Virus record (IMG/VR): IMGVR_UViG_3300048861_000079
Location: 22,932 to 86,931 of that record
Direction: 5' to 3' (one strand)
Length of the DNA: 64,000 nt
DNA from: a virus
Lineage: Duplodnaviria; Caudoviricetes
Numbering within the stretch: position 1 is the first letter of the stretch; each line of letters begins with the position of its first letter. Below, piece after piece: positions 1-64,000 of this stretch. Under the pieces are notes generated by a model, which saw only the letters and a list, made by a program, of their open reading frames with translations, was not told where the DNA came from and did no database searches. Position numbers and translations under genes: made by a program.

Positions 1-2
1 AG

Positions 3-140
3 GAGACGATGCTCAAGGCCAAGGTCTCTCCGGGTGCTCAGTCGAAGACGACGCCTGCCGCGGCCGCCGAGCGCAAGCCCGCAACGCAGGGTCTCTCCGG
101 CGTAGATCGCATCCGGGCCTCCTTCGAAAAGAGCGCATAA
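3..140 (+). CDS. 3' end of a gene entering from the left, probably capsid scaffold/assembly protein
   Basis: Frame open from the window edge (ETMLKAKVSPG...RIRASFEKSA*), directly upstream of the capsid gene. Confidence 0.5.
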   Translation, partial: ETMLKAKVSPGAQSKTTPAAAAERKPATQGLSGVDRIRASFEKSA

Positions 141-160
141 GAAACCCTTATAGCAAAAAT

Positions 161-180
161 GTAAGCGGATGCTTACTTTT
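161..180. promoter_or_regulatory. degenerate 20-bp palindromic operator (upstream member of a pair)
   Basis: GTAAGCGGATGCTTACTTTT, partial match to RTAAGTAA-N4-TTACTTAY. Confidence 0.55.
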
Positions 181-184
181 TTAC

Positions 185-214
185 TTGCAAATTCGCCTGC
201 CGTTGGACTATTGT
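185..214 (+). promoter_or_regulatory. sigma70-like promoter of capsid gene
   Basis: TTGCAA-N18-TATTGT; same layout as 5085-5114. Confidence 0.55.
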
Positions 215-232
215 AAGTAAGTGCTTACTTAC
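213..232. promoter_or_regulatory. 20-bp palindromic operator
   Basis: GTAAGTAAGTGCTTACTTAC (perfect 9-bp inverted arms). Confidence 0.8.
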
Positions 233-281
233 GTGGTCCATGGCGGGCTACGTGCATTTCTAAACCAAGGAGACTACACGT

Positions 282-1181
282 ATGCCGCTTCTGATGACCG
301 AAGCCGCAAAGCTGGCTGAAGACGATCGCCAGCGCGGCATTATCGAGGAGCTCCTCGACAAGGACGAATTTTTCGCCCTCGTGCCTTTCGTAAAGGCCAA
401 GGACGACACGTTCAGCTACACCCGCGAGCTCACCCTGCCGTCTGCTGGCTGGATCGATCCTTACGATGATATCGAAGAATCGACTGGCGAGGTCGAGAAC
501 GTCTCGACCAAGATCAAGATCATGGCTGGTCAGTTCGATATCGCCAACTTCATCTCCGAAGTTAAGTCGGACATGTATGATCAGATCGCCGTCCAGGCGA
601 AGTTCAAGATCAAGGCTGTCGGCCGCGACTTCAAGAACGTCCTGATCAACGGTGACGCTGACGCCAACCCGAAGACTTTCGACGGCCTGCGCAAGCTTGT
701 TGTTGCTGAACGGACCCTGTCCGCTGGCGCAAACGGCGCTGCTCTGTCCTACTCCATGCTCGATGAGCTCAAGGATGCTGTTCCGCTCGGCGCAGACTTC
801 CTGATGATGCGTTCCGAGACCTGGCGCGTTATCCGCGAACTGAACCGTCTCCATGGCGGCAACACCGCGGAAATGATGATGGTTGAGAACTTCGGCGCCC
901 CGATGCGTTTCTACGACGGCACGCCGGTTATCATCAACGACTACATCGAAAAGACCGAAACCCAGGGCACGAACGTCGAGACGACCTCGATCTACGCTGT
1001 TCGCGCCAACGAAGTCGACGGCTTCCACGGCCTCTGGGCTGGCGATGCTGCCGGTGTCCGTCTGGAAGAAGTCGGCCTGAACTACAACAAGGACTCCAAG
1101 CGCTGGCGCGTCAAGTGGTATACGGGCGCTGCCCTTCGTGCCACCCATGCCGTTGCCCGCCTCAAGGGTATTCAGATCTAA
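282..1181 (+). CDS. major capsid protein (HK97-fold type)
   Basis: 299 aa, AGGAG RBS, strong codon bias, capsid-like motifs (FDGLRK, YDGTPVIINDYI, WRVKWYTG); heads the virion cluster. Confidence 0.85.
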   Translation: MPLLMTEAAKLAEDDRQRGIIEELLDKDEFFALVPFVKAKDDTFSYTRELTLPSAGWIDPYDDIEESTGEVENVSTKIKIMAGQFDIANFISEVKSDMYDQIAVQAKFKIKAVGRDFKNVLINGDADANPKTFDGLRKLVVAERTLSAGANGAALSYSMLDELKDAVPLGADFLMMRSETWRVIRELNRLHGGNTAEMMMVENFGAPMRFYDGTPVIINDYIEKTETQGTNVETTSIYAVRANEVDGFHGLWAGDAAGVRLEEVGLNYNKDSKRWRVKWYTGAALRATHAVARLKGIQI

Positions 1182-1183
1182 TC

Positions 1184-1212
1184 TTGTAAGTAAACACTTA
1201 CTTACGTATAGT
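1184..1212 (+). promoter_or_regulatory. sigma70-like promoter whose spacer is the operator
   Basis: TTGTAA-N17-TATAGT. Confidence 0.6.
1186..1205. promoter_or_regulatory. 20-bp palindromic operator
   Basis: GTAAGTAAACACTTACTTAC. Confidence 0.8.
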
Positions 1213-1237
1213 GGGCGGGAGCAATCCCGCCCATTTT
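1212..1237 (+). terminator. intrinsic terminator after capsid gene
   Basis: TGGGCGGGA-GCAA-TCCCGCCCA then TTTT. Confidence 0.75.
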
Positions 1238-1254
1238 GCATTTCGGAGCTATCG

Positions 1255-1503
1255 ATGACCAATCTCAAGCTTACCAAGTCCTCCCTCGTAGGGTTTACCG
1301 GCCGTCTTCTCGACGCGGAATTTGTCGATGGCGTCAGCCAGGGCATTTCCCAGGCGAACGCCGACACGATCGCGGCCGCCGTCGGTGGTGTGCTGGTTGA
1401 CGACGAAGGCAAGGAGATCGGCCCTGCCGGCATCTTCTACCGCCGCCCGGACAAGTCTGAGCCTGCCCCTGCTGTAACGGAAGAAACCCCTGCCGCCGAG
1501 TAA
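1255..1503 (+). CDS. hypothetical virion-cluster protein (82 aa)
   Basis: GGAG RBS before ATG 1255; paralogous to the N-terminus of the next gene. Confidence 0.7.
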   Translation: MTNLKLTKSSLVGFTGRLLDAEFVDGVSQGISQANADTIAAAVGGVLVDDEGKEIGPAGIFYRRPDKSEPAPAVTEETPAAE

Positions 1504-1515
1504 GGAGCAGTCCAT

Positions 1516-2235
1516 ATGGAACTCATGTATCTGAAGGTCGCGACGTCGCGGATGGCCGGCTACACCGGCGTCCTCGGCCCCGTTCGCTTCAAGGATGGTG
1601 TCTCGGAAGAGATGCTGCCTCGCCATATCCGCGACCGTATGGCCGCCTCGATGGAATTCCTCGAGATCGATGAGGATGGCAACGAACAGCATGCCGGCGC
1701 CCAGCACCGCCTGATCCGCGAATACAAGGAGCGCGCCCCGAAGGTCGCCTCCCTCGCGCGCCAGACCGACACCGAGAAGGCAGCTGAAATCGCATCCAAC
1801 GTGGTCATCTCCGCCAAGGATCCTGTCCTTGTTACCCGCGACGGTCTCGAAAAGATCGCCGAGGAGAAGGGCATCAAGGGTCTGCGCGAGGTCGGCAACA
1901 AGTGGGGCGTCAAGCACAGGGCGATCCCCACGCTGATCGAGATGATCCTCGATGCGCAGGAAAAGTCTGTCGCAGCCCGCGACAAGAAGCGCACCGAGAA
2001 GGCCCAGGCGGAGGCAGACAAGCTCAGCCGCAAGTCTCCGGCCGCAACGATCCAGCTGGAAGGCGATGTCGATCCGGAAGACGAGCCGAAGATCGTCCGG
2101 GCTGTCGTCAAGCAGGTGGAGCCGGAAGACGTGGCGGTCTCCGAAAAGACCTCGACCGCGGCTGCCGCCCTCAATGCCAAGCTCAAGGCCGCGGCCGCCA
2201 CCGGCAACCTCGCAGCCGCGATCACCCAGGAGTAA
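1516..2235 (+). CDS. hypothetical protein with a Rho-N/HeH-like helical motif
   Basis: AGGAG RBS; LEKIAEEKGIKGLREVGNKWGVK...LIEMIL. Confidence 0.7.
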   Translation: MELMYLKVATSRMAGYTGVLGPVRFKDGVSEEMLPRHIRDRMAASMEFLEIDEDGNEQHAGAQHRLIREYKERAPKVASLARQTDTEKAAEIASNVVISAKDPVLVTRDGLEKIAEEKGIKGLREVGNKWGVKHRAIPTLIEMILDAQEKSVAARDKKRTEKAQAEADKLSRKSPAATIQLEGDVDPEDEPKIVRAVVKQVEPEDVAVSEKTSTAAAALNAKLKAAAATGNLAAAITQE

Positions 2236-2238
2236 TCC

Positions 2239-3057
2239 ATGAACTTCTATCCCGAGGGCTATACCGTCGAGCTCGTCGTCGCCTTTACCGATCTGAATGG
2301 AGCGGCCGTCACCCCGACGGTTGTCAACGCCACTCTGACCGATGGCGAAGACGCCGTGCTTGCCAATTTCGACAACATCGTGATCGAAGACGGCGCAGCG
2401 TCGGCGACGGTCACTGTGCCCTCGGGATATAATCTGCTGGACGATGGCGAGCTGCGCGCCGCGAGGATCCTGCATGTCGAGCTGGTCACGGCCGCCGGCT
2501 CCATCAAGCGCTCGCTGTCCTATGTGGTCGAGTCCGAGCAGCGCCTCGAGATCATGACCAACACCTTTCAGACCTACGAGGCCGCCGAGATCCAGGCGCT
2601 CGATATTCCGAACATCTCCGGCTGGAGCAGCGCATCCGAGGATCAGCGCAAGGCTGCTCTGGTCGAGGCCTACCGCCGGCTGACCAATATTCCGATGAAG
2701 TTTCCGACCTATGGCGCCCAGAGGAATTGGGACGGTTTCAACAAGCTGATCGACCGCGACCTCGAATGCGAAACCATCATCACGCGCGAAGGCTGGAATG
2801 AGGTGACGCCGGACCTCTATTCCTCCTTCCCGAGCGGCTTCAAGAAGGCGCTGCGCCGGGCTCAGTTTCTCGAGGCAAACGAACTGCTGCAGGGCGATAG
2901 CGTCGGCGCCAAGCACCGCGCCGGCATCGTCACGGAAACGATCGGCGAAAGCTCGGTTACCCTGCGCGCCGGTCGCATCGACTTTGGTGTCGCCTCGCAG
3001 ACCCTCCAGGCGCTCACCGGCTACATCTATTTCAACATGAGGATCAAGCGCGCGTGA
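2239..3057 (+). CDS. putative head-tail adaptor/connector
   Basis: Position; C-terminal ALVEAYRRL...KKALRRAQFLEA...ETIGESS pattern typical of adaptors. Confidence 0.55.
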   Translation: MNFYPEGYTVELVVAFTDLNGAAVTPTVVNATLTDGEDAVLANFDNIVIEDGAASATVTVPSGYNLLDDGELRAARILHVELVTAAGSIKRSLSYVVESEQRLEIMTNTFQTYEAAEIQALDIPNISGWSSASEDQRKAALVEAYRRLTNIPMKFPTYGAQRNWDGFNKLIDRDLECETIITREGWNEVTPDLYSSFPSGFKKALRRAQFLEANELLQGDSVGAKHRAGIVTETIGESSVTLRAGRIDFGVASQTLQALTGYIYFNMRIKRA

Positions 3058-3803
3058 TTCCTCGCAATCTCGACATTAAGGCGCAGGGCGGGGCTCTGCG
3101 CTATTCGCTTCTGACCGATAGCTGGCAGGCTCTCTTCGGCCGCGCCCTGTCGTCTCCGGACTTCGGTCACGGCAGCCAGGCGTCCAACGTCATCCGCGAG
3201 GCCTATGAGACGGCCCAGATGTATCTCGACCGCGAGACGGATCTGATTGCCGAACTAACGCATCAAGTCGCTATAGAAGCTCAAGGGCTCGCGTCTCGCA
3301 AGATCGCGAACATCGACGCAGATTTGCTCGCGGTCGAAGCCCAGACGCACCTGAGCGAGACACAGCAGTATCTTCGCGATGAGATCGTCGCGCAAATTCA
3401 TCGCGACATCGCAAACGTGCGTCAGTCGCTTCAGCGGGCGGTGCTGGACGTGTCCATGATCGCGCGCACCCGAAAGCTGAAGGATCGGGCGGCCGTCGTC
3501 GCATGGCGCCTGTCGAACGACGAGACGCTCTCCTTCAACTTCACCGATCGCCGCGCGCACCGCACGCCCTCTGCCAAGTTCGTTCGTGGGCTCTGGCGCC
3601 AGACGATGCTGTCGATCCACAACGAGACCACTCTCTTTACGATCGCCGATCACGGCCTCACCTCGGCCGGCGTCTTCAAGACGATCGAAGGTGTTGAGGA
3701 GCAGGTCGCAACGATCCATCTCGACGGCGACGGCCCGACCTATGGCGAGATTCGCTCGACGCTTTTCCACCCGAACTCCAACGCCTATCTGGGAGCCATC
3801 TGA
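3054..3803 (+). CDS. hypothetical head morphogenesis/neck protein
   Basis: 249 aa, GTGA-coupled, in the neck cluster. Confidence 0.55.
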   Translation: MIPRNLDIKAQGGALRYSLLTDSWQALFGRALSSPDFGHGSQASNVIREAYETAQMYLDRETDLIAELTHQVAIEAQGLASRKIANIDADLLAVEAQTHLSETQQYLRDEIVAQIHRDIANVRQSLQRAVLDVSMIARTRKLKDRAAVVAWRLSNDETLSFNFTDRRAHRTPSAKFVRGLWRQTMLSIHNETTLFTIADHGLTSAGVFKTIEGVEEQVATIHLDGDGPTYGEIRSTLFHPNSNAYLGAI

Positions 3804-4150
3804 TGTTTCAGCCCAATCTGGTCGGCACGCTGAAGCGACTCACCGGCCGCGACGTCCATTCCCGCGAAACCTGGTCGGATCCGATCGACTGCCCGTTTGG
3901 TCCGGTCAACCTTGACGTCGGCTCGCAGAAGACGTCCGTGCGTTCTGACAGCTCCGCCTCGCGCGGCGCCGCCGATGAGATCGCGACAATGAATGCCAAG
4001 ATCCTGATCGCGCCGTTCGTTCAGGTCGCGATCGGCGACCGGTTCGAATTCGATGGCATGATCTTCAAGATCACCACCAAGCACACGCGCCGCTCCGTCA
4101 CTGGCGTCGTAGACCATTTCGAGTGCGCGATGGAGATCGTGCCGGCATGA
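3803..4150 (+). CDS. putative head closure/stopper protein
   Basis: 115 aa beta-rich (GDRFEFDGMIFKI), TGATG-coupled. Confidence 0.55.
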   Translation: MFQPNLVGTLKRLTGRDVHSRETWSDPIDCPFGPVNLDVGSQKTSVRSDSSASRGAADEIATMNAKILIAPFVQVAIGDRFEFDGMIFKITTKHTRRSVTGVVDHFECAMEIVPA

Positions 4151-4623
4151 GGGGCTCGCTGCGCATCCAGGGCATGGACAGGGTCCGGATCTCGCTTCGC
4201 AACATCGCGGAGAAGGTGCCTGATGGTGCGCGTAAGGTCATGCACAGGGCAGCCGACGACATCGTCAAGACCGCCAAGATCATGACGCCGGTCGACCTCG
4301 GCAACCTGGAGAACTCGATCAAGATCCTGAAGAGCTACGGCTACCGCGGCCGCCTGCAGATCGACATCGGCGTCGAACCCTCCGGAGGCGAGGTCAACTA
4401 CAACGGCAAGCCGATCAACGTGAACGACTATGCCGCGATCATCCATGAGAACTACGAGCAGTATAAGCCCGGCAAGCGCACACTCGCCAAGCGCGCTCAG
4501 TATCCCGGCTACTACATCGGCTCCGGCTTCATGACCCGCGCCGCCGCGCGCGAGGAGCCGCTGCTTAACAAGCAGATGATCGACACCATCGAACGCATAA
4601 TCCTGGAGGAAGACGTCAAGTGA
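4147..4623 (+). CDS. HK97 gp10-like tail completion protein
   Basis: AKIMTPVDLGNLENSI...YAAIIHE...FMTRA motifs; ATGA-coupled start. Confidence 0.7.
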   Translation: MRGSLRIQGMDRVRISLRNIAEKVPDGARKVMHRAADDIVKTAKIMTPVDLGNLENSIKILKSYGYRGRLQIDIGVEPSGGEVNYNGKPINVNDYAAIIHENYEQYKPGKRTLAKRAQYPGYYIGSGFMTRAAAREEPLLNKQMIDTIERIILEEDVK

Positions 4624-5036
4624 TCTTCGACATTCTCACCGACAAGCTTGTGACGGCAGGCCTGGTCGTGGCCGGCCAGTCCCTCTTCTACGAAACCATG
4701 CCCGCAGACTGCCAGGTCGGTGTCATGTTCCGCACGCCGCTGACGGGCATCGCGGTCGACCCTTTCATCGAAGGCTGGCACAAGGTCGATCTTCAGGTCA
4801 TCACCCGTCACACCGATCCCGTCGAGGGCGAGGCGCTGGCGAACCTGGTCTGCAAGACGCTCCTGGTCGAAGGCCCGGAATACTACGACGCCACCGCCGA
4901 GCGTGGCCCGATCCATATCAACGTCTTCTACCCGCAGACCTATCCGATCCGCTTCCCGCGCCTAGAGGGCAACGGACTCGAATTCTCGCAGCACTTCAAG
5001 GCAGCCTTCGGCATCGTGCCGCCGTGGAAGCAGTAA
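4620..5036 (+). CDS. putative tail terminator/minor capsid protein
   Basis: 138 aa immediately before the tail tube gene. Confidence 0.55.
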   Translation: MIFDILTDKLVTAGLVVAGQSLFYETMPADCQVGVMFRTPLTGIAVDPFIEGWHKVDLQVITRHTDPVEGEALANLVCKTLLVEGPEYYDATAERGPIHINVFYPQTYPIRFPRLEGNGLEFSQHFKAAFGIVPPWKQ

Positions 5037-5061
5037 ATCCTGAATTCCTGAAATCCGTGTT

Positions 5062-5081
5062 GTAAGCATCTGCTTACTTTT
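5062..5081. promoter_or_regulatory. degenerate operator (upstream member of a pair)
   Basis: GTAAGCATCTGCTTACTTTT. Confidence 0.55.
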
Positions 5082-5084
5082 TGG

Positions 5085-5114
5085 TTGTCAAGGGGATTCC
5101 TTTTGCGGTATTGT
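5085..5114 (+). promoter_or_regulatory. sigma70-like promoter of tail tube gene
   Basis: TTGTCA-N18-TATTGT. Confidence 0.55.
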
Positions 5115-5132
5115 AAGTAAGTGCTTACTTAC
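5113..5132. promoter_or_regulatory. 20-bp palindromic operator
   Basis: GTAAGTAAGTGCTTACTTAC, identical to 213-232. Confidence 0.8.
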
Positions 5133-5176
5133 TTCGTCCGTGGTGGACGAAGATGCCATGAAGGAGAAATTCAGGA

Positions 5177-6004
5177 ATGTCGTCCACCGAGAACGTCAAG
5201 CTCGGCGTGTGCAGCGTCCTTTTCGACGGCGTAGACCTTGGCTTCACCAAGGGCGGCGTCAGCGTTGAGGTTGCCACGTCCACAAAGGAAATTACCGTCG
5301 ACCAGCTGGGTGAAACCCCGATCGGCGAAATCGTCATGGGCCGCACGGTCCAGGCAACGGTTCCGCTCGCCGAAACCACGCTCGACAACCTGGTCGCCAT
5401 CATGCCGGGCTCTGAGCTGATCTCCGACGGCGCCAAGGCTACCGGTTCTGTCACGTTCTCGAGCGCTGCTCCGGTTGACGGTGACAGCATTACGATCGCT
5501 GGCACCAAGTTCACGTTCAAGGCTGCTCCTGTCAGCGCAAACGACATCGCTGTCCCGGCAACGATCGCTGCTGCTGCCACGGCGCTTGCCGCTGCCATCA
5601 ACGCCTCTTCGATCGGCTTCGTCGCCTCCGCTGCTGGTGCTGTCACCAACATCACCGCCAAGAGCCGTGGCACCGCCGGCAACGTCGCGATCGCCAAGAC
5701 GGCCGCGACTGCTGCCAACGTCACCACGACCAACATGACGGGCGGCGTCGATGTTACCAAGGCCAAGGTCGCTGTCTCGACCGGCGTCAACATCAACCTG
5801 CTGTCGCTCGCAAAGACCCTGGTCCTGCGTCCGAAGGGCACGAACGGCGAAGACGACTTCACGATCCTCCAGGCCATGTGCCCCGGTGCTCTGAACTTCG
5901 CCTACCAGTTCGACAACGAGCGCGTCTTCCAGTCGGTCTTCAAGGGCTACGCCCGCGCCGACGGTCAGCTCTTTGCGGTCGGCGACGTAACCGCAACCGC
6001 CTAA
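5177..6004 (+). CDS. major tail tube protein with an inserted domain
   Basis: LGFTKGGVSVEV...VDQLG...VPLAETTLDNL tube motifs; precedes chaperones and tape measure. Confidence 0.8.
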   Translation: MSSTENVKLGVCSVLFDGVDLGFTKGGVSVEVATSTKEITVDQLGETPIGEIVMGRTVQATVPLAETTLDNLVAIMPGSELISDGAKATGSVTFSSAAPVDGDSITIAGTKFTFKAAPVSANDIAVPATIAAAATALAAAINASSIGFVASAAGAVTNITAKSRGTAGNVAIAKTAATAANVTTTNMTGGVDVTKAKVAVSTGVNINLLSLAKTLVLRPKGTNGEDDFTILQAMCPGALNFAYQFDNERVFQSVFKGYARADGQLFAVGDVTATA

Positions 6005-6030
6005 TCGGCGGTCAAAGTTCCCTCCAGCTG

Positions 6031-6068
6031 GCCGGCGTCCCTCCCTCGGGCGTCGGTCTTCTTTTTTT
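6031..6068 (+). terminator. intrinsic terminator after tail tube gene
   Basis: GCCGGCGTCC/GGGCGTCGGT stem followed by a T run. Confidence 0.65.
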
Positions 6069-6099
6069 CCTCACAACTCTCTGACACGAAAGAGAACCC

Positions 6100-6441
6100 A
6101 TGACGAAGATCATCAATTTCGACAGCCTGAAGAAGGAACCGGTCGTCACCATCATCATCGACGGCGAGAAGCATCCGATGGTCGAGGCAACGGTGGAAAC
6201 CTTCCTCGAAAACATGAAGGCGATCGAAGATCTCGGGATCAATGCCAGCCCGCGCGCCGAAATCGAAGTCGGCATCGGCATTATCACCCGCGCCTTCCCT
6301 TCGCTGAAGGAAGAGCAGATCCGCCAGTGGACGCTGTCGCAGATCCAGCAGCTCTCGGAAATCGCCCGCGGCGCCAACGGCGAAGTCGTCACGACCGATG
6401 AGAAGGAAGCAGCCTCGGGAAACGCCCCGGCGGCGAGCTAG
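6100..6441 (+). CDS. tail assembly chaperone (gpG-like)
   Basis: Between tube and tape measure; carries the GGGAAAC slippery site near its end. Confidence 0.75.
   Translation: MTKIINFDSLKKEPVVTIIIDGEKHPMVEATVETFLENMKAIEDLGINASPRAEIEVGIGIITRAFPSLKEEQIRQWTLSQIQQLSEIARGANGEVVTTDEKEAASGNAPAAS
6417..6423 (+). other. -1 programmed ribosomal frameshift site
   Basis: G GGA AAC (X XXY YYZ); the -1 frame is open from 6423 into ORF 6474-6785. Confidence 0.8.
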
Positions 6442-6785
6442 TCGAACTCGATTTCGGGTTCCTGTTCGCCAAGGTGATGCAGACCTACGGCCTCTCCTTT
6501 GAGGAGCTCTACGGTCTGACCATCAAGCGTTTCTGGTTCCTCGTGAACCAGGTCGACAGGATCGAGGCGAATGATCGCCTCAATCAGCTTGAAGTGCTCG
6601 CTTCGGCGACTTCCGGTGAGACCTACAAGGCCGCCAGGGAGCGCTACACGCAAACGGTCGGGCAGGTCTACGTCTGGAAGCCTGTGGCTCCCGCAGAGAT
6701 CACGTTCGATCCCAACACCATCGACCCTGAATTCGACAGGGCGGGTCTCCGGGCGCTCAAGGCAAAGTTGTCCGGCGGCCTCTGA
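6423..6785 (+). CDS. gpT-like C-terminal part of the G-T chaperone fusion
   Basis: -1 frame reads RPGGELVELDFGFLFAKVMQTYGLSFEELYGLTIKRFWFL... Confidence 0.7.
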   Translation, partial: RPGGELVELDFGFLFAKVMQTYGLSFEELYGLTIKRFWFLVNQVDRIEANDRLNQLEVLASATSGETYKAARERYTQTVGQVYVWKPVAPAEITFDPNTIDPEFDRAGLRALKAKLSGGL

Positions 6786-6786
6786 C

Positions 6787-6806
6787 GTAAGTAAGTGCTT
6801 ATTTAG
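6787..6806. promoter_or_regulatory. 20-bp operator
   Basis: GTAAGTAAGTGCTTATTTAG. Confidence 0.7.
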
Positions 6807-6817
6807 GAAAAGGACGT

Positions 6818-9800
6818 ATGAGCAATATCAGGGTTGAACTTCAGCTTGCCGACGGCTCCTTCACGAGCGGTATGCTTCGTGCTGGGCAGTCGCTCAACGA
6901 GTTCAACCAGCAGCTCATCCGCACCAATCCGCGCCTGGCTGCCCTGGCGGCAGGCTCGGGTTCCATTGTCACCTCGATCAACCGTGCCGATGGGGCTACC
7001 AAGGGCTTCCTCGGCACGCTTCGCGATGTCTCCATCGTCACCGGCCTGGTGTCGATGGGCCTCTCGACCATGTCGGGTGTCGCAAACGGCTTCGTCGGCG
7101 AGATCGTCAAGGTCAACGCCGAAATGGAACGCCTGCGCTTCATGATGCAGGCGATGAGCACGGCGAAGGATCCTTTTGCCGATGCGAACCGCTCTGTCGC
7201 GTATCTGCGCGATCAGGCCAAGAACATGCCCTTTGCGATGGGCACGATCACCAATGCATTCGTCAAGCTGAAGACGACGGGCATGGATCCGATGAACGGA
7301 TCGCTCACGGCGCTCGCTGACGGTATCTCCGCTTTCGGTGGCGACGATCAGGCTTTCAACCGCGTCACGGTCGCAATCACTCAGATGGCGGGTAAGTCCG
7401 TCATTCAGATGGAAGAACTGCGCCAGCAGCTCGGCGAGCAGATGCCGGCGGCCTTTCAGGTCATGGCGCGTTCGGCCGGTGTCTCCGTCGCAGAACTGAC
7501 CAAGGCGATCTCCACCGGCCGCGTCGAGGCAAAGCCGGCGCTGGAAGGCTTCTTCCAGGAGCTTGAGCGCTCCTATGGCGGCGAAGCCCAGCGCATGATG
7601 CAGACCTTCTCCGGCCAGGTCTCGCAGCTTGCCACGAACCTGCAGAACCTTGCGACCAACGAAGGCGGCCGCGGCTTCTTCGACCAGGTGAAGGCGCAGC
7701 TGGTCGACATCAACCAGTTCCTTTCCAGCAATGCCGCCCAGATGTTTGCGACCAGGCTCGGCCAGGGTCTTTCCCAGGCTGTCGGCTGGATCCGCACGGC
7801 GGCTGAGAATGTCTTTGAATTTCGCAACGAGATCCTGAATGTCGGCTCGGCGATCGCGGCTGCATTTGGCGGTCTGGCGATCATCCGCGGCATTGGATCT
7901 TTCGTCAGCGCAGTCGGCTCGCTGCGTGCAGCCCTTGTCGGTGTTGGCGCTCAGTTCCAGGTCGCCGGCAACGCGCAGGCCTACTACAACCTCGTCACCA
8001 ATTCGGGCGCACCGGCGCTCGTGCGACTGCGCGCTGCGATGCTGGTCACGACCGAGGCCGCGGCCGGTCTGACGATGACCCTGACGGCTGTCGCGCCCTG
8101 GGTCGCCGCGGTCGGTATCGCCGTCTACACGGCCGGCAACTATTTCGGTTGGTTCACCGACAAGGTCAAGGAGAACTACGAGACCCTCGAGCAGTATGGC
8201 GCACAGACGCGCAAGCAGGCTGCAGACACCATTGCCGCGCGCAAGGCAGAGCTCGAGGCCAATCTTGAAGTCTTCGAAGCTCAGAAGAAGCAGCAGGAAG
8301 ACCTTGCCAAGTGGGGCGTCACGACCGCTGACAGCACCGACGTCGAGGAAAACATCAAGAAGGCCAAGGCTGCCCTCGATGACCTGAACAAGAAGCAGGA
8401 AGACATTCTGAACCAGGCTGCGTCCAATGAGGACCAGTCCGAGCTCGCCAAGCTTGATCGCCGGTTGCAGACCGAAATCGGCATGATCGAGAACAACTAC
8501 CGCCAGCAGCAGGAAAAGGCGGAGGTTCACTACAACGAGCTCGCCAAGCAGGATGCTGACGCCGGCAAGGTTGCCGTCAAGACGGAGCAGGATCGCAAGG
8601 CGGCCATTCTCGCCATCCAGCAGGAACGCTCCAAGGCGATCCTCGACATCTACCAGAAGGAAGAGGATGAGCTGAAGAAGCGCCAGCAGACGGCGCTCGG
8701 CGACGAACTCACGCGGATCAACACGCTGCTTGGAAACGTGCGGGCGCGCTGGCTGCAGGAAAACGACAACCTCAAGAACCTGAAGATGCCGGCCGGCATC
8801 CAGTTCGCCAACAAGCCGATCAACGACGCTCAGAACATCAAGCAGGGTCAGACGACCCTCAAGAGCCTCACCGACGACATCGCCAAGGTCCAGGCGCAGC
8901 TTGGCGGCGCCTCGGGCGCTGCTGCCGAGATGTGGCAGAAGATCAAGAACGGCGATTACGGTCAGATCGAGGGCGCGACCGAAGAGACCAAGAAGCTCCA
9001 CGAAGAGCTGATGGCCGCGACGACGCAGAAGGAAGCGCTAGACAAGCTGATGGCCGGCCAGAAGAAGGCCGAGCAGGATCTCGCCAGCGTCAAGGAAAAG
9101 GTTCTCGCCAAGGAATTCGAACTTCGCAAGAAGATGTCCGGCGGCGACAACATGACCGACAGCGAGGAGTTCCTCCTCAAGCTGCAGGACGGCTTCTACC
9201 AGGGCCTCGGCCCGATCGACAACATCCGCGAAGCAATCAGCGGTGTGACGTCCGCGCTCGACCTGACGGGCACGACGCTGAACACGATCGGCAACGTCAC
9301 CCGCAACAACACCTTCGGTGATCAGACCGCTCAGAAGATCCAGACGGTCACCGACAAGCTGCGCGAAATGTCTGGCGTTCTTGCCGATATCTCTCGCGGC
9401 GTCTCGGGCATCGACATGTCGAACATTGGCAAGGGCCTGCCCACCTCGACCGCAGGCTTCTCCGGCGGCGCCCTGATGGGCATGGCAGGCTTCTCGGGCG
9501 TGCCGACCTCCGGCGCCAACCTGATGTCGAAGCACATGGATATCTTCGGGGATCCGCGCACGCCTGGCTGGGCTGCGCAGAACCTCACCGACGTCGGCAT
9601 CGACAACGGCATGAAGGTCCAGGTCAACAAGCTCGCCGCGGACGCCTTCAAGGGCTTCCTGAACGAGCTCCTCGGCCAGGGCTACAACATCAAGTCCCTC
9701 GGCGGCTACGCGCTGCGCGACAAGGTCTCGGGCAACGGGATCTCCGAGCATGCCTTTGGCAACGCCATCGACATCAATCCGGACCAGAACCCTTACGGCA

Positions 9801-11512
9801 AGGGCTTCAAGACCGACCTGCCGGCGAACATTCGCGAGCTGGCAGCAAAGTATGGCCTGTCCTGGGGCGGCGACTGGAAGTCCGTCAAGGACACGATGCA
9901 CTTCGAATGGCGCGGCGGCAACGCTCCGCAGGGCAGGGTGCCGGCCGCCGACTCCGCGCCTGGCGCCGGCCAGATGCCGCAGGTTCCCGAGATCCCGCAG
10001 TATGACAGCACGGCGACCCAGGAGCGACAGAACCAGCTGCTTCAGGATCGCGTGGCGATGACCGAGAAGCTGCAGGAGGAGGGCAAGAAGCTCGCCGAGC
10101 GCGAAGCCGCGGCTGATGAGGGCATGGATGAGGTCAAGCGCAAGGAAGCGCTCGATACGATCCTGAAGAAGACCCAGGAGCTCACGACCCAGACCGACAA
10201 GCTCGGCAAGACCGAGGAGCGCTACGTCAACGCCATCACGCATGGCGAGCTCGGCCGCTCCAAGGATCCGAAGGCGAAGGAATACCAGGACATCCTGGCG
10301 GCCGCGCGCGAGCAGGACAAGATCGAAGGCCAGCTTAACGACAAGGCCAAGGCTGGCACCGAAGCCGCGCGCGACCGCAAGAAGCTCGATGAGCAGCGCG
10401 CCGAGCTGGTCAAGGAAATCGCCGAGCAGGAGAAGCTTGCCAAGAACCCGGACTACAAGCCGGAAAGCTCGCAGCTCGCCAACACCCGCAAGCAGCTCGA
10501 TGACTACGTCCAGTCGATCAAGGATTCGGAAGGCGAGGCAAGCCAGGCCTACAAGGATGCTGTCGACTATCGCTCGGCCTATCTCGCACAGACCCAGCAG
10601 CGCGATCTCCTGACGCAGCGCGCAGCGATGAACAGCAACACGCGCGACCTGCAGACGAACCTGCTTTCGCAGTCGCAGATCCGTGCTGTGTCGATGCAGC
10701 GCGAACTGGATGAGCTGAACCGCCGCGAAGCGCAGGAACTCGCCGTCACCGGCCAGACCGAAGCGCAGAAGGCCCAGATCACCGAGGACTACGAGAAGGC
10801 CAAGGCTGCGATCCGCGCCAAGTATAACGCCGAAGCCTCGCCGCTGCAGAAGCAGATGACCGAATGGCGCGATGTTCAGACGGAGCTTGCCCAGGCCTCC
10901 ACGAAGTGGATGGACTCGCTTGCCGGCGGCATCACCGACCTCATCACCGGCACCGGCGACCTGCGTTCGGCCATTCAGGGGATCCTGAAGGACATCGTGA
11001 ACATGGGCGTCAAGTATATGATGGGCTCGTTGATGCAGGGCAAGCAGGGCGGTGCAGGCCGTGCCGGCGCCAAGGCATCGAAGGGTGGTCAGTCCAAGAT
11101 TGCAGCCAGCGGCAAGTCGGCCGGCCTCTATCACACCGGCGGCATCGTCGGCATGGGCACTGGCGCGTCCAAGATCGCCTCGGCCGCTGCCTGGATGAAC
11201 GCTCCGAAGTTCCACACCGGCGGCATCGTCGGCTCGAGCCTGCTTCCGAACGAAGTGCCGATCATCGCCAAGAAGGGCGAGGGCGTCTTCACCGAAGACC
11301 AGATGAGCGCGATGGGCGGCTTCAGCCAGCAGCAGAACGTCCAGATCAATGCGCCTGTCACGGTCAACGCCTCCGGCGGCACGCCCGAGCAGAACAACGA
11401 TCTCGCCCAGAAGATGAGCAAGCAGATGGAAACGACCATGCGCTCTGTCGTCGCCGATGAGCTGCGCAAGCAGACCCGTCCGGGCAACTACCTGAACCAG
11501 AGGAGCCGCTAA
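6818..11512 (+). CDS. tape measure protein with an internal peptidase M15 domain
   Basis: 1564 aa helical; tape-measure N-domain (QMAGKSVIQMEELRQQLGE); SEHAFGNAID...WGGDW..KDTMHFE; C-terminal FHTGG motifs. Confidence 0.9.
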   Translation: MSNIRVELQLADGSFTSGMLRAGQSLNEFNQQLIRTNPRLAALAAGSGSIVTSINRADGATKGFLGTLRDVSIVTGLVSMGLSTMSGVANGFVGEIVKVNAEMERLRFMMQAMSTAKDPFADANRSVAYLRDQAKNMPFAMGTITNAFVKLKTTGMDPMNGSLTALADGISAFGGDDQAFNRVTVAITQMAGKSVIQMEELRQQLGEQMPAAFQVMARSAGVSVAELTKAISTGRVEAKPALEGFFQELERSYGGEAQRMMQTFSGQVSQLATNLQNLATNEGGRGFFDQVKAQLVDINQFLSSNAAQMFATRLGQGLSQAVGWIRTAAENVFEFRNEILNVGSAIAAAFGGLAIIRGIGSFVSAVGSLRAALVGVGAQFQVAGNAQAYYNLVTNSGAPALVRLRAAMLVTTEAAAGLTMTLTAVAPWVAAVGIAVYTAGNYFGWFTDKVKENYETLEQYGAQTRKQAADTIAARKAELEANLEVFEAQKKQQEDLAKWGVTTADSTDVEENIKKAKAALDDLNKKQEDILNQAASNEDQSELAKLDRRLQTEIGMIENNYRQQQEKAEVHYNELAKQDADAGKVAVKTEQDRKAAILAIQQERSKAILDIYQKEEDELKKRQQTALGDELTRINTLLGNVRARWLQENDNLKNLKMPAGIQFANKPINDAQNIKQGQTTLKSLTDDIAKVQAQLGGASGAAAEMWQKIKNGDYGQIEGATEETKKLHEELMAATTQKEALDKLMAGQKKAEQDLASVKEKVLAKEFELRKKMSGGDNMTDSEEFLLKLQDGFYQGLGPIDNIREAISGVTSALDLTGTTLNTIGNVTRNNTFGDQTAQKIQTVTDKLREMSGVLADISRGVSGIDMSNIGKGLPTSTAGFSGGALMGMAGFSGVPTSGANLMSKHMDIFGDPRTPGWAAQNLTDVGIDNGMKVQVNKLAADAFKGFLNELLGQGYNIKSLGGYALRDKVSGNGISEHAFGNAIDINPDQNPYGKGFKTDLPANIRELAAKYGLSWGGDWKSVKDTMHFEWRGGNAPQGRVPAADSAPGAGQMPQVPEIPQYDSTATQERQNQLLQDRVAMTEKLQEEGKKLAEREAAADEGMDEVKRKEALDTILKKTQELTTQTDKLGKTEERYVNAITHGELGRSKDPKAKEYQDILAAAREQDKIEGQLNDKAKAGTEAARDRKKLDEQRAELVKEIAEQEKLAKNPDYKPESSQLANTRKQLDDYVQSIKDSEGEASQAYKDAVDYRSAYLAQTQQRDLLTQRAAMNSNTRDLQTNLLSQSQIRAVSMQRELDELNRREAQELAVTGQTEAQKAQITEDYEKAKAAIRAKYNAEASPLQKQMTEWRDVQTELAQASTKWMDSLAGGITDLITGTGDLRSAIQGILKDIVNMGVKYMMGSLMQGKQGGAGRAGAKASKGGQSKIAASGKSAGLYHTGGIVGMGTGASKIASAAAWMNAPKFHTGGIVGSSLLPNEVPIIAKKGEGVFTEDQMSAMGGFSQQQNVQINAPVTVNASGGTPEQNNDLAQKMSKQMETTMRSVVADELRKQTRPGNYLNQRSR

Positions 11513-11865
11513 TGTCCGTCCCGACTTTCGAGCCGCCGGTCGGTCCCTCTCCCGGCACCGCGCACAAGCCGACCATCAGCCTGAACGAGACCGAGTTCGG
11601 CGACGGCTATTCGCAGATCTCGCCGAAGGGGCTGAACCACATCAAGAAGTCCACCACGCTGAAGTGGGAAGTGCTGACGCTCGACCAGATGCACGAGATC
11701 ATGGATTTCTTCGAAGAGATGGGCGGCTATCTGCCCTTCTACTATCGACCGTTCGGCGAGCGCCTGGCGATCAAGTGGACCTGCAAGGACTTCTCGGCAG
11801 ATACCCAGGGCGGCATCTGGAGCGTGAGCGCGACCTTCATCCAGTCGTTCTCGAATGCAGAGTAA
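11512..11865 (+). CDS. lambda gpM-like minor tail protein
   Basis: ETEFGDGYSQ...GLN; follows the tape measure gene. Confidence 0.8.
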   Translation: MSVPTFEPPVGPSPGTAHKPTISLNETEFGDGYSQISPKGLNHIKKSTTLKWEVLTLDQMHEIMDFFEEMGGYLPFYYRPFGERLAIKWTCKDFSADTQGGIWSVSATFIQSFSNAE

Positions 11866-11881
11866 GCATTTACTTACTTTT
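11862..11881. promoter_or_regulatory. degenerate operator (upstream member of a pair)
   Basis: GTAAGCATTTACTTACTTTT. Confidence 0.55.
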
Positions 11882-11886
11882 TCCTC

Positions 11887-11915
11887 TTGCTGATAAGTAA
11901 GCACTTACTTACAAT
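11887..11915 (+). promoter_or_regulatory. sigma70-like promoter whose spacer is the operator
   Basis: TTGCTG-N17-TACAAT. Confidence 0.55.
11893..11912. promoter_or_regulatory. 20-bp palindromic operator
   Basis: ATAAGTAAGCACTTACTTAC. Confidence 0.8.
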
Positions 11916-11939
11916 GCGGACTCCAACCAAGGGGTCTCG

Positions 11940-12650
11940 ATGTCCAATTTGCAAGCTGAAGGCCAGAGCCTCTCTCCTTCAGGAATCGTTTCGCTGTTCA
12001 CCCTCGACGCGACGTCGATGGGTGGGCCGCTGATGCATTTCGTCCAGGGCACGGAGCTTGACCAGGCGGTCAGCTTCGCAGGGGTCGTCTACAACGCAAT
12101 CGACGTCCAGTTCGACGGGCTCGAGACCACGGGCACCGGCGCGCTGCCGACGCCGCAGATCCGCATCTCCAATACTGACGGCCTGGCCCAGGCGCTTATT
12201 TCGACCTACGGCGAGCTGCTTGGCTGCACGCTCTTTCGCGTGCGCACCTACACGCGCTTCCTCGACGGCCAGCCGGACGCGGATCCGGAAGCCTTCTATG
12301 GCCCGGACATCTTCCGCTTTGAGCGCAAGACCTCCGAGAACGACGTCTACATCGAGTGGGAGCTCTCCGCTTCGATCGACCAGGAAGGCAAGCAGCTTCC
12401 CGGCCGCACCGTCATCCGCAACACCTGCCTGTGGCGCTACCGCTACTACAACGGCTCCACCGGCCACTACGACTATTCCAAGGCGCAGTGCCCTTACACG
12501 GGCGCGCAGGCCTACGACATCAACGACCTTCCTGTCTCTGACCCGGCCAAGGACGTGCCCTCGCGCCGCCTGTCGTGCTGCCGCACGCGCTTTGGCCGCG
12601 CCAATCCGCTGCCCTTCGGCGGCTTTCCCGGCGTCCAAAGGATTTCCTGA
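11940..12650 (+). CDS. lambda gpL-like minor tail protein
   Basis: RVRTYTRFLD, WELSASID...LPGR, and C-terminal Cys cluster (C..C..C..RFG..LPFGGFPG). Confidence 0.85.
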   Translation: MSNLQAEGQSLSPSGIVSLFTLDATSMGGPLMHFVQGTELDQAVSFAGVVYNAIDVQFDGLETTGTGALPTPQIRISNTDGLAQALISTYGELLGCTLFRVRTYTRFLDGQPDADPEAFYGPDIFRFERKTSENDVYIEWELSASIDQEGKQLPGRTVIRNTCLWRYRYYNGSTGHYDYSKAQCPYTGAQAYDINDLPVSDPAKDVPSRRLSCCRTRFGRANPLPFGGFPGVQRIS

Positions 12651-13447
12651 TGACCTATCCGTTCTTTGAGGCGTTCGAAGACGCCAAGGCACACGCGCGC
12701 AGGCAGTTCCCGGAAGAGAGTTGCGGCGTCATCGTCAAGGGCAAGTATATCGCCTGCGACAACGTCGCCGACGATCCGGCCAACCACATCGATCATGCGG
12801 ACTGCGACTGCCGGCTTTGCGCCTTCGCTATCGGTTCGAAGGAATACGACAAGCACGCGATCGCCGGCATCGACATGGTGATCCATAGCCATCCGAACGG
12901 CCCGTTCTATCCCTCGCTCGCCGACATGGAATACCAGGCGCGCACCGGCCGCCCGTGGGCAATCATCGTCCTGGACGAAGAGCGCATCTCCACCAAGCCC
13001 ACCATCTGGGGCGCTGAGACCGAGATCCCGGCGATCCTCGGCCGCGAATTCATGCACGGCGTGACCGACTGCTACCAGCTCATCAAGGACGTCTACGCGC
13101 TCGGCCGCGAGAAGCTCGAGGCGCAGGGCATCGTCGGGTGGCCGTTTGAGCCGATCACGCTGATGCACAAGCCGCGCGAGGATGCCTGGTGGGAAGGCGA
13201 TGCCGATCTCTACGAGGAGAACTTCGCGGCTGCCGGCTTTGTCGAGGTCACCGACGCACCGAAGCCCGGCGACGTCTTCCTGATGAAGATCCGCTCTTCG
13301 AAGAACAATCACGGCGGCGTCCTTCTCGACAACGCACTCATCCTTCATCACCTGCCGCAGCGCCTCTCCAGGCGTGAGCCGGCCGGCATCTGGGGCCGCC
13401 AGGCGACGAAGTGGCTTCGCTACGTAGGCGAGGGCACCCATGCGTAA
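12650..13447 (+). CDS. lambda gpK-like tail assembly protein (JAB + NlpC/P60)
   Basis: ESCG, HSHP..PSLAD, HGVTDCY, NHGG; TGATG-coupled start. Confidence 0.85.
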   Translation: MTYPFFEAFEDAKAHARRQFPEESCGVIVKGKYIACDNVADDPANHIDHADCDCRLCAFAIGSKEYDKHAIAGIDMVIHSHPNGPFYPSLADMEYQARTGRPWAIIVLDEERISTKPTIWGAETEIPAILGREFMHGVTDCYQLIKDVYALGREKLEAQGIVGWPFEPITLMHKPREDAWWEGDADLYEENFAAAGFVEVTDAPKPGDVFLMKIRSSKNNHGGVLLDNALILHHLPQRLSRREPAGIWGRQATKWLRYVGEGTHA

Positions 13448-14099
13448 GATCTTTCTCCACGGCTCTCTGGGCGACCGCTACGGCCACGAATTCGAACTGG
13501 AAGTGTCGACGGCCGGCGAGGCCTTTCGCGCGCTGGCTGCCAACTTCTCGGGCTTCATGAAGCAGGTCCGCGAGGGCGCCTGGCATATCGTGCGCGCTCA
13601 TAAGGGCGACATCGACGGCGGCATTTCCCTCGATGAGACCCAGATCAAGGGCTTCCATCTAGGCCGTAAGGGCGACCTTCACATCCTGCCTTACGTCGCC
13701 GGCTCCAAGCGCGGCGGCCTGCTTAAGGTCGTTCTCGGCGTCGTCCTTGTCGGAGCAGCCTTTGCTTTGACTGGCGGCGCGCTTGCATCGCCGATCCTCG
13801 GCGCCGGTGGCCTGCTCGGCGGCGTAACGGGCAGCCATGTTGCGCTCATTGGTGCGGCTGTCGCACTGGCCGGCGTCTCTTCGATGCTGACGCCCGAGCA
13901 GAAGGCCTCCGACGAAGACGGCTCGAGCTCCTTCACCATGTCCGGCCCCGGCAACACCAGCAACCAGGGCGGCCCTGTGCCTCTCGCTTACGGCGAGATC
14001 ATCACCGGCGGCACGCTGATCTCCGGCGGCGTCGACATCGAGCAGATCGCGGTTACCGGCGACGGTGGCGGGTCGGTTGGATCGGGAGGCAAGAAGTGA
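13440..14099 (+). CDS. lambda gpI-like tail assembly protein
   Basis: LHGSLGDRYG...QGGPVPLAYGE...GGTLISGG. Confidence 0.85.
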   Translation: MRKIFLHGSLGDRYGHEFELEVSTAGEAFRALAANFSGFMKQVREGAWHIVRAHKGDIDGGISLDETQIKGFHLGRKGDLHILPYVAGSKRGGLLKVVLGVVLVGAAFALTGGALASPILGAGGLLGGVTGSHVALIGAAVALAGVSSMLTPEQKASDEDGSSSFTMSGPGNTSNQGGPVPLAYGEIITGGTLISGGVDIEQIAVTGDGGGSVGSGGKK

Positions 14100-17000
14100 T
14101 CACGATCGAACGGCACACCCTGACGTCGTCTACGACGATGGGCCTTCCTCCTGTCCGCGGACGGCGCGTCTTTGGTCGCGGTGGCGGTGGCGGCAAGAGC
14201 GGAGGCAGCGCCTCCAACGACAAGAACACCATGCGCTCGCGCGCGGACTTCCGCCTGATCGACGCCATCTCCGAAGGCGAGATCGAGGGCCTGGTCAATG
14301 GCGCGCAGTCGATCTTCTTCGACCAGACCCCGCTGCAGAACGCCGACGGCACCTTCAATTTCAAGGACGTCGCCTGGTCGGCGCACCGCGGCCTGGCTGA
14401 CGAAGGCTACTTCAACGGCCATGACGCCGTCGAGACACCTGTCGAGGTCGAGACCCAGGTCAAGAACGCTCTTGGCCCGACCACCCGCACCATCGTTGAC
14501 GAGAACGTCGATGCAGTCCGCGTCATCATGCGCATTCCGGCGCTGGTCAAGCAGGACAGCAAGGGCGGCCTGAAGAAGACTTCGGTCTCCTACACGATCT
14601 CCTACCGCGCCAACAACGGCTCCTGGGTCGACGCGATCCAGAACGACATCAGCAATCAGAAGGCGCTTTCGCCTTTCCAGATCGCTCATGTCGTCAATCT
14701 CCCGGCCGGCGGCTCGCCCTGGGATATCCGCGTCACCCGCAACACCGCCGACAGTGACGACGACAAGCTCCAGAACGACACCTATTGGGAAGGTTACGTC
14801 GAGCTCGTCTACGGCAAGTTCATCTACCCGCACACCGCGGGCGTGGCGCTCTCCGGCAATGCCGAGGAGATGGGCAGCTCCGTTCCGCCGCGCAGCTACC
14901 ACATCAAGGGCATGAAGATCGCGGTTCCGTCGAACTACGATCCGATCGCGCGCACCTATTCCGGGATCTGGAACGGATCCTTCAAGATCGCCTGGACCAA
15001 CAATCCGGCCTGGATCTTTTACGACCTCATCACCAACGACCGCTACGGCCTGGGCGAATTCGTCAGCCCCGAGATCGTTGACAAGTGGTCGCTCTACACC
15101 ATCGCGCAGTATTGCGATCAGCAGGTGAAGTCCGGCTTCAAGAACGGCGACACGGGTGCGGATCTCTACGAGCCGCGCTTTACCTTCAATGGCGTCATCA
15201 ACACCAAGGATGAAGCCTACAACGTCCTGCAGAACATCACCCAGGCCTGGCGCGGCATGGCCTATTGGGCGATGGGCCAGGTCTTTGCGACCGCCGACAT
15301 GCCGGCAGACCCGGTCAAGCTGGTCTCGCCCGCCAACGTCGTCGGTGGCGACTTCGACTATGCCGGCACTGCGATCAAGGCCCGGCACTCCGTCGTCATG
15401 GTCAAGTGGAACAATCCGGACGACTTCTATCGTGCCGACACCGAAGTCGTCATCGATAGCGACCTTCTGCACAAGTATGGATGGCGCGACAAGACGGTGC
15501 AGCTGAACGGCTGCACGTCGCGCGGCCTGGCGCATCGCTACGGCAAGTGGATCATCGACACCGAACAGCACGAGACCGACACGCTGACCTACTCGGCGTC
15601 CTGGGACCATGCCGAAGTGCGCCCTGGTGAAATCGTCGCCGTCTCGCATCCGCGCAAGGCGCAGATCCGCGCGTCCGGCCGTGTCGTCAAGCATGACGAA
15701 CTGACCATCACCCTCGATGATGATTTCGACTGGAACGAAGGCCAGACCTATCAGCTGATGCTGACCATGCCGTCGGGCCAGCTCGAGACGAAGCCGATCC
15801 TCGCCTTCCTCGACAATCATACGGTTCGCGTTTCCTCTGCCTATTCGGCCGAGGCGCTCGCTGACGCCATGTGGACGATCACGGGCTCCGACATCACGCC
15901 GCGGCTCTTCCGCGTCATCAATGTCGAGGAGTCGGAGCCGAACATCTTCAAGGTCACGGCGCTGTTCCATGACCCGCAGAAGTATGCCCGCGTCGAGCAG
16001 GATATCTATTTCGACCCGCTTCCCTACGAGCGCCCGCCGACCGGCTCCGTGCCGCCGACGAACCTGCTGGTAAAGGAAAGCGGCTACGTCTCCAACAATG
16101 TCCAGACGCTCCAGCTGACCGTCTCCTGGACGCCGCCGACCAATGTCCTTGCCCGCGGCTTCCTGGTCTCGGTCGACACGCCGGATGACGGCCACATCGT
16201 TCTCGGCTCGACCGATAACGCCTACATGGACATGTATAACACCACGTCGGGCGAATACACGTTCTACGTCCAGACGATCTCCATGACGGGTATCGCCTCG
16301 GCGCCTGCGCAGATCACCTTTGATGCCGCAGGTCCGGAAGGCTTCATGCGGCCGACGGTCTCCGACCTGGTGCTGGTCCAGAACCCCGGTTCGACGCAGT
16401 TCACCGGCAGGGATCTGATCGTCACCTGGAAGAACAACTTCGCGCTCTCGGCTGACCCGTCCTCGCCCTATTACGAGCCGAGCGACGTCCAGAGCCCGCA
16501 CTACGCCTTCAACACCGTCAAGATCTACAACGGCAACACGGGCGAGCTGCTGCGCCAGTCGATCGTCGGCACGAACAATTTCGACTACGATTTCCTGACC
16601 AACCAGGCCGACAACGCCGCTAAGGGTCATCCGGCCTGCCGCGTGCTGCGCGTGGCTGTCACTGTCACGGATATCTACGGCCGCGAGTCGGCTGAAGCCA
16701 CGGTGGTCTTCTCCAATCCGCCTATTCCCGAGATGGCGATCCAGACCTCGGTCAACGGCCATACGATCTATATCTCCTACGACTTGCCCGCCCAACCTGA
16801 CTTCCAGGGCGTCGATCTCTGGATCGAGGAGGCATCGGGCTACAATCCGCTGACGACGGCGCCTTTTTACGAGGGCGGCAACAACCAGATCACGTTCTCG
16901 GGCAAGGACGCGACCGACTATTTCATCCGGGTCGGCGGCTTCGACGTCTTCGGCAAGGATGGAATGCTGATCGCGCCTGAGGTTCAGGTCCACACCCTGC

Positions 17001-18919
17001 GCCTGCTCGACATCGATCCGCCCGCGGTGCCGGCGAACCTCCAGATTACGACCGGTATCGACATTGCGCCCGATGGCACGGTGCGTGCGCTGCTGCATGC
17101 AACGGTCGATGCCAACACGGAAGCAGACTTCGCGCGCTACGAGTTCGAGATCAAGGAAGGCAACGGCAATTGGGTCTCCTACTCGACCGGCTCGCCTAAC
17201 TTTGACTGGACTGTCACGCCTGGCCGGACCTACACGGTTCGTGTCCGTGGTCTCGACAGCCTGAGCAATGCGTCCGCTTTCGGCGCCGAGGTCCAGATCG
17301 TTGCCGCCAAGGACAGCGTTGCGCCGGCTATCCCGCAGAACGTCCATGCGACCGGGCTCTTCCGCTCCATCTGGGTCGACTGCGACAAGGTCGCCGACGC
17401 GGATCTCGCCTATTATGAGGTCGAGGCATCCAAGAACGGCCTGGCGACGATCTACCAGGTCACGGCTCCGCCCTTCATCCATTCCAACCTTGTCGTCGGT
17501 GACCAGTGGAGCTTCCGTATCCGTGCGGTCGACACCTCTGAAAACCGCTCTGGCTGGTCTGGCGTGGCAACCGCGACCGTCGGCGCCATCAATCCCGGCG
17601 ACCTGCCGCCCGACGCGCTGATCTCGACCTTCGCACTGATCGACACCGCTTTCATCGAAAGCGCCCAAATTATCGAGATCGATGCTAGCAAGATCAAGGC
17701 TGGCTCGGTCCTGGCAGGCACGGTCAAGGTCTCGACCTTGGCCGGCAATGTCAATCTCGGCGACGGCGGCGCGCTCGTCAACAACGGTTCGACGCAGATC
17801 GATCCCGGCAAGATCGTCATTTCCGGCGGCACGACGCTCGCTGACTGGCGCTCGGGTGGCGACAACACGCTGATCGACGGTGGCGCGCTCTCGGCCAACT
17901 CCGTTGCAGCCGAATCCCTGACGATCGGTCAGCGCGGTATCACGGTCGAGGGCATCGAGTTCAGCTCCAACAGCCCGGCGGTCAACAGCGCCTCCTGGTC
18001 TGCCGGCACGATCCGCTACACCGGCGACGACGGCAACATTGCTTCGCGCAATATCGTCGCCGGCAATGCCGCGTGGACGACTGGTGTCACCTACCTCTAC
18101 TGGACGAAGGGCGGCACGACGATCCAGGCGACCACGAATGCCGTCACGGCCTTTGGTCCGAACACCGTTGTTCTGGCTGCCTATCGCGGCGCGACTGACC
18201 TGGTTGTCGACTATGGCCGCACGATCATCGACGGTTCGAAGATCAAGACCGGCACGATCCAGGCCGATCAGCTCTCGGCGAACTCTGTCGGTGCAAGCCA
18301 GATCCAGGCACTCGCGATCCAGACGACGCACCTGGCTGCAAGCATCATCACGGCCGACAAGATTGGCGCTCGCCAGATCACGGCTGACAAGATCGCGGTC
18401 GGCGCGCTCGACGCAACGACGATCAAGGCGCATTCGATTTCGACCGACCAGCTCGTCGTCGGTGGCGTCGACTTCAGCGCGCTTGCAGTTGGTGCCTGCA
18501 CGGCCGCTGGCGCTGCCCGCTCTTCGGATGGACTGAACGCCGGTCTTGGCACGACGCAGTTACAGGCTGTGGGTGTCAACGCCGTCGCCGGCTCCTTCTG
18601 CGTGATTGAAGGCTCGGCAGCTATCTCGCAGACCGGCGTAAATAACGGAACGACGGTTGGTATTGCGATCTATCTCTATCGCAACGGCAATCTGATCTAC
18701 TCGGTTCAGGATTGGGCGCCGAACGTGAACTTCACGACGACCACCGACCGAAATGGTCAGGTGGTCATCAACGGCACGGTGGGCGGCATGATCAGTTTCG
18801 CGTTCATGGACACCGGCGTGAATGCAGGCGGGAACACCTACCAGTTTCTTGTCAACTGCACCGGCACGCCCTTGACCTTTACCGAACGCAACCTAATCGC
18901 AACGGTCTACAAGAGGTAA
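14096..18919 (+). CDS. gpJ-like tail tip/central fibre (host specificity) protein
   Basis: ISEGEIEGL, WTNNPAW, RYGLG, EPRFTFNG, FN3-like repeats, ADKI-type repeats; start could instead be ATG 14138. Confidence 0.9.
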   Translation: MITIERHTLTSSTTMGLPPVRGRRVFGRGGGGGKSGGSASNDKNTMRSRADFRLIDAISEGEIEGLVNGAQSIFFDQTPLQNADGTFNFKDVAWSAHRGLADEGYFNGHDAVETPVEVETQVKNALGPTTRTIVDENVDAVRVIMRIPALVKQDSKGGLKKTSVSYTISYRANNGSWVDAIQNDISNQKALSPFQIAHVVNLPAGGSPWDIRVTRNTADSDDDKLQNDTYWEGYVELVYGKFIYPHTAGVALSGNAEEMGSSVPPRSYHIKGMKIAVPSNYDPIARTYSGIWNGSFKIAWTNNPAWIFYDLITNDRYGLGEFVSPEIVDKWSLYTIAQYCDQQVKSGFKNGDTGADLYEPRFTFNGVINTKDEAYNVLQNITQAWRGMAYWAMGQVFATADMPADPVKLVSPANVVGGDFDYAGTAIKARHSVVMVKWNNPDDFYRADTEVVIDSDLLHKYGWRDKTVQLNGCTSRGLAHRYGKWIIDTEQHETDTLTYSASWDHAEVRPGEIVAVSHPRKAQIRASGRVVKHDELTITLDDDFDWNEGQTYQLMLTMPSGQLETKPILAFLDNHTVRVSSAYSAEALADAMWTITGSDITPRLFRVINVEESEPNIFKVTALFHDPQKYARVEQDIYFDPLPYERPPTGSVPPTNLLVKESGYVSNNVQTLQLTVSWTPPTNVLARGFLVSVDTPDDGHIVLGSTDNAYMDMYNTTSGEYTFYVQTISMTGIASAPAQITFDAAGPEGFMRPTVSDLVLVQNPGSTQFTGRDLIVTWKNNFALSADPSSPYYEPSDVQSPHYAFNTVKIYNGNTGELLRQSIVGTNNFDYDFLTNQADNAAKGHPACRVLRVAVTVTDIYGRESAEATVVFSNPPIPEMAIQTSVNGHTIYISYDLPAQPDFQGVDLWIEEASGYNPLTTAPFYEGGNNQITFSGKDATDYFIRVGGFDVFGKDGMLIAPEVQVHTLRLLDIDPPAVPANLQITTGIDIAPDGTVRALLHATVDANTEADFARYEFEIKEGNGNWVSYSTGSPNFDWTVTPGRTYTVRVRGLDSLSNASAFGAEVQIVAAKDSVAPAIPQNVHATGLFRSIWVDCDKVADADLAYYEVEASKNGLATIYQVTAPPFIHSNLVVGDQWSFRIRAVDTSENRSGWSGVATATVGAINPGDLPPDALISTFALIDTAFIESAQIIEIDASKIKAGSVLAGTVKVSTLAGNVNLGDGGALVNNGSTQIDPGKIVISGGTTLADWRSGGDNTLIDGGALSANSVAAESLTIGQRGITVEGIEFSSNSPAVNSASWSAGTIRYTGDDGNIASRNIVAGNAAWTTGVTYLYWTKGGTTIQATTNAVTAFGPNTVVLAAYRGATDLVVDYGRTIIDGSKIKTGTIQADQLSANSVGASQIQALAIQTTHLAASIITADKIGARQITADKIAVGALDATTIKAHSISTDQLVVGGVDFSALAVGACTAAGAARSSDGLNAGLGTTQLQAVGVNAVAGSFCVIEGSAAISQTGVNNGTTVGIAIYLYRNGNLIYSVQDWAPNVNFTTTTDRNGQVVINGTVGGMISFAFMDTGVNAGGNTYQFLVNCTGTPLTFTERNLIATVYKR

Positions 18920-18921
18920 CG

Positions 18922-19371
18922 ATGACGGACGAAACGGAAACGACGGGAGAGAGCGCTCTCCCGTTTGACGACGGCAGGGCCTATTTCGTGGTCCACGATA
19001 CGGCCGGCAAGATCCTGCGCCATGGCATCTGCACCGTTGACAGCCTGACGCTGCAGGGCGCGGGTGACACTGTGCTCGTGATCAACCAGGCTGATGCAAC
19101 GAACGACCTCGACAGCACCCACTATGTAGATGGCGAGCAGCTCATCGCGCGCGCGCCGCTCGAATGTGAGGACAGCTATACGGTTGCTGCCGATGGCGTT
19201 GCAACGGTTAGCTTTGCCCTTCCGGCCGGCACAAAGATCGATTTCCAGGGTGTGACCCATGATGGCGACACCACTTTCGAATTCCTCACCGATACGCCCG
19301 GCGACTACGAATTCTTCTTCTGGGCGCCGGTGACCTATCGCAACAGGAAGGTGACGATCCATGCAGTTTAA
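18922..19371 (+). CDS. hypothetical tail-associated protein (149 aa)
   Basis: GAGG RBS before ATG 18922, directly after J. Confidence 0.65.
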   Translation: MTDETETTGESALPFDDGRAYFVVHDTAGKILRHGICTVDSLTLQGAGDTVLVINQADATNDLDSTHYVDGEQLIARAPLECEDSYTVAADGVATVSFALPAGTKIDFQGVTHDGDTTFEFLTDTPGDYEFFFWAPVTYRNRKVTIHAV

Positions 19372-19774
19372 GATCGAGATCGGACTCGACGCCATAAAGG
19401 CAAACCTTTCCGCCCAGGTCGACGCCGAGGCGGGCTTCGTGCGCCAGCGCTTCATCTCCGTCGGCGCCGGCCAGGAGATGGTCTACCAGGCGAAGTTCGA
19501 GGAGGCGCAGCTTATCGTCGCCGACCCGCAGCAGGGCGCGAGCGTTCCGGAATCGGAGACGCCGCACCTGAGCAAGGAGGCCGCGACGAATGGCGTGAGC
19601 CGCTACGACATGGCTGTCGTGGTGCTCACGATCCGTCAGCAGTGGGCGACTGTCTCGCCTCTGATCGAGGACCGCCGGCTGACCACCAAGGCAGCGATCG
19701 ACGCTGCGACGACTGTAGCGGCCGCGCGATTGGCAAAGAACATCGACTGGAGCGACATCGAGGCGCTGGTCTGA
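19361..19774 (+). CDS. tail fibre assembly-like protein
   Basis: VDAEAGFVRQRFI..GQEMVYQAK..EA pattern typical of fibre-associated proteins. Confidence 0.6.
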   Translation: MQFKIEIGLDAIKANLSAQVDAEAGFVRQRFISVGAGQEMVYQAKFEEAQLIVADPQQGASVPESETPHLSKEAATNGVSRYDMAVVVLTIRQQWATVSPLIEDRRLTTKAAIDAATTVAAARLAKNIDWSDIEALV

Positions 19775-19805
19775 CGGTTTTTCTTGCTTGATCTCTCCAT
19801 ATGTA

Positions 19806-19825
19806 GTAAGTAAACACTTACTTAC
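19806..19825. promoter_or_regulatory. 20-bp palindromic operator at the lysis cassette
   Basis: GTAAGTAAACACTTACTTAC. Confidence 0.8.
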
Positions 19826-19845
19826 ATACAACTTCGGAGAGACCT

Positions 19846-20247
19846 ATGGCCTCGCTTCCTGAAATCAAGCTGAATAAGGAGACCATCGGTTTCCTGACTG
19901 GCGCGATCGGCCTGTGTGTCACGATCTTTACTGGTTATAACTACTACCAGTCTGGCCGCGCCGAGAACTCGCCCGTCGTTCAGCAGATCGCCAGCTCCAT
20001 CGCTGAGGTCAGTCGTAACCAGGCGCTCAAGAACCAGGAGCAGGATTCGCGTCTCGATCGCAACGACCGGGACCGCGAGCGCTTCAACACCAATATCAAG
20101 GAGCTGACCGACAAGACGGGTGATCTGACGATCGCCGTCGTCAAGCTCACGACGATCCTGGAAAACTCGCCGACCCGCAAGGCCGATCTGGTTACCCCGA
20201 TCCCGCTGCCCTCGATGCCGCTCGTATCGGTCGAGGCCAAGCGATGA
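19846..20247 (+). CDS. membrane-anchored coiled-coil protein (holin/antiholin-like)
   Basis: One N-terminal TM segment (IGFLTGAIGLCVTIFTGY); first gene of the lysis cassette. Confidence 0.5.
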   Translation: MASLPEIKLNKETIGFLTGAIGLCVTIFTGYNYYQSGRAENSPVVQQIASSIAEVSRNQALKNQEQDSRLDRNDRDRERFNTNIKELTDKTGDLTIAVVKLTTILENSPTRKADLVTPIPLPSMPLVSVEAKR

Positions 20248-20483
20248 TCCGCAACGTTCACCCCGACTGGAAGAAGATCCTGACCCATTCCTACGTGGTC
20301 TGGGCCGGCTACGGTCTCTTCGTTCTCAACGCGCTCGACGCATCCTACTGGTTCTTCCTCGGCTATGCGCCGATCCCGCAGTGGGCCATGGGCCTCGCGT
20401 CCGGCCTGATCGGTCTCGCGATCCCTTACCTGCGCGTGAAGCTCCAGAAGTCCATCTCAGGAGACACGCATGCCGGTGAATAA
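20244..20483 (+). CDS. putative holin
   Basis: 79 aa, two hydrophobic segments, W++...S motif; precedes the endolysin. Confidence 0.65.
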   Translation: MIRNVHPDWKKILTHSYVVWAGYGLFVLNALDASYWFFLGYAPIPQWAMGLASGLIGLAIPYLRVKLQKSISGDTHAGE

Positions 20484-21108
20484 GATCGTCGCAACCAGGC
20501 GCGGCAAGGCAGTGGTCGTTGCTGGCCTTCTGGCCGCGGCCGCATCCGGTTGGCAGGGCTGGATTCAGTCCCACACCGTCACTCCGCAGTCCATTCACCA
20601 GGCAATCGACAAGGGCATCACGCCTCCTGCCGTCGAGATCGCCATTGCTCTTGCCAGCAAGTGGGAAGGCGTGCGCCTGACCGCCTATCTCGACCCGATC
20701 GGCAAGCCGACGGTCTGCAAGGGCGAGACCATGGTCAATGGCAAGCCCGTAAAGCTCGGCATGCACTTCACGCTCGATGAGTGCAACGCCATGCTCAAGA
20801 AGCGGCTGATCCACGATTACTACCTGCCGCTGGTCGACAACGTGAAGGACTTCGTCACGGCGCCGGACAGTGTCCAGGGTGCCGCTCTCGACGTCGCCTA
20901 CAACGTCGGCACGGGTGTCATCACCAGCAAGACCTCGACCGCAGGCAAGGCCATTTCCGCTCACGATTACCAGAAGGCATGCGCCGGCCTCACGCTCTTC
21001 AACCGCGCGGGCGGCAAGGTTCTCCCTGGCCTCGATAACCGCCGGAAGATGGGCGACAAGACCCGCGAGGGCGAAGCCGAGGTCTGCCTCAATACGGAGG
21101 TCAAGTGA
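20470..21108 (+). CDS. GH24 lysozyme endolysin, possible SAR N-terminus
   Basis: EGVRLTAYLDPIGKPT (E-x8-D-x5-T); FNRAGGKVLPGL..RR..E. Confidence 0.9.
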   Translation: MPVNKIVATRRGKAVVVAGLLAAAASGWQGWIQSHTVTPQSIHQAIDKGITPPAVEIAIALASKWEGVRLTAYLDPIGKPTVCKGETMVNGKPVKLGMHFTLDECNAMLKKRLIHDYYLPLVDNVKDFVTAPDSVQGAALDVAYNVGTGVITSKTSTAGKAISAHDYQKACAGLTLFNRAGGKVLPGLDNRRKMGDKTREGEAEVCLNTEVK

Positions 21109-21452
21109 TGCTCAACTTCTTCCCGCCAGGCGTGAAGCTCGCCTTTGCCGTTGGCGCCCTGATCCTGATCGGTCTGGCACTCAACTGGACCTACGACCGG
21201 ATCTACGACCACGGCTACCAGGCCGCGGCCGTCGTCTACGAACAGAAGGCCATCGACCAGAAGGCCGCAAACGATCGGGCTATCACTGCTGCAGACAAGG
21301 GTCTGCGCGAAGACATGGCCGCACTTGCCCTCGACAAGGAGAAGCTCGAAAATGACGTCGCTCGCCTCAACGCTGAAGCCGCTAAGGATCCTGACGCTGC
21401 TTCTGGCGGTGTCAAGCGTAGCAGCGTGCAGCGCCTTAACGCCGTCCGCTAG
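21108..21452 (+). CDS. i-spanin (Rz-like)
   Basis: N-terminal TM plus coiled coil, after the endolysin. Confidence 0.7.
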   Translation: MLNFFPPGVKLAFAVGALILIGLALNWTYDRIYDHGYQAAAVVYEQKAIDQKAANDRAITAADKGLREDMAALALDKEKLENDVARLNAEAAKDPDAASGGVKRSSVQRLNAVR

Positions 21453-21705
21453 GGCGCCGATTGAGCTGCCGGCTCTTCCGGTAGAGCTGACCTGCAAGGC
21501 TGACGGTAAGGACGTCAACGGCAAGCCGTGCGATCCGCCGTGCCCCTATGGCGTGCTGATCCCGGAACGTGACCTTAACCAGGCCGAGACCGAGACCTAC
21601 TGGCTCCGCGACCGCGCAAGCCTGCGCAAGTGCCGGAACGCCCAGACCGCAACCGTGAACTTCTACAAGGCGCTCAGCGACAATCTCCGTTCCCCGGAGA
21701 AGTAA
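21352..21705 (+). CDS. o-spanin lipoprotein (Rz1-like)
   Basis: Signal peptide and lipobox SVAA-C; Pro-rich; overlaps the i-spanin. Confidence 0.7.
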   Translation: MTSLASTLKPLRILTLLLAVSSVAACSALTPSARAPIELPALPVELTCKADGKDVNGKPCDPPCPYGVLIPERDLNQAETETYWLRDRASLRKCRNAQTATVNFYKALSDNLRSPEK

Positions 21706-21773
21706 AGTCCGTCTGTCGTCTAATATAATACAGATATAAGTCTATAATATAGACTACGAAAGGCAGGGAATAC

Positions 21774-23612
21774 GTGCAGGTAAACGTCGAAGAAAGCCGC
21801 TTTGTCGAAGCTTATAACGACCGGGAAACGTATCCCAACCTCACCGATGTCGCCGTCGCACTCGGTCTTTCATATCAGACCGTCCGGAACAGGAGCTCGG
21901 TGCTTCGCGCCAGGCTTCGTGCCGGCGAAGATGTTCCGGTCCTGATCTCTCGCGTAGTCGAGGCAAAGGCCAAGGATCCGGAAGCGCCGAAGAACCACGC
22001 TAACGCGCGCGCCGACATGCTGCGCTATGAGATCGACAAGCTGCTCACCTCGAGCCGCTACCCGGTAACGAACCCGGAAGCCGTCGTCATCGATGCGACC
22101 GTTACCTCCAAGTATGACCGGCTGTCCGGCACCAAGAAGAACGTCGAGGGCACGCCGCGCACCTGGCTTACCGATACGCTGATGGCTGAAGCTGTCGAGG
22201 ATCCGCGCGGCCGCGTCTTCATCCTTTCCGGCGCCCAGAACGACGCCGAGGTTCACGAAGGCTTCTGGGAGAACCTGAAGGCTTACGCGCACTTCCGCGA
22301 TGCGGACATCATCATCGGGCCCGGCACCTATGAAACGCAGTGGTGGTCGGAAAACAATTCAGTTGTTCGCAAGTATGCCGAGGAGATCGAGGAATATCTC
22401 TGCTTCGGTCAGATGAAGATCGGTGAGAACTTTGTCTTCTGCGCCGAGATGAACATGCTGCCGACCGCTAACCGGCCGATCTCGGATCTGACCACCTATA
22501 CGCAGGGCCGCTGGGGCGTCTTTCCGCATTCCAAGATTCAGCTGAAGTCCGTGCCGTCGACCGATCCCGCTCGCCAGGCGCACCAGGTCATGACGACTGG
22601 CCTCGTTACCAAGCCGAAGATCATTCCGCGCAAGGCTGGAATCAAGTCGATCTTCCATCATCAGCTCGCAGCTGTGATCCTGGAATTTGACCATGATGGC
22701 GATCTTTTCTGTCGCCACCTGGTCGCCGACAAGGACGGTTCCTTCTGTGATCTGGAATTCTTCGTTAAGGATGGGGAGGTCGAGATCGATGATGAGCAGG
22801 TCGAGCTCCTGGTTATGGCTGACTTCCACACCGACAAGGAAAGCGCCTCGAGCTTCAATGCCACGTTCCGGGCGCCGAACTCGATTACCCGCTCGCTGAA
22901 GATCCGTCGGGCGATCGCGCACGACATCTTTGACAACTACCGCCGCAATCATCACCACGTCCACGACAACTCCTATTCCTACGAGGTTGCCTATCGCGGC
23001 CGCGAAAGCGTGCTCGAGGAGGTGAGGGGAGTGGCCCGCATTCTTCAGGAGCTCCAGGAGACGGTCGCTATCACGGTGGTCGAGTCCAATCACGATATCG
23101 CCCTGGAGCGCTATATCCGCGAGGGTCGCTATCGCAACGACGGCATCAACATTCGGCTCGGCCTGCAGCTCGAGGATGCCTATCTCGAATACCGCGAGCG
23201 CGCTGCTGATGCGATTGACGCCGGCCGCCCGAGCGAAAGCTTCTCGCTGCTCGAATACGCGGTCAACATGGTCGCGGACAAGGACGGCATCAACGTCAGC
23301 GACGTGGAATGGGTGCATGACGGCTATAGCTACGTCGTGAACGGCGTGGAATGCGGCAACCACGGCTTCCGTGGCGCAAATGGTGCTCGGGGCACGGTCG
23401 CTGGCTTCGCGCAGCTGGGGCGCAAGATGAACATCGGCGACAAGCACTCGCCCGAGATCTGCGATGGCGTCTATGTGTCCGGCGTCATGAACCTCCGCCA
23501 GGGCTACAACAAGGGTCCGAGCGGCTGGGCTGTGACGCACACGATCCAGTATAACAACGGCAAGCGCACCTTGGTTACGATGCAGAACGGAAAGTGGCGT
23601 GCATTTATTTAG
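21774..23612 (+). CDS. N-terminal HTH fused to a calcineurin-like metallophosphoesterase
   Basis: LTDVAVALGLSYQTVRNR; MADFH, HDIFD, ESNHD, NHG, DKHS metal motifs. Confidence 0.7.
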   Translation: MQVNVEESRFVEAYNDRETYPNLTDVAVALGLSYQTVRNRSSVLRARLRAGEDVPVLISRVVEAKAKDPEAPKNHANARADMLRYEIDKLLTSSRYPVTNPEAVVIDATVTSKYDRLSGTKKNVEGTPRTWLTDTLMAEAVEDPRGRVFILSGAQNDAEVHEGFWENLKAYAHFRDADIIIGPGTYETQWWSENNSVVRKYAEEIEEYLCFGQMKIGENFVFCAEMNMLPTANRPISDLTTYTQGRWGVFPHSKIQLKSVPSTDPARQAHQVMTTGLVTKPKIIPRKAGIKSIFHHQLAAVILEFDHDGDLFCRHLVADKDGSFCDLEFFVKDGEVEIDDEQVELLVMADFHTDKESASSFNATFRAPNSITRSLKIRRAIAHDIFDNYRRNHHHVHDNSYSYEVAYRGRESVLEEVRGVARILQELQETVAITVVESNHDIALERYIREGRYRNDGINIRLGLQLEDAYLEYRERAADAIDAGRPSESFSLLEYAVNMVADKDGINVSDVEWVHDGYSYVVNGVECGNHGFRGANGARGTVAGFAQLGRKMNIGDKHSPEICDGVYVSGVMNLRQGYNKGPSGWAVTHTIQYNNGKRTLVTMQNGKWRAFI

Positions 23613-23620
23613 CGGTTGTG

Positions 23621-23640
23621 ATAAGTAAACACTTACTTAT
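23621..23640. promoter_or_regulatory. 20-bp palindromic operator
   Basis: ATAAGTAAACACTTACTTAT. Confidence 0.8.
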
Positions 23641-23657
23641 GTTTTCTGAGGATCGTT

Positions 23658-24017
23658 ATGGCTCCCTACACTTCGTATCTTCGCGGCCGGGCTATCCAGA
23701 CCGGCGCCGACTGGCGCGTCCGCATCAAGGTTGTTTCGCCTGATCTCGAGGCATTCCCGGAGAGCGCCCGCTTCCTGGCGCAAATGCGCGAGACGAATGC
23801 CGATGGTCCGGTCAAGATCGAGATGACGACTGAAAACACCCGCATCACTCGCGTTGACGGACAGACCCTCGATCTGTCGTTGAAGGGCGTGGACTCGGTG
23901 GATTGGCAGGAAGGCGTAGTCGTTCTCGATGTGCTGCGCGTCGACCTGACGAGCCCTGTCCATCTCGGCTTCGACATGAAGATCCCGGTCAAGCGCTCGA
24001 TCACGAGGGTCGCATAA
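23658..24017 (+). CDS. hypothetical fibre-associated protein (119 aa)
   Basis: GAGG RBS; TAATG-coupled to the fibre gene. Confidence 0.6.
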   Translation: MAPYTSYLRGRAIQTGADWRVRIKVVSPDLEAFPESARFLAQMRETNADGPVKIEMTTENTRITRVDGQTLDLSLKGVDSVDWQEGVVVLDVLRVDLTSPVHLGFDMKIPVKRSITRVA

Positions 24018-26266
24018 TGGCCGCCGCTGATATCGTCGTCAACACCTCCACCCTGGATGAGGTCGAGCTGAACTACTCGAATGATTTCGAGGTCACGGTG
24101 CGAAACAACACTGGCGTCGAAGTTTCGCTTTCTTCACAGGGTCCAGCTGGTCCGCAGGGTGAGATCGGCGACGTCACGCCGGCAGCCCTGCAGGCGCTTG
24201 CCGATGCACAGGCTGCGGAGGCCGCCGCCAAGACGGCGCAGACCGCCGCAGAGACCGCTGAGACTGGCGCTGCCGGTTCTGCTTCTGCCGCGGCGACCTC
24301 AGAATCGAACGCGGCGGGCTCGGCGACCACTGCGGGCAACAAGGCGGCGAATGCACTGGCAAGCCAGAATGCTGCCAAGACCTCCGAAACCAATGCAAAG
24401 ACGTCCGAGACGAACGCCAAGACCTCCGAGACGAATGCGGCAAACTCCGCATCTGCTGCAGCTACGTCAAAGACCGGCGCTGACACGGCTAAGTCGGGCG
24501 CCGACGCGGCAAAGGCCGCGGCTGAAACCGCGCGTGACGCCGCGCAGACCGCGCAGACCGACGCAGAAGCCGCTCGCGACGACGCCGAAGGATCCGCGAA
24601 CGCAGCGTCCACCTCAGAAACGAATGCCAGGGCATCCGAGTCCAACGCCGCAACCTCTGAAGACAACGCAAAGACCTCAGAAACGAATGCGGGGACGGCC
24701 AAGACCGCGGCTGAAACTGCTCGCGATGTGGCTCTCCAGGCAAAGATTGGCGCCCTGGCAGCACAGACGGACGCTGAGACGGCGCGAGACGATGCGGTCA
24801 CGCAGAAGACCGCGGCCACGGACGCGGCGACCGAGGCTGGTAGCGCGCGGGATGCCGCCCAGGCAGCTCAGAGCGCCGCTGAGAGCGCGCAGACGGCTGC
24901 TGAGACTGCACAGGGCCTTGCTGAGCAGTCCGCCACGAATGCAGCGGCTTCCGAGGCGGCCGCAGCCGCGAGTGCTGAAGCCGCCGCGTCGATCGGCCCG
25001 GAGAACTATATCCGGCGCGAAAACAACGGCTCTGATTTCACCGACGCGAATGCGACCCGTCAGAACCTTGGCGCAGCACCGCTTGAGCACACCCATCCGG
25101 TGACCGACATCGTTGGTCTGGAAGGCGCGCTGGAGAATATGTTTGCGTCTCCGACGTTCACTGGCACGCCGACCGCACCGACAGCAGCTCCGGGCACCAA
25201 CGATACGCAGATCGCGACGACGGGTTTCGTGCGTGGCGAGCTAAATAGCCTTGTCAACGGCGCTCCTGCTGCGCTCGACACGCTGAAGGAAATCTCCGAC
25301 AAGCTGGCAAACGATGAGAGCGCGGTTACCGCCCTCACGTCTGTCGTCTCCGGCAAGCAGGCAAACCTCGGCTTCACGCCCGTTCAGCAGGGCACTGGTC
25401 CGAGCCAGACGACGAACACGATCGCGATCGGCTACTCCACGGCTCATACGCTGCGGGTAGCCGTTGGGGCGACCGACTTTGCCGATGTCTGGCCGATCAA
25501 CATCAACGGCAATGCGGCAACTGCCACGGCGGCTACCGACTCGAATTCGGTTGGTGGCAAGACGCTCGCGGATATTCAGGCGATGATTGCCGCCGCTACG
25601 CCGACGAACGTAATGCCGAAGTCGGGCGGCCAGTTCTCGGGCGGTATTAGCTTCGTCAATAATGTCGCGTCCTCGCCCACTGACCTGACCAAGCATATTG
25701 CGTTGTGGGGAACGAACTTCGGCTTCAGCATCACGTCGGGCACACTGAATTACGTTTCCAATAGCAATCACGACTTCTACTCCGGCTCAACGAAGGTCGT
25801 GAGTGTCACGGCCACCGGCATGGCGATCGCCGGCACCCTTGCCACCTCTGGCAATATCCAAATCACTGGCACCTCGCCACAGGTTTTGCTCACGAACAGC
25901 AATAACAGCAAGACCCGCTACCTCTATCACGACGGAACGAATATCGGCTTTCTCGGTAGCACGGGAAGTTGGCTTTTCCGAACGGATGATACCGGCGCTC
26001 TTTGGTGTTCCCAGCTCGGTGACATTAATGGTCGCATCGAGAACCGCGCTATTGCCTGGGCGAACGACCGCGTCTCCCAGATCTCTTTCCGGCGCACTGG
26101 TCTAAGCAGCACGGGCGGGACGACGGATACTTCTCTCAGTGGACCCTATGTCGTGTGCGGATATTCACGCGAGAGTGGTAACGCTGGTCAGGTTGCCAGC
26201 CTCTATTACACGATCCTGCAGGGCTACGACCCTGTTCGCGGCTGGTGGAACATCGGAGTATCATAA
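24017..26266 (+). CDS. side tail fibre (lambda Stf-like)
   Basis: A/S/T-rich AKTSETN repeats; SPTFTGTPTAPT...GAPAALDTLKEI motif. Confidence 0.85.
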   Translation: MAAADIVVNTSTLDEVELNYSNDFEVTVRNNTGVEVSLSSQGPAGPQGEIGDVTPAALQALADAQAAEAAAKTAQTAAETAETGAAGSASAAATSESNAAGSATTAGNKAANALASQNAAKTSETNAKTSETNAKTSETNAANSASAAATSKTGADTAKSGADAAKAAAETARDAAQTAQTDAEAARDDAEGSANAASTSETNARASESNAATSEDNAKTSETNAGTAKTAAETARDVALQAKIGALAAQTDAETARDDAVTQKTAATDAATEAGSARDAAQAAQSAAESAQTAAETAQGLAEQSATNAAASEAAAAASAEAAASIGPENYIRRENNGSDFTDANATRQNLGAAPLEHTHPVTDIVGLEGALENMFASPTFTGTPTAPTAAPGTNDTQIATTGFVRGELNSLVNGAPAALDTLKEISDKLANDESAVTALTSVVSGKQANLGFTPVQQGTGPSQTTNTIAIGYSTAHTLRVAVGATDFADVWPININGNAATATAATDSNSVGGKTLADIQAMIAAATPTNVMPKSGGQFSGGISFVNNVASSPTDLTKHIALWGTNFGFSITSGTLNYVSNSNHDFYSGSTKVVSVTATGMAIAGTLATSGNIQITGTSPQVLLTNSNNSKTRYLYHDGTNIGFLGSTGSWLFRTDDTGALWCSQLGDINGRIENRAIAWANDRVSQISFRRTGLSSTGGTTDTSLSGPYVVCGYSRESGNAGQVASLYYTILQGYDPVRGWWNIGVS
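24373..24440 (+). repeat. 21-bp coding tandem repeat (AKTSETN x3)
   Basis: GCCAAGACCTCCGAAACCAAT-like units. Confidence 0.7.
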
Positions 26267-26892
26267 TGGAAAATGTGACGATTGTTGATTTCGGCTACTT
26301 CACCGGCGAGACCGTCGGTGGAGTCTGCTACATGAAGGACGAATCCGGCAATGACTGGTATGAAATGCTCAAGGCGTTAACGACCTGGGACATTCCGACC
26401 GGTGCCTACATCAATGCCGTCTACGGCACGTTCATGACTTACAATAAGGACACCGGCGAGATAGCCCAGATCGAGTTCGACCCGACGCGCATCGTGCCGT
26501 GGTTCCTGGGTCTGATCGCTGTAGACGCCGCATACACCGACTATCCGAAGGATAAGCGCTGGTGCTACCAGAATGGCGTAATCGCTGAATATGTGCCGCC
26601 CGTGGTCATTCCGGTGAAGATCTCCGATCGGCAGTTCTTCCAGCAGCTCGCAAAGATGGCGCTGATTACCCAGCAGGAAGCACTCTCCGCGGTGAAGACT
26701 GGCGACGTGCCGGCAGCCATGATGACCTTTATCAACGCCTTGCCGGCTGATGAACAGTGGGATGCCCAAATGGTTCTCTGTGGCGCGACAGAGTTCGAAC
26801 GCGCCCACCCTCTTGTCGCTGCTTTCGCCGCTGCGCAGGGCATGACCAGTGATCAGACCGACCAGTTGTGGATCAATGCCTCAAAGCTGTAG
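26266..26892 (+). CDS. tail fibre assembly chaperone
   Basis: DESGNDWYE motif; C-terminal ISDRQFFQQL...FER.HPLV...DQLWI.AS. Confidence 0.65.
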   Translation: MENVTIVDFGYFTGETVGGVCYMKDESGNDWYEMLKALTTWDIPTGAYINAVYGTFMTYNKDTGEIAQIEFDPTRIVPWFLGLIAVDAAYTDYPKDKRWCYQNGVIAEYVPPVVIPVKISDRQFFQQLAKMALITQQEALSAVKTGDVPAAMMTFINALPADEQWDAQMVLCGATEFERAHPLVAAFAAAQGMTSDQTDQLWINASKL

Positions 26893-26900
26893 CTTATTTT

Positions 26901-26920
26901 GTAAGTAACCACTTACTTAC
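26901..26920. promoter_or_regulatory. 20-bp palindromic operator
   Basis: GTAAGTAACCACTTACTTAC. Confidence 0.8.
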
Positions 26921-26981
26921 ATTGATGCTTTCAGCTAAAGTGCAGGGGTAAATCGATACCCCTTCACTGGAGTTCCCCGAA

Positions 26982-27737
26982 ATGCCCAAGCCCAAGAGGT
27001 CCGTCGCTCGTGAAACTCGCCGCGACGGCCGTTCGCGTGCGCGCAACGATGCCAAGCTCATTGCTTCCGTCGATCGCTCCCTTCCTGCCGCGCCGCAGCT
27101 CGCCCGCCGCGAGCCTGTCAAGCCGCTCACTCCCGGTCAGAAGCGCTATGACGCCGGCTTCAAGTCGTCTGCGATCATCTTCGGCCTTGGACCGGCCGGC
27201 ACGGGTAAGACCTGGTTTGCCATTCAGCGTGCCGTCGAGGCCTACAAGGCTGGCGAGATCAAGAAGATCTACGTCACGCGGCCGGCGATCGAGGTAGGCG
27301 AGGGCATGGGCTTCCTGCCGGGCGAGCTCGAGGAGAAGTTTGCGCCCTACCTGATTCCGCTCAAGGAAGCCTTTGTCGAGGCGATGGGCTCTGGATCCTA
27401 CGAATATGCGCTGAAGGCTGAGATCATCGAACCTGTGCCGCTCGCCTTCATCCGTGGCCGCACGCTGAAGGATGCCTGGGTCATCGCCGACGAAATGCAG
27501 AACGCTACCAAGGCCGAGTTCAAGGCGTTCCTGACCCGTATCGGCGAGAACGCCAAGTTCGTCGTCAACGGCGACACCTCGCAGATCGATGAGAAGATCG
27601 GAGCAAAGTCCGGCCTGGAGGATGCGGTCAAGCGCATTGGCAACCACAGCCAGGTCTCGGTTGTCCGCTTCACGCGCGCCGAGGTCGTTCGTTCCGGGCT
27701 CTGCCAGGACATGGTCGAGGCATACGAGGGCGCTTAG
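26982..27737 (+). CDS. phoH: PhoH-family ATPase
   Basis: GPAGTGKT, RPAIE, GFLPG, RGRT, DEMQN, GD..Q.D. Confidence 0.95.
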   Translation: MPKPKRSVARETRRDGRSRARNDAKLIASVDRSLPAAPQLARREPVKPLTPGQKRYDAGFKSSAIIFGLGPAGTGKTWFAIQRAVEAYKAGEIKKIYVTRPAIEVGEGMGFLPGELEEKFAPYLIPLKEAFVEAMGSGSYEYALKAEIIEPVPLAFIRGRTLKDAWVIADEMQNATKAEFKAFLTRIGENAKFVVNGDTSQIDEKIGAKSGLEDAVKRIGNHSQVSVVRFTRAEVVRSGLCQDMVEAYEGA

Positions 27738-27768
27738 GCGCCCTTTTTAACCCAATCCTGAAATGCGC

Positions 27769-27793
27769 TTTGCCATGCACGCTGACGCTATAA
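27769..27793 (+). promoter_or_regulatory. class-II promoter (variant)
   Basis: TTTGCC-N12-GCTATAA. Confidence 0.5.
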
Positions 27794-27807
27794 CGCAAGT
27801 AACAGCA

Positions 27808-28554
27808 ATGAATGAAGATCAGGACATGCACATTAACGCCGCCTTTTCGACCGAGCTAGACGCTCCGCGCGTGGACACGCTGGAGAACGACTTCTACGCT
27901 TCGTCGGTCATCCCGAAGAAGTATGCCGATTGGGATCTGGAGCTCTTCCAGACCAAGTGGTTCGACTACCGGATGATGACTCCGCTGCAGGCGACAAAGG
28001 CTTACATCGATGCGTATGTCGGCGTCTATCGCCGGATCTTTGCCCGCGAGTTCGATCATGAGCGGGCGCAATATATCACCCCGCTCAACTTCGACAGCCT
28101 GCGCGCCGGCATCCTGCAGGGCAGAACCAGGGACAAGACCAAGTTCGTCGGCGCCTGGCACGGCCGCCAGATCGCTGATGCGCTTGGAATGCCCTATGCC
28201 GAATATATCGACGCGGTCATGACCCAGCGGATGCGCCGTTGGAAGCAGAATTATATGCCGCAGCCGCAGCACCTCTATCACGAATACGATGTCGAGAAGG
28301 CGCAGGAGAAGTGGGAGGAGATGAAGCTCGGCCGGCTCTATGTGGCCGAGCATCACGCCTACCTGGTCCAGAACTACGAGGGCGCAGCTCACCAGGACCA
28401 GTATCACGAATACCTATTCATGATGGCGGAGAAGCGCAACAACCCGGCGATGGTGCTTGCGCAGTGCATCGACAACGACCAGCTCCCGCCGGAAAAGGTC
28501 TTCCATCGGGTCGGCTCCGAGCAATACGAGCGCGTCGAGCGTCACCTGAGCTAA
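27808..28554 (+). CDS. hypothetical replication-cluster protein upstream of helicase
   Basis: KWFDYRMMTP; start chosen downstream of the promoter motif. Confidence 0.65.
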   Translation: MNEDQDMHINAAFSTELDAPRVDTLENDFYASSVIPKKYADWDLELFQTKWFDYRMMTPLQATKAYIDAYVGVYRRIFAREFDHERAQYITPLNFDSLRAGILQGRTRDKTKFVGAWHGRQIADALGMPYAEYIDAVMTQRMRRWKQNYMPQPQHLYHEYDVEKAQEKWEEMKLGRLYVAEHHAYLVQNYEGAAHQDQYHEYLFMMAEKRNNPAMVLAQCIDNDQLPPEKVFHRVGSEQYERVERHLS

Positions 28555-28576
28555 TCCAAGTCGCTTCGCGCTATAA
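28554..28576 (+). promoter_or_regulatory. class-II promoter
   Basis: ATCC-N12-GCTATAA. Confidence 0.55.
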
Positions 28577-28611
28577 CGACAAACGAGAGCGCAAATTATT
28601 TGCACAAACTT

Positions 28612-28631
28612 GTAAGTAAATGCTTACTTAC
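28612..28631. promoter_or_regulatory. 20-bp palindromic operator
   Basis: GTAAGTAAATGCTTACTTAC. Confidence 0.8.
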
Positions 28632-28653
28632 CTTTGAGTGAGAAGGAGCTACT

Positions 28654-30018
28654 GTGTCCGTAGCCGTCGCAGCACCCGAGACCTATGAGGAAGCCGAGTT
28701 CGAGCCCGGCAAGTATGAATTTGACGACGACATGCAGCGCAAGATCGCCAGCATGTTCATGCGCGACACCACGTTCGCGATGCAGACCAAGGATCTGATC
28801 AAGCCGGAATATTTCACCGACACGTCGGTCGGCGCGTTGATCCGGATCGTCCAGGAGCATGTGAAGGTCTACCGATCGGTTCCGGACATGAAGATCCTGC
28901 CGACGATCCTGAAGGATGAGATCGCCGCCAAGCGCATCCGTCCCGACATGATCGACGGCGTGAAGGATATGGTTCGTGACGCCCTGACGGCGGATCTTTC
29001 CAATCCCGAGTTTGTGACCAGCCGCGTAGCCTCTTTCGCCAAGCACCAGGCGATCGAGCAGGCAATCATGAAGTCGGTCGATCTTCTGGAGAAGGGGAAG
29101 TTTGACGAGATCGCCCAGCTTATGAAGGAGGCGAGTTCCGTCGGAGCCGTCTCCGATGGCGGCGACTATAACTATTTCGAAGAGATCGCGAACCGCACCC
29201 AGCAGCGCCACGATATCCTCGCCGGTAAGATCGTCCGCGACGGCATCACGACGGGATATCCCGGAATGGATGCGTTGCTATACCACTATGGCTGGGGCCG
29301 GCGCGAGCTGTCGTGTCTCCTCGGCGCTGCCAAGGCCGGTAAGTCGATGGCGCTTGGCGACTTCGGCAAGAATGCTTCGCTCGCCGGCTACAACGTCTTT
29401 TACGACAGTCTGGAAGTCCACAAGGAGATCATCGCCGCCCGTCTCGACGCGGCACTCGCCGACACCCTGATCAGGGATCTGCACAAGGATCCCGACAAGG
29501 TCCAGGCCGAGATCCTCAAGATGCAGGCGAAGGCCGGGCAGTTCCGGATGCGCGACCATCCTTCCGGCACGCTCAAGCCGTCACAGCTTCACCGTCTCCT
29601 CGAGCAGTATCGCGGCGATGGGCTGATCTTCGATCTCGTGATTGTCGACTATGCCGACATCATGGCTTCCGAATATCGTTCTGACAGCCTGATCGAAAAC
29701 CTGCGCACCATTTATATCGACCTGCGCGCGCTCGCCCACGAGATGAACTGCGCCGTGCTCACTGCAACGCAGACGAACCGTGACGGTGCCAAGGCTCACA
29801 CTGCCAAGGCAACCGACGTCGGCGACGACTGGAATAAGGCGCGAACCGTCGACATTCTGATCGGTATCAATGCCACCGACGCCGAGAAGGCTGCCGGCGA
29901 GGCGCGTCTGACCTGGCTGCTTTCGCGTAACACGGCCGACGGGTTCAGCCTGCGCATCAAGCAGGATCGCGAGAAGATGCAGTTCCTCACCAAGATCATC
30001 GCCAAGGAAGGTCTGTAA
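28654..30018 (+). CDS. dnaB: replicative SF4 helicase (DnaB/gp41-like)
   Basis: GAAKAGKS, SLE, IVDYAD, TATQTNR. Confidence 0.9.
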   Translation: MSVAVAAPETYEEAEFEPGKYEFDDDMQRKIASMFMRDTTFAMQTKDLIKPEYFTDTSVGALIRIVQEHVKVYRSVPDMKILPTILKDEIAAKRIRPDMIDGVKDMVRDALTADLSNPEFVTSRVASFAKHQAIEQAIMKSVDLLEKGKFDEIAQLMKEASSVGAVSDGGDYNYFEEIANRTQQRHDILAGKIVRDGITTGYPGMDALLYHYGWGRRELSCLLGAAKAGKSMALGDFGKNASLAGYNVFYDSLEVHKEIIAARLDAALADTLIRDLHKDPDKVQAEILKMQAKAGQFRMRDHPSGTLKPSQLHRLLEQYRGDGLIFDLVIVDYADIMASEYRSDSLIENLRTIYIDLRALAHEMNCAVLTATQTNRDGAKAHTAKATDVGDDWNKARTVDILIGINATDAEKAAGEARLTWLLSRNTADGFSLRIKQDREKMQFLTKIIAKEGL

Positions 30019-31187
30019 TGAGCCGCTTGTCGATCGCCGATATCAACGCCGAGCTGGATATCGAATATTTCCTCCAGCGTGAGAGCCTGGCCTACCGTGA
30101 GACGCGCGGCGTCTCCGGCACCCAGCTCAACATCAAGTCGTGTCCGAATCCTGTCTGTCGTGACGGCCGCTGGCGCACGTATTTCGGGATCGAGACGGGC
30201 AGGGGAAACTGCTTCGTCTGCTCCAAGAGCTACAACGCCGTCGGCTTTATCCATGACTACTTCGATCACGGCGACAACGATTGGGGTCAGACCTTCCGCG
30301 AATGCGAGGAGATCATGCGTGAGCAGGGCTGGCGGCCCAAGCGCCAGGCGGTCGCGGCGGTAGACCACGGCGACGTCAAGCTCCCTGTATCCGAACCCTT
30401 GCCGCTCGAGACGGGCGAGAATCTCGCCTATCTGGAGACCCGCGGCTTCGGACCCGACATCTGCAAATACTTTAACCTGCGCTGGTGCGAATACGGCTGG
30501 TGGATGTTCAAGACGCCCGAGGGCGAGACAAAGATGCAGAACTTCGGCGACCGCATCATCATCCCGGTTTTCGACCTCGACGGATCCCTAAAGACCTTTC
30601 AGGGACGCGACCTGTTGCCTGGCCTGAGCGAAGAGCAGAAGGCGCTCGGAATGCAGGAGCGCCAGAAGTATCTGTTCCCGATGGAGCTGCCCGGCACGGG
30701 CCGATACCTGCTGAACGGCCAGAACGTGCTGGCGACCGATCATGTGGTCATGGGCGAAGGTGTCTTCGACGTCGCGGCGACCAAGCTCGCCTATGACGAG
30801 GATCCGGCGCTACGTCACATCGTGCCGATCGGATCCTTCGGCAAGCACCTATCCTACGGCAATGCTCAGGGCGATGACCAGCTCGGCCGCTTCATCATCC
30901 TGAGGACGCGCGGCGTGAAGATCATCACCATCATGTGGGATGGCGGCGAGAAGGAGCTGATTGCGGCCCTGAATGCCGCCAAGATGTTGACCGGGATCGG
31001 CTTCACGGTGCGGATCGCGCTTCTGCCGTTTGAGAAGGATCCGAACGAAGTCACGGGTGACGTTGTTCGCAAGGCTCATTACGAGGCGAAGGTCTGGACG
31101 CCAAAGCTCGACATCATGTGGCGCATGAAGAATCCCTACACGCCGGCGCGAAAGGCCAAGGAAGCTGCGCTCGCCGCGGCTGCGTAG
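30018..31187 (+). CDS. dnaG: DNA primase (Zn finger + TOPRIM)
   Basis: CPNPVC...CFVC; GEGVFD; WDGGE. Confidence 0.85.
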   Translation: MSRLSIADINAELDIEYFLQRESLAYRETRGVSGTQLNIKSCPNPVCRDGRWRTYFGIETGRGNCFVCSKSYNAVGFIHDYFDHGDNDWGQTFRECEEIMREQGWRPKRQAVAAVDHGDVKLPVSEPLPLETGENLAYLETRGFGPDICKYFNLRWCEYGWWMFKTPEGETKMQNFGDRIIIPVFDLDGSLKTFQGRDLLPGLSEEQKALGMQERQKYLFPMELPGTGRYLLNGQNVLATDHVVMGEGVFDVAATKLAYDEDPALRHIVPIGSFGKHLSYGNAQGDDQLGRFIILRTRGVKIITIMWDGGEKELIAALNAAKMLTGIGFTVRIALLPFEKDPNEVTGDVVRKAHYEAKVWTPKLDIMWRMKNPYTPARKAKEAALAAAA

Positions 31188-31189
31188 GT

Positions 31190-31209
31190 TTCAGTAAACG
31201 CTGACTTAT
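31190..31209. promoter_or_regulatory. degenerate operator
   Basis: TTCAGTAAACGCTGACTTAT. Confidence 0.45.
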
Positions 31210-31219
31210 CACCTGCGCG

Positions 31220-31243
31220 TTTCCATCGATGATCACGCTATAA
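31220..31243 (+). promoter_or_regulatory. class-II promoter
   Basis: TTTCC-N12-GCTATAA. Confidence 0.55.
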
Positions 31244-31291
31244 CGTAATCAACAGCAATCGAGACGTGAAAGCGCTTCGAAGGAGAATTCA

Positions 31292-31816
31292 ATGTCATAC
31301 CCGATCAAGGTGACGCAGCAGTCCTACGACCATAAGGGCGGCACCAAGTCCTACCATTTCACGATGATCGAAGCTGCCGATGGCCGCTGCGTTGTCGTGT
31401 TTCGCTATGGCAAGAAGGGTCAGTTCGGTCAGCTCATCACTGCGACGTTTGAGACCGCCAAGGCTGCCTGGAAGCATTACGAGGCGAAAGAAAACGAGAA
31501 GCAGAAGGGCGGCTATACGCCCATCGGAACCCAGAGCACGAAGGTCGCAGGGAATCCGACTGAATTGCCCACGACCGTCGGGATCGCGCTTTTCAACAAG
31601 ATCGGCGGCAAGGCCGTCAATCACATCGATACCGGCTACGACACTTCAAAGATGCGCCAGGAAGTCGACGTGCCGACGCTTGATGAGGAAGGCCGCAAGG
31701 TCGGCGACACCAGTCGCAAGGCCGACATCAAGGATCTGCTTGCACAGCAGAAGGCTGCCGAGGAAGAACTCGCCGCCCGCGCTTATGACGACAACGAAGA
31801 ATATGGAATCTTCTGA
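31292..31816 (+). CDS. WGR-like domain protein
   Basis: KSYHF...FRYGKKGQFGQ...A..YEAK.NEK.KGGY matches the WGR layout. Confidence 0.65.
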   Translation: MSYPIKVTQQSYDHKGGTKSYHFTMIEAADGRCVVVFRYGKKGQFGQLITATFETAKAAWKHYEAKENEKQKGGYTPIGTQSTKVAGNPTELPTTVGIALFNKIGGKAVNHIDTGYDTSKMRQEVDVPTLDEEGRKVGDTSRKADIKDLLAQQKAAEEELAARAYDDNEEYGIF

Positions 31817-32337
31817 TGCCCAACCATATGCTGACCCTCGATGACAAGGCGAACCAGTTCGAGTTCGTCTGCCCGATCTTCAATGTCCAGACCAAGATGC
31901 GGCTCTGTATGACGCTGCGCGAATTGTTCTGGATGGGCAAGAAGCCTGACGTTCGCAAAGGCTGCCAGGCGTGCATGCGATCCAGCAAGTGCCCGGCCGC
32001 GGCGATCGTGAACAAGATCAGCTATTCCAGCCAGCGCCCGGCGCCCGACGAATACGGCTCAACTCAGCCTGTCGTCGGCAAGCTGCGCAAGGATATCCTC
32101 GAGCGCATCCTTCTCCCGATCGTGCTCGAGCGAACGATGGATGAATTCGGCGTGCCCGAGCCCGAACGCCAGATGATCCGCACCTCTTCCGACCGCATCG
32201 CAAAGATGGTCGGCGCAGCGCCCATCGACGGCGAAGATCGTCCGGCCACTCGTGCGGCGCCTGCAAAGAAGACCAAGTCCACCGTCAATCGCGCAGCTGC
32301 CGCTTCCGGCGACCTGGCTGCAGCTGTCAACGCCTAA
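31816..32337 (+). CDS. Cys-rich putative Zn-binding protein
   Basis: CPIF...C...CQAC...KC. Confidence 0.65.
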   Translation: MPNHMLTLDDKANQFEFVCPIFNVQTKMRLCMTLRELFWMGKKPDVRKGCQACMRSSKCPAAAIVNKISYSSQRPAPDEYGSTQPVVGKLRKDILERILLPIVLERTMDEFGVPEPERQMIRTSSDRIAKMVGAAPIDGEDRPATRAAPAKKTKSTVNRAAAASGDLAAAVNA

Positions 32338-32348
32338 AGGAGCGAACT

Positions 32349-33866
32349 ATGAACGCATACGATGTCGCGCGCCTCATCGAGGATATCGCCGACACCTCAT
32401 CCCGAACGGAGAAGGAGCGCCTGGTCGGACACTTGGCAGCATCCGATCTCGGTCTCTTCGTCATCAAGTGGGCCTATGATCCGTTCATCACCTATGGCGT
32501 GACGGCAGCCCCGACCGAAAGCGCTGAAGGCCGCTTCGAATTCCGTGCCTCGCTTGTCGAGCCGCTGCTCAGGAAGCTGGCGTCCCGCGAACTGACCGGC
32601 ATGGCGGCTGAGCGCGAGATCGGCGAAGTCATGCAGGTGCTCAACAAGGACGGCGCCCGTCTGCTCTTCCTGATCCTGTCGAAGGATCTGAAGTGCGGCA
32701 TTGCCGAGTCCACGATCAACTCTGCAGCACCCGGCACGATCCCGACCTTTGCTGTCCAGCGCGCCATCCCCTATGAGCCGAAGCGCCTCAAGTCCGGCAA
32801 GACCTACAAGGCAGAGTTCAAGCTCGATGGCAATCGCAACACCTTCCTGGCGAAGGATGGCAATGGTGGTTTCTTCACTCGCTCGGGCAAGCGTGTGCCG
32901 GCGCTCGACTTTCTGGTGCCGTCAGTCATCAAGGCTGCAGCCTACGCAGCCCAGGCGGGCTCAGATGCGCTGAAGAAGGTGCTGATCGGCGATCGCCCCG
33001 GTAGTATCTCGAGCCTCAACTTCATGCTCGACGGCGAAGCGATGATGGGTCTGTTCGAAGATACCGGCGCTCTGCGCCGCAAGGATACCGACGCGATCGG
33101 CGCCGAGCTCCATCTCTACGACTTCATGGACTTTCACGATTTCGACGCTCCCGGCGCTGTCGGCGATCCGCTCGCAGCGCGGCGACTTCTGCTCTCCGAG
33201 TTCGTTCAGCTCGCCAAGAAGGCTCTCGCGGACACGCCGTCTCCGAACACGATCCAGATCGTTCCGCAGTTCTTCGTCAACAATGACGACGAGGTCCAGC
33301 AGCTCTTCCAGCGCGCCCGCAGCATGACGCTTGCTGCCTACCTGGCCCGCGGTGACGCCGAAAAGGAAGCGGCCCTGCTCAAGACCACGATCGACAAGGC
33401 GACCGGCAAGCCGAAGGTGCTGGAAGGCATCGTCATCAAGGACATGGACGCGCTTTACGAAAAGCGCAAGTCTGCCGCCTGGATGAAGCTGAAGAACGAG
33501 GAGACCAAGGATCTGCGCGTCACTGGCGCCTATCCGGGCGAGCCCCACACCAAGTATGAAAATGCGATGGGTGGCGCGAACGTCGACCATGAAGGCGTGA
33601 CCGTCAACGTCGGCGGTGGCTGGTCGGACGCGGAGCGCGAGGCACTCTGGGCGATGTATCAGCGCGATCTCGCCCGCGTTGCCGGCTACGATAGCGTGGA
33701 CCTCACGCCGAGCGATTACAAGAGCCTGGGCTGTGAGCTTCTCGGCCGGCTGATCGAGGTCGAATACATGGAAGTCACGCCCGACGGCTCGCTCCGCCAC
33801 CCGCGCTTCGTTCGCTTCCGCGACGACAAGGACGGCGAAGTCGACAACATGGGTCTCGCAGCATGA
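32349..33866 (+). CDS. ATP-dependent DNA ligase
   Basis: EFKLDGNR (KxDG), EGIVIK, WMKLK, SLRHPRF. Confidence 0.9.
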   Translation: MNAYDVARLIEDIADTSSRTEKERLVGHLAASDLGLFVIKWAYDPFITYGVTAAPTESAEGRFEFRASLVEPLLRKLASRELTGMAAEREIGEVMQVLNKDGARLLFLILSKDLKCGIAESTINSAAPGTIPTFAVQRAIPYEPKRLKSGKTYKAEFKLDGNRNTFLAKDGNGGFFTRSGKRVPALDFLVPSVIKAAAYAAQAGSDALKKVLIGDRPGSISSLNFMLDGEAMMGLFEDTGALRRKDTDAIGAELHLYDFMDFHDFDAPGAVGDPLAARRLLLSEFVQLAKKALADTPSPNTIQIVPQFFVNNDDEVQQLFQRARSMTLAAYLARGDAEKEAALLKTTIDKATGKPKVLEGIVIKDMDALYEKRKSAAWMKLKNEETKDLRVTGAYPGEPHTKYENAMGGANVDHEGVTVNVGGGWSDAEREALWAMYQRDLARVAGYDSVDLTPSDYKSLGCELLGRLIEVEYMEVTPDGSLRHPRFVRFRDDKDGEVDNMGLAA

Positions 33867-34426
33867 AGTTCTATATCCCCGAAATTGGAGACCAGATCCG
33901 TCTGGTCTCTGACTGGAGTTTTCAGCTCTACAGCGAATACCGCAATCGCAAGCTCTGGGATATGGCGAAGGCCGACAAGCATCCCGACATTGCGCAGTGG
34001 GAAAAGGAGCGCGACTTTCAGCACTCCGAGTTGGAGCGGCTTAAGAGTTACCAGGTCATCAAGCATGTTCAGGAGCGCAATTGGCGTCATGGCTATGGCT
34101 ACATGCGCGACTCTGCGAACCCCGAGTTCGTCACTGTCGAGCGCAAGGTTTGGAAGAATCCTGATCACGAGAAGGAATACGAGGAGATCCGCTCCAATCT
34201 TTGGAAGAACAACACCCCGCGCGTGCCGTTCTCCCTGCCCGCAGGCTCGCTCATGTCGGTCGACCGGATTTATATCCGCAAGGGCGTCAGCGAATATTCC
34301 TCGATCACCTTTTACCTGAAGGAATCGACCTGGAAGCCGTTCGCGGCCAAGAAGAAGGGCGCAATGCGGTTCTGGGCGAAGCTCGCCGATGTCAACACCA
34401 TCGAGTTCGAGCATGTCGCGCGCTGA
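33863..34426 (+). CDS. hypothetical phage protein
   Basis: 187 aa, ATGA-coupled to the ligase. Confidence 0.7.
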   Translation: MKFYIPEIGDQIRLVSDWSFQLYSEYRNRKLWDMAKADKHPDIAQWEKERDFQHSELERLKSYQVIKHVQERNWRHGYGYMRDSANPEFVTVERKVWKNPDHEKEYEEIRSNLWKNNTPRVPFSLPAGSLMSVDRIYIRKGVSEYSSITFYLKESTWKPFAAKKKGAMRFWAKLADVNTIEFEHVAR

Positions 34427-34649
34427 ACTGACCGATGAGGCCGTGGTGAGGGTCAAGAAGGCCCTCATCGACGCGCAGTCCGACAATCCCCGAGTGCGTC
34501 AGGCCGCCATGCTCGAGGTCAAGAAGCTGACCGTTCTCTACGGATCTGACGCGCTTTCCGGAGTGGAAGACGTTCTTGCCGAGGAAGCTTACGAGCGCGG
34601 ACAAGAAGAAGCCTGGGCGATGGGCGGCCCTGGTGTCGTCTGGGACTAG
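34413..34649 (+). CDS. hypothetical protein (78 aa)
   Basis: Coupled to the upstream gene; its stop overlaps the repC stop in CTAG. Confidence 0.55.
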   Translation: MSRAELTDEAVVRVKKALIDAQSDNPRVRQAAMLEVKKLTVLYGSDALSGVEDVLAEEAYERGQEEAWAMGGPGVVWD

Positions 34650-35743
34650 CGCCGCATTCGTTGGATCTCCCCGTCGAGCGTCACACGGCCCTCCTTGATT
34701 AAGCGGCACATGACGCGATAGTATCCGCCGAAGTTCTTGATACTTTCAGATCCACTTGGCGTCCCGGCCTGCATCTGAAGGACAAGAACGAGGGTCGCTG
34801 CCGCTGGTAGCGGCCCAATTTCACGTCTGGCCTCCTCCCAGGCCGACGACGAAACCCCGAGCTGACCGCGCCACCGCGCTGCCACGCTGATCAGCTCCAT
34901 ATCCGAGCGAATTTCACCCAGGAATTCCATCGCATCAGGGCAGGCGGCAATCAGGTCGCGCAGATTGGCCCTCGGCTTCGCCTCCTCAACATTCTCATTG
35001 CCGTTGTTACAAGGATTCTCAGGGGCATATTTGTTGTTGTCTTTGTGACGGTCGTTATTGCCGCCAGAGGCGGAATAATATCTTGCCTCAGCCTCGATCC
35101 TGAGCTGCTCCCAGGCGTTCAGCGGGCCGTCCGTCGATCCCTTTGACGACCGGCGCGGCGTGACTCTCACGAGCTCGACAGCGCGGGCTACGAGATCGCG
35201 GGTGTCTACTTCCGGAAACTGCTCTGCAAGCGTCCTGAGCGCTTCCTGGGCCGATCTGCGCGCGATCGTCATTGCATCGTGGGCAGCCAGGCGCAACCGC
35301 TCCTGTTCTTTCTGCTCGGTGACGATATCCGTAAACTCAGACAGCCGGTTGAGGAGAGGGGAGAGATCGAAGCCATAAGCCTCGACGACCACGCCCGCGG
35401 CATTCTGGCGGGAATACCTTTTGCCATTCGGACTGTCGTGGGCCGCAATGACGCCGAGCTCGAGGAGCCGCGCCAGTGCAAACCGGATCGTCCGCTCCGA
35501 TATTTGGGTGCGCTCCTCGAGGAAACGGTTGGACGGCCAGACCATCATTCGGCCGGCGATCAGCTTGCCGCCATAGACGCCGACCAGGTGCTCCAGCACA
35601 TAGCGGCAGGCGGTGGGAAGGCGTAACGCTCGCATGGCGAGCCTGGACGCCTCGAACAGGTCATTCTTGTCGCTGGTATACGGCTCAGCCGCCCGTGGAA
35701 TCACAGGCTTGAGCGCGCGCCAGCCGGACGACTGCGCAGACAT
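34646..35743 (-). CDS. repC: RepC plasmid replication initiator (repABC family)
   Basis: VWPSN...R..LA.L.ELG.I...DSPNGKRY...AYGFDLSPL; C-domain ACPD...LGVS.SAW.EA...GGY; probable start ATG 35743. Confidence 0.9.
   Translation of the reverse strand: MSAQSSGWRALKPVIPRAAEPYTSDKNDLFEASRLAMRALRLPTACRYVLEHLVGVYGGKLIAGRMMVWPSNRFLEERTQISERTIRFALARLLELGVIAAHDSPNGKRYSRQNAAGVVVEAYGFDLSPLLNRLSEFTDIVTEQKEQERLRLAAHDAMTIARRSAQEALRTLAEQFPEVDTRDLVARAVELVRVTPRRSSKGSTDGPLNAWEQLRIEAEARYYSASGGNNDRHKDNNKYAPENPCNNGNENVEEAKPRANLRDLIAACPDAMEFLGEIRSDMELISVAARWRGQLGVSSSAWEEARREIGPLPAAATLVLVLQMQAGTPSGSESIKNFGGYYRVMCRLIKEGRVTLDGEIQRMRR
34990..35085. other. AT-rich patch inside repC, candidate oriV
   Basis: Local AT-rich tract with a GANTC site; repABC origins are known to lie within repC. 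Confidence 0.45.
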
Positions 35744-35795
35744 GGTATCCCTCTTGTCCGAGGGCAAAGCTTCGCCATTCACCTCAAGAGAAGTG

Positions 35796-35824
35796 TTGAC
35801 AAATCAGCGCTGATTCGGGATAAC
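35796..35824 (+). promoter_or_regulatory. ctRNA promoter
   Basis: TTGACA-N17-GATAAC; the spacer contains palindrome AATCAGCGCTGATT and a GANTC site. Confidence 0.75.
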
Positions 35825-35829
35825 CATCT

Positions 35830-35899
35830 TGCAACGAGGCGATCCGAAGTCGCTGAGATTTACAAAGGCTCCTGATTTGGCGATCAGGGGCCTTTTGCT
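35830..35899 (+). ncRNA. counter-transcribed RNA of the repC replicon
   Basis: Antisense to the repC leader; ends in AAAGGCTCCTGAT-TTGGCG-ATCAGGGGCCTTTT terminator. Confidence 0.75.
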
Positions 35900-35908
35900 T
35901 TGCCGCGT

Positions 35909-36106
35909 TTAGTTTCCTTCAAATACTGCGACCGCGTGCGCGATCAGATCCGAACGGTTCTTGTATTTCCCGGTTGAAACCAGGGCATCGAGCTTTTCTT
36001 GCAATATCCGGTCGAGCCAAACCGTCACCTGGCTCTCACCGGCGGCCTCGCGCTTCTTCCGATAGGTAGCTGCGCGACGTGCATTTCCGTTTTCTTCAAC
36101 ATTCAT
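35909..36106 (-). CDS. ribbon-helix-helix DNA-binding protein
   Basis: QVTVWLD...KLDALV..GKYKNRSDLI..AV. Confidence 0.7.
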   Translation of the reverse strand: MNVEENGNARRAATYRKKREAAGESQVTVWLDRILQEKLDALVSTGKYKNRSDLIAHAVAVFEGN

Positions 36107-36224
36107 GGGCTAGAGACTCACTCCGAACCAAATCACGTTACCAGTGATGGCACGATTCGGCTTACGGTTAAACCCTCACTCAAATCTTAACGCTAAAGTT
36201 ACACTGGTTAACAAATTCCCGCAG

Positions 36225-36252
36225 AAGTCGCATAAGCTCGATTATGGAACAA
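36225..36252. other. dif-like XerCD recombination site
   Basis: AAGTCGCATAA-GCTCGA-TTATGGAACAA (11-6-11; CATAA-N6-TTATG core). Confidence 0.75.
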
Positions 36253-36366
36253 TCGGAGTCTAATGTAGCCATTACGGATGATAGCGTGTAGCCCTTTAGG
36301 AGCACGCGTTTCAATCTGAGGCACTCCTGAAAATAATAATATATACAAACTGTTGCGTTCGCAAAA

Positions 36367-36386
36367 ATAAGTATGTGTTGACTTAT
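36367..36386. promoter_or_regulatory. degenerate operator upstream of the HTH gene
   Basis: ATAAGTATGTGTTGACTTAT, overlapping TTGACT. Confidence 0.55.
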
Positions 36387-36418
36387 TTTTTAAGCGGGGT
36401 TACGAGTCGCCTCGCTCA

Positions 36419-36441
36419 ATCCCAAGAAAGACGCGCTATAA
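36419..36441 (+). promoter_or_regulatory. class-II promoter
   Basis: ATCCC-N11-GCTATAA. Confidence 0.6.
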
Positions 36442-36492
36442 AGCAAACAACTGCTTAAAACAAAATATGCGAGCTAATCGAAGGGGCGTAAC

Positions 36493-36954
36493 ATGCATAT
36501 GGAAACAAACGAAGACAGAAGGTTCACAGTGGCACCTGCAGACACCAAATCCAAGAAACTTGGTCGCAAGAATGTGACTGAACTGTCGCGGCTGGCTATC
36601 CTGCTGGAGAAGCACACTGCAAGCAGCGGGAAAACACAGCGTCAGATAGCCGACGCAGTCGGTTTCAATAACCAGAACATGATCACCATGATCAAACAAG
36701 GTGATGCGAAGTTGCCGCTCGATCGCGTTCCGGCTATGGCCCACGTGCTCGGCGTTGATCCGCTGATGCTGTTCAACATGGCAATTGAGCAGTTCTACAC
36801 ACCAGACGCGGTTAAAGCTCTTCAGGACATTATTCCACCAGCACTGTCGGTCGCCGAGCGGGCGCTGATAGACGTGGTGCGTGAAGCCGGCAAGAAGGGC
36901 AAGCAACTGACTGCCGAACGTATCGACAAAATCCGCGAGCTCCTCGAGGGCTAG
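36493..36954 (+). CDS. XRE-type HTH regulator, candidate master repressor
   Basis: KTQRQIADAVGFNNQNMITMIKQG..KLPLDRV..MAHVLGVDP. Confidence 0.8.
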   Translation: MHMETNEDRRFTVAPADTKSKKLGRKNVTELSRLAILLEKHTASSGKTQRQIADAVGFNNQNMITMIKQGDAKLPLDRVPAMAHVLGVDPLMLFNMAIEQFYTPDAVKALQDIIPPALSVAERALIDVVREAGKKGKQLTAERIDKIRELLEG

Positions 36955-37031
36955 GAGCTCGCTCACGAATTACGCCTCGGCGTTTTGGATCCCGCTATAT
37001 GACGTGGCGGGGTTTATTTTTGTCCAGCGAC

Positions 37032-37051
37032 TTAAATAAGCGCTTACTCAA
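37032..37051. promoter_or_regulatory. degenerate operator
   Basis: TTAAATAAGCGCTTACTCAA. Confidence 0.45.
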
Positions 37052-37067
37052 CAGGGAAAGAAATACA

Positions 37068-37280
37068 ATGACCGGCAGCAACAATTCTCTCCGCAATATC
37101 ATGGTATCGTTTGAAGCAGCCTACGAGGCAGCGGCTCTCCTTGAAGACAAGCAGGTTCTCGAGCTGGAAGGCGTGACTGTCTATTCTGGCAAGCACCCGG
37201 AACACGGCAATGTCCACATTACGATCCCGGCGATCGGCGACGGGTTGTTGCTTCTCCCTTTTGCTCTCCACGCATTTTAA
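37068..37280 (+). CDS. hypothetical protein (70 aa)
   Basis: GGGA RBS, ATG 37068. Confidence 0.55.
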   Translation: MTGSNNSLRNIMVSFEAAYEAAALLEDKQVLELEGVTVYSGKHPEHGNVHITIPAIGDGLLLLPFALHAF

Positions 37281-37323
37281 GCTTAAAAATAAATAAATAG
37301 ATACTTATGTCAGGAGAGAGTGA

Positions 37324-39651
37324 ATGAACCGCGACATTATCGAGCTGCGTGAAGTCGTCCAGAAGCTCGTGCCGCTCCTTGCCGGCAAGGGCTTGGTCGT
37401 AACGCAGCGCGGCAGCCAGGCTTATGTCTCCACCAATCCGAAGACGCGCAAGCCGGAGCGGGTCAACATTCCGAACATCTCCGACAACGCCACTCAGGAG
37501 TTCATCGAGGCAATCCAGGGCTTTATCGACCATGAGGTCGGTCACGTCCTGCACACCGATTGGGACTATTACGGTCGCGCACCAAGCGCGGCCGAACTGC
37601 GCAAGACCTCGGTCCAGCAGTTTCTCAACACCCACAACATTGTGGAAGACGTGATGATTGAGCGGGAAATGGGCAAGACGTTCCCCGGCTCCAAGAAGAA
37701 CATCTCGCGGACGCGCAAATACTTCCTCGCCAAGATCACCGATCCGGCTGTCAAGGCGGCTGCGGATGAGCGTGAAGCCTTCATCTACCTCTGCGTTCCG
37801 ACCATGCGCGCGCTCGGCGGGCATGAAGAGATGCAGGAATACATGGACGCAGGCGGCTACTGGTCGAACAAGTATGTCAAGGAAGTGGTCGACAAGCTGA
37901 AGCCCGAGACCATCGAGCTTCTCAAGACCTGCTCGCACACCAAGGAAACCTTGGCGATCGCTGAAGAGCTGCACCTGATCCTCTATCCGCCTCCGCCGCC
38001 CGCGCCGATGCCGATGACGCCGCCACCGACGCATGTGCCTGATGAGGACGAAGAGGAAGATACGCCTCCGCCGTCGAAGTCGTCCAGCTCGACGCCGTCC
38101 AAGCCCAAGGATCCTGAACCCGAAGAGGATGAAGACGATGAGCCGACTACGGCGGGTAGCGACCCGAGCGCAGGTGACGGAGAAGAGAACGAAGACGAAG
38201 ATGTTCCTGGCGCGCCTTCCACCATCGAGCCGGAGGCAGATGCAGACGGCGACGATGATGAGGAGATTCCCGATACCGCCGGCGAGGACGATGGTGACGA
38301 CACTGATGCCGATGATGGCGGTGCCGACGGCGCTGGTGATGATGACGATGAACCTGCAGGTGCAGGCGAGGAAGACGAAGATATTCCGGACGATGACGGT
38401 GGTTTTGAAAGCACCGCTTCCTCAGGCATCGTTTCGCATGGTCTGGATGACGACCGTGAGGACGAAGATGATGACGCCGCTGGTAGTGGTGGCGACGGAG
38501 CCGATGAGTCTGGCGACGATGACGATGGAGAGGAAGGACCGACGGGTAAGTCGGGTTTCCGCACCGAAGGTGCTGAAGGTGGTGGCGTAGGCTCGGTCGA
38601 TACCGAGCGCAACGAGAACCCTGGCGGTGGCGGCGGTGGTGTTGGCAACGAAGCCGGAAAGCCGATCTTCGATTTCGAGGAGGATGCATTCGACAAGGCC
38701 GACATGTCGAGCCAGATCGGCATTCTGATCTCGGACGAAGCCGTCATGGCGATGGATCCGGGCCAGTATCTCGTCTTCAGCCGCGAGATGGACCGCATCG
38801 AGCCGATCGAGCCGCCGGAGCGCATGAATGAGCAGTGGGTGCCGGAAATGGAGAACCGGGTCCGTCAGATGACGGCGAAGATGCGCAAGGACATCGAGCG
38901 TATCATGGCGTCGGATAGCTATGTGATCCGCACGCCTGGTCACAAGCGCGGCAAGCTGCACTCCCCTTCCCTGTTCCGCGTTCTCCAGGGCGATCCGCGT
39001 GTCTTCTCGGTTCGCGAGGAGCACAAGTCCAAGGACACGGCCGTCATGCTGCTCGCCGACAACTCCGGCTCCATGCATGGTGAAAAGTGCGAGCTTGCCA
39101 TGATCGCGAGTTACGCGCTCGCAGCCACCTTGGAAGCGGTCAAGATCCCGTATGAAGTGCTCGGCTTCACCTCCGGCGACTTCTACGATCTGCCGATCTC
39201 CATGCGCGAAGCGATCGAGAAGGATATCGCCGCATCCGAGATCCAGTATGATCGTGTCGAGCCGATCATGATTCCGATCTATAAGTCGTTCGCCGAGCGG
39301 CTGGATGCGACGGTCAAGAAGCGGTTTGCCTATGTGATGAACGCCCAGAACGGTCTGCAGGGCAACATCGACGGCGAATCCCTCGAGTATGCGGCAGAGC
39401 GCCTGCTGAAGCGTCAGGAAAAGCGCAAGGTGATGATGGTGCTGTCCGATGGGCAGCCGGCCGGCTCGCACAAGAGCGGCCCTCACCTGTCCTACGTGAC
39501 GCGCCAGCTCGAAAAGATGGGCATCGAATGCATTGGTATCGGCATCCTCGATAGCTCGGTGAAGAAGTATTATCCGAAGTGGACGGTCCTCAAGGACGTC
39601 AACGACCTGCCGAACCAGGTCATGAAGGAGATCCAGGCGATCCTGCGTTGA
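37324..39651 (+). CDS. CobT-like protein: HExxH domain, acidic linker, vWA domain
   Basis: DHEVGH; about 200-aa D/E/G/P tract; DNSGSM MIDAS, LSDGQP. Confidence 0.85.
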   Translation: MNRDIIELREVVQKLVPLLAGKGLVVTQRGSQAYVSTNPKTRKPERVNIPNISDNATQEFIEAIQGFIDHEVGHVLHTDWDYYGRAPSAAELRKTSVQQFLNTHNIVEDVMIEREMGKTFPGSKKNISRTRKYFLAKITDPAVKAAADEREAFIYLCVPTMRALGGHEEMQEYMDAGGYWSNKYVKEVVDKLKPETIELLKTCSHTKETLAIAEELHLILYPPPPPAPMPMTPPPTHVPDEDEEEDTPPPSKSSSSTPSKPKDPEPEEDEDDEPTTAGSDPSAGDGEENEDEDVPGAPSTIEPEADADGDDDEEIPDTAGEDDGDDTDADDGGADGAGDDDDEPAGAGEEDEDIPDDDGGFESTASSGIVSHGLDDDREDEDDDAAGSGGDGADESGDDDDGEEGPTGKSGFRTEGAEGGGVGSVDTERNENPGGGGGGVGNEAGKPIFDFEEDAFDKADMSSQIGILISDEAVMAMDPGQYLVFSREMDRIEPIEPPERMNEQWVPEMENRVRQMTAKMRKDIERIMASDSYVIRTPGHKRGKLHSPSLFRVLQGDPRVFSVREEHKSKDTAVMLLADNSGSMHGEKCELAMIASYALAATLEAVKIPYEVLGFTSGDFYDLPISMREAIEKDIAASEIQYDRVEPIMIPIYKSFAERLDATVKKRFAYVMNAQNGLQGNIDGESLEYAAERLLKRQEKRKVMMVLSDGQPAGSHKSGPHLSYVTRQLEKMGIECIGIGILDSSVKKYYPKWTVLKDVNDLPNQVMKEIQAILR

Positions 39652-39674
39652 ATCGCCTGATTTTATCCCCGAAA

Positions 39675-39694
39675 ATAAGTAAACACCTACTTAT
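39675..39694. promoter_or_regulatory. 20-bp operator
   Basis: ATAAGTAAACACCTACTTAT. Confidence 0.75.
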
Positions 39695-39720
39695 TTTCCA
39701 TCTTGCGTCCCAAGTGAGAA

Positions 39721-39740
39721 GTAAGTAAACACGTATTTAT
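39721..39740. promoter_or_regulatory. 20-bp operator
   Basis: GTAAGTAAACACGTATTTAT. Confidence 0.7.
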
Positions 39741-39779
39741 AGCGCAACGCGAAAGCGCTTAAAGATCAGAGGGAATTCA

Positions 39780-41039
39780 ATGAGCGAAGCAGCTGAAATG
39801 GCCGTCGCATCCGCGACGGACAACAGGATCGTCTGTCAGATCGACAATGTTCGCGTCCACTTCATCCAGACGCACATCACCAAAAACCATCCCGACTGGA
39901 CCATCGAGCGCTATCAGGCAGAGTTTCCTGGCGCGCCGCTGATGTCCGAGCACGGCAAGTTCCTCTACGAGCGCGAGAAGGCAAGGAAAGCGGCTGCCGC
40001 AAAGACGGCCGAGGCTTCCACGCCCGCGCTTCCGGTTACGACCGCAGCAGCGTCGGCTCCGGCTGTCACCGCAGGCTATATCGGCGGCACGAAGTTCACG
40101 ACCCGCAAGGTTCCGATGTTCGAGCTGTTCGAGCTCGGCGTCACGCCGCCGCCTGCAGCGCTCAACAAGAAGGGCGCACCGATCGCAGTCGACGTGTTCT
40201 CCGGTCACGACGCCGAAAGCCTCAACTACGTGCCCGAGATCGATGACCGCTATGTGTGGAATATCGACCTTCTGAAGAAGGTCATCACCGGCCTGGCGCT
40301 CAACAAGAACGTCCTGCTCTGGGGCTATCACGGCACCGGCAAGACGTCGGTCATCAAGCAGATTTGCGCACGCACCAAGCGTCCGTTCATCCGCAAGCAG
40401 CACACCATCAACATGCAGGAGTCCGATGTCCTGGGACAGTGGACGGTCAAGGATGGCAACACTGTCTTTCAGCTTGGTCCGCTGGCGATGGCGATGATCC
40501 ACGGCTGGGTCTATTGCGCCGACGAATACGACTTCGCAATGCCGTCGGTGCTGGCAGTCTATCAGCCGGTCATGGAAGGCGAGTCGCTGATGATCGCCGA
40601 CGCGCCGCCCGAGTTCCGCAAGATCACGCCGCATCCGGACTTCCGCTTCGTCGCAACCGGCAACACCAACGGCACCGGCGATGAAAGCGGTCTTTACCAG
40701 GGCACGATGATCCAGAACTCGGCCAACTATTCGCGCTTCGGCATCACCGTCGAGGTCGAATATATGGACGCTGCGATCGAGGAGCAGATCCTCATCAGCC
40801 AGACGAAGGTCGACAAGATCTCCGCCGGCAAGATCGTCAAGCTCGCCAACAAGATCCGCGACATGTTCAAGGAAGGCAAGATCTCCACGACGATCTCGCC
40901 GCGTGAAATGATCACGGCCTGCCAGCTCGGCATCGCTTACGGCGCCGAATGGAAGCTCGGCATGGAGCTCGCTTTCTCGAACCGTCTGTCGCGCGTCGAT
41001 AAGAAGGTGTTGGAAGAATACATGGGACGGGCATTCTGA
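39780..41039 (+). CDS. CobS/MoxR-like AAA+ ATPase
   Basis: GYHGTGKT, YCADEYD, VATGN, NYSRF. Confidence 0.9.
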   Translation: MSEAAEMAVASATDNRIVCQIDNVRVHFIQTHITKNHPDWTIERYQAEFPGAPLMSEHGKFLYEREKARKAAAAKTAEASTPALPVTTAAASAPAVTAGYIGGTKFTTRKVPMFELFELGVTPPPAALNKKGAPIAVDVFSGHDAESLNYVPEIDDRYVWNIDLLKKVITGLALNKNVLLWGYHGTGKTSVIKQICARTKRPFIRKQHTINMQESDVLGQWTVKDGNTVFQLGPLAMAMIHGWVYCADEYDFAMPSVLAVYQPVMEGESLMIADAPPEFRKITPHPDFRFVATGNTNGTGDESGLYQGTMIQNSANYSRFGITVEVEYMDAAIEEQILISQTKVDKISAGKIVKLANKIRDMFKEGKISTTISPREMITACQLGIAYGAEWKLGMELAFSNRLSRVDKKVLEEYMGRAF

Positions 41040-41707
41040 TGCAGCAGATCCAGTATCGCAACTACCAGGACTCTGTGAAGCAGATCCATTCCTTCGCCGT
41101 CAAGGTTTTGCGCCGCCTGCACGGGCTCGGCGCAAAGACGCACTCGCTGGACGATGTGAAGCAGGAGCTCGCGATCGCCTGGTGCAAGGCCTGCGAAGCC
41201 TACCGTCCGGAAGGCGGCGCGTCGTTCGAGACGTTCCTCACCAACGGCATGCGCCTGCACATCAACCGCTACATCGAAAAGAATTTCGAGCGGTTCCATG
41301 ACGAGACGATCGCCCTTTCGCTGGAAGGCGGCAGCCGCTCCGACGAGTCCGGCGGCGCAAACATTTCCGGCTCCCTGAGTGAGGTCGTTGCAGATACGGC
41401 GCCGCTGCAGAACGTCGAGGTCGAAAACGAAAACTGCTTTGCCTACGCGCTGACCAGGCTGTCGCCGCGTGCTGCGCAGTTCGTCACGATCCTCAAGGAT
41501 CAGCCGAAGGAGCTCATCGAAGAGGTCCGTCGCCTGGAGGACAAGTCCGAATACGCCAGGGAGCGCGGCATCACTTATGCCACCGCGCACCGTCTCACCA
41601 CGCCCATGATCTTCGATTTCATGGGCGCCTCGCGCAATGAGCGCAAGCAGATCATGGACGAGGTCCAGCAGATCGGCGCGCTCATCCAGAACCAGGTTGC
41701 AGCATGA
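41039..41707 (+). CDS. sigma70 region-2-like transcription factor
   Basis: DDVKQEL..AW.KA.EAYRPE.GASFETFL...MR..I. Confidence 0.7.
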   Translation: MQQIQYRNYQDSVKQIHSFAVKVLRRLHGLGAKTHSLDDVKQELAIAWCKACEAYRPEGGASFETFLTNGMRLHINRYIEKNFERFHDETIALSLEGGSRSDESGGANISGSLSEVVADTAPLQNVEVENENCFAYALTRLSPRAAQFVTILKDQPKELIEEVRRLEDKSEYARERGITYATAHRLTTPMIFDFMGASRNERKQIMDEVQQIGALIQNQVAA

Positions 41708-42231
41708 CCACCATTCCTCCGTTCTCTCCCGGCTGCTTTGGCTCCGCACTCGCGTTCAAGAAGGGCGACGTAGCCTGTGGTGGCTGCAAGTTCGCCGAGC
41801 AGTGCGAGCCGGCCCATCTGGCGGCTAAGAAGGCGCTCAGGGAGCGTTTCAACGTCCAGACGACTGCGGAGGCCAGTGCCGAGAAGAAGGCCGCCAGAGC
41901 CACGCCGGCCGATCCCACCGCGCTCACCCTGCCCAAGAAGACGCAGGAGCTTATCGCGCGTCTCGACAAGGGCAACTACGACATCGTGGGTTCTCTCCAG
42001 CGTGGGGAGAACCCTTTCGGGGCAGCTATCCCGTTCATGAAGCTCGCCTGCCATCTTCTGCTTCGCCTGCAGCAGCCTTTCTCCACGAAGGGTCTCTCCA
42101 CGGCCTATGCAACGAAGTTCGGCTGGCAGCAGGGCACGGCTGACGCGCACGCCCGGATGGCTGTCCAGGCGCTCACTCATATCGGAGCCGTCCGCAACAA
42201 TGACGGCATGATCTCTATTCGCAGGGGCTAA
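41704..42231 (+). CDS. Cys4 Zn-finger hypothetical protein
   Basis: PGCFG...CGGCKF..QC. Confidence 0.65.
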   Translation: MTTIPPFSPGCFGSALAFKKGDVACGGCKFAEQCEPAHLAAKKALRERFNVQTTAEASAEKKAARATPADPTALTLPKKTQELIARLDKGNYDIVGSLQRGENPFGAAIPFMKLACHLLLRLQQPFSTKGLSTAYATKFGWQQGTADAHARMAVQALTHIGAVRNNDGMISIRRG

Positions 42232-42232
42232 A

Positions 42233-45200
42233 ATGCACTCGATCCTCGCAGCGCGCACCGATTTCTCGGTCGGCGAAAGCATTCTCACGACCGAATTCCT
42301 GATCAAGAACGCTGTCGAGGCAGGCGCCAAGGCTGTCGCGATGACCGACACCATGAGCGTGACCGGCATGATCGACTTCACGAACCGCGCCAAGAAGGCC
42401 GAGTTGAAGCCGGTCATCGGATGCCGGCTGTGCCTGACCGACGCACCGGAATGGCGTCCTGACACGGGTCAGAAGAAGAAGGACATGCCGCGCTACTATT
42501 ACCTGACGGTCTACGCGCTGACCGAGGCAGGCATGAAGGCGATCTTCCGGCTGCTGACGCTCGCCAATTCCGAAAAGCGCTTCTACTATGAGGCTAAGCT
42601 TGGCTTTGATGACCTTTACGATGAGCTCCGTGCGATTGGACCTGACCAGCTTGCAGTGGTCCTTGGTGACGCGCATTCGGTTCTCGAGCATCCGGACGCC
42701 GAGAACATCGTCGTTACGATCGGCGGCTTCTGCCGTCACGCATATGCGCCGCTGGTCCCGGTCGACACGCCCTATTACGGGCGTCTCAACGAGCTGGCGC
42801 TGAATGCAATCGGCACCGGCTATGTGCAGCCGATCGTCGTTCGTCCCGCCTTCTACGGCCAGGGCGAGGCAGACGCGCAGGAGATCATGACGGCCGTTAC
42901 CGACAACCACAAGATCACCGATGGCTGGTTTAAGTCGCGGCACAATCGCGACATGCATGTTATGGGCACGCCCGAACTGGTTGGGGAAATGAAGAAGGCG
43001 ATCGCGCACCTCGGCAAGCGCGGTCTCGATGTCAGCACGGTCACGGCGAAGTTCAAGGAAGGCTTGCTCAACACCGGCGTCCTGGTCGACGCCGTCGAAT
43101 ACGAATGGAAGAAGGCCGACGTCTCCTTGCCGATCATGTCCGACAACGAGTTCGGCGCGGTCATCGATGAATGCAAGAAGGGCTGGAAGATCCGGTTCGA
43201 GCAGGTGATCTTCGGCCATCGGCCTTCGCAGGAAGACCTGATCAACATCTACAAGCCGCGTCTGGCCTACGAGCTCGAGACCCTCAAGCGCTTGAACTTC
43301 TCCGGCTACTTCCTGCTCGTGCAGGACGTCGTCCAGTTCGCCAAGTCGTCGGGTATCATGGTCGGACCTGGTCGTGGATCCGTGGGCGGATCCCTTGTCG
43401 CTTATCTGATGGGGATTACCGACTGCGATCCGATCCGCTTCGGACTGCTTTTCGAGCGCTTCATCAACCCCGAACGTATCGACTTGCCCGACGCCGACCT
43501 GGATTTCATGTCGACGCGCCGGCACGAGGTTTTCGAATACCTGACCAAGAAGTATGGCGAAGCCCGCACGGCTGGCGTCAACAACTTCGGCACGCTCGCG
43601 GCCGCTTCCGCCATGCGCGACGTCGGTCGCGTGACAGGGATCCCGGAGAAGGACTATTCCGTCTCCAAGTTCGTTCCCAAGCTGCACGGCGCCAACGTGC
43701 CGCTGCCGGAATGCCGCGTCCAGGTGCCTGAGATCGACACCTTTGCGAACAACTATCCGGAGTTCTGGCCGATTATGACCAGGCTCGAGGGCACGATCCG
43801 CAACTTCGGCCAGCATGCCGGCGGCTTCATCGTCGGTGGCGTGGATCTGACTGATCGCGCCGTGGTCGAGCGCCGCAAGGAAGGCAACGTCGTCTGCTGG
43901 GACAAGCGCATCGTTGAAGATCAGGGCTTGGTCAAGATGGATATTCTGGGTCTCGTGACCCTCGACCTCATCAAGCTTACCCTGGACTACGTGAAGGAAC
44001 GGACGGGCAAGCGCGTCGATATCATGAGCATTCCCCTCGATGATCCCGAGGTGCTCGAGAACTTCGCCAAGGCCAACACGACGGCGATCTTCCAGTTCGA
44101 GTCCGGCGGTATGCGCCGGCTGCTGAAGGATCTCGGCGCCGATGGCACCATCACCTTTGACGACATCACGGCTGCCACCGCTCTCTACCGCCCCGGCCCG
44201 ATGGAGTCCGGGATGATGGATTCGTTCGCCAAGCGTAAGCAGGGCTACGAGCCGGTCGAATATGATCATCCGCTGATGGAAGACGTGCTGAAGGAAACCT
44301 TCGGCGTCATCGTCTACCAGGAGCAGGTCATGAAGATCTCCCAGGTGATCGCCGGCTACTCGGGTGCTGCAGCTGACAAGCTCCGCAAGATCATGGGCAA
44401 GAAGCTGCCTGAGGAGATGAAGAAGGAGCGCCAGAAGTTCGTGGACGGCTGTGTCGAGACGATCGGCTGCGCGGAAGAATGGGCAGGGCATCTCTTCGAC
44501 AAGATCGAAGGCTTCGCTGGCTACGGCTTCAACAAGAGCCACTCGGTCGAATACACCCTCCTCTCCTACCAGTCGATGTATCTCAAGGTCCACTACGGCG
44601 TCGAGTTCTACGCCGCGGCGCTGACCGTGCTGAAGGAAGAAAAGCTGCCTGGCATCATCCGCGACGCAAAGCAGATGGGTATCGACGTCGGCTTCCCGGA
44701 CATCAACATCTCGACCGACAAGTTTGAGATCGCGACCGACGTGCGCCTGGTCATGCCGTTTCAGCGCATCAAGGGTATTTCCGAGCGCGCAACGACCGCG
44801 ATCCTCGCAGCGCGCCAGGCTGGCCCGTTCAAGGACAAGGCAGACTTCATCGGCCGCGTCGAGCGGCGGGTCTGCAACATCAAGGTTCAGGGTGCGCTCG
44901 ATGCTGTCGGCGCGTTCGCACGCATCGAACCCGGTCAGTTGCCGGCCAACGATCCGAGCCGCATCAAGGACCAGATTGAGCTCCTGCCTGGTCTGGTCGC
45001 CGCCCACGTTCCGGTTGATCGCGAGATGTATACCGACAAGGAGACCAAGGAGGCGATCGGCGAGCTGGTGGCGACCTACCGCGCCAATCATGGGCCTGGA
45101 TCTTCGGCGGTCGACGGAATGCCGATCAAGCCTTCGTTCGGCCGCTCGGCTGACTTTATGTTGATCCAGGACGCGCCAAACGGCGAAGATGATGGCAACG

Positions 45201-45598
45201 GCATGATGGGTCATGGCAAGGCGATCATTCCGATCATCGAAGCGATGGACCAGGTCGGGCTCGCACGTGAGAACGCCTATTGGACGGCGCTCATTAAGCG
45301 GCCGAAGCGAGGCAAGCAGGTCTCGCCGGAAGAGATCGCGACCTACTGGCCCTATCTCGAACAGGAGATCGATATTCTCAAGCCGTCGATCATCGTCCTG
45401 ATGGGCTCGCAGACGGTTCGCCACTTCATGCCCGACTTCAAGGGCAAGGCGTCCGACATGGCCGGCAAGGTGGTCTACTCCAAGACCTACGACGCCAATT
45501 TTGTGATCGGCTTCGCACCCGGTGAAATCTATCACGATCCGGACAAGCAGATGAACATGAACGAAGTCCTCGGCTCGGTCGCGGATCTGCTCGCATGA
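42233..45598 (+). CDS. dnaE: DNA polymerase III alpha (family C) with a C-terminal UDG-like domain
   Basis: GRGSVGGSL, FERFINPER..PDADLDF, KMDILGL, YGFNKSH; C-terminal ~160 aa UDG family-4-like. Confidence 0.95.
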   Translation: MHSILAARTDFSVGESILTTEFLIKNAVEAGAKAVAMTDTMSVTGMIDFTNRAKKAELKPVIGCRLCLTDAPEWRPDTGQKKKDMPRYYYLTVYALTEAGMKAIFRLLTLANSEKRFYYEAKLGFDDLYDELRAIGPDQLAVVLGDAHSVLEHPDAENIVVTIGGFCRHAYAPLVPVDTPYYGRLNELALNAIGTGYVQPIVVRPAFYGQGEADAQEIMTAVTDNHKITDGWFKSRHNRDMHVMGTPELVGEMKKAIAHLGKRGLDVSTVTAKFKEGLLNTGVLVDAVEYEWKKADVSLPIMSDNEFGAVIDECKKGWKIRFEQVIFGHRPSQEDLINIYKPRLAYELETLKRLNFSGYFLLVQDVVQFAKSSGIMVGPGRGSVGGSLVAYLMGITDCDPIRFGLLFERFINPERIDLPDADLDFMSTRRHEVFEYLTKKYGEARTAGVNNFGTLAAASAMRDVGRVTGIPEKDYSVSKFVPKLHGANVPLPECRVQVPEIDTFANNYPEFWPIMTRLEGTIRNFGQHAGGFIVGGVDLTDRAVVERRKEGNVVCWDKRIVEDQGLVKMDILGLVTLDLIKLTLDYVKERTGKRVDIMSIPLDDPEVLENFAKANTTAIFQFESGGMRRLLKDLGADGTITFDDITAATALYRPGPMESGMMDSFAKRKQGYEPVEYDHPLMEDVLKETFGVIVYQEQVMKISQVIAGYSGAAADKLRKIMGKKLPEEMKKERQKFVDGCVETIGCAEEWAGHLFDKIEGFAGYGFNKSHSVEYTLLSYQSMYLKVHYGVEFYAAALTVLKEEKLPGIIRDAKQMGIDVGFPDINISTDKFEIATDVRLVMPFQRIKGISERATTAILAARQAGPFKDKADFIGRVERRVCNIKVQGALDAVGAFARIEPGQLPANDPSRIKDQIELLPGLVAAHVPVDREMYTDKETKEAIGELVATYRANHGPGSSAVDGMPIKPSFGRSADFMLIQDAPNGEDDGNGMMGHGKAIIPIIEAMDQVGLARENAYWTALIKRPKRGKQVSPEEIATYWPYLEQEIDILKPSIIVLMGSQTVRHFMPDFKGKASDMAGKVVYSKTYDANFVIGFAPGEIYHDPDKQMNMNEVLGSVADLLA

Positions 45599-45653
45599 GC
45601 ATCCCGCACCTACGATGACAATGACGAATACGGGCAGTTTTAAGGAGCACACA

Positions 45654-46250
45654 ATGACGAACCCGACTACCGCGGATCCCGCGAATACCCCGCAGACCGT
45701 CTTCCAGGTCCGCGATTTTATCGATGCTCACCAGCTGAAGCGCGACCTCGCCTTCTCCAACAATGATCTGACCTCGGCGATGATGGAACAGGCGTCGATG
45801 TTCTCCTATTACGGCGTGCTGGCGGCGGATGCCTCCAAGCAGGTCGATGTGGTGAAGATGCTGCTCGAAAACACGGAAGCGGCTGTCTACCAGCTGGAGC
45901 GCGCCGCGGCGAACCAGGCGGCGGCAGAAGCGGCCGCCACCAAGACGCCGATCGAGAAGGTCACGGAAACGATGCTGGAAAAGCGTGTCGCCCGTCACCC
46001 GCGTGTCATCGCCATGAAGAAGGCGCTCAACGATGCCAAGCGCATCGAGGCGACCGGAAAGATCGCCGTGGAGTCATTCCGGCATCGCCGCGACATGCTT
46101 GTCCAGATGGGCCTGATCTCGCGCGAGGAGCTCAAGGGTGAGCTGCGCATCGGCGAAAAGAACGCCCGTGAGGAAGCTGCCGGCGCCCAGCGTGATCGCG
46201 CGCTCGCCGCCCTTGGACGTCGCCAGGCTGGCGGATCCGATACCGAATAA
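45654..46250 (+). CDS. UvsY-like recombination mediator (putative)
   Basis: All-helical; ASMFSYYG...KVTETML..RV...ESFRHRRDML; AGGAG RBS. Confidence 0.55.
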   Translation: MTNPTTADPANTPQTVFQVRDFIDAHQLKRDLAFSNNDLTSAMMEQASMFSYYGVLAADASKQVDVVKMLLENTEAAVYQLERAAANQAAAEAAATKTPIEKVTETMLEKRVARHPRVIAMKKALNDAKRIEATGKIAVESFRHRRDMLVQMGLISREELKGELRIGEKNAREEAAGAQRDRALAALGRRQAGGSDTE

Positions 46251-46259
46251 AAATGTGCA

Positions 46260-46282
46260 ATCCCGCATATTTTGGGCTATAA
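46260..46282 (+). promoter_or_regulatory. class-II promoter
   Basis: ATCCC-N11-GCTATAA. Confidence 0.6.
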
Positions 46283-46283
46283 A

Positions 46284-46303
46284 GTAAGTAAGCAGTTACT
46301 TAG
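46284..46303. promoter_or_regulatory. 20-bp operator
   Basis: GTAAGTAAGCAGTTACTTAG. Confidence 0.75.
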
Positions 46304-46333
46304 TAGTGTGAAACGTCCTGAGAGGGTAAATTC

Positions 46334-46600
46334 ATGGACAAGATCATCGCATACCTCCGCAAGGTTCTGGGCCTCGAACTGACGATCGACCGCGTTGTCG
46401 CCCGCCAGTCCAAGGTTGTTCGCGACCTCGACAAGCTCGAAACCCTGCACAATGACAAGGCCGACAAGGCTGAAGCAAAGGCCGCCAAGGCCAGCGCGAA
46501 GGCAGAAGCCGCTCGCCTGGAAGCAGCCGACGCCGCTGAGCTCTCCACCAACTGGAAGAATTCTGGACTGGTTCGTCCGCTCCGGAACAACGCGGCTTAA
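46334..46600 (+). CDS. hypothetical coiled-coil protein (88 aa)
   Basis: GAGG RBS, own promoter and operator. Confidence 0.65.
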   Translation: MDKIIAYLRKVLGLELTIDRVVARQSKVVRDLDKLETLHNDKADKAEAKAAKASAKAEAARLEAADAAELSTNWKNSGLVRPLRNNAA

Positions 46601-46622
46601 TCAGCCGCAAGAAAAGTGAGCG

Positions 46623-46646
46623 ATCCCATGATCGGGATCGCTATAC
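46623..46646 (+). promoter_or_regulatory. class-II promoter
   Basis: ATCCC-N12-GCTATAC. Confidence 0.55.
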
Positions 46647-46736
46647 ATGAATAGCTCACATACTGAAATACTAAAATCAGTATTTACAGTCAGGGCAGCA
46701 CAAAGACTAAAGCACAAAGCAGAAAGGCACTAAGCA

Positions 46737-47870
46737 ATGGCTCTCAATCCCGCAATCCGCAAGATGGTCTCCACCGCCAAGGCAAAGTATGCCGGTAACA
46801 CCGGCAACGCCGCCAAGCCGAAGGAAGGCCGCAACGTCTACCGCATTCTGGCACCGACCGCCGCTCAGGCTCCCTGGGTAGGTGATAGCGGCCAGTTCTG
46901 GGCAGACCTCGGCGTCCACTGGATCAAGCCTGGTAAGAACGACAAGCCGGTGGCTGTCGTTGGTGACTGCGACACTGTTTATCAGCAGCCGTCGGTCATC
47001 AATACCGCGATCGAAATGGCGATCAACGCCGCCTATGACGAAGACTCCAAGAAGCTCTACGAAGAGTGGAAGGCCCGCAAGTCGGTGCTCATCAACGTCA
47101 TCAATCGCGAGAAGGACGAAGCAGAAGTCCTCGAACTGACCCCGACCACGTTTGGCAAGGTGCTTGACCTCATCACGCTTTATGCGGATGCCGGCCAGGA
47201 CATCACCGACCCGAACGATGGTGCTGACATCGTCATCACCCGCACGGGCAAGGGTCTCAACACCAACTACGACGTGGCGATCGCTCCGGTCATCCCGACG
47301 GCACCTTTCAAGAAGGTTCCGGCCGATATGCTGACGCGCTCGACCGACCTCCACCAGTTCATCGCATCGAACTTCTTCCGCGGTGAAGAGCAGAAGGCCC
47401 TCAACTTCATCGCGTCCATCGCTGGTGTTGCTGTGCCGCGTCTGGGTGGTCCGGCTGGTGCCGCTGCTGGCGTGAAGACGCCGACGGCCGCTCTGACCAG
47501 CTCGGCTGCGTCTGTGGAAGGTGCGAAGGTAGAGGATAACTCCGCCGCTGAAGCCGAAGCTGCTGCCGCAGCCGCCGCTGAAGCTCGCCTGGCGGCTGCC
47601 CGCAAGGCTGCTGCCGAGAAGGCTGCAACTGAAGCCGCCGCTGCCGCTGCCTCCGCAGCTCCGGCTGTCGATCCTGTCGCTGCAAAGCGCGCCGAAGTCC
47701 TCGCCCGCCAGAAGGCCGCCGAGGAAGAACTCGCCGCACTTGAAGCTGCCGAAGCGGCTGCCGCTGCTCCGGAAGTCGATGCTGCATCTGCAGCGCCCTC
47801 GACCGGGATCTCCTCGCTGCCTGCTTCCGAGCAGGACGCGATCCTCGCTGAGCTTGATAACCTCATGTGA
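46737..47870 (+). CDS. single-stranded DNA-binding protein (gp32-like), Ala-rich tail
   Basis: KPKEGRNVYRIL...VHW...INV...D.TDP..G.DIVITRTG.G..T.YDV. Confidence 0.7.
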   Translation: MALNPAIRKMVSTAKAKYAGNTGNAAKPKEGRNVYRILAPTAAQAPWVGDSGQFWADLGVHWIKPGKNDKPVAVVGDCDTVYQQPSVINTAIEMAINAAYDEDSKKLYEEWKARKSVLINVINREKDEAEVLELTPTTFGKVLDLITLYADAGQDITDPNDGADIVITRTGKGLNTNYDVAIAPVIPTAPFKKVPADMLTRSTDLHQFIASNFFRGEEQKALNFIASIAGVAVPRLGGPAGAAAGVKTPTAALTSSAASVEGAKVEDNSAAEAEAAAAAAAEARLAAARKAAAEKAATEAAAAAASAAPAVDPVAAKRAEVLARQKAAEEELAALEAAEAAAAAPEVDAASAAPSTGISSLPASEQDAILAELDNLM

Positions 47871-47903
47871 TCTGCCGATCGCGGTCCCTCCCGCGATTTG
47901 GTC

Positions 47904-47936
47904 GAGACCTCAGAAGTCGCGTTCTGAGGTCTCTTT
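47904..47936 (+). terminator. intrinsic terminator after SSB gene
   Basis: GAGACCTCAGAA-GTCGCG-TTCTGAGGTCTC then TTT. Confidence 0.7.
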
Positions 47937-48000
47937 ATCGGCACTTGCGTTGGTCTCTCACCTCCATCGCAAGTGCCTCTCTATCTGATTTGAGGCTTCC

Positions 48001-48990
48001 ATGTCAAAGAACTACCTCCTGATCGACGGTAATAGCCTCGGTCACTATTACAACAATGGCGCCAAGCTGCACGTTGGCGAGACCCAGGTTCAAGCCATCT
48101 ACGGCTTCCTGCGCGGTTTCCGGCAGCAGGTCGCGCTCTATCAGACCTATTCCCCAATCGTCCTGTGGGACGGCGTCTCGTGGCGCAAGCTGATGTTCCC
48201 GACTTACAAGGAGATCCGCGACCGCGAGGAAACCAAGGCTGAGATCAAGCTTAAGGAAACGAAGGACGCCTACAAGAAGCAGGCGCCGTATATCCGCAAG
48301 GCTCTCGGCTTCCTCGGCATTCCGCAGGTCTCGGCGACGAACATGGAGGCGGACGATCTCGGCGCGATCCTGGTCGACCGCTATTCAGCCCAGGGCGGCA
48401 AGATCGTCATGATCACCGGCGACAAGGACTGGCTGCAGCTGGTTGGCCCGAACGTCGTCTGGAAGGATCCGATCCAGGACCGCCTGGTCAACCTGACCAA
48501 GATGAACAAGGAAGGCACTCGGACGATGTTCGAGGATCTGACCGGCGTCGATGACGTCAAGAAGTTTGTCGAGGTCAAGGCGCTGTGTGGCGACACTGGC
48601 GATAGCGTGCCCGGCGTCGGCGGTGTCGGCCAGAAGGGCGCGGTTGAATTCATCAACCAGTATGGCTCCTTCGCCAACTTCCTGAACATGGCGATCCTCG
48701 AGAAGTCGATCGACCTGAAGAAGCTTCCCAAGAAGCTTCGCAACCTCGTGGAAGATGAGGAAAAGGGAATCATCTTCAAGCGCAACATCGACCTGATGGA
48801 TCTGCGCACGCCGGTTCGGCCGGCACCCCTCAACCTGGTCGTGGACAAGGGCAACCCGTCCTACGAGAAGTTCCACCAGTTCTGCGAACTCCTCCTCTTC
48901 AAGTCCATCACCCAAGAGCTTGCGGATTGGCTCCGCGTGTTCCCCGCTTTCCGCGAACTCGAAACCATCGGCGAGTCCCTCGCCGCGTAA
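48001..48990 (+). CDS. 5'-3' exonuclease/flap endonuclease (T5 D15/T4 RNase H-like)
   Basis: LIDGNS, EADD, GDKD, GDTGDSVPGVGGVG. Confidence 0.9.
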   Translation: MSKNYLLIDGNSLGHYYNNGAKLHVGETQVQAIYGFLRGFRQQVALYQTYSPIVLWDGVSWRKLMFPTYKEIRDREETKAEIKLKETKDAYKKQAPYIRKALGFLGIPQVSATNMEADDLGAILVDRYSAQGGKIVMITGDKDWLQLVGPNVVWKDPIQDRLVNLTKMNKEGTRTMFEDLTGVDDVKKFVEVKALCGDTGDSVPGVGGVGQKGAVEFINQYGSFANFLNMAILEKSIDLKKLPKKLRNLVEDEEKGIIFKRNIDLMDLRTPVRPAPLNLVVDKGNPSYEKFHQFCELLLFKSITQELADWLRVFPAFRELETIGESLAA

Positions 48991-49000
48991 AGGAGACTAT

Positions 49001-50089
49001 ATGAGCAGCGCAGCAGATATCATGAAGGCGCTTGTCGGCGTCATCGGCGACAACGACGAAGAGGCAACGGTTAAGGACTGGCTCGATAGCGGCTTCCCGC
49101 CGTTGAACAACGCCTCGAGCGCCGACTGGAATGGCGCGATCCCTGTCGGTCGCGTGATTGAAGTCGCCGGCCCGCCGTCTGCCGGCAAGACCGCGATCGC
49201 CACCAATGCCGGTGCCATGGCGCAGGCGATGGGCGGCGTGTTCGGCTTCATGGACCATGAACGGTCGTTCTCGTTCCATCTGGCAGAAAAGCTCGGCGTA
49301 GATACGACGCCTGGCCGATTTATCTACAAGAAGCCGAGGACGTTCGAAGAGTCCGTCGCTATCTTCCACCTGACGGTCAAGACGATCCGTGAAAAGAAGC
49401 TGATCGCTCCGGACGCGCCGATTGTGTGGGTCTTCGACAGTCTCGCCGCGATGGTGCCGCAGTCGATCCTGACCGACAGCAAGGGCAAGGAGCGTGAAGC
49501 AACCGATCGCAACATGAACGACAACACGGCGCTTGCCCGCGCGACGTCGGCCCACTTCCCGGCTATCGCCATGATCGCCGAGGAATATAACGTCGCGGTC
49601 ATCTTCTTGAACCAGATCCGCACCAAGATCGGCGTCATGTTCGGCGACCCGCGCAAGACCACCGGAGGCGATAGCCCTGCCTTCTACTTCTCCCAGCGCC
49701 TCTGGCTCTCGGCGTCGAAGATCAACGACAAGAAGACGGGCGAGACGATCGGCATGGAAGTCACCGGCACCTACGTTAAGAATAAGTGTGCCCGTCCGTT
49801 CGCCAAGGCGAAGTGGCGCTTCATGTTCCAGGCTGACGGCACTGGTCGTTTCGACGCCGAGCGCTCGACGGTCGAGTTCCTGAAGGAGCTCAAGCTGCTG
49901 ACCGAGGCCAAGCGCTCCGGCTATTATGTCTTCGAAGGCAAGGAATACACGCTGGAGCAGCTCGCTCGCCACGTCGAGGCGGAAGGCCCCGCTGGCTTTG
50001 CCAAGCTGAAGGCGCTCCTGCCGTCCAAGTATGAGCCGCCGGTTACGGAAGAGTTTCCGATTGACGACGACCTGGCGGATGCTGCCTAG
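49001..50089 (+). CDS. recA: RecA/UvsX recombinase
   Basis: GPPSAGKT, FDSLAA, FLNQIR.KIGVMFGDP..TTGG. Confidence 0.92.
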   Translation: MSSAADIMKALVGVIGDNDEEATVKDWLDSGFPPLNNASSADWNGAIPVGRVIEVAGPPSAGKTAIATNAGAMAQAMGGVFGFMDHERSFSFHLAEKLGVDTTPGRFIYKKPRTFEESVAIFHLTVKTIREKKLIAPDAPIVWVFDSLAAMVPQSILTDSKGKEREATDRNMNDNTALARATSAHFPAIAMIAEEYNVAVIFLNQIRTKIGVMFGDPRKTTGGDSPAFYFSQRLWLSASKINDKKTGETIGMEVTGTYVKNKCARPFAKAKWRFMFQADGTGRFDAERSTVEFLKELKLLTEAKRSGYYVFEGKEYTLEQLARHVEAEGPAGFAKLKALLPSKYEPPVTEEFPIDDDLADAA

Positions 50090-50148
50090 CGTTGAAATGT
50101 GTTACCAGATTGGCGGGGTTACGCCCGCCAATCAAAACAGGAGTAATT

Positions 50149-50622
50149 ATGGAAATCGCTAATCTAGTAATCGCGAATGATACGTATGTCGGCTCGCCTG
50201 ACCTGTATCGGAAGATCCAGCTCCCAACGAAGTATCTCTTCGCTGCATCTGACATGAATACCATTAATGAGTGTGCGCTCTCCCATCTCGGCAAGATGGC
50301 CTCCACAAATTTCAGCTTCCTCGGCGAAACCTGGGAAATTGAAAACCTCCTTGCTCACAACAAGGAGAGAGCTAAGGGCATCTTATTGCCCGAAGAGACG
50401 CAGTGGTTGAGGCTCTTGGAACGGGTGAAGCGCGATCTAGGGTCTATTAATATCGACTCTGCCATTGCCGAAGTTTCGCAAGAAGGAAAGGTTTTGATGC
50501 TTATTCGCATTGAGGCCAGCGAGGGAAATCGTCGCCGCGTAGTTAAACTCGGCGAACAGAGCGGCCCTATTGATACGGTCGCGCCGCATATCCTAATCGA
50601 TGCGATTGAGGCGAAATTCTAA
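50149..50622 (+). CDS. orphan low-GC hypothetical protein (157 aa)
   Basis: CAGGAG RBS; AT-rich codon usage unlike its neighbours. Confidence 0.6.
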   Translation: MEIANLVIANDTYVGSPDLYRKIQLPTKYLFAASDMNTINECALSHLGKMASTNFSFLGETWEIENLLAHNKERAKGILLPEETQWLRLLERVKRDLGSINIDSAIAEVSQEGKVLMLIRIEASEGNRRRVVKLGEQSGPIDTVAPHILIDAIEAKF

Positions 50623-50632
50623 TCCCGAAGCT

Positions 50633-50657
50633 GCATCCCGAGCCCGATTTGCTATAA
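50633..50657 (+). promoter_or_regulatory. class-II promoter
   Basis: GCATCCC-N11-GCTATAA. Confidence 0.65.
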
Positions 50658-50691
50658 CTGAAACAGCAGACAACACAGATCGGGCTCGGAC

Positions 50692-51201
50692 ATGAAGGTA
50701 ATATCAATCTCGCAGCCCTTCGCCACTCTCAAGGTGAAGGGCTTTAAGATTTTCGAAACACGCACCTGGCCTGCGCCGCAAGCCTATATCGGCAAGCCGA
50801 TGGGCATTGCGTCCACCAAGACAGTCAAGCCTGTCGGTCATGAATACTACGCTGACGAACGCTTCCAGCACTATTACGTCAGGACTGGAATGCCGCCGCT
50901 CGAGGAACTGCCCAATGGCTTCCTGCTCGGGCATGGCATCCTCGATTCCGTCGAGCTCATGACTGAAGAATTCATGGATGACGTGTCGGAAGAGGAAAAG
51001 GCATACGGGTTCTGGCAGGAAGGCTTTTACGCCTGGCGCTTCACCAACATGGTTGAGCTGGAGCATCCGATCCCGATCCGCGGCGCCCAAGGTGTCTATG
51101 ACTGGCACGGAGACCTCAATGCCCCGCGTGAAGAAGGTTCGACCCCTCCTCAAGGTGAAGAAGGGGCGCAGACATTACGGCAACATCTACGAGTTGTCTG
51201 A
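50692..51201 (+). CDS. ASCH domain protein
   Basis: ISISQPFA....GFK.FETR.W...IAS. Confidence 0.85.
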   Translation: MKVISISQPFATLKVKGFKIFETRTWPAPQAYIGKPMGIASTKTVKPVGHEYYADERFQHYYVRTGMPPLEELPNGFLLGHGILDSVELMTEEFMDDVSEEEKAYGFWQEGFYAWRFTNMVELEHPIPIRGAQGVYDWHGDLNAPREEGSTPPQGEEGAQTLRQHLRVV

Positions 51202-51523
51202 CGGCACTGAAATCTACATTGCTCTCCGCTACGAGCACCACTTCTTCCGTGGCGGAGAGAAGACCCTCTCGGACGCAGCGCTCGCCGGCAAGCTCGAATG
51301 GGCGCTGGACGATGACACGCTCCGGATGCTGCGCAAGCGCGGTGTCGAAACGGTCGGTGTTCGGGTGAAGGACACCCGAGACCATTACATGACCAGCATC
51401 GAGAATTTCTTCAACCCGCTCATGGTGCGCTTCCATGACTATCGCTCCCGCGGTGGCGAGCTGCAGCGCTACCTAAACGTCCGGCATTTCCTCGTGAAAT
51501 ACGCCCCGATGAAGATTCGCTAA
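51119..51523 (+). CDS. hypothetical basic protein
   Basis: MPRVKKV... with GGAG RBS; overlaps the ASCH gene 3' end. Confidence 0.6.
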   Translation: MPRVKKVRPLLKVKKGRRHYGNIYELSDGTEIYIALRYEHHFFRGGEKTLSDAALAGKLEWALDDDTLRMLRKRGVETVGVRVKDTRDHYMTSIENFFNPLMVRFHDYRSRGGELQRYLNVRHFLVKYAPMKIR

Positions 51524-51532
51524 CAACCGTCT

Positions 51533-51558
51533 GCATCCCACGTTCGCCTTCGCTATAA
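51533..51558 (+). promoter_or_regulatory. class-II promoter
   Basis: GCATCCC-N12-GCTATAA. Confidence 0.65.
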
Positions 51559-51565
51559 CGAAATC

Positions 51566-51585
51566 ATCAGTAAACACTTACTTAG
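51566..51585. promoter_or_regulatory. 20-bp operator
   Basis: ATCAGTAAACACTTACTTAG. Confidence 0.7.
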
Positions 51586-51597
51586 CAGCGAGGCAGA

Positions 51598-52683
51598 ATG
51601 AACTACGGCGTCGTCTCCGACATTCACGCGAATAACTGGAGCGTGTTCTCCTCGATCAACAGCGACGGCGTCAATTCGCGCCTTCGCATCATCCTCAATG
51701 AGCTGCTGCGCGCCGCTGATACGGTCCTGGCTGCAGGCGGCCGGACGTTGATCGTCGCCGGCGACATTCTGCATACCCGCGGCTCGATCGACCCGGAAGT
51801 GCTGAACCCGGTTCGCGACACCTTCAAGCAGATCCTCGCAATGGGCGTCAGCGTCCATGCGATCCCCGGCAATCACGATCTCAAGTCGAAGGATAGCCGC
51901 GAGCTGTCATCGGCGATCCAGAACCTCGAGGAGATCTCGCTCGAGGGCACTGAGTTCCGTGTCTTCAACCAGCCGACGACGATCGTGGTCGATGGGCAGC
52001 TGTTCGGCTTCATTCCCTGGCGCCACACGCGCGACGAGCTCCTCGCCGACCTGACGAACCTGTCGAAGAAGCCTGGCGCGGATCAGATGGATGTGTTCAT
52101 CCACGCCGGCATCGATGGCGTGCTTTCCGGAATGCCGGCGCATGGCCTGACGGCAGACATGCTTGCGAGTTTCGGCTTCCGGAACGTCTTTGCCGGGCAC
52201 TACCACAATCATTGCGCCTTCGGGAACGGCGTCTTCTCGATTGGCGCGACCACGCATCAGGTCTGGGGTGACGTCAATACCAGGGCGGGCTTCCTGATCG
52301 TCAACGATGGCGACGTGACCTGGCATGACACGATGGCGCCGAAGTTCGTTGACGTTTCGGCGATGGATGAGCTGGAGATGGAGGCTGAGTGCCTCAACAG
52401 CTACGTTCGCTTCCGTGGCCCGGCAATGCCGCAGTCAGCAATCACGGATCTCCGGAACGCCTTCAAGACCTGGGGCGCGCTTGGCACGTCCATCGAGGTT
52501 CCGAAGGCCGCTGCCGCCGTCCGTGCGACCGCGAGTCCCTCGACCAAGCGTTCGTTGGCGGAGTCCGTCGATGCCTATGTCACTGAGAGCAAGACGATCC
52601 CGGACCATGTTGACCGGGCGAAGGTTGCAGCGCGCGCCGCTGAAACGCTCAAGCTTTCCCAGGAAGTGTTCGAAGAAGCCTGA
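51598..52683 (+). CDS. sbcD: SbcD/Mre11 nuclease
   Basis: SDIH, GD, GNHD, H, GHYH. Confidence 0.88.
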   Translation: MNYGVVSDIHANNWSVFSSINSDGVNSRLRIILNELLRAADTVLAAGGRTLIVAGDILHTRGSIDPEVLNPVRDTFKQILAMGVSVHAIPGNHDLKSKDSRELSSAIQNLEEISLEGTEFRVFNQPTTIVVDGQLFGFIPWRHTRDELLADLTNLSKKPGADQMDVFIHAGIDGVLSGMPAHGLTADMLASFGFRNVFAGHYHNHCAFGNGVFSIGATTHQVWGDVNTRAGFLIVNDGDVTWHDTMAPKFVDVSAMDELEMEAECLNSYVRFRGPAMPQSAITDLRNAFKTWGALGTSIEVPKAAAAVRATASPSTKRSLAESVDAYVTESKTIPDHVDRAKVAARAAETLKLSQEVFEEA

Positions 52684-52745
52684 CGCTTCCCAAGCGTTGA
52701 CATGCGACTGTGTGTCAACGCTTTGAAATGAATGAGGAAATTATC

Positions 52746-53090
52746 ATGCAGCTCGTGACCGTTCGTTTCACGACCAAGAAACTGTCGTCCGTTTTCGAGA
52801 ACGACGTGAAGGTCCGCGACATTGTGGAAGAGGTTCCGCAGGTAATCGCCGGCATCCCACCATCGACGGCGCAGAGCTACCGGAAGTTCGGCAATTGGTC
52901 GATCGAGCCGTATGTGTCCGAGCCTGATCGAGGCTCTCGCCGCGGCCGTGCCAATCCCAAGGCTTTCGCCAAGAAGGTCATGCGTGAGCATCCGGACCTT
53001 ATGGACCACCTGCACAAGGCAGAGCTGAAGGAGGCGGCTGCGTCCGGCGACCTATCCGCAGCGATCAACGCAGGGCTAATCGATGGCTAA
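52746..53090 (+). CDS. hypothetical protein (114 aa)
   Basis: GAGG RBS before ATG 52746. Confidence 0.65.
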   Translation: MQLVTVRFTTKKLSSVFENDVKVRDIVEEVPQVIAGIPPSTAQSYRKFGNWSIEPYVSEPDRGSRRGRANPKAFAKKVMREHPDLMDHLHKAELKEAAASGDLSAAINAGLIDG

Positions 53091-53310
53091 GGACTGGCGC
53101 GCACGCGATGAACGGCGCCGGCTGGCCGAAGAGGAACGCGAGCGCCAGAACCAGATCGAGGCGGAAGCGATCGCCGCGAAGGACAGAATGGATCTCGATT
53201 ACCTGATCGACCGCGAATGCAACGACATGGAGGATGTTCGCTACATCCTCCGCCGGCTCGCCAAGGCACAAGCTTTGCAGCTGGATCTCATCAAGAGGAA
53301 TTTGAAGTGA
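53083..53310 (+). CDS. hypothetical protein (75 aa)
   Basis: Translationally coupled on both sides. Confidence 0.6.
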   Translation: MAKDWRARDERRRLAEEERERQNQIEAEAIAAKDRMDLDYLIDRECNDMEDVRYILRRLAKAQALQLDLIKRNLK

Positions 53311-55244
53311 AGTTTCCCGAACTCGAAATTGAAAACTTCCTCGCCTTGACTGAGGCGAAGATCAGCCTGTCCGACCGCGGCCTGGTCCTGATCCAGGGCG
53401 AGAACAACGCCAACACGTCCGCGACGTCGAATGGATCCGGCAAGTCCTCGATCGCCGACGCGCTGTGTTGGTGCTGGTTTGGCACGACGGCGCGCGGTGT
53501 CTCGGGCGACGACGTTGTCAACAATGTCGCCAAGAAGAACACCCGCGTCTCCTCGACGGTCGTTGATGGCGCGATCTCCTACACGGCGACCCGCTACCGG
53601 AAGCACAAGACGGGCAAGAACTCCCTGCAGATCGTCATGAACGACGGCTTCAAGGAAACCGACCTGACCAAGGGCACCGACAAGCTGACCCAGGAGGTTG
53701 CGAACCAGATCATCGGCTGCTCGCTCGAGGTGTTCGCTGGCTCGATCTACGCCGGCCAGGAGAAGATGCCGGACCTGCCGGCGCTGACCGACAAGAACCT
53801 CAAGCTGCTGATCGAGGAAGCTGCCGGCACGACCGTTCTGGAAGGCGCCTATAAGAAGGCGCGCGAGCAGATGACGGCGGCCCAGGCGAAGCTCACCGCT
53901 GCGACGGATATGGTCGAGCGTGCGAAGATCCGGATCGATCACACCCGCAACCAGCGGCTCGCTCTGACCGAACAGATCGACAATTGGGACAAGGCGCGTG
54001 ACGCACGGCGCGAAGCGGTAAAGACGCAGATCGGCGCGATGATCCCTGCCCTCAAGAAGTTGCAGGAAGACATCTCCTTGTTCGACGTGCCGGCGATCGA
54101 AGCCGAGATCGCCGAATGCGATGCCAAGATCGCCGCGGTGGATGCAGAACAGAAGAAGCTCCGCGTGCTGGACATGAAGACGGTCGAGGCGAGCGGTTTT
54201 GTCAACTCCGCGGCGCATCGAATGGCGCTGGTCGAGAAGGAGAAGTCGATCATTGAGAGCGAGCTGGCGCGCATCGATCACAAGGTCGGTTGCCCTTGCT
54301 CCGAGTGCGGCCGGCCGATGACCGAAGCCGAGCTCGGCACTGCCCGTGCCAACGCCCAGGCGCGTTTGGACCTGAAGGCAGAGGAAGTGATGGGTGTTCG
54401 GGCGGACTACGACGCGCTGGTTGACGCACAGAAGCTCGCACAGAGCGTCCGCGATGAATTTGCTGCAACGATGGCTGACATCAGTGCGGTCGCAGCCCAG
54501 CGCGCTGCTCGTGAACGTGAGCTTGCAGGTGTCAACGCTCTGATCTCGCGTCAGGAGTTGACGAAGACGCAGGCGAAGAATCTCCGCGACCAGATCACGA
54601 CGATCACGGCCGAGGTGAACCCGTTCGAAGCGCAGGTGTCGACCGTCGAAGAGCAGCTCCGCACCTTCGAAGACGAGTGCGCCGAGCTGGAGGCGAAGGC
54701 TCTGGCAGCCGAGGGCGAGCTTGCGATCGAACAGGAGGTGGTCAAGGTATTCGCGCCGTCCGGCGTGCGCGCCCACATTCTCGACGAGGTCACGCCGTTC
54801 CTCAATGAGCAGACGGCGAAGTATCTGACGACGCTCTCCGACGGCAACATGGAAGCCACTTGGTCGACGCTGACGCCGGATAGCAAGGGCGTCCTGAAGG
54901 AGAAGTTCACCATCGATGTGACCGACGTCACTGGCGGCGACAAGTTCGAGGCCCTGTCCGGCGGCGAGAAGCGCAAGGCTCGTATCGCAACGGCTCTGGC
55001 GCTGCAGGATCTTGTGGCGACCCGAGCATCGAAGCCGATCGACCTTTTCATCGGTGACGAAATTGACGATGCCCTGGATCCCGCTGGTCTTGAGCGTCTC
55101 ATGCTGATCCTCGAGGACAAGGCGCGCGAGCGCGGCTCCGTCTTCATCATCAGCCATAACGAGCTGCGCGACCATATCCGCCAGGTGATGGTGGTCGAGA
55201 AGCAGGCTGACAAGACGACTCGCATCATGGAGACCACCGCATGA
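53307..55244 (+). CDS. sbcC: SbcC/Rad50 ATPase
   Basis: NGSGKSS, zinc hook CSEC, LSGGEK, FIGDE; GTGA-coupled start. Confidence 0.9.
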   Translation: MKFPELEIENFLALTEAKISLSDRGLVLIQGENNANTSATSNGSGKSSIADALCWCWFGTTARGVSGDDVVNNVAKKNTRVSSTVVDGAISYTATRYRKHKTGKNSLQIVMNDGFKETDLTKGTDKLTQEVANQIIGCSLEVFAGSIYAGQEKMPDLPALTDKNLKLLIEEAAGTTVLEGAYKKAREQMTAAQAKLTAATDMVERAKIRIDHTRNQRLALTEQIDNWDKARDARREAVKTQIGAMIPALKKLQEDISLFDVPAIEAEIAECDAKIAAVDAEQKKLRVLDMKTVEASGFVNSAAHRMALVEKEKSIIESELARIDHKVGCPCSECGRPMTEAELGTARANAQARLDLKAEEVMGVRADYDALVDAQKLAQSVRDEFAATMADISAVAAQRAARERELAGVNALISRQELTKTQAKNLRDQITTITAEVNPFEAQVSTVEEQLRTFEDECAELEAKALAAEGELAIEQEVVKVFAPSGVRAHILDEVTPFLNEQTAKYLTTLSDGNMEATWSTLTPDSKGVLKEKFTIDVTDVTGGDKFEALSGGEKRKARIATALALQDLVATRASKPIDLFIGDEIDDALDPAGLERLMLILEDKARERGSVFIISHNELRDHIRQVMVVEKQADKTTRIMETTA

Positions 55245-55483
55245 ACGAGATCAAGCTCACCCGGAAGGAACGATCGGCGATCGTGAAGATCCTCGAAAAG
55301 CACAACACCTATCCGGCCAACACCTATGGCTTTTGGGCTGGAGCAATCGGCGCCAGCAATGCCGCGGCCGCCCGCAGGATGGAGCACACCGGTCTGATCT
55401 TCATCAATCGCATAGCGGACAATTGTTTCCGCTATGGCCTTACGGACGCTGGCAAGGAACGGGCACGAAAGGAAGCGGCATGA
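55241..55483 (+). CDS. hypothetical winged-helix-like protein (80 aa)
   Basis: ATGA-coupled; ARRMEHTGLI...YGLTDAG. Confidence 0.55.
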   Translation: MNEIKLTRKERSAIVKILEKHNTYPANTYGFWAGAIGASNAAAARRMEHTGLIFINRIADNCFRYGLTDAGKERARKEAA

Positions 55484-55779
55484 ACCGGGCAGAACATATT
55501 CTGACCATTCTAGGCGAAGAGGGCGTCGAGGTCGCGCAGCGCTGCTCAAAGGCGCTTCGGTTCGGCCTCAAGGAGCGCCAGCCGAGACATCAGAGCAACA
55601 ACGCCATGCAGATCTACGAGGAATACCTCGACATGATCGCGGTGATGGAAATGGCGATCGAGGAAGGCCTGATGCCGGAGCCTTTCGAGCCGTTCGCGGA
55701 ACAGTGGAAGAAGGAGAAGAAGGCGAAGGTCGAGAAGTTTCTCGAATACTCGCGCCAGATAGGGACGCTCAATGACTAG
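55480..55779 (+). CDS. MazG-like NTP pyrophosphatase-domain protein
   Basis: EEGVEV...SKALRFG...EEYLD. Confidence 0.65.
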   Translation: MNRAEHILTILGEEGVEVAQRCSKALRFGLKERQPRHQSNNAMQIYEEYLDMIAVMEMAIEEGLMPEPFEPFAEQWKKEKKAKVEKFLEYSRQIGTLND

Positions 55780-56101
55780 AACGATCAAGGAAGAAGTCCA
55801 TAACGTCCTCGACGGATATTTCGGCGAGAGCCTCGAGAATTCCGAGAATGAAGAAGTGCTGCGCCAGCACCTTTACGATCCGCTGGTCGAGGTTGCATAT
55901 GAAGCGTTCAAGCGCGGTCAGCAGCATTCCGACGCCCGGCTGCACCGACAGATGAAGCTCGCCCAGCGCCGCGCGGCCGCTGCCAACAAGAACGCTGCGC
56001 GGCTATTCGCGGACTCTGTCGAATGGCGCAACAAGATCCTGGCGCTGAATACCAAGTTCATTGCGATCGCTCCCCATATCCGCGCAATGTTCGGCATCTG
56101 A
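55772..56101 (+). CDS. hypothetical protein (109 aa)
   Basis: Coupled ORF with phage-like codon bias. Confidence 0.6.
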   Translation: MTRTIKEEVHNVLDGYFGESLENSENEEVLRQHLYDPLVEVAYEAFKRGQQHSDARLHRQMKLAQRRAAAANKNAARLFADSVEWRNKILALNTKFIAIAPHIRAMFGI

Positions 56102-56121
56102 CCACCACAACATCTTGTGCT

Positions 56122-56145
56122 TTCCCAGCGATCGACGCGCTATAA
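56122..56145 (+). promoter_or_regulatory. class-II promoter
   Basis: TTCCC-N12-GCTATAA. Confidence 0.6.
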
Positions 56146-56146
56146 T

Positions 56147-56166
56147 GTAAGTAAGCACTTATTAGA
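56147..56166. promoter_or_regulatory. 20-bp operator
   Basis: GTAAGTAAGCACTTATTAGA. Confidence 0.7.
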
Positions 56167-56180
56167 GAAAGGAAACAGCA

Positions 56181-56660
56181 GTGGTTGTAAAGGGAAAGCG
56201 CCCGATCGTAATCTCGACCGACACCAAGGCGTTCATCGAGGAGTGCGGCAAGGAGATCATCGCAAAGCTGGGCGACCAGTGGTTCGAAGTCGATGGCACG
56301 CCTACCGCGACCGTGAAATACAAGGACGGCACCTTCAAGAAGAAGCCGCTGATCGCCGGCTGGAACTTCAAGCTGGAATATTGCTACGTCGGCCAGCGCG
56401 GCGCTCTGATCTTCGGCCTGACGCCGGAAGACTCCCAGGAATATGAGTTCATCGAAATGGACGCGAAGCAGATGGACACGACCTTTCCGATGGTCGGCCC
56501 CGCGGTGGCTCCCTTGTTCGCCTTGGAAGGCGAGAAGATGCACGTCATCCTCGAAGAGGTCATCGCCAAGCGCATGTCCGAGGAAGCCGAGCGCAAGAAG
56601 GTCGAGAAGGTCCAGGCTGAGACCAACTACGACGACAACGAAGAATATGGAATGTTCTGA
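56181..56660 (+). CDS. hypothetical protein (159 aa)
   Basis: AAGGA RBS, GTG start; ends YDDNEEYGMF. Confidence 0.65.
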   Translation: MVVKGKRPIVISTDTKAFIEECGKEIIAKLGDQWFEVDGTPTATVKYKDGTFKKKPLIAGWNFKLEYCYVGQRGALIFGLTPEDSQEYEFIEMDAKQMDTTFPMVGPAVAPLFALEGEKMHVILEEVIAKRMSEEAERKKVEKVQAETNYDDNEEYGMF

Positions 56661-57238
56661 TGGGTAGAATTCTGATTGCGGGCCTCGACGGCTCGCTGCG
56701 TAACTTCGGCATCGCCACCGCGTGGCTGGATCTGGAGAGCCTCGAGCTGGAGATCAGGGAGCTGACGATTATCAAGACCGCGCCGTCCAAGGACAAGCAG
56801 GTCCGCGCCTCCTCCGACAATCTGGCGCGCGCTATGGAGATCAAGACCGGCGCGCACAATGCGCTGAAGGGCGTCACGACGGCGTTCTACGAAGTGCCGT
56901 CCGGTGGTCAGGACTATCACTCGGTCCTCGGCTTCGGTATCGTCATTGGCACCTATGCCGCCCTGCCGGTGCCGGGCATGGAAGTCTCGCCCTATGAGAC
57001 GAAGTTGGCGGCTCTCGGCACCAAGACGGCGTCGAAGGAAGAGATGATCGAGTGGGCATTTGAGAAGTATCCGAACGCGCCATGGCGCACGAAGAAGCTG
57101 AAGGGTCAGATCCTTCCGACCAAGGATAACGAGCACGTCGCCGATGGCGTGGCGATTATGGAGGCCGGGATCAAGACGCCCTCATTCCAGCAGACGCTTG
57201 CGATCCTCCGGGCAAATACGATGGCTCTCGCAGCCTAA
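56660..57238 (+). CDS. ruvC: RuvC-like Holliday junction resolvase
   Basis: IAGLDGSLRNFG, YEVP, HVADGVAI. Confidence 0.75.
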   Translation: MGRILIAGLDGSLRNFGIATAWLDLESLELEIRELTIIKTAPSKDKQVRASSDNLARAMEIKTGAHNALKGVTTAFYEVPSGGQDYHSVLGFGIVIGTYAALPVPGMEVSPYETKLAALGTKTASKEEMIEWAFEKYPNAPWRTKKLKGQILPTKDNEHVADGVAIMEAGIKTPSFQQTLAILRANTMALAA

Positions 57239-57255
57239 TTTATTTGTCAAGTCTA

Positions 57256-57275
57256 GTAAGTAAATACTTACTTAT
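57256..57275. promoter_or_regulatory. 20-bp palindromic operator
   Basis: GTAAGTAAATACTTACTTAT. Confidence 0.8.
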
Positions 57276-57336
57276 TTATAGTGCGAACCCATCCTCGTGA
57301 TGGGTTCCTTCAACTCCCGAACCTACGAGTTTCGCC

Positions 57337-58329
57337 ATGCTTTTTGAACGCCAGGTCGAGCGTCTGCCCGATCACTACCCTTGGGCACAAGACTTTATCG
57401 AAGCCATGCAGGAAGGCTTCTGGACCGCCAAGAAGTTCACCTTCGACAGCGATGTCACCGACTACGAGCTCCGCCTGACCGAGGAAGAGCGCCAGGTCGT
57501 CAAGCGCTGTCTTGCGGCGATCGCTCAGATCGAGGTCGCGGTGAAGAAGTTCTGGGCGCGCCTCGGCGACAACCTTCCCCATCCGTCCATCACCGATCTC
57601 GGGATCACGATGGGCTACATCGAGGTCATCCACAACAACGCCTACGAGAAGCTCCTGAAGCGCCTCGGCCTGGTCAACGTGTTCAAGGAGAACATGACCG
57701 TTCCGGCGATCGCCGGTCGCGTCGGCTATCTCAACAAGCACAATGAAAAGGTCTATGGCAACGACCGCAAGCAGTATGTCTACAGCCTGATCCTGTTCAC
57801 GCTGTTTGTGGAGAACGTAAGCCTTTTCAGCCAGTTCTACGTGATCCTGTGGCTGAACCGCTACCACAACGTCTTCAAGGACGCTGCCCAGCAGGTTAAG
57901 TATACCCGCAACGAGGAGCTCCTCCACGCGCAGGCCGGCATCCGCATCATCAACACGCTCCGGAAGGAATATCCGGACCTGTTCGACGCCGAGCTCGAGG
58001 AAAAGATCGTCTCTGAAACCCGTGAGGCTTTCATTGCTGAATGCGCCCTCATCGATTGGATGATCGGTGACTTCGAAAAGATGGGCCACGACGAACAGGG
58101 TAACGAGCGTCCGCTGAACAAGCGGATCCTCAAGACCTACCTCGCCGACCGCTTCAACCAGAGCCTCGAGGCTATCGGCTACGAGCGGCAGTTCCCCGTC
58201 TCCAAGGACGATCTCGCGAAGACCTTCTGGATGACCGAGGGCCTCTACGCCCCGTCCAAGGTCGACTTCTTCCATGGCGAACCGACCGAATACTCGCAGG
58301 CGGATCAGCCTGACGACGACGACTTCTAA
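57337..58329 (+). CDS. nrdB: class I ribonucleotide reductase beta subunit
   Basis: FW, E..H..AY, ENVSLFSQF, RNEELLH, DFF. Confidence 0.9.
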   Translation: MLFERQVERLPDHYPWAQDFIEAMQEGFWTAKKFTFDSDVTDYELRLTEEERQVVKRCLAAIAQIEVAVKKFWARLGDNLPHPSITDLGITMGYIEVIHNNAYEKLLKRLGLVNVFKENMTVPAIAGRVGYLNKHNEKVYGNDRKQYVYSLILFTLFVENVSLFSQFYVILWLNRYHNVFKDAAQQVKYTRNEELLHAQAGIRIINTLRKEYPDLFDAELEEKIVSETREAFIAECALIDWMIGDFEKMGHDEQGNERPLNKRILKTYLADRFNQSLEAIGYERQFPVSKDDLAKTFWMTEGLYAPSKVDFFHGEPTEYSQADQPDDDDF

Positions 58330-58345
58330 GAAAGGAAAAGACGAA

Positions 58346-60028
58346 ATGCGTCCTGATTACGCACACCTGAACCAGGTGTCGCTCAAGACGCTTTCGCGTG
58401 GATATCTGCGCGAAGGCATTGAGCCTGAAAACCTGAAGAGCGAGGCGATCGCCCGCTCAGAAGCCATGGTCGATGCGGCTGAGAAGATCCTCGGCCGCAA
58501 GCTTCCGATGCTGCGCAAGGGCATGCGCCGTGGCTGGGTCTCGCCCGCCTCCCCGGTCTGGTCGAACTTCGGCGTCAGCCGCGGTCTGCCCATCAGCTGC
58601 AACGGCAGCTTCATGGATGACGACATGGACTCCATCCTCTTCAAGAATGCCGAGATCGGCATGATGACGAAGGAAGGCGCCGGCACGTCGGTCTATGTCG
58701 GCAAGCTTCGCCCGTTCGGGTCGCCGATCTCCGGCGGTGGTCACTCGGAAGGCCCGGTCCATTTCCTGCGCCTGCCCCAGGAACAGGTCACTGTCGTCTC
58801 GCAGTCGAATGTGCGCCGCGGCAACTGCGCCGCCTACATCGACATCGAACACGAAGACATCGACCGGATGATGGATATCCGCTCGATCGCCGGCGGCGTC
58901 CATCACCCGATCCAGCATCTCTCCTTCGGCGTCGTCATCGGCGACGACTGGATGAACGAGATGCTGGCCGAGCCGAAGGGCGGCCCGAAGCGCAAGCTGA
59001 TGGCGAAGATCCGTAACAAGCGGCGTGAGACGGGCTTCCCCTACATCATGTTCCGCGACAATGCGAACAACGCGCGTCCGGATATCCTTAAGCGGCTCAA
59101 GCTGCTGATCTATGCGTCCAACCTCTGCACCGAGGTCATGCTGCCGTCTGGTCCGGATGAGTCCTTCGTCTGCGACCTGTCGTCTGCCAACCTGCTCTAT
59201 TACCACGAGTGGAAGGGCACGACCTTCATTCGGGAGATGATCTACTTCCTCGATGCGATCATGTCCGAATACATCAACAAGACCCGTGGAAAGCGGCTGC
59301 TTGCCGATGCACATCGGTTCGCCGTTCGCTGGCGCGCTGTCGGCCTCGGCACGCTCGGCTGGCACTCCCTGCTGCAGTCACGGATGATTGCGATTGAGAG
59401 CCAGGAAGCCCGCAACCTCAACATCGAGGTTCACGAGCATGTGGCCCGCGAGTCCCACGCGGCTTCGCGTGAGATGGCGGTCATCTATGGCGAGCCGGAA
59501 GGATTGAAGGGCACGGGCTACCGTAACCTGACGGTCAACGCGATCGCGCCTACCACGAGCTCCTCGATCATCTGCGGCCAGGTCTCGCAGTCGATTGAGC
59601 CGTGGGCTGCCAACATCTTCGAAAACGACAATGCCAAGGGTGTCTTCACCCAGCGCAATGTCCACCTCGAGGCGCTGCTGGAAGCCAAGGGTCAGAACAC
59701 GCCGGAAGTCTGGCTGTCGATCCTGCAGGCAGCCGGCTCGGTCCAGCATCTCGATATCCTGACGGATCACGAGAAGGCCGTCTTCAAGACCTTCGTGGAA
59801 ATCGACCAGGCGGAGCTCATTCGTCAGACCGGCGATCGCCAGAAGTTCATCGACCAGGGCATCAGCCACAACATCATCCTGCCGCCCGAGGCATCGATGA
59901 AGGAGGACATCGACCTGATCGTGCTCGCCTGGAGGTCCGGTTTGAAGTCCCTCTACTACCGCAAGGGGCTCAATAAGGCACAGGAGCTCGCCCGCGCGAA
60001 TGCGTCCTGCGTGGCGTGTGAAGCATAA
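58346..60028 (+). CDS. nrdA: class I ribonucleotide reductase alpha subunit (no ATP cone)
   Basis: PISC, RRG, SNLCTE, CDLSS, IAPTTSSS, KSLYY, C-terminal CxxC. Confidence 0.93.
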   Translation: MRPDYAHLNQVSLKTLSRGYLREGIEPENLKSEAIARSEAMVDAAEKILGRKLPMLRKGMRRGWVSPASPVWSNFGVSRGLPISCNGSFMDDDMDSILFKNAEIGMMTKEGAGTSVYVGKLRPFGSPISGGGHSEGPVHFLRLPQEQVTVVSQSNVRRGNCAAYIDIEHEDIDRMMDIRSIAGGVHHPIQHLSFGVVIGDDWMNEMLAEPKGGPKRKLMAKIRNKRRETGFPYIMFRDNANNARPDILKRLKLLIYASNLCTEVMLPSGPDESFVCDLSSANLLYYHEWKGTTFIREMIYFLDAIMSEYINKTRGKRLLADAHRFAVRWRAVGLGTLGWHSLLQSRMIAIESQEARNLNIEVHEHVARESHAASREMAVIYGEPEGLKGTGYRNLTVNAIAPTTSSSIICGQVSQSIEPWAANIFENDNAKGVFTQRNVHLEALLEAKGQNTPEVWLSILQAAGSVQHLDILTDHEKAVFKTFVEIDQAELIRQTGDRQKFIDQGISHNIILPPEASMKEDIDLIVLAWRSGLKSLYYRKGLNKAQELARANASCVACEA

Positions 60029-60044
60029 TGGGGATCGATACCTG

Positions 60045-60263
60045 ATGAGCTACCTGATCATGACCAAGCCGGGCTGCAACTACTGCACCCGCGCCAAGGC
60101 TCTTCTCAAGAGCCAGAATATCCCGTTCTCGGTTGTCGACCATGACACGCCGGAGAAGATCGAGCGGTTCAAGGCGAACGGCTACACGTCCTTCCCGCAG
60201 ATCTTCCATGACGGAGTTCTGGTAGGCGGCCACGACGACCTGGTCGACTATCTCGAATACTGA
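60045..60263 (+). CDS. glutaredoxin (NrdH-like)
   Basis: CNYC, SFPQIF, VGG. Confidence 0.85.
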   Translation: MSYLIMTKPGCNYCTRAKALLKSQNIPFSVVDHDTPEKIERFKANGYTSFPQIFHDGVLVGGHDDLVDYLEY

Positions 60264-60278
60264 CGATCAAAAGCGCGC

Positions 60279-60304
60279 GCATCCCAGCTTTGCGCGCGCT
60301 ATAA
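60279..60304 (+). promoter_or_regulatory. class-II promoter
   Basis: GCATCCC-N12-GCTATAA. Confidence 0.65.
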
Positions 60305-60305
60305 A

Positions 60306-60325
60306 GTAAGTAAACACTTATTTAA
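60306..60325. promoter_or_regulatory. 20-bp operator
   Basis: GTAAGTAAACACTTATTTAA. Confidence 0.75.
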
Positions 60326-60335
60326 TGAGGGAAGC

Positions 60336-61211
60336 ATGTCTGGTAAGGAACGCATGTTCGTCAACGTGATCAAGGCGTCGAAGTCGGCCCTTGGCGGTTC
60401 GACGCTGTTCACCGTCCACGCGCGATATCCGCGCATCTTTCATTCGGAGCTGATGACGCACCGCGACTTCAGCCGTAACGCCGGCTCCTCGCGCGCCAAG
60501 CCGATCGCCAAGGTTATCGCCGAGGTCTGGCGCACCCCGTTCGTGCCGTGGCATTGGGGTAAGAACCAGAAGGGAATGCAGGCTGGCGAGGAGATCGGCG
60601 GCTGGAAGCTTAAGGTCGCCCGAGGCGTCTGGGTCGGAATGTCCAAGGTCGCCTGTGTCGCAGCTTACACGCTCGACAAGCTCGGCTTCCATAAGCAGAT
60701 CCCGAATCGCCTTCTTGAGCCCTTCACCTACATCGACGTCCTGATCTCCTCGACCAAGTGGGATAACTTCCTCTGGCTGCGCGATCACAAGGACGCTGAG
60801 CCGCATTTCCAGGATTTGGCGGCGATGTTCCGGGAGGCGCTCGAAAACGCGTCTGTGGAGATCTTGCAGCCCGGCGAGTGGCACCTGCCCTACGTGACGG
60901 TATTCGAGAAGAAGCTTCCGCTGGCGACCCAGCAGATGCTCTCGGTCGCTCGCTGCGCCCGCATCTCCTATCAGCCGTTCGATGGTGACGCTTCGATCGA
61001 AAAGGAGATCCAGCGCTACAACCTGCTGGTCGGATCTACGCCGCTCCATGCCTCGCCGGCCGAGCACCAGGCCACGCCGGATGGCAAGGCTCCTATCGGC
61101 CTCACCGACGTCTGGGATTGGGAGCACCCCGAGCTTTCCGGCAACTTCGACGCTGGCTGGATCCAGTATCGCAAGACGCTTCCCGGCGAAGTCTATCGCC
61201 AGGCCGCATGA
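60336..61211 (+). CDS. thyX: flavin-dependent thymidylate synthase
   Basis: HSELMTHRDFSRNAGSSRA; phage-type HKQIPNRLLEP and LHASPAEHQA. Confidence 0.8.
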   Translation: MSGKERMFVNVIKASKSALGGSTLFTVHARYPRIFHSELMTHRDFSRNAGSSRAKPIAKVIAEVWRTPFVPWHWGKNQKGMQAGEEIGGWKLKVARGVWVGMSKVACVAAYTLDKLGFHKQIPNRLLEPFTYIDVLISSTKWDNFLWLRDHKDAEPHFQDLAAMFREALENASVEILQPGEWHLPYVTVFEKKLPLATQQMLSVARCARISYQPFDGDASIEKEIQRYNLLVGSTPLHASPAEHQATPDGKAPIGLTDVWDWEHPELSGNFDAGWIQYRKTLPGEVYRQAA

Positions 61212-61423
61212 TGGAAGCGGAGATCTCCACCAAGTCAATCAACCTCGATGTTGATGTCGAGGAGTTCAGCACCGGCTGGTGCTACCGCTTCCCTGGAAAC
61301 GATCCGACCGCGCAGTGGCGCGGTCCATACCTCAACGAGCAAGCCGCTACCGATGCCGGCATCGCTGCGATCGAGGAATTCATGACCTATCACGTCGCCG
61401 ACATGCTCGGCCTTAGCAACTGA
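61208..61423 (+). CDS. hypothetical protein (71 aa)
   Basis: ATGA-coupled to thyX. Confidence 0.55.
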   Translation: MMEAEISTKSINLDVDVEEFSTGWCYRFPGNDPTAQWRGPYLNEQAATDAGIAAIEEFMTYHVADMLGLSN

Positions 61424-61433
61424 GGAAACTACA

Positions 61434-61931
61434 ATGGGCGCATCCGTTCCCGCAAACATTCTCTCCATCCCGACCAAGCGCCTGACGCCTGCGGCAAAGC
61501 TTCCGACTTACGGTTCGGCTGAAGCCGCCGGCATGGATCTCTATGTCGACCTGTCCGGTATGGTCGGCTATGACGCTGAGCAGGATCCTGCCGAAGGCGT
61601 CGTCTTCACGCTCTACGCTGGTCAGCGGGCGCTGCTGGAGACCAACATCGCAATGGAGATCCCGACGGGCTATTACGGCCAGATCAAGCCGCGCTCCGGT
61701 CTCGCCTACAAGAACGGCATTGTCGTCCTCGGCGGCGTGATCGACAGCGACTATCGCGACGGCATCGGCGTGATCCTGCTCAACTCGGGCAAGGAGAACG
61801 TCCAGTTCAAGCACAATGACCGCATCGCCCAGATGGTGCTCCTCGAGCACTACACCGGCCATCTCTTCGAAGTGGATGAGCTCGGCGACACTGTTCGCGG
61901 CACCGGCGGCTTCGGCTCGACGGGCGCCTGA
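61434..61931 (+). CDS. dut: trimeric dUTPase
   Basis: AGMDL, PRSG, GVIDSDYR, RIAQ, RGTGGFGSTG. Confidence 0.95.
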   Translation: MGASVPANILSIPTKRLTPAAKLPTYGSAEAAGMDLYVDLSGMVGYDAEQDPAEGVVFTLYAGQRALLETNIAMEIPTGYYGQIKPRSGLAYKNGIVVLGGVIDSDYRDGIGVILLNSGKENVQFKHNDRIAQMVLLEHYTGHLFEVDELGDTVRGTGGFGSTGA

Positions 61932-62551
61932 TGCTTTACGGGCTCACTGGATCTTCTGGGACTGGCAAGACCACTCTTGCCAGGACCGTCGCCGAGTCCC
62001 TATCGGCTGAGTTCGTCGCGACGTCGATCACGGCGAGCGGCAGGCGCCACGGTTATGATCCCGTGGGGCTTATGTCGCTCCAGGACCGTATCAAGCTTCA
62101 GCACCATCTCCTCGATGACCTGGTGGAGCTCATCAAGAACGCCAAGCGCCCGGCCATCATGGACCGGACGCCCATCGACCTGATCGGTTACATGTATGCG
62201 GAGATCGATATGCACTCGCATCTTCGGCTCTCGCAGGTTGATATCGCTCGGATCGAAGCCTACCGGCAGCGCTGCCTCGATGAGACGGTGCGGTGGTTTG
62301 ACCACGTTTTCGTGACGACGCCCCTGCCCGTCTACGAGACTGCGGAGACCCGGCCCGTGGCGAATGCTGCCTACCAGCAGCACTCCCAGATGATCATGGA
62401 GGCATCCATTTACTCGCTCACCGGGAGGGTGAATTTCTCCATCTTGCGGCCGCCTGGCCTCGAGACCCGCGTTGAGCACGTCCACGACACCATCGTCGCC
62501 AGGATGAACATCATCGATCGGCAGCGGCGCGGCGCAACGGGACTTCACTAA
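61931..62551 (+). CDS. P-loop nucleotide kinase (AAA_28/dNMP kinase-like)
   Basis: GSSGTGKTT, DRTPID. Confidence 0.7.
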   Translation: MLYGLTGSSGTGKTTLARTVAESLSAEFVATSITASGRRHGYDPVGLMSLQDRIKLQHHLLDDLVELIKNAKRPAIMDRTPIDLIGYMYAEIDMHSHLRLSQVDIARIEAYRQRCLDETVRWFDHVFVTTPLPVYETAETRPVANAAYQQHSQMIMEASIYSLTGRVNFSILRPPGLETRVEHVHDTIVARMNIIDRQRRGATGLH

Positions 62552-62569
62552 ATTCGCGAATGAATTTGT

Positions 62570-62595
62570 GCATCCCAAGTCAAGCGCTGCTATAA
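62570..62595 (+). promoter_or_regulatory. class-II promoter
   Basis: GCATCCC-N12-GCTATAA. Confidence 0.65.
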
Positions 62596-62602
62596 AGAAA
62601 CT

Positions 62603-62622
62603 ATAAGTAAGCACATACTGAC
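62603..62622. promoter_or_regulatory. 20-bp operator
   Basis: ATAAGTAAGCACATACTGAC. Confidence 0.65.
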
Positions 62623-62633
62623 AGCGAGGCGAC

Positions 62634-62717
62634 ATGAAGAATTGTTTCGGACACTTCATCGTCGCCTCCGCCTACCTCTTTGTCATCGCTATGTGCCTCT
62701 ACCCGTTTTCAAAGTGA
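62634..62717 (+). CDS. small hydrophobic peptide (27 aa), not in the ORF track
   Basis: MKNCFGHFIVASAYLFVIAMCLYPFSK; GAGG RBS; first ORF after a promoter. Confidence 0.45.
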   Translation: MKNCFGHFIVASAYLFVIAMCLYPFSK

Positions 62718-62724
62718 GGAAAGA

Positions 62725-63123
62725 ATGAAGACCGAGACCGCCCATCAGGAAGAGACCATCGCATCGGTGCGCGCTGATCTGCAGCTGCGCCAGGATGCCG
62801 CCGTCGAGGCCAGTCGCATTGCTTGCAAGCGCAAGCTTTTGGAAGCTCTTGTCCACGCCGGCCGTGAGGCTGAGACCCACTTTCAGGCCGCCAAGGCCCG
62901 CAAGAAGCTTCTCAAGGGCGTGCTGAACGACCTGGAGCAACTCGACGGCGAAGACGATCTCGAGATCAAGGAACTTCAGGATCTTTTGGTTAAGACGCGC
63001 GATGCGATCGACGGCACTGTTTCGACCGCTGTTCTCGCCTTCGCCGCTACGCCGGCAGAAACGCCGGCAGAAACGCCGGCAGAACCGCCGTTCGCTCTGT
63101 CGCCGGCCCGGTTCGCCGCCTAA
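62725..63123 (+). CDS. hypothetical coiled-coil protein (132 aa) with TPAE x3 repeat
   Basis: GAGGA RBS; 12-bp tandem repeat near 63049-63084. Confidence 0.65.
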   Translation: MKTETAHQEETIASVRADLQLRQDAAVEASRIACKRKLLEALVHAGREAETHFQAAKARKKLLKGVLNDLEQLDGEDDLEIKELQDLLVKTRDAIDGTVSTAVLAFAATPAETPAETPAEPPFALSPARFAA

Positions 63124-63129
63124 CACGAA

Positions 63130-64000
63130 CAGGCCGGTGCTTCGGACCCGGCCAGTGCGGCCACCGCGTCCTTCGGGTGTCAGTCGGGGTAATAGGCTCA
63201 GCGTATGCGAGCCGGCTGCGAAGCATCCAGGGGTCGCGCCCTTGGCGACGAGTGAAATCGTGACAAGCGGAGAGAGAGCCGCACAAGTTTCGCCCGAATG
63301 GGCAATGAATGACCAGTGCGTGACGTGCGGTTCGAGTCCGCGTAGAGGGTCGCACTGGTGGTAGTCGATGACGAAGCTGGTCGTCGGCCTGTGTGAAGGT
63401 AGCGCTCCTTCACACCAGTTTCGCCCGAATGGGCAGTAGTTTGAGGAAGTGGGGAGGTAGCAACCCTGCTGGTCGGATCCTTATCGCTTTGGATCCCCGC
63501 GAACAGCGGCCAGCCCTCAATTCAGGTGAAAACACGGTAGACCTCAGTCTCTACAAGACGCCGTGGGACGCAGTGGAAGCCTGCAACTTTCAGATCGGTC
63601 GTTTGAGGCGACCGTAGGGGCGGCGCCCGAAGGCCAAGGGCGCAGCCGGAGAATGAGACGGACGTAGGTAGCTCAGTTGGTAGAGCGGCTCTCGGGTAGA
63701 GAGCGCGTCGTCGGTTCGAGTCCGACCCTGGTCGAGATGGACCAGTCCGAGAATTCGCCCCGCCCCGCCTTTTGATGAAGGGTGCTCCGCATGTCTCTAC
63801 GAGTGCTTGAAGCGTAGAGGTTCCCCGCATTCCCCGTAAGACTACCCGAAAGGGGCGGTTGGGGTTACGCAAGTGCCGACAAGGACGGCTTAGGCCGTCG
63901 ACTCATAAACTCTGACACCAGATCCTTGCGGCGACGAGTTTGACAGCTGCGAGATAATTTTCCGGGCGCTTGTCGTAGCGAGTGGCGATACCTCGAAACT
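63130..64000 (+). ncRNA. large, highly structured non-coding RNA (GOLLD-like candidate), truncated by the window end
   Basis: More than 15 GC-rich hairpins, two T-loops, duplicated 19-nt module, nested long-range stems, no ORF with phage codon bias. Confidence 0.65.
63661..63733 (+). tRNA. degenerate tRNA-like element (anticodon GGT at canonical spacing)
   Basis: D arm GCTC-AGTTGGTA-GAGC and T arm GTCGG-TTCGAGT-CCGAC; G at position 33, bulged acceptor stem, no CCA. Confidence 0.55.

Follow-up and report, generated by a model that had tools for sequence, protein, structure and literature searches.

Several phage proteins are substrates of E. coli ClpXP, among them lambda O, Mu repressor variants, MuA and P1 Phd, with signals that are N-terminal in lambda O and RRKKAI-like in MuA. 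To our knowledge, none of these proteins is an instance of an Ala-Ala ending that is conserved across a genome and limited to a single host class. In Caulobacter, a C-terminal Ala-Ala (AA) has been described as a common ClpXP degron, and CdnL is stabilised by an AA-to-DD substitution (PMC11034885). In S. meliloti, altering the last three residues of CtrA raises the CtrA level (PMC4433202). These studies agree with the premise of an earlier, sequence-only reading of the DNA described here, which had treated AA as a ClpXP degron in alphaproteobacteria.

The window, a stretch of 64,000 nucleotides, belongs to a Rhizobiales phage-plasmid in which RepC is present. The same phage type is found as 115-119 kb plasmid records of Rhizobium, Sinorhizobium, Shinella, Pararhizobium and Methylobacterium (PMC12509600), and together with RepC these records bear out the plasmid state that the earlier reading had supposed. 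About a quarter of its proteins for replication, recombination and nucleotide metabolism terminate in Ala-Ala, as the degradation tag of the host does. Judged from comparison with relatives, the AA ends of the non-virion proteins of this phage are a real feature, maintained by selection that acts on the protein.

Ala-Ala C-termini in the window

Ten named proteins had been reported to end in AA, all among about 44 right-arm genes and none among about 28 left-arm genes. All ten were reproduced at their coordinates and the split of 10 versus 0 stood, while the gene totals were recounted: our own gene calls put AA at the end of 10/39 genes in the right arm of the window and 0/30 in its left arm (Fisher p = 0.0036). 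The stop positions of the ten are the same whatever the gene model. Six of them carry TAA or TAG stops without start/stop overlap, as had been claimed, and the remaining four end GCA-TGA with the ATG of the next gene overlapping (ATGA). Five further AA ends lie upstream of the window on the same contig, for a contig total of 15/103 genes. The ten genes and the contrast set are:

282-26892, + strand: virion and lysis block, contrast set, AA ends on 0/27 genes
30018-31187, + strand: primase-like protein, ...LAAAA, TAG; weak Pfam DNAG_N match, relatives annotated as DNA primase
32349-33866, + strand: ATP-dependent DNA ligase, ...GLAA, GCA-TGA overlapping ATG; Pfam DNA_ligase_A_M and OB domain
41039-41707, + strand: Sigma-70 region 2 protein, ...QVAA, TGA overlap; Pfam Sigma70_r2
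46334-46600, + strand: 88-aa protein, ...NNAA, TAA; no Pfam match
48001-48990, + strand: 5'-3' exonuclease (FEN-type), ...SLAA, TAA; Pfam 5_3_exonuc_N and 5_3_exonuc
49001-50089, + strand: RecA-family recombinase, ...ADAA, TAG; Pfam RecA
55241-55483, + strand: 80-aa protein, ...KEAA, TGA overlap; no Pfam match
56660-57238, + strand: RuvC-fold Holliday-junction resolvase, ...ALAA, TAA; from AlphaFold and Foldseek
60336-61211, + strand: ThyX-like protein, ...RQAA, TGA overlap; named from annotated orthologues
62725-63123, + strand: 132-aa protein, ...RFAA, TAA; no Pfam match

Two of the original labels held in part. The protein called RuvC has no Pfam match but its AlphaFold model matches RuvC (Foldseek E = 1.5e-8), and the one called ThyX lacks a Pfam or PDB sequence match but has orthologues annotated as FAD-dependent thymidylate synthase.

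The AA excess is genuine, yet smaller than at first sight. Relative to the genome's internal AA dipeptide frequency of 1.8%, 10/39 in the right arm gives a binomial p = 1.4e-9; relative to the C-terminal AA frequency of 49/727 (6.7%) in two alphaproteobacterial hosts, p = 1.9e-4, this baseline being drawn from two Hyphomicrobiales genomes that carry related phages and may not be the window phage's own host. The right arm, with 26% AA ends, is at about four times the host level, and the whole-genome frequency in the phages is 9.6-14.6%, only ~1.7 times that level. Ala is raised only at the last two positions (0.28 at -1 and 0.25 at -2, versus 0.08-0.16 at -3 to -10, with no rise beyond -2), and therefore the effect concerns the terminal dipeptide rather than an Ala-rich tail. 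The virion genes stand apart: when three related genomes are pooled, AA ends 1/83 genes of the virion block versus 44/332 other genes (Fisher p = 6e-4), and the count for the virion block is 0/31 once the packaging genes that directly precede the window are added.

One alternative, which we consider unlikely though worth weighing, is a non-proteolytic, alphaproteobacteria-wide preference for Ala-Ala at free C-termini, arising from termination or peptide-release efficiency or from tail composition, which the phage would copy and exaggerate where its C-termini are unconstrained. Consistent with this, terminal AA is found on 6.7% of proteins in the two Hyphomicrobiales hosts, whereas four samples of Pseudomonadota outside the alpha class, two of them as GC- and Ala-rich as the hosts, have it on 2.0%. 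The low whole-genome excess in the phages and frequent changes of the AA state on trees (see below) point the same way. AA also ends the stable, abundant ribosomal proteins L17, L15 and S3 in both sampled hosts; since stable proteins carry it and the host level is 6.7%, AA by itself does not suffice to make a protein unstable in these bacteria. However, a termination optimum would be expected in the virion genes, where late expression is strongest, and these have AA in only 1/83. The AA ends use every Ala codon and every stop codon, which argues against an mRNA-level signal, and a search of the + strand for terminator-like hairpins over the AA codons found none, which also speaks against a non-proteolytic origin. 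Furthermore, five ribosomal-protein families across 29 alphaproteobacteria, taken as a control, have 4/140 AA ends, whereas the phage families retain AA at 62-100%.

Conservation of the terminus in relatives

The main new evidence is the conservation of AA in relatives, on which the sequence-only reading had made its proposal depend. Six of the ten ends are kept; the primase (AA in 1/15 orthologues) and the sigma-like protein (1/20) do not keep theirs. The DNA ligase has AA in 16/17 orthologues, after a variable stretch that follows a conserved RFRDDKDGE anchor, and its gammaproteobacterial orthologues are without it. The 5'-3' exonuclease likewise has AA in 16/17 orthologues, at identities down to 36%, and keeps it even in phages whose RecA has lost its own. 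Among distant exonuclease cluster representatives AA is by far the commonest end (26/142, with an Ala content of 8%), and orthologues from gamma- and betaproteobacteria have no AA. For RecA, AA terminates an acidic tail of variable length in 16/16 orthologues and, mostly as EAA or DAA, in 78/120 cluster representatives at identities of at least 61%. The RuvC-fold resolvase ends in AA in 11/11 orthologues and 91/120 cluster representatives, on a tail that extends 13-26 residues beyond an F.Q[TV] anchor and has a very variable -3 residue.

The smaller samples behave similarly: the ThyX-like protein has AA in 2/2 orthologues and in its Methylobacterium orthologue, though not in the Cupriavidus one, and 4/4 orthologues of the 88-aa protein end ...RKAA. 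The closest relatives of the primase end ...AAAAKE, and its AA end is lineage-specific. No orthologue of the 80-aa or the 132-aa protein was found among the sampled loci. SF2-helicase representatives carry AA in 74/120 cases, and two right-arm genes without AA in the window have AA-ended relatives:

31816-32337, + strand: 173-aa protein, ...VNA in the window; 12/17 orthologues end ...NAA or ...AAA
53307-55244, + strand: SbcC-like SMC/AAA ATPase, ...TTA in the window; AA in 6/13 orthologues and Ala in 13/13; the Methylobacterium and Cupriavidus orthologues also have AA, as IAA and HAA

The window copy of the 173-aa protein looks like a loss of AA.

In the ligase, exonuclease, RecA and RuvC-like families, column entropy is 0-0.3 bits at -1/-2 versus 1.4-3.1 at -3 to -10. 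Every Ala codon and every stop codon occurs among the conserved ends, in 23 codon/stop combinations, and the tail between anchor and AA varies in length by up to 13 residues. On trees of the RecA, RuvC-like and SF2-helicase representatives, each family shows a minimum of 15-30 changes of the AA state, and the AA share nonetheless stands at 62-76%. These observations bear on a further explanation, that a few AA ends arose once by chance and were then inherited. The sampled orthologues are indeed related, and two of the ten ends, those of the primase (in an Ala-rich tail) and the sigma-like protein, are lineage-specific. However, the tail residues next to AA have drifted almost to randomness, the repeated changes on trees have left AA prevalent, equally divergent gamma relatives are without AA, and unrelated phages show the same excess. 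Chance with shared ancestry is contradicted by the near-random flanks, the 0/143 gamma ends (see below) and the repeated tree changes, and we regard it as scarcely credible.

Host class and the ClpXP system

The syntenic non-virion arms of related phages have AA on 18/67 genes in Methylobacterium, 10/39 in the window and 5/48 in Cupriavidus, at similar Ala content. The corresponding arms of Aeromonas, Pseudomonas and Stenotrophomonas, also similar in Ala content, have 0/143 (alpha versus gamma, p = 4e-12). Selection, as read from these arms, keeps AA in relatives from alphaproteobacteria and not in those from gammaproteobacteria. Ala-Ala is also read by ClpXP of E. coli, a gammaproteobacterium, yet the gamma relatives have none; the benefit of AA therefore cannot be general. 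Two unrelated phages of alphaproteobacteria have AA ends as well: 16-3 on 11/82 genes, all but one of them non-structural, and phiCbK on 8/73 genes in a non-structural 50-kb stretch, ligase included. Two elements are new: the alpha-gamma host contrast inside one syntenic phage-plasmid family, and the measured host baselines.

Genomes carrying related phages contain ClpX, and the host-type ssrA tags of two of them, ANDNYAPVAQAA and ANDNYAPVAVAA, end AQAA and AVAA. In V1VFA-S and RHph_X66 the resolvase orthologue terminates in PVAQAA, identical to the final six residues of the ssrA tag in Ancylobacter. In E. coli, terminal Ala-Ala is necessary and not sufficient, and polar residues or Gly/Ser just upstream weaken the tag (PMC10862746). 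In the phage proteins Glu is the most frequent -3 residue, giving EAA in RecA and ligase, and a non-polar -3 is present in only about half of the window tails. In AlphaFold models, the RecA tail is unstructured (pLDDT 56 then 47), which favours an accessible end, whereas the tail of the RuvC-like protein (pLDDT 93.5) continues a helix, with pLDDT down only to about 70.

Our preferred reading, held tentatively at a probability of about 0.45, is that the terminal Ala-Ala is an encoded, ssrA-like ClpX "C-motif 1" degron on non-virion enzymes. The AA-ended phage proteins are probably built for degradation, and we infer that ClpXP or another AAA+ protease reads the ends and shortens protein half-lives. 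The degrons would be the free tails of the ligase, the 5'-3' exonuclease, RecA, the RuvC-fold resolvase, the ThyX-like protein and several small proteins. Host ClpX, possibly with alphaproteobacterial adaptors, would bind the free Ala-Ala-COOH, unfold the bound protein and feed it to ClpP. Levels of DNA-cutting and -joining enzymes might then track transcription closely and be low during RepC-driven plasmid life, and virion proteins, which must last, would go without the ending. The earlier proposal that the replication and recombination enzymes are tagged in this way is partly supported, by their selected ends and the ssrA match, and is weakened by the unconserved primase and sigma-like ends and by the high host baseline. 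The replication shut-off before packaging that it also envisaged is conjectural.

Another possible role of Ala-Ala-COOH is as a docking peptide for a C-terminus pocket in a shared partner, be it a host protein restricted to alphaproteobacteria or a hub protein of the phage, that gathers recombination and replication enzymes at one place. The proteins that keep AA are functionally linked DNA enzymes. Two other proteins of the same phage have a conserved C-terminal ...EYG(I/M)F, and its small RNR subunit carries the acidic ...DDDDF tail usual for that protein; this phage therefore does make use of docking tags at C-termini. We nevertheless think docking by AA improbable: two alanines can contribute hardly any binding energy or specificity, positions -3 to -6 show no conservation within or between families, and AA also occurs on unrelated small proteins, in phages 16-3 and phiCbK and on 6.7% of host proteins. 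In addition, a scan of 30 right-arm proteins found no candidate reader domain and no Clp, SspB or adaptor-like domain.

The evidence of degron resemblance would serve identically if the tails bound ClpX as decoys, with abundant AA-ended early proteins saturating ClpXP and stabilising host or phage substrates such as CtrA. ClpXP is central to the alphaproteobacterial cell cycle, and S. meliloti does not survive a block of CtrA proteolysis (PMC4433202); this would bring a host-class-specific pay-off and would fit the absence of AA in gamma relatives. The case is entirely indirect, however, and one abundant protein would titrate ClpXP better than a dozen enzymes. We rate decoys as very improbable; the enzymes would still be degraded, so that this role does not exclude the degron reading.

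Comparison with known degrons

The closest parallels are the tmRNA (ssrA) tag and natural ClpX C-motif-1 degrons (...LAA-COOH and variants), in which a C-terminal tail likewise finishes in a free Ala-Ala-COOH. The window tails GLAA, SLAA, ALAA and QVAA are ssrA-like, as are orthologue tails including PVAQAA. Unlike ssrA, the phage ending is gene-encoded and not added by trans-translation, and many phage tails are acidic or polar at -3 (EAA, DAA, NAA), which is weakening in E. coli (PMC10862746). An SspB-binding head as in ssrA was not found in the phage proteins; the one candidate, ADNDNF in an SF2 helicase, was rejected as a family motif, (D/N)FPW.

Alphaproteobacterial ClpXP substrates such as CtrA and CdnL share both the host class and the terminal dipeptide (PMC11034885, PMC4433202). 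They are, however, single host regulators, each experimentally tested and often dependent on adaptors and second determinants, whereas here a mobile element bears AA on a whole enzyme class. As with lambda O, MuA and P1 Phd, the levels of phage replication and regulatory proteins would be set by host ClpXP, which for the window phage is a proposal. Those are single proteins with various signals, unlike the AA ending shared by the proteins of this phage.

Terminal alanines in a phage-plasmid genome

The window covers positions 22932-86931 of its source contig, which is 86.9 kb long with an estimated completeness of 74% (IMG/VR). Its gene order is shared with Rhizobium siphophages of 115-122 kb, namely V1VFA-S, B1VFA, RHph_X66, RHph_N1_15 and RHEph10, to which it is syntenic. 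A plasmid initiator (RepC), a virion block and a DnaE/DnaB/primase replisome lie together in this one contig.

Table. Layout of the window (right-arm groups listed in order), with selected features.
Left arm: virion and lysis genes
Right arm, first group: PhoH, DnaB helicase, primase, WGR protein, ligase
Right arm, second group: divergent RepC and ribbon-helix-helix module
Right arm, third group: CobT-like, CobS-like, sigma-like protein, DnaE
Right arm, fourth group: SSB-like protein, 5'-3' exonuclease, RecA, SbcD, SbcC
Right arm, fifth group: RuvC-fold resolvase, RNR, glutaredoxin, ThyX-like protein, dUTPase
34646-35743, - strand: RepC with RP-C and RP-C_C domains (E = 3e-37), adjoined by a ribbon-helix-helix gene
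63661-63734: tRNA-Thr (GGT), the sole tRNA of the window

Relatives of the window comprise 115-119 kb circular plasmid records from Rhizobium beringeri, Sinorhizobium sp. LM21, Shinella, Pararhizobium and Methylobacterium, as well as 109-114 kb full-length contigs in Ancylobacter and Faunimonas assemblies; the evidence for an extrachromosomal replicon comes from these relatives in bacterial isolates. B1VFA and V1VFA-S have been proposed as prophage-plasmids (PMC12509600). Thus, with RepC also present in the contig, the "plasmid state" invoked by the sequence-only reading is a reasonable wording.

That reading had described ten non-virion proteins ending in Ala-Ala (AA): primase, ligase, sigma-like protein, an 88-aa protein (46334), 5'-3' exonuclease, RecA, an 80-aa protein (55241), RuvC-fold resolvase, ThyX-like protein and a 132-aa protein (62725). 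All ten ends were reproduced at the coordinates given there with our own codon-usage gene caller, and the result is independent of the gene model because C-termini are set by stop codons alone. Two final alanines with a free carboxylate, as in ClpX C-motif-1, are found in ten proteins of the window and 15 of the contig, the upstream 23 kb contributing the other five, including one SF2 helicase. As claimed, six of the ten genes stop with TAA or TAG, and in four a GCA-TGA overlaps the next ATG. Start/stop overlap was rejected as a general cause, since it accounts for only these four ends and fixes the last codon only.

The right arm has AA ends in 10/39 genes vs 0/30 in the left arm (p = 0.0036). 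Ala frequency reaches 0.28 at the last position (-1) and 0.25 at the one before it (-2), but only 0.08-0.16 over -3 to -10. Ala-rich tails were likewise rejected as an explanation, primase excepted, since Ala shows no excess over the latter positions.

Against the internal frequency of AA dipeptides (1.8%), the right arm is strongly enriched (p = 1.4e-9), but host C-termini are the fairer baseline. Sampled over 400 kb per genome, Ancylobacter rudongensis and Faunimonas pinastri (Hyphomicrobiales) end their proteins in AA more often than in any other dipeptide (19/360 and 30/367; pooled 6.7%), whereas four non-alpha Pseudomonadota chromosomes, sampled at 100 kb each, have it in 7/354 (2.0%), and the two of these that equal the hosts in GC and Ala content (64-68% GC, 13-14% Ala) in 3/176. 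It follows that AA ends characterise these alphaproteobacterial proteomes. The main rival to a degradation signal is an alphaproteobacteria-wide preference for terminal AA with a non-proteolytic cause, which we regard as possible though rather unlikely. Whole phage genomes, at 9.6-14.6%, are only ~1.7-fold above the hosts (p = 0.02), while the right arm of the window (26%) clearly exceeds them (odds ratio 4.8, p = 4e-4). Virion blocks are depleted in AA ends, with 1/83 vs 44/332 for all other genes of three related genomes (p = 6e-4).

Selection on the terminus and contrast between host classes

Orthologue ends were read from 32 related loci drawn from public phage records and IMG/VR.

Table. 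Orthologues ending in AA.
RecA: 16/16
Ligase: 16/17
5'-3' exonuclease: 16/17
RuvC-like: 11/11
88-aa protein (46334): 4/4
ThyX-like: 2/2
31816 protein: 12/17 (window copy ends NA)
SbcC-like: 6/13 (Ala-terminal in 13/13)
Primase: 1/15
Sigma-like: 1/20
CobS-like: 3/18

Conservation of the end thus holds for six of the proteins originally listed (RecA, ligase, exonuclease, RuvC-like, 46334 and ThyX-like) but fails for primase and the sigma-like protein. Column entropy in the four best families amounts to 0-0.3 bits at -1/-2 vs 1.4-3.1 bits at -3 to -10, both Ala positions draw on all four codons, and any of the three stops may follow. A terminator hairpin or other mRNA signal was rejected, given this use of four Ala codons and three stops and the lack of any + strand terminator-like site on the AA codons. 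A perfect palindrome with a 10-bp stem lies at 46619-46642, 19 bases past the stop codon of the gene for the AA-ended 88-aa protein; only on the - strand did it receive a terminator-like score.

The tails share a layout in which a conserved anchor is followed by 5-14 unrelated residues and then AA. One ligase tail has been lengthened with its AA end retained (...KEAAVAAAA), and RuvC-like tails extend 13-26 residues beyond the F.Q[TV] anchor. These variable lengths suggest that the tails are loose. In AlphaFold models, RecA residues 338 to 355 have no secondary structure (pLDDT 56 then 47), and the RuvC-like tail is a continued helix (pLDDT about 81 then 70).

In wider searches, AA-ended cluster representatives numbered 78/120 for RecA, 91/120 for RuvC-like and 74/120 for the SF2 helicase; among exonuclease representatives at 33-58% identity, whose Ala content is only 8%, 26/142 end in AA. 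On trees built without the tails, the minimum numbers of AA-state changes were 15 (RuvC-like), 30 (RecA) and 24 (SF2), compared with 26, 35 and 37 for shuffled labels. Since the AA state is labile yet held at 62-76%, a strong pull towards AA is required. As a control, five ribosomal-protein families from 29 alphaproteobacteria have AA ends in 4/140. Concerted loss across genes was rejected: four phages with a non-AA RecA keep AA on exonuclease and RuvC-like protein, so the AA state evolves gene by gene.

The syntenic replication/recombination arm is also present in phages and phage-plasmids of other Proteobacteria, and AA ends were counted there with the gene caller used for the window.

Table. 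AA ends by host class.
Methylobacterium pAMS5a (alpha): 18/67
Window right arm (nearest relatives from alphaproteobacteria): 10/39
Cupriavidus plasmid (beta): 5/48
Aeromonas pKAM330_1 (gamma): 0/56
Pseudomonas phage nickie (gamma): 0/44
Stenotrophomonas phage BUCTxx99 (gamma): 0/43

The alpha vs gamma difference is highly significant (p = 4e-12), and Ala content is 9-12% across all six elements. AA ends occur in 0/9 gamma orthologues of ligase, exonuclease, RecA, SbcC and RuvC, and these nine match the window proteins as closely as the most distant AA-ended alpha orthologues do. Two unrelated alphaproteobacterial phages also show this excess of AA ends: 16-3 in 11/82 genes, ten of them outside structural genes, and phiCbK in 8/73 genes of a non-structural 50-kb stretch, ligase included. 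Together, our results show that selection maintains the AA end on non-virion proteins of this family of phage-plasmids, and that it is found with alphaproteobacterial hosts.

The replicon of the arm also differs by host. The PhoH-DnaB-primase-ligase...DnaE-exonuclease-RecA-SbcCD arm bears RepC in alphaproteobacterial elements (Methylobacterium pAMS5a, locus L076; window 34646-36106), the Cupriavidus element (L074) has TrfA and a MipZ-like ATPase at the site matching the RepC position, and Aeromonas pKAM330_1 (L075), typed IncP, has a ParA gene at the replicon site. The replicon is swapped by host class within one phage-plasmid superfamily.

Possible recognition of the ends by ClpXP

The best single explanation for the AA ends is a putative encoded ssrA-like degron read by ClpXP, to which we assign a probability of roughly 45%. 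ClpX and tmRNA were checked in the two assemblies in which full-length contigs of related phages occur. Ancylobacter rudongensis and Faunimonas pinastri both have clpX above the curated cut-off and alpha-type tmRNA tags, ANDNYAPVAQAA and ANDNYAPVAVAA, ending AQAA or AVAA. GLAA, SLAA, ALAA and QVAA are among the window tails. AQAA is a frequent end of RuvC-like orthologues, and in V1VFA-S and RHph_X66 these orthologues finish with PVAQAA, which equals the last six residues of the Ancylobacter tag. C-terminal Ala-Ala has been described as a common ClpXP degron in Caulobacter, where an AA-to-DD change stabilises CdnL (PMC11034885), and CtrA levels rise on changes to its C-terminus in S. meliloti (PMC4433202). 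We found nothing specific in the literature on AA tails of phage proteins in alphaproteobacteria, nor a published proteome-wide count of AA ends.

Several observations call for caution over the degron reading. Ala-Ala is necessary but not sufficient in E. coli, where polar or Gly/Ser residues upstream weaken the tag (PMC10862746). The -3 residues of the ten window tails are A, L, V, N, L, D, E, L, Q and F, and in a set of 45 AA-ended proteins from the genomes of three related phages Glu is the commonest (11 times), although polar residues at this position would weaken the tag under the E. coli rule. That rule (non-polar favourable; not Gly/Ser, polar or acidic) was defined in E. coli (PMC10862746) and may not fit alphaproteobacterial ClpX, whose rules may differ because the host tags themselves carry Q or V at -3. 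In addition, the stable ribosomal proteins L17, L15 and S3 of both hosts are likewise AA-ended, and the gammaproteobacterial relatives are without AA ends although E. coli ClpXP likewise reads Ala-Ala. When ribosomal proteins were used to set a degron against a termination optimum, AA occurred at about the baseline rate (3/33, 4/47), and such ends are not kept class-wide.

The AA-ended L17, L15 and S3 (with L10 in one genome) of Ancylobacter and Faunimonas differ in their -3/-4 residues (loci L102-L105; contigs G001:C14 and G002:C32), and an AA end on S3 was found in 0 of 28 other alphaproteobacteria sampled.

No Clp component or adaptor was detected with Pfam among the 30 right-arm proteins scanned. 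An SspB-binding head (ANDN...) before AA was rejected for this genome, its sole candidate being the ADNDNF stretch of an SF2 helicase from the upstream part of the contig.

G000:C1:12209-13792, - strand, upstream of the window (L136): SF2 (ResIII/DEAD) helicase, ending ...ADNDNFPWHEFDAQKVAA

The NDNF stretch of this helicase belongs to the family motif (D/N)FPW and is not a copy of an ssrA tag head. Several homologues of ~876 aa contain intein/homing-endonuclease domains (PF05203, PF05204, PF14528).

The "ClpXP-timed replication programme" of the sequence-only reading goes beyond the evidence. A more far-reaching idea, which we consider improbable, is that Ala-Ala-COOH could be a proteome-wide "conditional stability" code of alphaproteobacteria, read by adaptor-primed ClpXP and taken over by phages. 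Lytic replication and recombination enzymes would then be tagged and cleared in step with the host cell cycle during RepC-plasmid life. Conversely, early proteins with AA ends, made in a burst, would saturate ClpXP, stabilise CtrA and freeze the host cell cycle. Either version would explain the lack of AA ends in syntenic gamma relatives, as gammaproteobacteria are without the adaptor-driven cell-cycle circuit. In a related phage contig, a GcrA-family protein (PF07750), an alphaproteobacterial cell-cycle regulator, adjoins the resolvase region (L072:18844-19347); no counterpart was seen in the window.

If ClpXP does read the tails, protein lifetimes would be written into the genes of a whole class of enzymes (nucleases, recombinase, ligase and nucleotide enzymes), and only in hosts of one bacterial class. 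The tails would form a simple layer of phage gene regulation, readable from sequence and overlooked by annotation pipelines. They would also supply natural degrons for alphaproteobacteria, ranging from weak to strong, and give a clue to how a phage-plasmid holds dangerous lytic enzymes low in plasmid life. With cultured members (V1VFA-S, B1VFA, RHph_X66, RHEph10) and genetically tractable hosts available, the degron question is open to direct testing.

Other conserved C-termini

31292-31816 and 56181-56660: two proteins that otherwise differ (one has a WGR domain), ending ...EEYGIF and ...EEYGMF
57337-58329: small RNR subunit, ending ...PDDDDF

Orthologues of the first two proteins retain an (L/N/I)(Y/F)G(R/A/M)F end, and the EYG(I/M)F-type end gives this phage a second conserved C-terminal tag, separate from AA. 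Among distant 5'-3' exonuclease representatives (proteins P0241-P0390), many end in Pro-Phe plus two residues (PFRK, PFKR, PFAA, PFQK), a pattern suggestive of a C-terminal docking peptide that is conserved in FEN-type nucleases of phages and in some cases combined with AA. Orthologues of the small RNR subunit retain ...DD(D/E/N)F, and its ...DDDDF end is presumably the acidic-aromatic tail with which this subunit usually binds the large one. The RNR tail offers an example for comparison, a conserved C-terminal tag unlike AA.

Follow-up and report, generated by a model that had tools for sequence, protein, structure and literature searches.

Organization of the replication unit

The analyzed stretch of 64,000 nucleotides (hereafter referred to as the window) belongs to a linear, 74%-complete IMG/VR siphovirus fragment. 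Between positions 34646 and 36252 of this window, a gene for a RepC-type initiator and a gene for a small ribbon-helix-helix (RHH)-like protein are both located on the minus strand, while a predicted antisense RNA (ctRNA) is encoded on the plus strand of the spacer between them and a 28-bp dif-type site is situated upstream of the module. This arrangement, including the strand of both genes, had been proposed in a previous sequence-only reading and was recovered here in all its parts. The features of the region are the following:

34646..35743, minus strand: repC, gene of the replication initiator; translation from the ATG at 35743 gives 365 aa, and the open frame reaches a GTG at 35782
35000..35095: candidate oriV inside repC, codons ~217-248; lowest-GC segment of the gene
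35744..35908, minus strand: structured repC leader RNA, putative target of the antisense RNA, with a predicted hairpin that sequesters the Shine-Dalgarno sequence
35796..35824, plus strand: predicted ctRNA promoter (TTGACA, 17 nt, GATAAC), with a GANTC site adjoining the -10
35831..35901, plus strand: predicted ctRNA of ~71 nt, 5' hairpin, 13/14-bp terminator hairpin and U tract; ends predicted
35909..36106, minus strand: RHH-like gene, 65 aa, candidate transcriptional regulator of the RHH-repC unit
36128..36172, minus strand: conserved sequence ahead of the RHH gene; candidate promoter that contains the inverted repeat ATCAC-N7-GTGAT, possibly an operator, and GANTC at 36154
36225..36252: dif-type Xer site, 28 bp (11-bp arm, 6-bp centre, 11-bp arm)
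36363..36390: perfect inverted repeat (10-bp arms separated by 8 nt) that overlaps a TTGAC ahead of the HTH gene; candidate operator
36493..36954, plus strand: XRE-family HTH regulator (Pfam HTH_3, 7.5e-5), divergent from the RHH-repC unit; candidate prophage repressor

RepC and a candidate origin within its gene

The repC open reading frame (34646-35782, minus strand) exhibits clear matches to the Pfam families RP-C (4e-37, 128.1 bits against a cut-off of 24.4) and RP-C_C (4e-14, 53.3 bits; cut-off 32.6), and repC also matches the NCBIfam equivalog RepABC_RepC (NF040974) with 190.1 bits, the cut-off being 150. The true start is probably the ATG at 35743, since a GAGGGA Shine-Dalgarno sequence precedes it and homology to all relatives begins there. 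The encoded RepC shares 57-63% identity with the RepC proteins in ten Rhizobium phage records and 61% with that of pLM21S1. A RepC search of genome contigs returned one locus only, a megaplasmid cassette.

The GC content within repC was found to drop to 0.44, as compared to ~0.64 in the flanks, with the dip at positions 34980-35059, and the GC minimum is located at 0.59-0.67 of the length of repC in all but one of 27 homologues. When 16 RepC genes were compared at the codons of identical residues, identity at the third position was 0.95-0.97 in the candidate oriV as compared to 0.5-0.6 elsewhere. The candidate oriV also contains a GANTC site at 35014. In p42d, the essential A+T-rich origin corresponds to nucleotides 450-850 of repC, and silent mutations at 658-822 abolish replication (PMC3155836). 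The A+T-rich segment within repC that characterizes RepC origins is evident in the present gene at the level of its sequence, and an origin inside repC, marked by the near-total loss of synonymous variation, is likely.

Predicted antisense RNA and repC leader

The -35 core of the predicted ctRNA promoter is invariant in 15 homologues, and a GANTC site at 35812 lies beside its -10. The predicted ctRNA fold has a free energy of -29.5 kcal/mol, and two hairpins, differing in sequence, were obtained for each of the 15 homologues when these were folded separately. The 14-bp terminator helix is well conserved at the level of pairing, with 94.8% of cells paired and compensatory changes in seven of the fourteen pairs among the 15 homologues; its covariation score of 0.441 exceeds the 0.255 of shuffled alignments and was reached by none of 500 shuffles. 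RNAalifold, applied to a MAFFT alignment, recovered the terminator helix only, and the 5' hairpin and the Shine-Dalgarno hairpin were checked by folding homologues singly because indels shift both in the alignment.

A generic sigma-70/terminator scanner called neither the ctRNA promoter nor its terminator, and an Rfam search at gathering thresholds did not detect the ctRNA. In a 2.2-kb search, the Rfam model ctRNA_p42d (RF00489) matched positions 35862-35903 of the plus strand with 21.2 bits and an E value of 0.2, against a gathering score of 50, and at E <= 1 the same model also misses the relatives as well as a classical Microvirga repABC. As this match is sub-threshold and the model fails on relatives too, the case for the ctRNA was built on covariation instead. 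Position, strand and terminator helix all fit an antisense RNA that would work like a ctRNA, albeit one outside scored Rfam membership.

The putative target of this RNA, the repC leader, is predicted to be highly structured, its 178-nt fold having a free energy of -69.7 kcal/mol as compared to -49.0 +/- 4.1 for shuffles (z -5.0). In most homologues the Shine-Dalgarno sequence pairs with an upstream C-rich segment whose sequence differs among them. The locus thus displays a solitary repC with an antisense RNA gene upstream, which is the arrangement that defines the repC family.

The RHH gene

The 65-aa RHH protein matches Pfam RHH_8 with a sub-threshold score of 20.0 bits (cut-off 25.4), and among its homologues three of 16 matched RHH_8 and two of 16 matched RHH_1 at E <= 0.01. 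When a 16-member profile of the RHH protein was searched against the PDB, the best five matches were all RHH proteins (ParD antitoxins and NikR), with E values between 0.013 and 0.29, and the homologues are annotated as RHH or CopG by PGAP/GenBank. An AlphaFold2 monomer model, based on an eight-sequence alignment, is all-helical (pLDDT 74) and devoid of a strand, and a Foldseek search of the PDB with this model returned no matches; the monomer model is uninformative, since the RHH strand forms only in the dimer.

An RHH homologue is located directly upstream of repC in 21 related loci, and this linkage persists down to 37% RepC identity, and also in megaplasmid cassettes that lack phage genes. 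A tblastn search with the RHH protein returned 14 plasmid records only, none of which is from S. meliloti. A toxin-antitoxin reading of the RHH gene was considered and rejected, there being no toxin gene downstream.

The dif-type site and the upstream control region

The 28-bp site upstream of the RHH gene conforms, as read from its letters, to the dif/Xer architecture of two 11-bp arms and a 6-bp centre, and the dif-type pattern occurs once in the window, where 0.01 occurrences would be expected. A single copy, placed and oriented alike upstream of the RHH gene, is likewise present in 17 phage and plasmid relatives, including Methylobacterium plasmids. Each arm matches the predicted chromosome I dif of A. 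radiobacter K84, taken from the supplement of Kono 2011, at 10 of 11 positions, which bears out the dif-like character previously assigned to the site, and like sites were detected on three contigs of a Rhizobium beringeri genome. The central 6 bp, on the other hand, differ from the chromosomal centre and vary between phages, while the RHH-repC cassettes of megaplasmids are without the site.

The block at 36128-36172 is kept in phage, plasmid and megaplasmid copies and may represent the promoter/operator of the RHH gene. Further upstream, the core of the inverted repeat at 36363-36390 is kept in relatives, and the HTH gene is present in all Rhizobiaceae phage/plasmid loci and absent from the megaplasmid cassettes. 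GANTC is also enriched across the replicon region, where 1.85 kb contains eight sites as compared to a mean of 2.3, which ranks within the top 1% of intervals. The repE promoter of Agrobacterium repABC is reported to exhibit the same arrangement as the predicted ctRNA promoter, with GANTC beside the -10 (PMC11514494).

A tailed phage with plasmid-type genes

In addition to the replication unit, the contig carries the virion genes for terminase, portal, scaffold, capsid, tape measure and tail fibre, and the replisome genes for DnaB, primase and DnaE, which confirms the earlier placement of the module amid a phage replisome. Tyrosine or serine recombinases (Phage_integrase, Resolvase) were found neither in the 74%-complete contig nor in five complete relatives, in agreement with the previously reported absence of an integrase from the window, and an integrated prophage was rejected, a recombinase being absent from the contig. 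No terminal overlap was found between the ends of this 74%-complete contig.

The sequence-only reading had also stated that parAB is lacking from the window. This holds for the window itself, yet a search of the remainder of the contig, along the lines which that reading had suggested, located a ParA gene at contig positions 10177-10833 (minus strand), ~12 kb before the window start. It is the single ParA-type gene found on the contig, is located ~25 kb away, and has its own small open reading frame downstream. A ParA gene is likewise present in each of the ten related phage records. Two tandem ParB_N proteins were considered as partition partners of ParA and rejected, as they are encoded in an operon on the plus strand ahead of the terminase, at a considerable distance from ParA. 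Virion genes, RepC and ParA are thus united on one contig that is without an integrase, which is the gene content by which a phage-plasmid is recognized.

Relatives and phylogeny

The closest comparisons are provided by the Rhizobium phages RHEph10, RHph_N1_10, Y2_11, X66, B1VFA and V1VFA-S, and by six circular, non-mobilizable plasmid records of 116-119 kb with the same layout, including pLM21S1 and pRlX6, whose hosts are Sinorhizobium, Rhizobium, Shinella, Pararhizobium and Methylobacterium. In plasmid pRlX6, a frameshift is apparent in repC. The gene order ligase, repC, RHH, HTH, CobT/CobS-like, sigma and DnaE is common to these elements, as is the portal. In the RepC tree, the window forms the first branch of the phage/plasmid clade (100/100 support), sister to 17 other members, and the element therefore shares with the RHEph10/pLM21S1 group both the synteny of the replication arm and the RepC clade. 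The RHH-ctRNA-repC cassette was furthermore found in megaplasmids of the Rhizobium leguminosarum complex, and these copies are nested deep inside the phage clade of the RepC tree.

The virion and plasmid states are known from different members of this group, none being known for both, given that the relatives were isolated as plaque formers (PMC12509600) and that pLM21S1 could not be induced (PMC4447125). The phage-plasmid reading is nevertheless well supported, because relatives occur as phages and six circular plasmid records possess the same layout; it is thus a reading that draws on comparison with relatives, beyond the contig alone. The earlier assignment to a Rhizobiales phage-plasmid is upheld by the gene order and portal that plaque-forming Rhizobium phages and the circular plasmid records have in common, and the RepC phylogeny, which had been suggested as a check, places the window within a fully supported clade.

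The phage-plasmid idea for this group is not new, having been published in 2015, 2021 and 2025: pLM21S1 and RHEph10 were presented by Dziewit 2015 as archetypes of plasmid-like prophages with a RepC replicon (PMC4447125), and the plasmid-like-prophage/phage-plasmid reading was repeated by Pfeifer 2021 (PMC7969092) and Gunathilake 2025 (PMC12509600). The element is accordingly an early-branching addition to a group already published as rhizobial plasmid-living phages, and not a new kind of element. Based on the sequence comparisons above, we are fairly confident that the element is a siphovirus of the RHEph10/pLM21S1 group and that 34646-36252 represents the putative plasmid-state replication unit of this tailed soil phage, being a 'repC-family' unit that would comprise a RepC initiator, a short antisense RNA, the gene of a small regulator and a dimer-resolution site of the host type.

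Comparison with known replicons

RHEph10, pLM21S1, N1_10, Y2_11, X66, B1VFA and V1VFA-S all share with the present element the RHH-ctRNA-repC module, the dif-type site, the HTH gene, ParA, the portal and DnaE, and equally possess no integrase. The window differs from them in its RepC (57-63% identical), in a patchy DNA similarity of 73-79% and in the incompleteness of its contig.

A replicon composed of repC and an antisense RNA, without repAB, is known as the 'repC family', for which repC with 500 bp of upstream DNA was shown to replicate, and whose replicons are reportedly unstable alone (PMC10194956). Such replicons, e.g., those of the pRmeGR4a type and repC2 of pSmeLPU88b, likewise have repC outside a repA/repB operon and are controlled by an upstream antisense RNA. 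In contrast to these modules, which reportedly accompany a repABC replicon in every case (PMC10194956), the present unit is the sole replicon found and in addition possesses the RHH gene and the dif-type site. The suggestion in the sequence-only reading that the layout may be an undescribed minimal replicon is therefore to be narrowed: the combination of repC and an antisense RNA is already known, whereas the added RHH gene and dif-type site appear to be undescribed in the literature on the group and on the repC family that was consulted for comparison. The intra-repC origin, the GANTC enrichment, the phage-variable dif centre and the copying of the cassette into megaplasmids similarly appear to be absent from the publications consulted.

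The repABC replicons, such as p42d of R. etli and pTi and chromosome 2 of A. tumefaciens, likewise encode RepC and carry an A+T-rich origin inside repC (PMC3155836), and likewise produce a ctRNA (RepE) from the spacer before repC, with GANTC at the promoter, the antisense promoter and the origin (PMC11514494). The present unit is distinct from a repABC operon in that repA and repB are replaced by the 65-aa RHH gene and ParA is located ~25 kb away, while its predicted ctRNA has two hairpins and ~71 nt as compared to 55-59 nt for repABC ctRNAs.

In the CopG-RNAII-RepB module of pMV158, a small RHH repressor gene, a countertranscript spacer and an initiator gene form one transcription unit. The layout is the same as that proposed here, although the likeness is to be read as an analogy of circuit design only, since RepB of pMV158 is a rolling-circle initiator whereas RepC is of the theta type, and hosts and sequences are unrelated.

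The portal of the window shares 52% identity with its counterpart in ~107-kb Acinetobacter plasmids, and portal matches were obtained in 961 plasmid records, most of them enterobacterial; RHEph10 itself was first placed in the AB community by Pfeifer 2021 (PMC7969092). The alphaproteobacterial branch differs from SSU5, pHCM2, pMT1 and the Acinetobacter AB-group phage-plasmids in carrying the native initiator type of its hosts. In the literature, the latter phage-plasmids are described as not using RepC. As regards the dif-type site, Rhizobiaceae dif sites have the same 11-6-11 architecture, and the arms are also close to R. etli and Sinorhizobium sites, with plasmid Xer sites such as cer and psi representing a comparable class. 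Compared to chromosomal dif, the centre is not the conserved chromosomal one, and the site lies ~1.2 kb from the candidate origin rather than at the terminus.

Proposed functioning of the unit

It is proposed that RepC starts theta replication at an origin within its own coding sequence, at approximately 35000-35095, an activity to which family membership and the DNA-level constraint at the position of the p42d origin both point. A constitutive antisense RNA of ~71 nt, transcribed from the RHH-repC spacer, would pair with the repC leader and curb RepC in proportion to copy number; the conserved promoter, the covarying hairpin and a leader in which the Shine-Dalgarno sequence is predicted to be occluded are consistent with such regulation. 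The RHH protein may repress its own promoter and in this way set transcription into repC, thereby standing in for the RepA/RepB autorepression of repABC, a role suggested by the strict linkage of RHH and repC. Together, the RHH protein and the ctRNA would constitute a repressor-plus-antisense dual control, like CopG/RNAII of pMV158. In view of the dif match, host XerCD would be expected to resolve plasmid dimers at the dif-type site, while the separate ParA encoded outside the window would partition the copies. Through the GANTC sites that mark the candidate origin and the two promoters, the unit may be coupled to the CcrM/GcrA cell cycle, as reported for repABC. Replication would be dual, as had been envisaged from the sequence, with RepC serving the plasmid state and the phage DnaB, primase and DnaE taking over in lytic growth.

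The functions assigned to RepC and to the dif-type site could be construed otherwise. RepC may mainly, or also, be an origin-binding initiator of lytic replication, in which case the phages would in essence be virulent, with the plasmid records reflecting defective derivatives or infrequent carrier states; repC does lie within the replication gene block, between ligase and DnaE, no other phage-encoded initiator was found, and the plaque-forming relatives (PMC12509600) and the non-inducible pLM21S1 (PMC4447125) would fit. We consider this improbable, however, as an antisense copy limiter, ParA, a dimer-resolution site and GANTC coupling are traits of low-copy maintenance and not of runaway replication, and six independent circular records spread over five genera can hardly be accidental. 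The plasmid-maintenance and lytic roles of RepC are mutually compatible. More improbable still is that the dif-type site is an attachment site through which the element integrates at host dif via XerCD, like IMEX elements such as CTX phage. The absence of an integrase and the close match of both arms to Rhizobiaceae dif would suit such integration, yet the relatives occur as free circles that have the size of the whole phage, the site always adjoins the replicon, and no integrated copy with phage genes was found, the megaplasmid copies consisting of the RHH-repC cassette only, without the site. Moreover, a central 6 bp that is unlike the chromosomal one and variable among phages suits a private dimer-resolution site.

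For the RHH protein, a role in the lysis-lysogeny switch (Arc/Mnt-like or Cro-like, opposing the XRE repressor), as an antitoxin or as the centromere-binding partner of ParA is unlikely, though less so than the two preceding alternatives. The RHH gene and the conserved XRE-type HTH gene are divergent, and the control region of 386 bp that separates them contains palindromes, as would befit a switch, and ParD antitoxins are among the best PDB matches; nonetheless, RHH accompanies repC and the ctRNA in megaplasmids from which HTH and all phage genes are absent, no toxin gene follows it, and ParA lies ~25 kb off with its own small downstream ORF. Replicon control by the RHH protein is hence retained as the preferred reading. 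Going beyond it, we tentatively suggest, while rating it somewhat below an even chance, that RHH-ctRNA-repC is a distinct, self-contained RepC subtype with an internal origin, dual control and, in phage-plasmids, a private Xer site, which serves as the sole replicon of this lineage and was donated by phage-plasmids to rhizobial megaplasmids as a secondary replicon. In a bolder version, the same RepC origin would also start lytic replication, and the RHH/ctRNA circuit would then be part of the lysis-lysogeny decision.

Implications for rhizobial phages and plasmids

Phage-plasmids represent a route of gene flow between phages and plasmids, and rhizobial plasmids carry symbiosis and fitness genes. 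The element described here extends the only described RepC-driven group of tailed phage-plasmids by an early-branching member, and the predicted map of its replicon is compact (<1.7 kb), combining an intra-repC origin and an antisense RNA with an RHH regulator, GANTC sites and an Xer site of the host type. If autonomous, the cassette could be employed as a small vector replicon for Rhizobiaceae. Finally, the nesting of the megaplasmid cassettes inside the phage clade points to replicon transfer between phage-plasmids and symbiotic-type plasmids.

Anatomy of the replicon and its candidate origin

The segment 34646-36252 contains the elements that the sequence-only reading had described there, i.e., a RepC gene, an RHH-like gene, an antisense RNA (ctRNA) unit and a dif-type site. 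The anatomy of this replicon and its conservation are shown; its activities, namely initiation, antisense control, repression, resolution and partition, are inferred. The features are:

34646-35782, minus strand: repC ORF (Pfam RP-C 4e-37, RP-C_C 4e-14)
RHH-repC spacer, plus strand: ctRNA promoter TTGACA-N17-GATAAC, its -35 core invariant in a 15-locus alignment
35909-36106, minus strand (that of repC, upstream of it): RHH-like gene, 65 aa (Pfam RHH_8 20.0 bits, cut-off 25.4)
36225-36252: dif-type site of 11-6-11 layout, a pattern found once in the window versus 0.01 expected

The repC product scores 190 bits against the NCBIfam equivalog RepABC_RepC (cut-off 150), and translation likely starts at the ATG at 35743, which lies behind a GAGGGA Shine-Dalgarno sequence and is the point where homology to every relative begins. 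The GC minimum of the gene (34980-35059) sits at an equivalent place along the gene in 26 of 27 homologues, and the DNA of this low-GC segment is almost identical among Rhizobium/Sinorhizobium phage, plasmid and megaplasmid genes. When synonymous sites were compared among 16 of the clade's RepC genes, identity at third positions of identical residues was 0.95-0.97 over codons ~217-248 (35000-35095) versus 0.5-0.6 along the gene, the signature of a constraint on DNA, not protein. The origin of p42d lies in an A+T-rich region of repC (nt 450-850), and replication is lost when nt 658-822 are changed silently (PMC3155836); the conserved segment of the present gene (nt ~650-745) corresponds to that position. 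RepC made from the RHH-repC transcript would act at this candidate origin within its own gene.

Antisense RNA and RHH-like protein

The Rfam model ctRNA_p42d gives 21.2 bits at 35862-35903 (plus strand), below its threshold of 50; the model is narrow, since it likewise misses the relatives and a classical Microvirga repABC locus. A generic promoter/terminator scanner did not call the unit. Independent evidence for a ctRNA, from promoter, covariation and predicted folds, is strong. Downstream of the promoter, a 14-bp helix followed by a U tract is paired in 94.8% of cells across 15 loci, with compensatory changes at seven pairs and a covariation score of 0.441 versus 0.255 in shuffled alignments (a value of 0.441 was reached in 0 of 500 shuffles), and the signal collapses in slid controls. 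Folded singly, the homologues all yield one and the same two-hairpin layout, 71-103 nt long, with differing stem sequences. The repC leader, to which the ctRNA is complementary, folds with unusual stability (-69.7 kcal/mol, z -5.0), and in most homologues the Shine-Dalgarno is base-paired within a local hairpin to a C-rich stretch upstream of it, the sequence of which differs between them. In repABC plasmids RepE limits RepC synthesis by premature termination and a translational block (PMC11514494, PMC10194956); the ctRNA, transcribed from its conserved promoter, would similarly pair with the leader and limit RepC synthesis.

A homologue of the RHH-like gene directly precedes repC in 21 related loci, and the annotators of relatives name these homologues RHH or CopG. 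The five best PDB matches of a 16-member profile are all RHH proteins (ParD, NikR; E 0.013-0.29), while an AlphaFold model of the monomer is all-helical and a structural search with it returned no match; the RHH fold is likely but not proven. A conserved block upstream of the gene (36128-36172) contains an inverted repeat, and the protein probably represses its own promoter, by which it would take over the RepA/RepB autorepression of repABC operons. The CopG/RNAII/RepB system of pMV158 has a layout parallel to RHH-ctRNA-repC. Further upstream lies an inverted repeat of two perfect 10-bp arms separated by 8 nt (36363-36390), its core kept in relatives; it overlaps a TTGAC upstream of the divergent XRE-type HTH gene and is likely the operator of this candidate prophage repressor.

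The dif-type site and GANTC motifs

The dif-type site occurs once in each of 17 phage/plasmid relatives, upstream of the RHH gene and with its orientation kept, including Methylobacterium plasmids whose RepC is <40% identical. Each arm agrees with the predicted dif of A. radiobacter K84 chromosome I at 10 of 11 positions, and the arms also closely resemble the dif sites predicted for R. etli, S. meliloti and S. medicae (Kono 2011 supplement). A Rhizobium beringeri genome has three such sites, on three contigs. Chromosomal sites share one common central hexamer, whereas phage sites have others, which vary from phage to phage, a pattern more in keeping with a private site for dimer resolution than with one for integration; the resolution of dimers there would be carried out by host XerCD.

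Eight GANTC (CcrM) motifs fall within 34646-36492, whereas stretches of this size (1.85 kb) contain 2.3 on average (sd 1.5); the count is in the top 1% and is the highest of all same-size sliding segments across the window. They include:

35014: in the candidate origin
35812: adjoining the -10 of the ctRNA promoter
36154: in the RHH promoter block
36256: beside the dif-type site

The first three are placed as reported for repABC loci, a pattern linked there to CcrM/GcrA control (PMC11514494).

Virion, replication and partition genes of the contig

The window represents bases 22932-86931 of the 86,931-bp IMG/VR record, which is linear and 74% complete (CheckV); comparison of its ends revealed no terminal overlap. 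The contig encodes virion proteins (large terminase, portal, scaffold, major head protein, tape measure, J-like tail protein, tail fibres) and replication proteins (DnaB-like helicase, primase, ATP-dependent ligase, DnaE-type polymerase, gp32-like protein, 5'-3' exonuclease, RecA, an SbcCD-like pair, ribonucleotide reductase). The C-terminus of the DnaE-type polymerase (42233-45598) matches Pfam UDG, of the uracil-DNA glycosylase superfamily (residues 972-1072, 4e-8).

The absence of an integrase noted earlier extends to the whole contig, where no tyrosine or serine recombinase was found; that of parAB does not, as the proposed search of the remaining contig for par genes returned:

contig 10177-10833, minus strand, outside the window: ParA-type ATPase, 218 aa, with an 89-aa ORF behind it

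This ParA, which would partition copies, is kept, at 51-64% identity, by each of the ten related Rhizobium phage records. The 89-aa ORF has no family match and is a candidate centromere-binding partner. Both belong to a second minus-strand block (contig 9170-13792) that also holds a 527-aa helicase, two unknown ORFs and a 220-aa ORF. Two tandem ParB_N-domain proteins (contig 13867-15260, plus strand), encoded by an operon that runs towards the terminase gene and far from ParA, are more likely of the nuclease or DNA-modification type than partition partners.

Relatives and distribution of the replicon

Phages RHEph10, N1_10/N1_15/N2_6, Y2_11/Y2_17_1, X66, B1VFA and V1VFA-S have RepC proteins with 57-63% identity to the one in the window, and all of them keep its gene order around repC. 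This RepC is also encoded, together with the DnaE, the sigma factor and the MoxR-type ATPase, by six plasmid records that are circular, non-mobilizable and 116-119 kb in size, i.e., Sinorhizobium pLM21S1, Rhizobium beringeri pRlX6 (NZ_CP140813.1, circular, 119 kb), Shinella zoogloeoides, Pararhizobium qamdonense and two Methylobacterium strains, the first four of which also carry the same portal (62-78% identity). The five complete relatives examined lack an integrase/resolvase. In pRlX6, repC (L006:3031-4177) is annotated as two CDS and split by tblastn at ~codon 268, so that its apparently sole replicon contains either a frameshift or an assembly error.

RHH-ctRNA-repC was also found as an extra replicon in conjugative Rhizobium leguminosarum-complex plasmids of 257-318 kb:

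L011:5628-7116: cassette of pRlX1
L012:5645-7146: cassette of pRL9b2
L025:3628-5095: cassette of pSM51_Rh08

These cassettes lie among metabolic, ACC deaminase, RiPP and quorum-sensing genes, without a dif-type site, HTH gene or any phage gene, and in some of the megaplasmids the RHH gene is present twice and RepC has three matches. The RepC phylogeny, another of the proposed checks, places the window as sister to the other 17 members of the phage/plasmid clade (support 95/91) and the megaplasmid copies deep inside it (100/97), while Methylobacterium phage-plasmid RepCs cluster with that of megaplasmid pMRAD01; these two placements suggest that the replicon has been exchanged between phage-plasmids and megaplasmids. 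The pMRAD01 RepC (Methylobacterium radiotolerans, L027) is the nearest relative of the Methylobacterium ones, and its locus has an unusual order, with a sigma-70 family gene upstream, a small ORF, repC, and then repA and repB downstream.

Lifestyle and position of the element

The earlier proposal of a phage-plasmid is supported by relatives that are circular plasmids, by ParA and by the lack of a recombinase in the contig. RepC may also, or instead, serve lytic initiation, as repC lies within the replication block and relatives form plaques, although a copy-limiting RNA, ParA, an Xer site and six plasmid records speak against this. Integration via Xer at the host dif, whose arms the site resembles, is unlikely because relatives are free circles and the central regions diverge. 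The case for the RHH protein as part of the lysis-lysogeny switch is weakened, since its gene accompanies repC in places where the HTH gene is missing.

Elements of this kind are already described: pLM21S1, a relative of RHEph10, was reported to be a plasmid-like prophage that has a RepC system (Dziewit 2015, PMC4447125) and is termed a known phage-plasmid (Pfeifer 2021, PMC7969092), while parA, parB and repC were reported for B1VFA and V1VFA-S (Gunathilake 2025, PMC12509600). The contig is therefore a new, early-branching member of a published group, not a new kind of element. What it adds is replicon anatomy, namely the origin signature inside repC, a dif-type site whose centre is private, the link between RHH and repC, the pattern of GANTC sites and the megaplasmid cassette copies, no description of which was found in the accessible literature. 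The portal of the contig (L040:2354-4024) shares 52% identity with the one encoded by Acinetobacter baumannii plasmids of ~107 kb (AB group), and 961 plasmid records of the SSU5/pHCM2/pMT1 kind match it (Klebsiella, Escherichia, Acinetobacter, Yersinia, Salmonella). It thereby connects the rhizobial phages and plasmids with the SSU5/pHCM2/pMT1/AB phage-plasmids, and the virion backbone is therefore part of a very large assemblage of phage-plasmids.

Follow-up and report, generated by a model that had tools for sequence, protein, structure and literature searches.

What is the open stretch behind the stop codon of dnaE in this virus: an extension of the polymerase, a gene of its own, or what is left of one? 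The window, that is, the whole stretch of DNA analysed here, comprises the 64 kb at the right-hand end of a virus contig of 86.9 kb, and its bases across the end of dnaE read ...CTC GCA TGA GCA TCC CGC ACC TAC GAT GAC AAT GAC GAA TAC GGG CAG TTT TAA. Beyond the TGA (45596-45598) the dnaE frame translates as ASRTYDDNDEYGQF* (45599-45643 on the + strand), within which the codons of a C-terminal tag occupy positions 45611-45640. Neither ATG nor GTG nor TTG occurs in this frame between 45599 and 45643, and the stop-to-stop ORF consists of 14 codons without a start. The ATG at 45595, which overlaps the dnaE stop as ATGA, opens only the seven codons of MSIPHLR*; as the distance from this ATG to the TAA is 49 nt, the tail lies in the +1 frame relative to it and the frame is disrupted. 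A sequence-only reading of the locus had reported an in-frame, tag-bearing extension without a start codon, and both our reading of the sequence and a six-frame scan of the 86.9-kb contig bear this out. The scan found exactly three copies of the tag. Besides the copy behind dnaE, these are AYDDNEEYGIF* at 31784-31813 and NYDDNEEYGMF* at 56628-56657, both of which are true protein ends and which are identical to each other at 31/33 nt. The post-dnaE copy shares 23/33 nt with these two. Of the 10 differing positions, five are synonymous and one is a D/E exchange; three more fall in the variable x codon, and the stop is TAA instead of TGA. So close a match to the tag over 10 residues is far beyond chance and cannot be explained by it. 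From the synonymous differences it had been argued that the tail "is or was" translated; this is correct as far as past translation is concerned. The features of the locus and the two other tagged genes are listed in Table 1.

Table 1. Positions of the dnaE locus features and of the two other tagged genes in the window.
Feature	Position	Strand	Description
dnaE	42233..45598	+	phage-plasmid DNA polymerase III alpha, 1121 aa, stop TGA 45596-45598; PHP, pol3 alpha, finger and HhH domains plus C-terminal UDG-like domain
Putative retained F3 start	45595..45618	+	ATGA overlap with dnaE stop, MSIPHLR*; the same overlap begins intact F3 in relatives
Putative stranded F3 tail	45599..45643	+	ASRTYDDNDEYGQF plus TAA; +1 to the retained ATG, in frame with dnaE
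Shine-Dalgarno sequence AAGGAG of downstream gene	45642..45647	+	overlaps the TAA of the putative relic
Downstream gene	45654..46250	+	198 aa, phrog_2058, start ATG 45654
F1, WGR-domain protein	31292..31816	+	ends AYDDNEEYGIF*; tagged family in 5/5 genomes compared
F2, protein without assigned function	56181..56660	+	ends NYDDNEEYGMF*; orthologue of B1VFA_154

Relatives of the window were sought in collections of phages, plasmids, IMG/VR, metagenomes and GTDB genomes, and the nearest that can be read at the DNA level share ~72% nucleotide or 69% amino acid identity with it. The Rhizobium phages B1VFA, V1VFA-S and RHph_X66 stand at ~72% nucleotide identity and the RHEph10 group at ~65%, and the related plasmids include pLM21S1-type elements. 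B1VFA encodes ParA, ParB and RepC, and the relatives are phage-plasmids. In many related phage-plasmids of Rhizobiales, a small gene, labelled F3 here, directly follows dnaE. Intact F3 begins with an ATGA overlap with the dnaE stop in B1VFA, RHph_X66, V1VFA-S and the IMG/VR loci L008-10, L012, L014 and L015 (L001-3 included), and the proteins encoded at these loci are 73-208 aa long and end in ...HYxxNPxFGAF* or, in L012, in ...IPNFGRF*. A shorter F3 of 59 aa in L013 has its own start codon and ends in ...NFGIF*; the stop of this F3 borders directly on the ribosome-binding site of the gene that follows (TGATGGAGCAGAACATG), and the layout of the window is alike (TAAGGAGCACACAATG), with tail, stop, GGAGCA... 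and ATG in succession. A profile built from six F3 proteins and searched against 1.84 billion cluster representatives retrieved only 15 clusters, with proteins of 59-256 aa, and 15/15 end in [FY]G.F. Five of these 15 clusters (59-81 aa) retain the C-terminal helix and the tag only, which indicates that the gene was repeatedly shortened from its 5' side. No gene is present between dnaE and the downstream gene in the RHEph10 group, L004-7, L011, L020, L021 and L026; F3 thus appears to be dispensable. Judged by these comparisons, F3 is a dispensable accessory gene that has been shortened or lost repeatedly, and the tail is its most persistent part. The profile search of the 1.84 billion representatives returned no F3 protein with a YDDN-type tail, and an exact degenerate search of IMG/VR for the cassette YDDN.EYG.F* gave no match. 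Two of the loci encode a second tagged mini-protein of 52-61 aa directly after F3 (L001, 3087-3245, B1VFA_136; L014, 2716-2901). The B1VFA_136-type mini-protein is very acidic, probably disordered, and looks like a natural 'tag on a string'.

The stretch behind dnaE is best read as a frameshifted deletion relic of F3, a reading to which we assign a probability of roughly 0.7. It occupies the syntenic position of intact F3, between dnaE and the phrog_2058 gene. Both ends of F3 are recognisable, namely the ATGA start and the tag with its stop, and the reading frame between them is broken, with no start codon that serves the tail. Compared with B1VFA_135 (QNG62615.1) and its homologues in RHph_X66, V1VFA-S and IMG/VR contigs, which constitute F3, the site in the window shares the position directly after dnaE, the ATGA start overlap, a C-terminal tag of the class Y..N..[FY]G.F followed by the stop, and the same downstream gene. 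It differs in that only ~5 start codons and ~12 end codons are retained, with the two pieces out of frame, and in that the tag is of the acidic YDDN-E-YG-F dialect and not of the NPxFGAF type. A relic of a deleted gene had been among the explanations proposed by the sequence-only reading, and synteny lends it strong support, as the intact tagged gene of the relatives is located in precisely this position. According to this reading, an internal deletion with a length that is not a multiple of three would have removed almost the whole of F3. What remained would be the overlapping ATG with ~4-5 codons and, shifted by one base relative to it, the final ~11-12 codons together with the stop. The tail would have come to lie in the dnaE frame by accident, for which the chance is 1 in 3. 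In the relatives, F3 is translationally coupled to dnaE through the ATGA overlap. In the window, ribosomes would stop at the dnaE UGA, and some may re-initiate at the overlapping AUG to produce the heptapeptide MSIPHLR. For its initiation, the downstream gene would rely on a strong Shine-Dalgarno sequence of its own that overlaps the TAA of the relic, and the tail would stay untranslated except for background misreading of UGA.

The state of preservation of the tail bears on the age of such a deletion. All conserved tag positions and the stop are kept, which implies a young deletion or a sequence that is still under some constraint. In a pseudogene long dead, not every one of these positions would have survived, which counts against a relic, and the ribosome-binding site of the downstream gene accounts only for the last bases. 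Purifying selection while F3 was functional, followed by a recent deletion, would explain why the tag is still intact and why its differences are mostly synonymous. We infer that the deletion is recent relative to neutral decay. Further points against a relic are that the F3 profile search retrieved no protein with a YDDN-type tail and that a single-base assembly error in the CCC run would yield an intact 15-codon ORF. In seven other genomes with ORFs examined, each of the 38 tags closes an ORF with its own start, and the third copy in the window is the only orphan. By itself, the feature would be an ordinary gene remnant, and its annotation as an extension of DnaE by read-through would be inappropriate.

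Programmed or tolerated read-through of the UGA, as also proposed by the sequence-only reading, would add ASRTYDDNDEYGQF to some DnaE molecules and create an isoform that docks on the partner of the other tagged proteins. The tail is indeed in frame, only four codons and no stop lie between the TGA and the tag, and the tag is intact. Analogies exist as well: the A1 protein of phage Q-beta is made by read-through of UGA, and E. coli DnaE has a C-terminal tail that binds a partner. Like the Q-beta case, dnaE in the window has a UGA behind which the frame stays open and leads into a functional motif that can be recognised; unlike it, the extension is not conserved behind dnaE in the relatives examined, lacks a stimulatory signal, and has a simpler visible origin as a deletion relic. 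The best 120 DnaE homologues in a set of 5.8 billion proteins share a single end position (...VADLLA or an equivalent). None of these 120 has a fused or extended form or a sense codon in place of the stop, and the C-terminal tag is absent from all of them. The nearest DnaEs (P0122-P0125) are 79-90% identical to that of the window over the C-terminal region, with identical C-termini. These four proteins are 11-14 aa longer, which is not due to a fused tail, as in P0122, the nearest of them, the additional residues are internal; relative to the DnaE of the window, P0122 has two small insertions in the PHP domain, at residues ~77 and ~116. More distant DnaE relatives have 1118-1123 aa, like the protein of the window. 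Moreover, F3 is out of frame with dnaE in most relatives, so that the in-frame relation is specific to this lineage and has a 1-in-3 chance of arising by accident. ARAGORN detected no suppressor tRNA but only tRNA-Met, tRNA-Asn and tRNA-Thr. In the dnaE/tail region there is no RNA fold that is significant against shuffled sequences (z -1.8), no Rfam family above the gathering score, and no SECIS element, promoter or terminator. A UGA followed by G is not known to be an especially leaky context. Reassignment of TGA as a sense codon was rejected, too: TGA is not avoided as a stop but is the commonest stop of the long ORFs in the contig (35/70), and dnaE ends at the same residue in relatives whose stop is TGA, TAG or TAA. 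With neither a fused tail nor a sense codon in any of the 120 homologues, no suppressor tRNA and no stimulatory RNA structure, a polymerase tagged by read-through has become very unlikely.

Alternatively, the stretch could be a tag-only micro-gene, in line with a 15-aa peptide that the sequence-only reading had proposed. If one C at 45603-45605 were absent from the true sequence, or from a variant common in the population, the ATG at 45595 would encode the 15-aa peptide MSIRTYDDNDEYGQF. This peptide would be the extreme of the F3 shortening series and would serve as a free tag that, for instance, competes or regulates at the tag receptor. This idea fits the 59-81 aa forms of F3, which retain little beyond the tail, the additional 52-aa acidic tagged mini-protein that B1VFA has beside F3, and the retention of both the ATGA coupling and the intact tag. 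However, the recorded sequence does not have ATG and TAA in one frame, as the span between them is 49 nt, and homopolymers of only three C are not prone to errors. Relatives are not known to make a functional tag peptide of 15 aa, and the Ile-Pro codons in the ATG frame match the F3 start of L012. The resemblance of MSIP in the window to MTGIP in L012, both in the ATG frame, weakly favours the CCC as genuine. Rescue by +1 frameshifting, which would take ribosomes from the ATG frame to that of the tail, was also considered and discarded, as AUC CCG offers no plausible slippery site. On balance, a micro-gene is unlikely. The tail might also not be F3's own but a portable copy of the tag that landed behind dnaE by recombination or gene conversion from, for example, F1. 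Cassettes do homogenise, as the two protein-terminal tags of the window form a 31/33-nt identical cassette including the TGATG junction, and in near relatives F1 ends in RAYDDNDEFGIF, which the tail RTYDDNDEYGQF closely resembles. The tail differs from the resident cassettes at 10/33 nt, however, and its location, with the retained ATGA start on one side and the ribosome-binding site of the downstream gene on the other, is exactly that of the F3 tail. Homogenisation of tags takes place within genomes in any case, so that F3 in this lineage is expected to end in the same dialect, and the transfer of a cassette is the least probable of the explanations weighed here. Whatever its origin, the stranded tag could still be active, either because low-level read-through of UGA tags some DnaE or because a 15-aa tag-only peptide in part of the population competes at the receptor. 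We consider such activity quite unlikely; if true, a portable C-terminal docking cassette would have been caught moving from an accessory gene to the polymerase, with a single point mutation still to go before the fusion is permanent.

For the downstream gene, AAGGAG is located 6 nt upstream of the ATG at 45654, and the N-terminus MTNPTTADP is common to the downstream protein of the window and its homologues P0001-P0011 (72-95% identity), which together identify this ATG as the true start. The locus also contains a chain of ATGA overlaps, in which the dnaE TGA and the ATG at 45595 are followed by the TGA of the 7-codon ORF (45616-18) and an ATG at 45615, the latter in the frame of the downstream gene. 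The synonymous variants GAT and AAT of the tail create the ATGs of this chain. Coupled re-initiation along the chain could yield a downstream protein that is 13 aa longer, whereas the homologues start at the position of 45654. A longer protein from the ATG at 45615 or 45621 was thus rejected, as the homologues begin at MTNPTTADP.

The tail also begins with GCATCCC, which had been noted to match the upstream box of a promoter. A motif GCATCCC-N11-13-GCTATAA(C/A) does recur ~30-45 nt upstream of gene starts in the window (50633, 51533, 60279 and 62570, and also near 56140), and it is probably read by the host sigma-70 or by a phage sigma-like protein encoded at 41039-41707. In relatives, CGCTATAATTTCAGTATC stands between F3 and the downstream gene; it is absent from the window. 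At the tail, only the -35-like GCATCCC box is present and the GCTATAA -10 box is absent, so that a promoter at this site was dismissed. The 7-mer GCATCCC occurs nine times in the window against ~8 copies expected, which is chance level. The match to the upstream box is real, and a promoter role is negligible.

The tag itself extends over the whole clade of phage-plasmids. Its form is [FYW]-G-x-F right at the C-terminal end, in most cases with Y/L-x-x-N-x-x and a charged helical stretch before it. Tagged proteins number eight in B1VFA, seven in RHEph10, six in G002, five in G001, and four each in G004, G005 and the Methylobacterium-type element G006, where the tag appears as WGMF. A degenerate DNA pattern of the tag has 4-8 matches on the coding strand per element, versus 0-2 in a reversed control. 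Once their tails are removed, the tagged proteins fall into at least eight unrelated families, and orthologues of the WGR protein (F1) and of F2 retain the tag at 40-50% identity. Hence the same motif is found on several unrelated proteins per genome and is kept in orthologues. Pfam provides no function for the tagged families other than the WGR protein, and we found no published description of an [FYW]-G-x-F tag in this phage-plasmid group in the literature. The ORF after dnaE in G006 (L067-L072) ends in ...GTWHWPERV and that in L023 in ...GTWHFPERV, which may represent a different conserved C-terminus.

The x residue and the flanks of the motif form dialects that are specific to a genome: FGAF in B1VFA and G002, FGMF in G001, FGRF in G004, G005 and RHEph10, and WGMF in G006. 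Tags of the window and of its nearest relatives follow the dialect YDDN[DE]E[FY]G[IMQ]F. Different synonymous codons encode the FGAF tags within G002, which argues that selection at the protein level, and not gene conversion alone, maintains the dialect. This pattern of tags with dialects implies either that the tags co-evolve with one receptor common to all or that the cassettes have been homogenised repeatedly. By analogy with the docking tails described below, the tag probably is a docking motif for one shared partner. In the window, the cassettes at 31784-31818 and 56628-56662 include a TGATG stop/start overlap with the next gene and use GC-poor codons (TAT, GGA). Their 31/33-nt identity suggests recent gene conversion or a constraint at the nucleotide level, for example by a ribosome-binding site that serves the coupled next gene.

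Short C-terminal docking motifs are familiar from replication proteins. The tip of E. coli SSB is DDDIPF, and gp2.5 and gp4 of phage T7 have acidic tails that terminate in Phe. The C-termini of T4 gp43, gp33 and gp55 bind the clamp, and bacterial beta-clamp motifs such as QLGLF can also be located at the C-terminus. Like these tails, the phage tag is short, occupies the very C-terminus, and combines a terminal Phe with another hydrophobic residue three positions before it; it also follows a charged linker and occurs on several unrelated proteins of the replication and early regions. In an alignment to the Pol II clamp motif, [FYW]-G-x-F pairs with L-G-L-F. However, the conserved Gln of clamp motifs is missing from the phage tag, and acidity is not conserved across the tag dialects. 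The phage DnaE, moreover, has its own canonical-looking internal clamp motif, QIELLPGL. The sequence DQIELLPGL, at residues ~913-921 (about 44969-44995), directly follows the HhH domain of this polymerase and is highly conserved, and its location matches that of the internal clamp-binding motif QADMF in E. coli DnaE. Motif conservation of this kind suggests that the phage polymerase uses the host beta clamp. Two candidates for the tag receptor were considered and set aside. For a sliding clamp of the phage, no dnaN domain was found in the contig, which is 74% complete. The UDG-like domain of DnaE is not discriminating, because every element has both this domain and the tags, including the Methylobacterium-type element with its WGMF tags.

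The wider tag system is more interesting than the relic itself, and the value of the locus lies in what it points to. It directs attention to F3, a small and fast-shrinking accessory family that is coupled to the polymerase of these phage-plasmids, and to a tag carried by 4-8 unrelated proteins per genome in RHEph10-, B1VFA- and pLM21S1-type phage-plasmids of Alphaproteobacteria. The identity of the tag receptor would reveal how these phage-plasmids organise their replication or early proteins.
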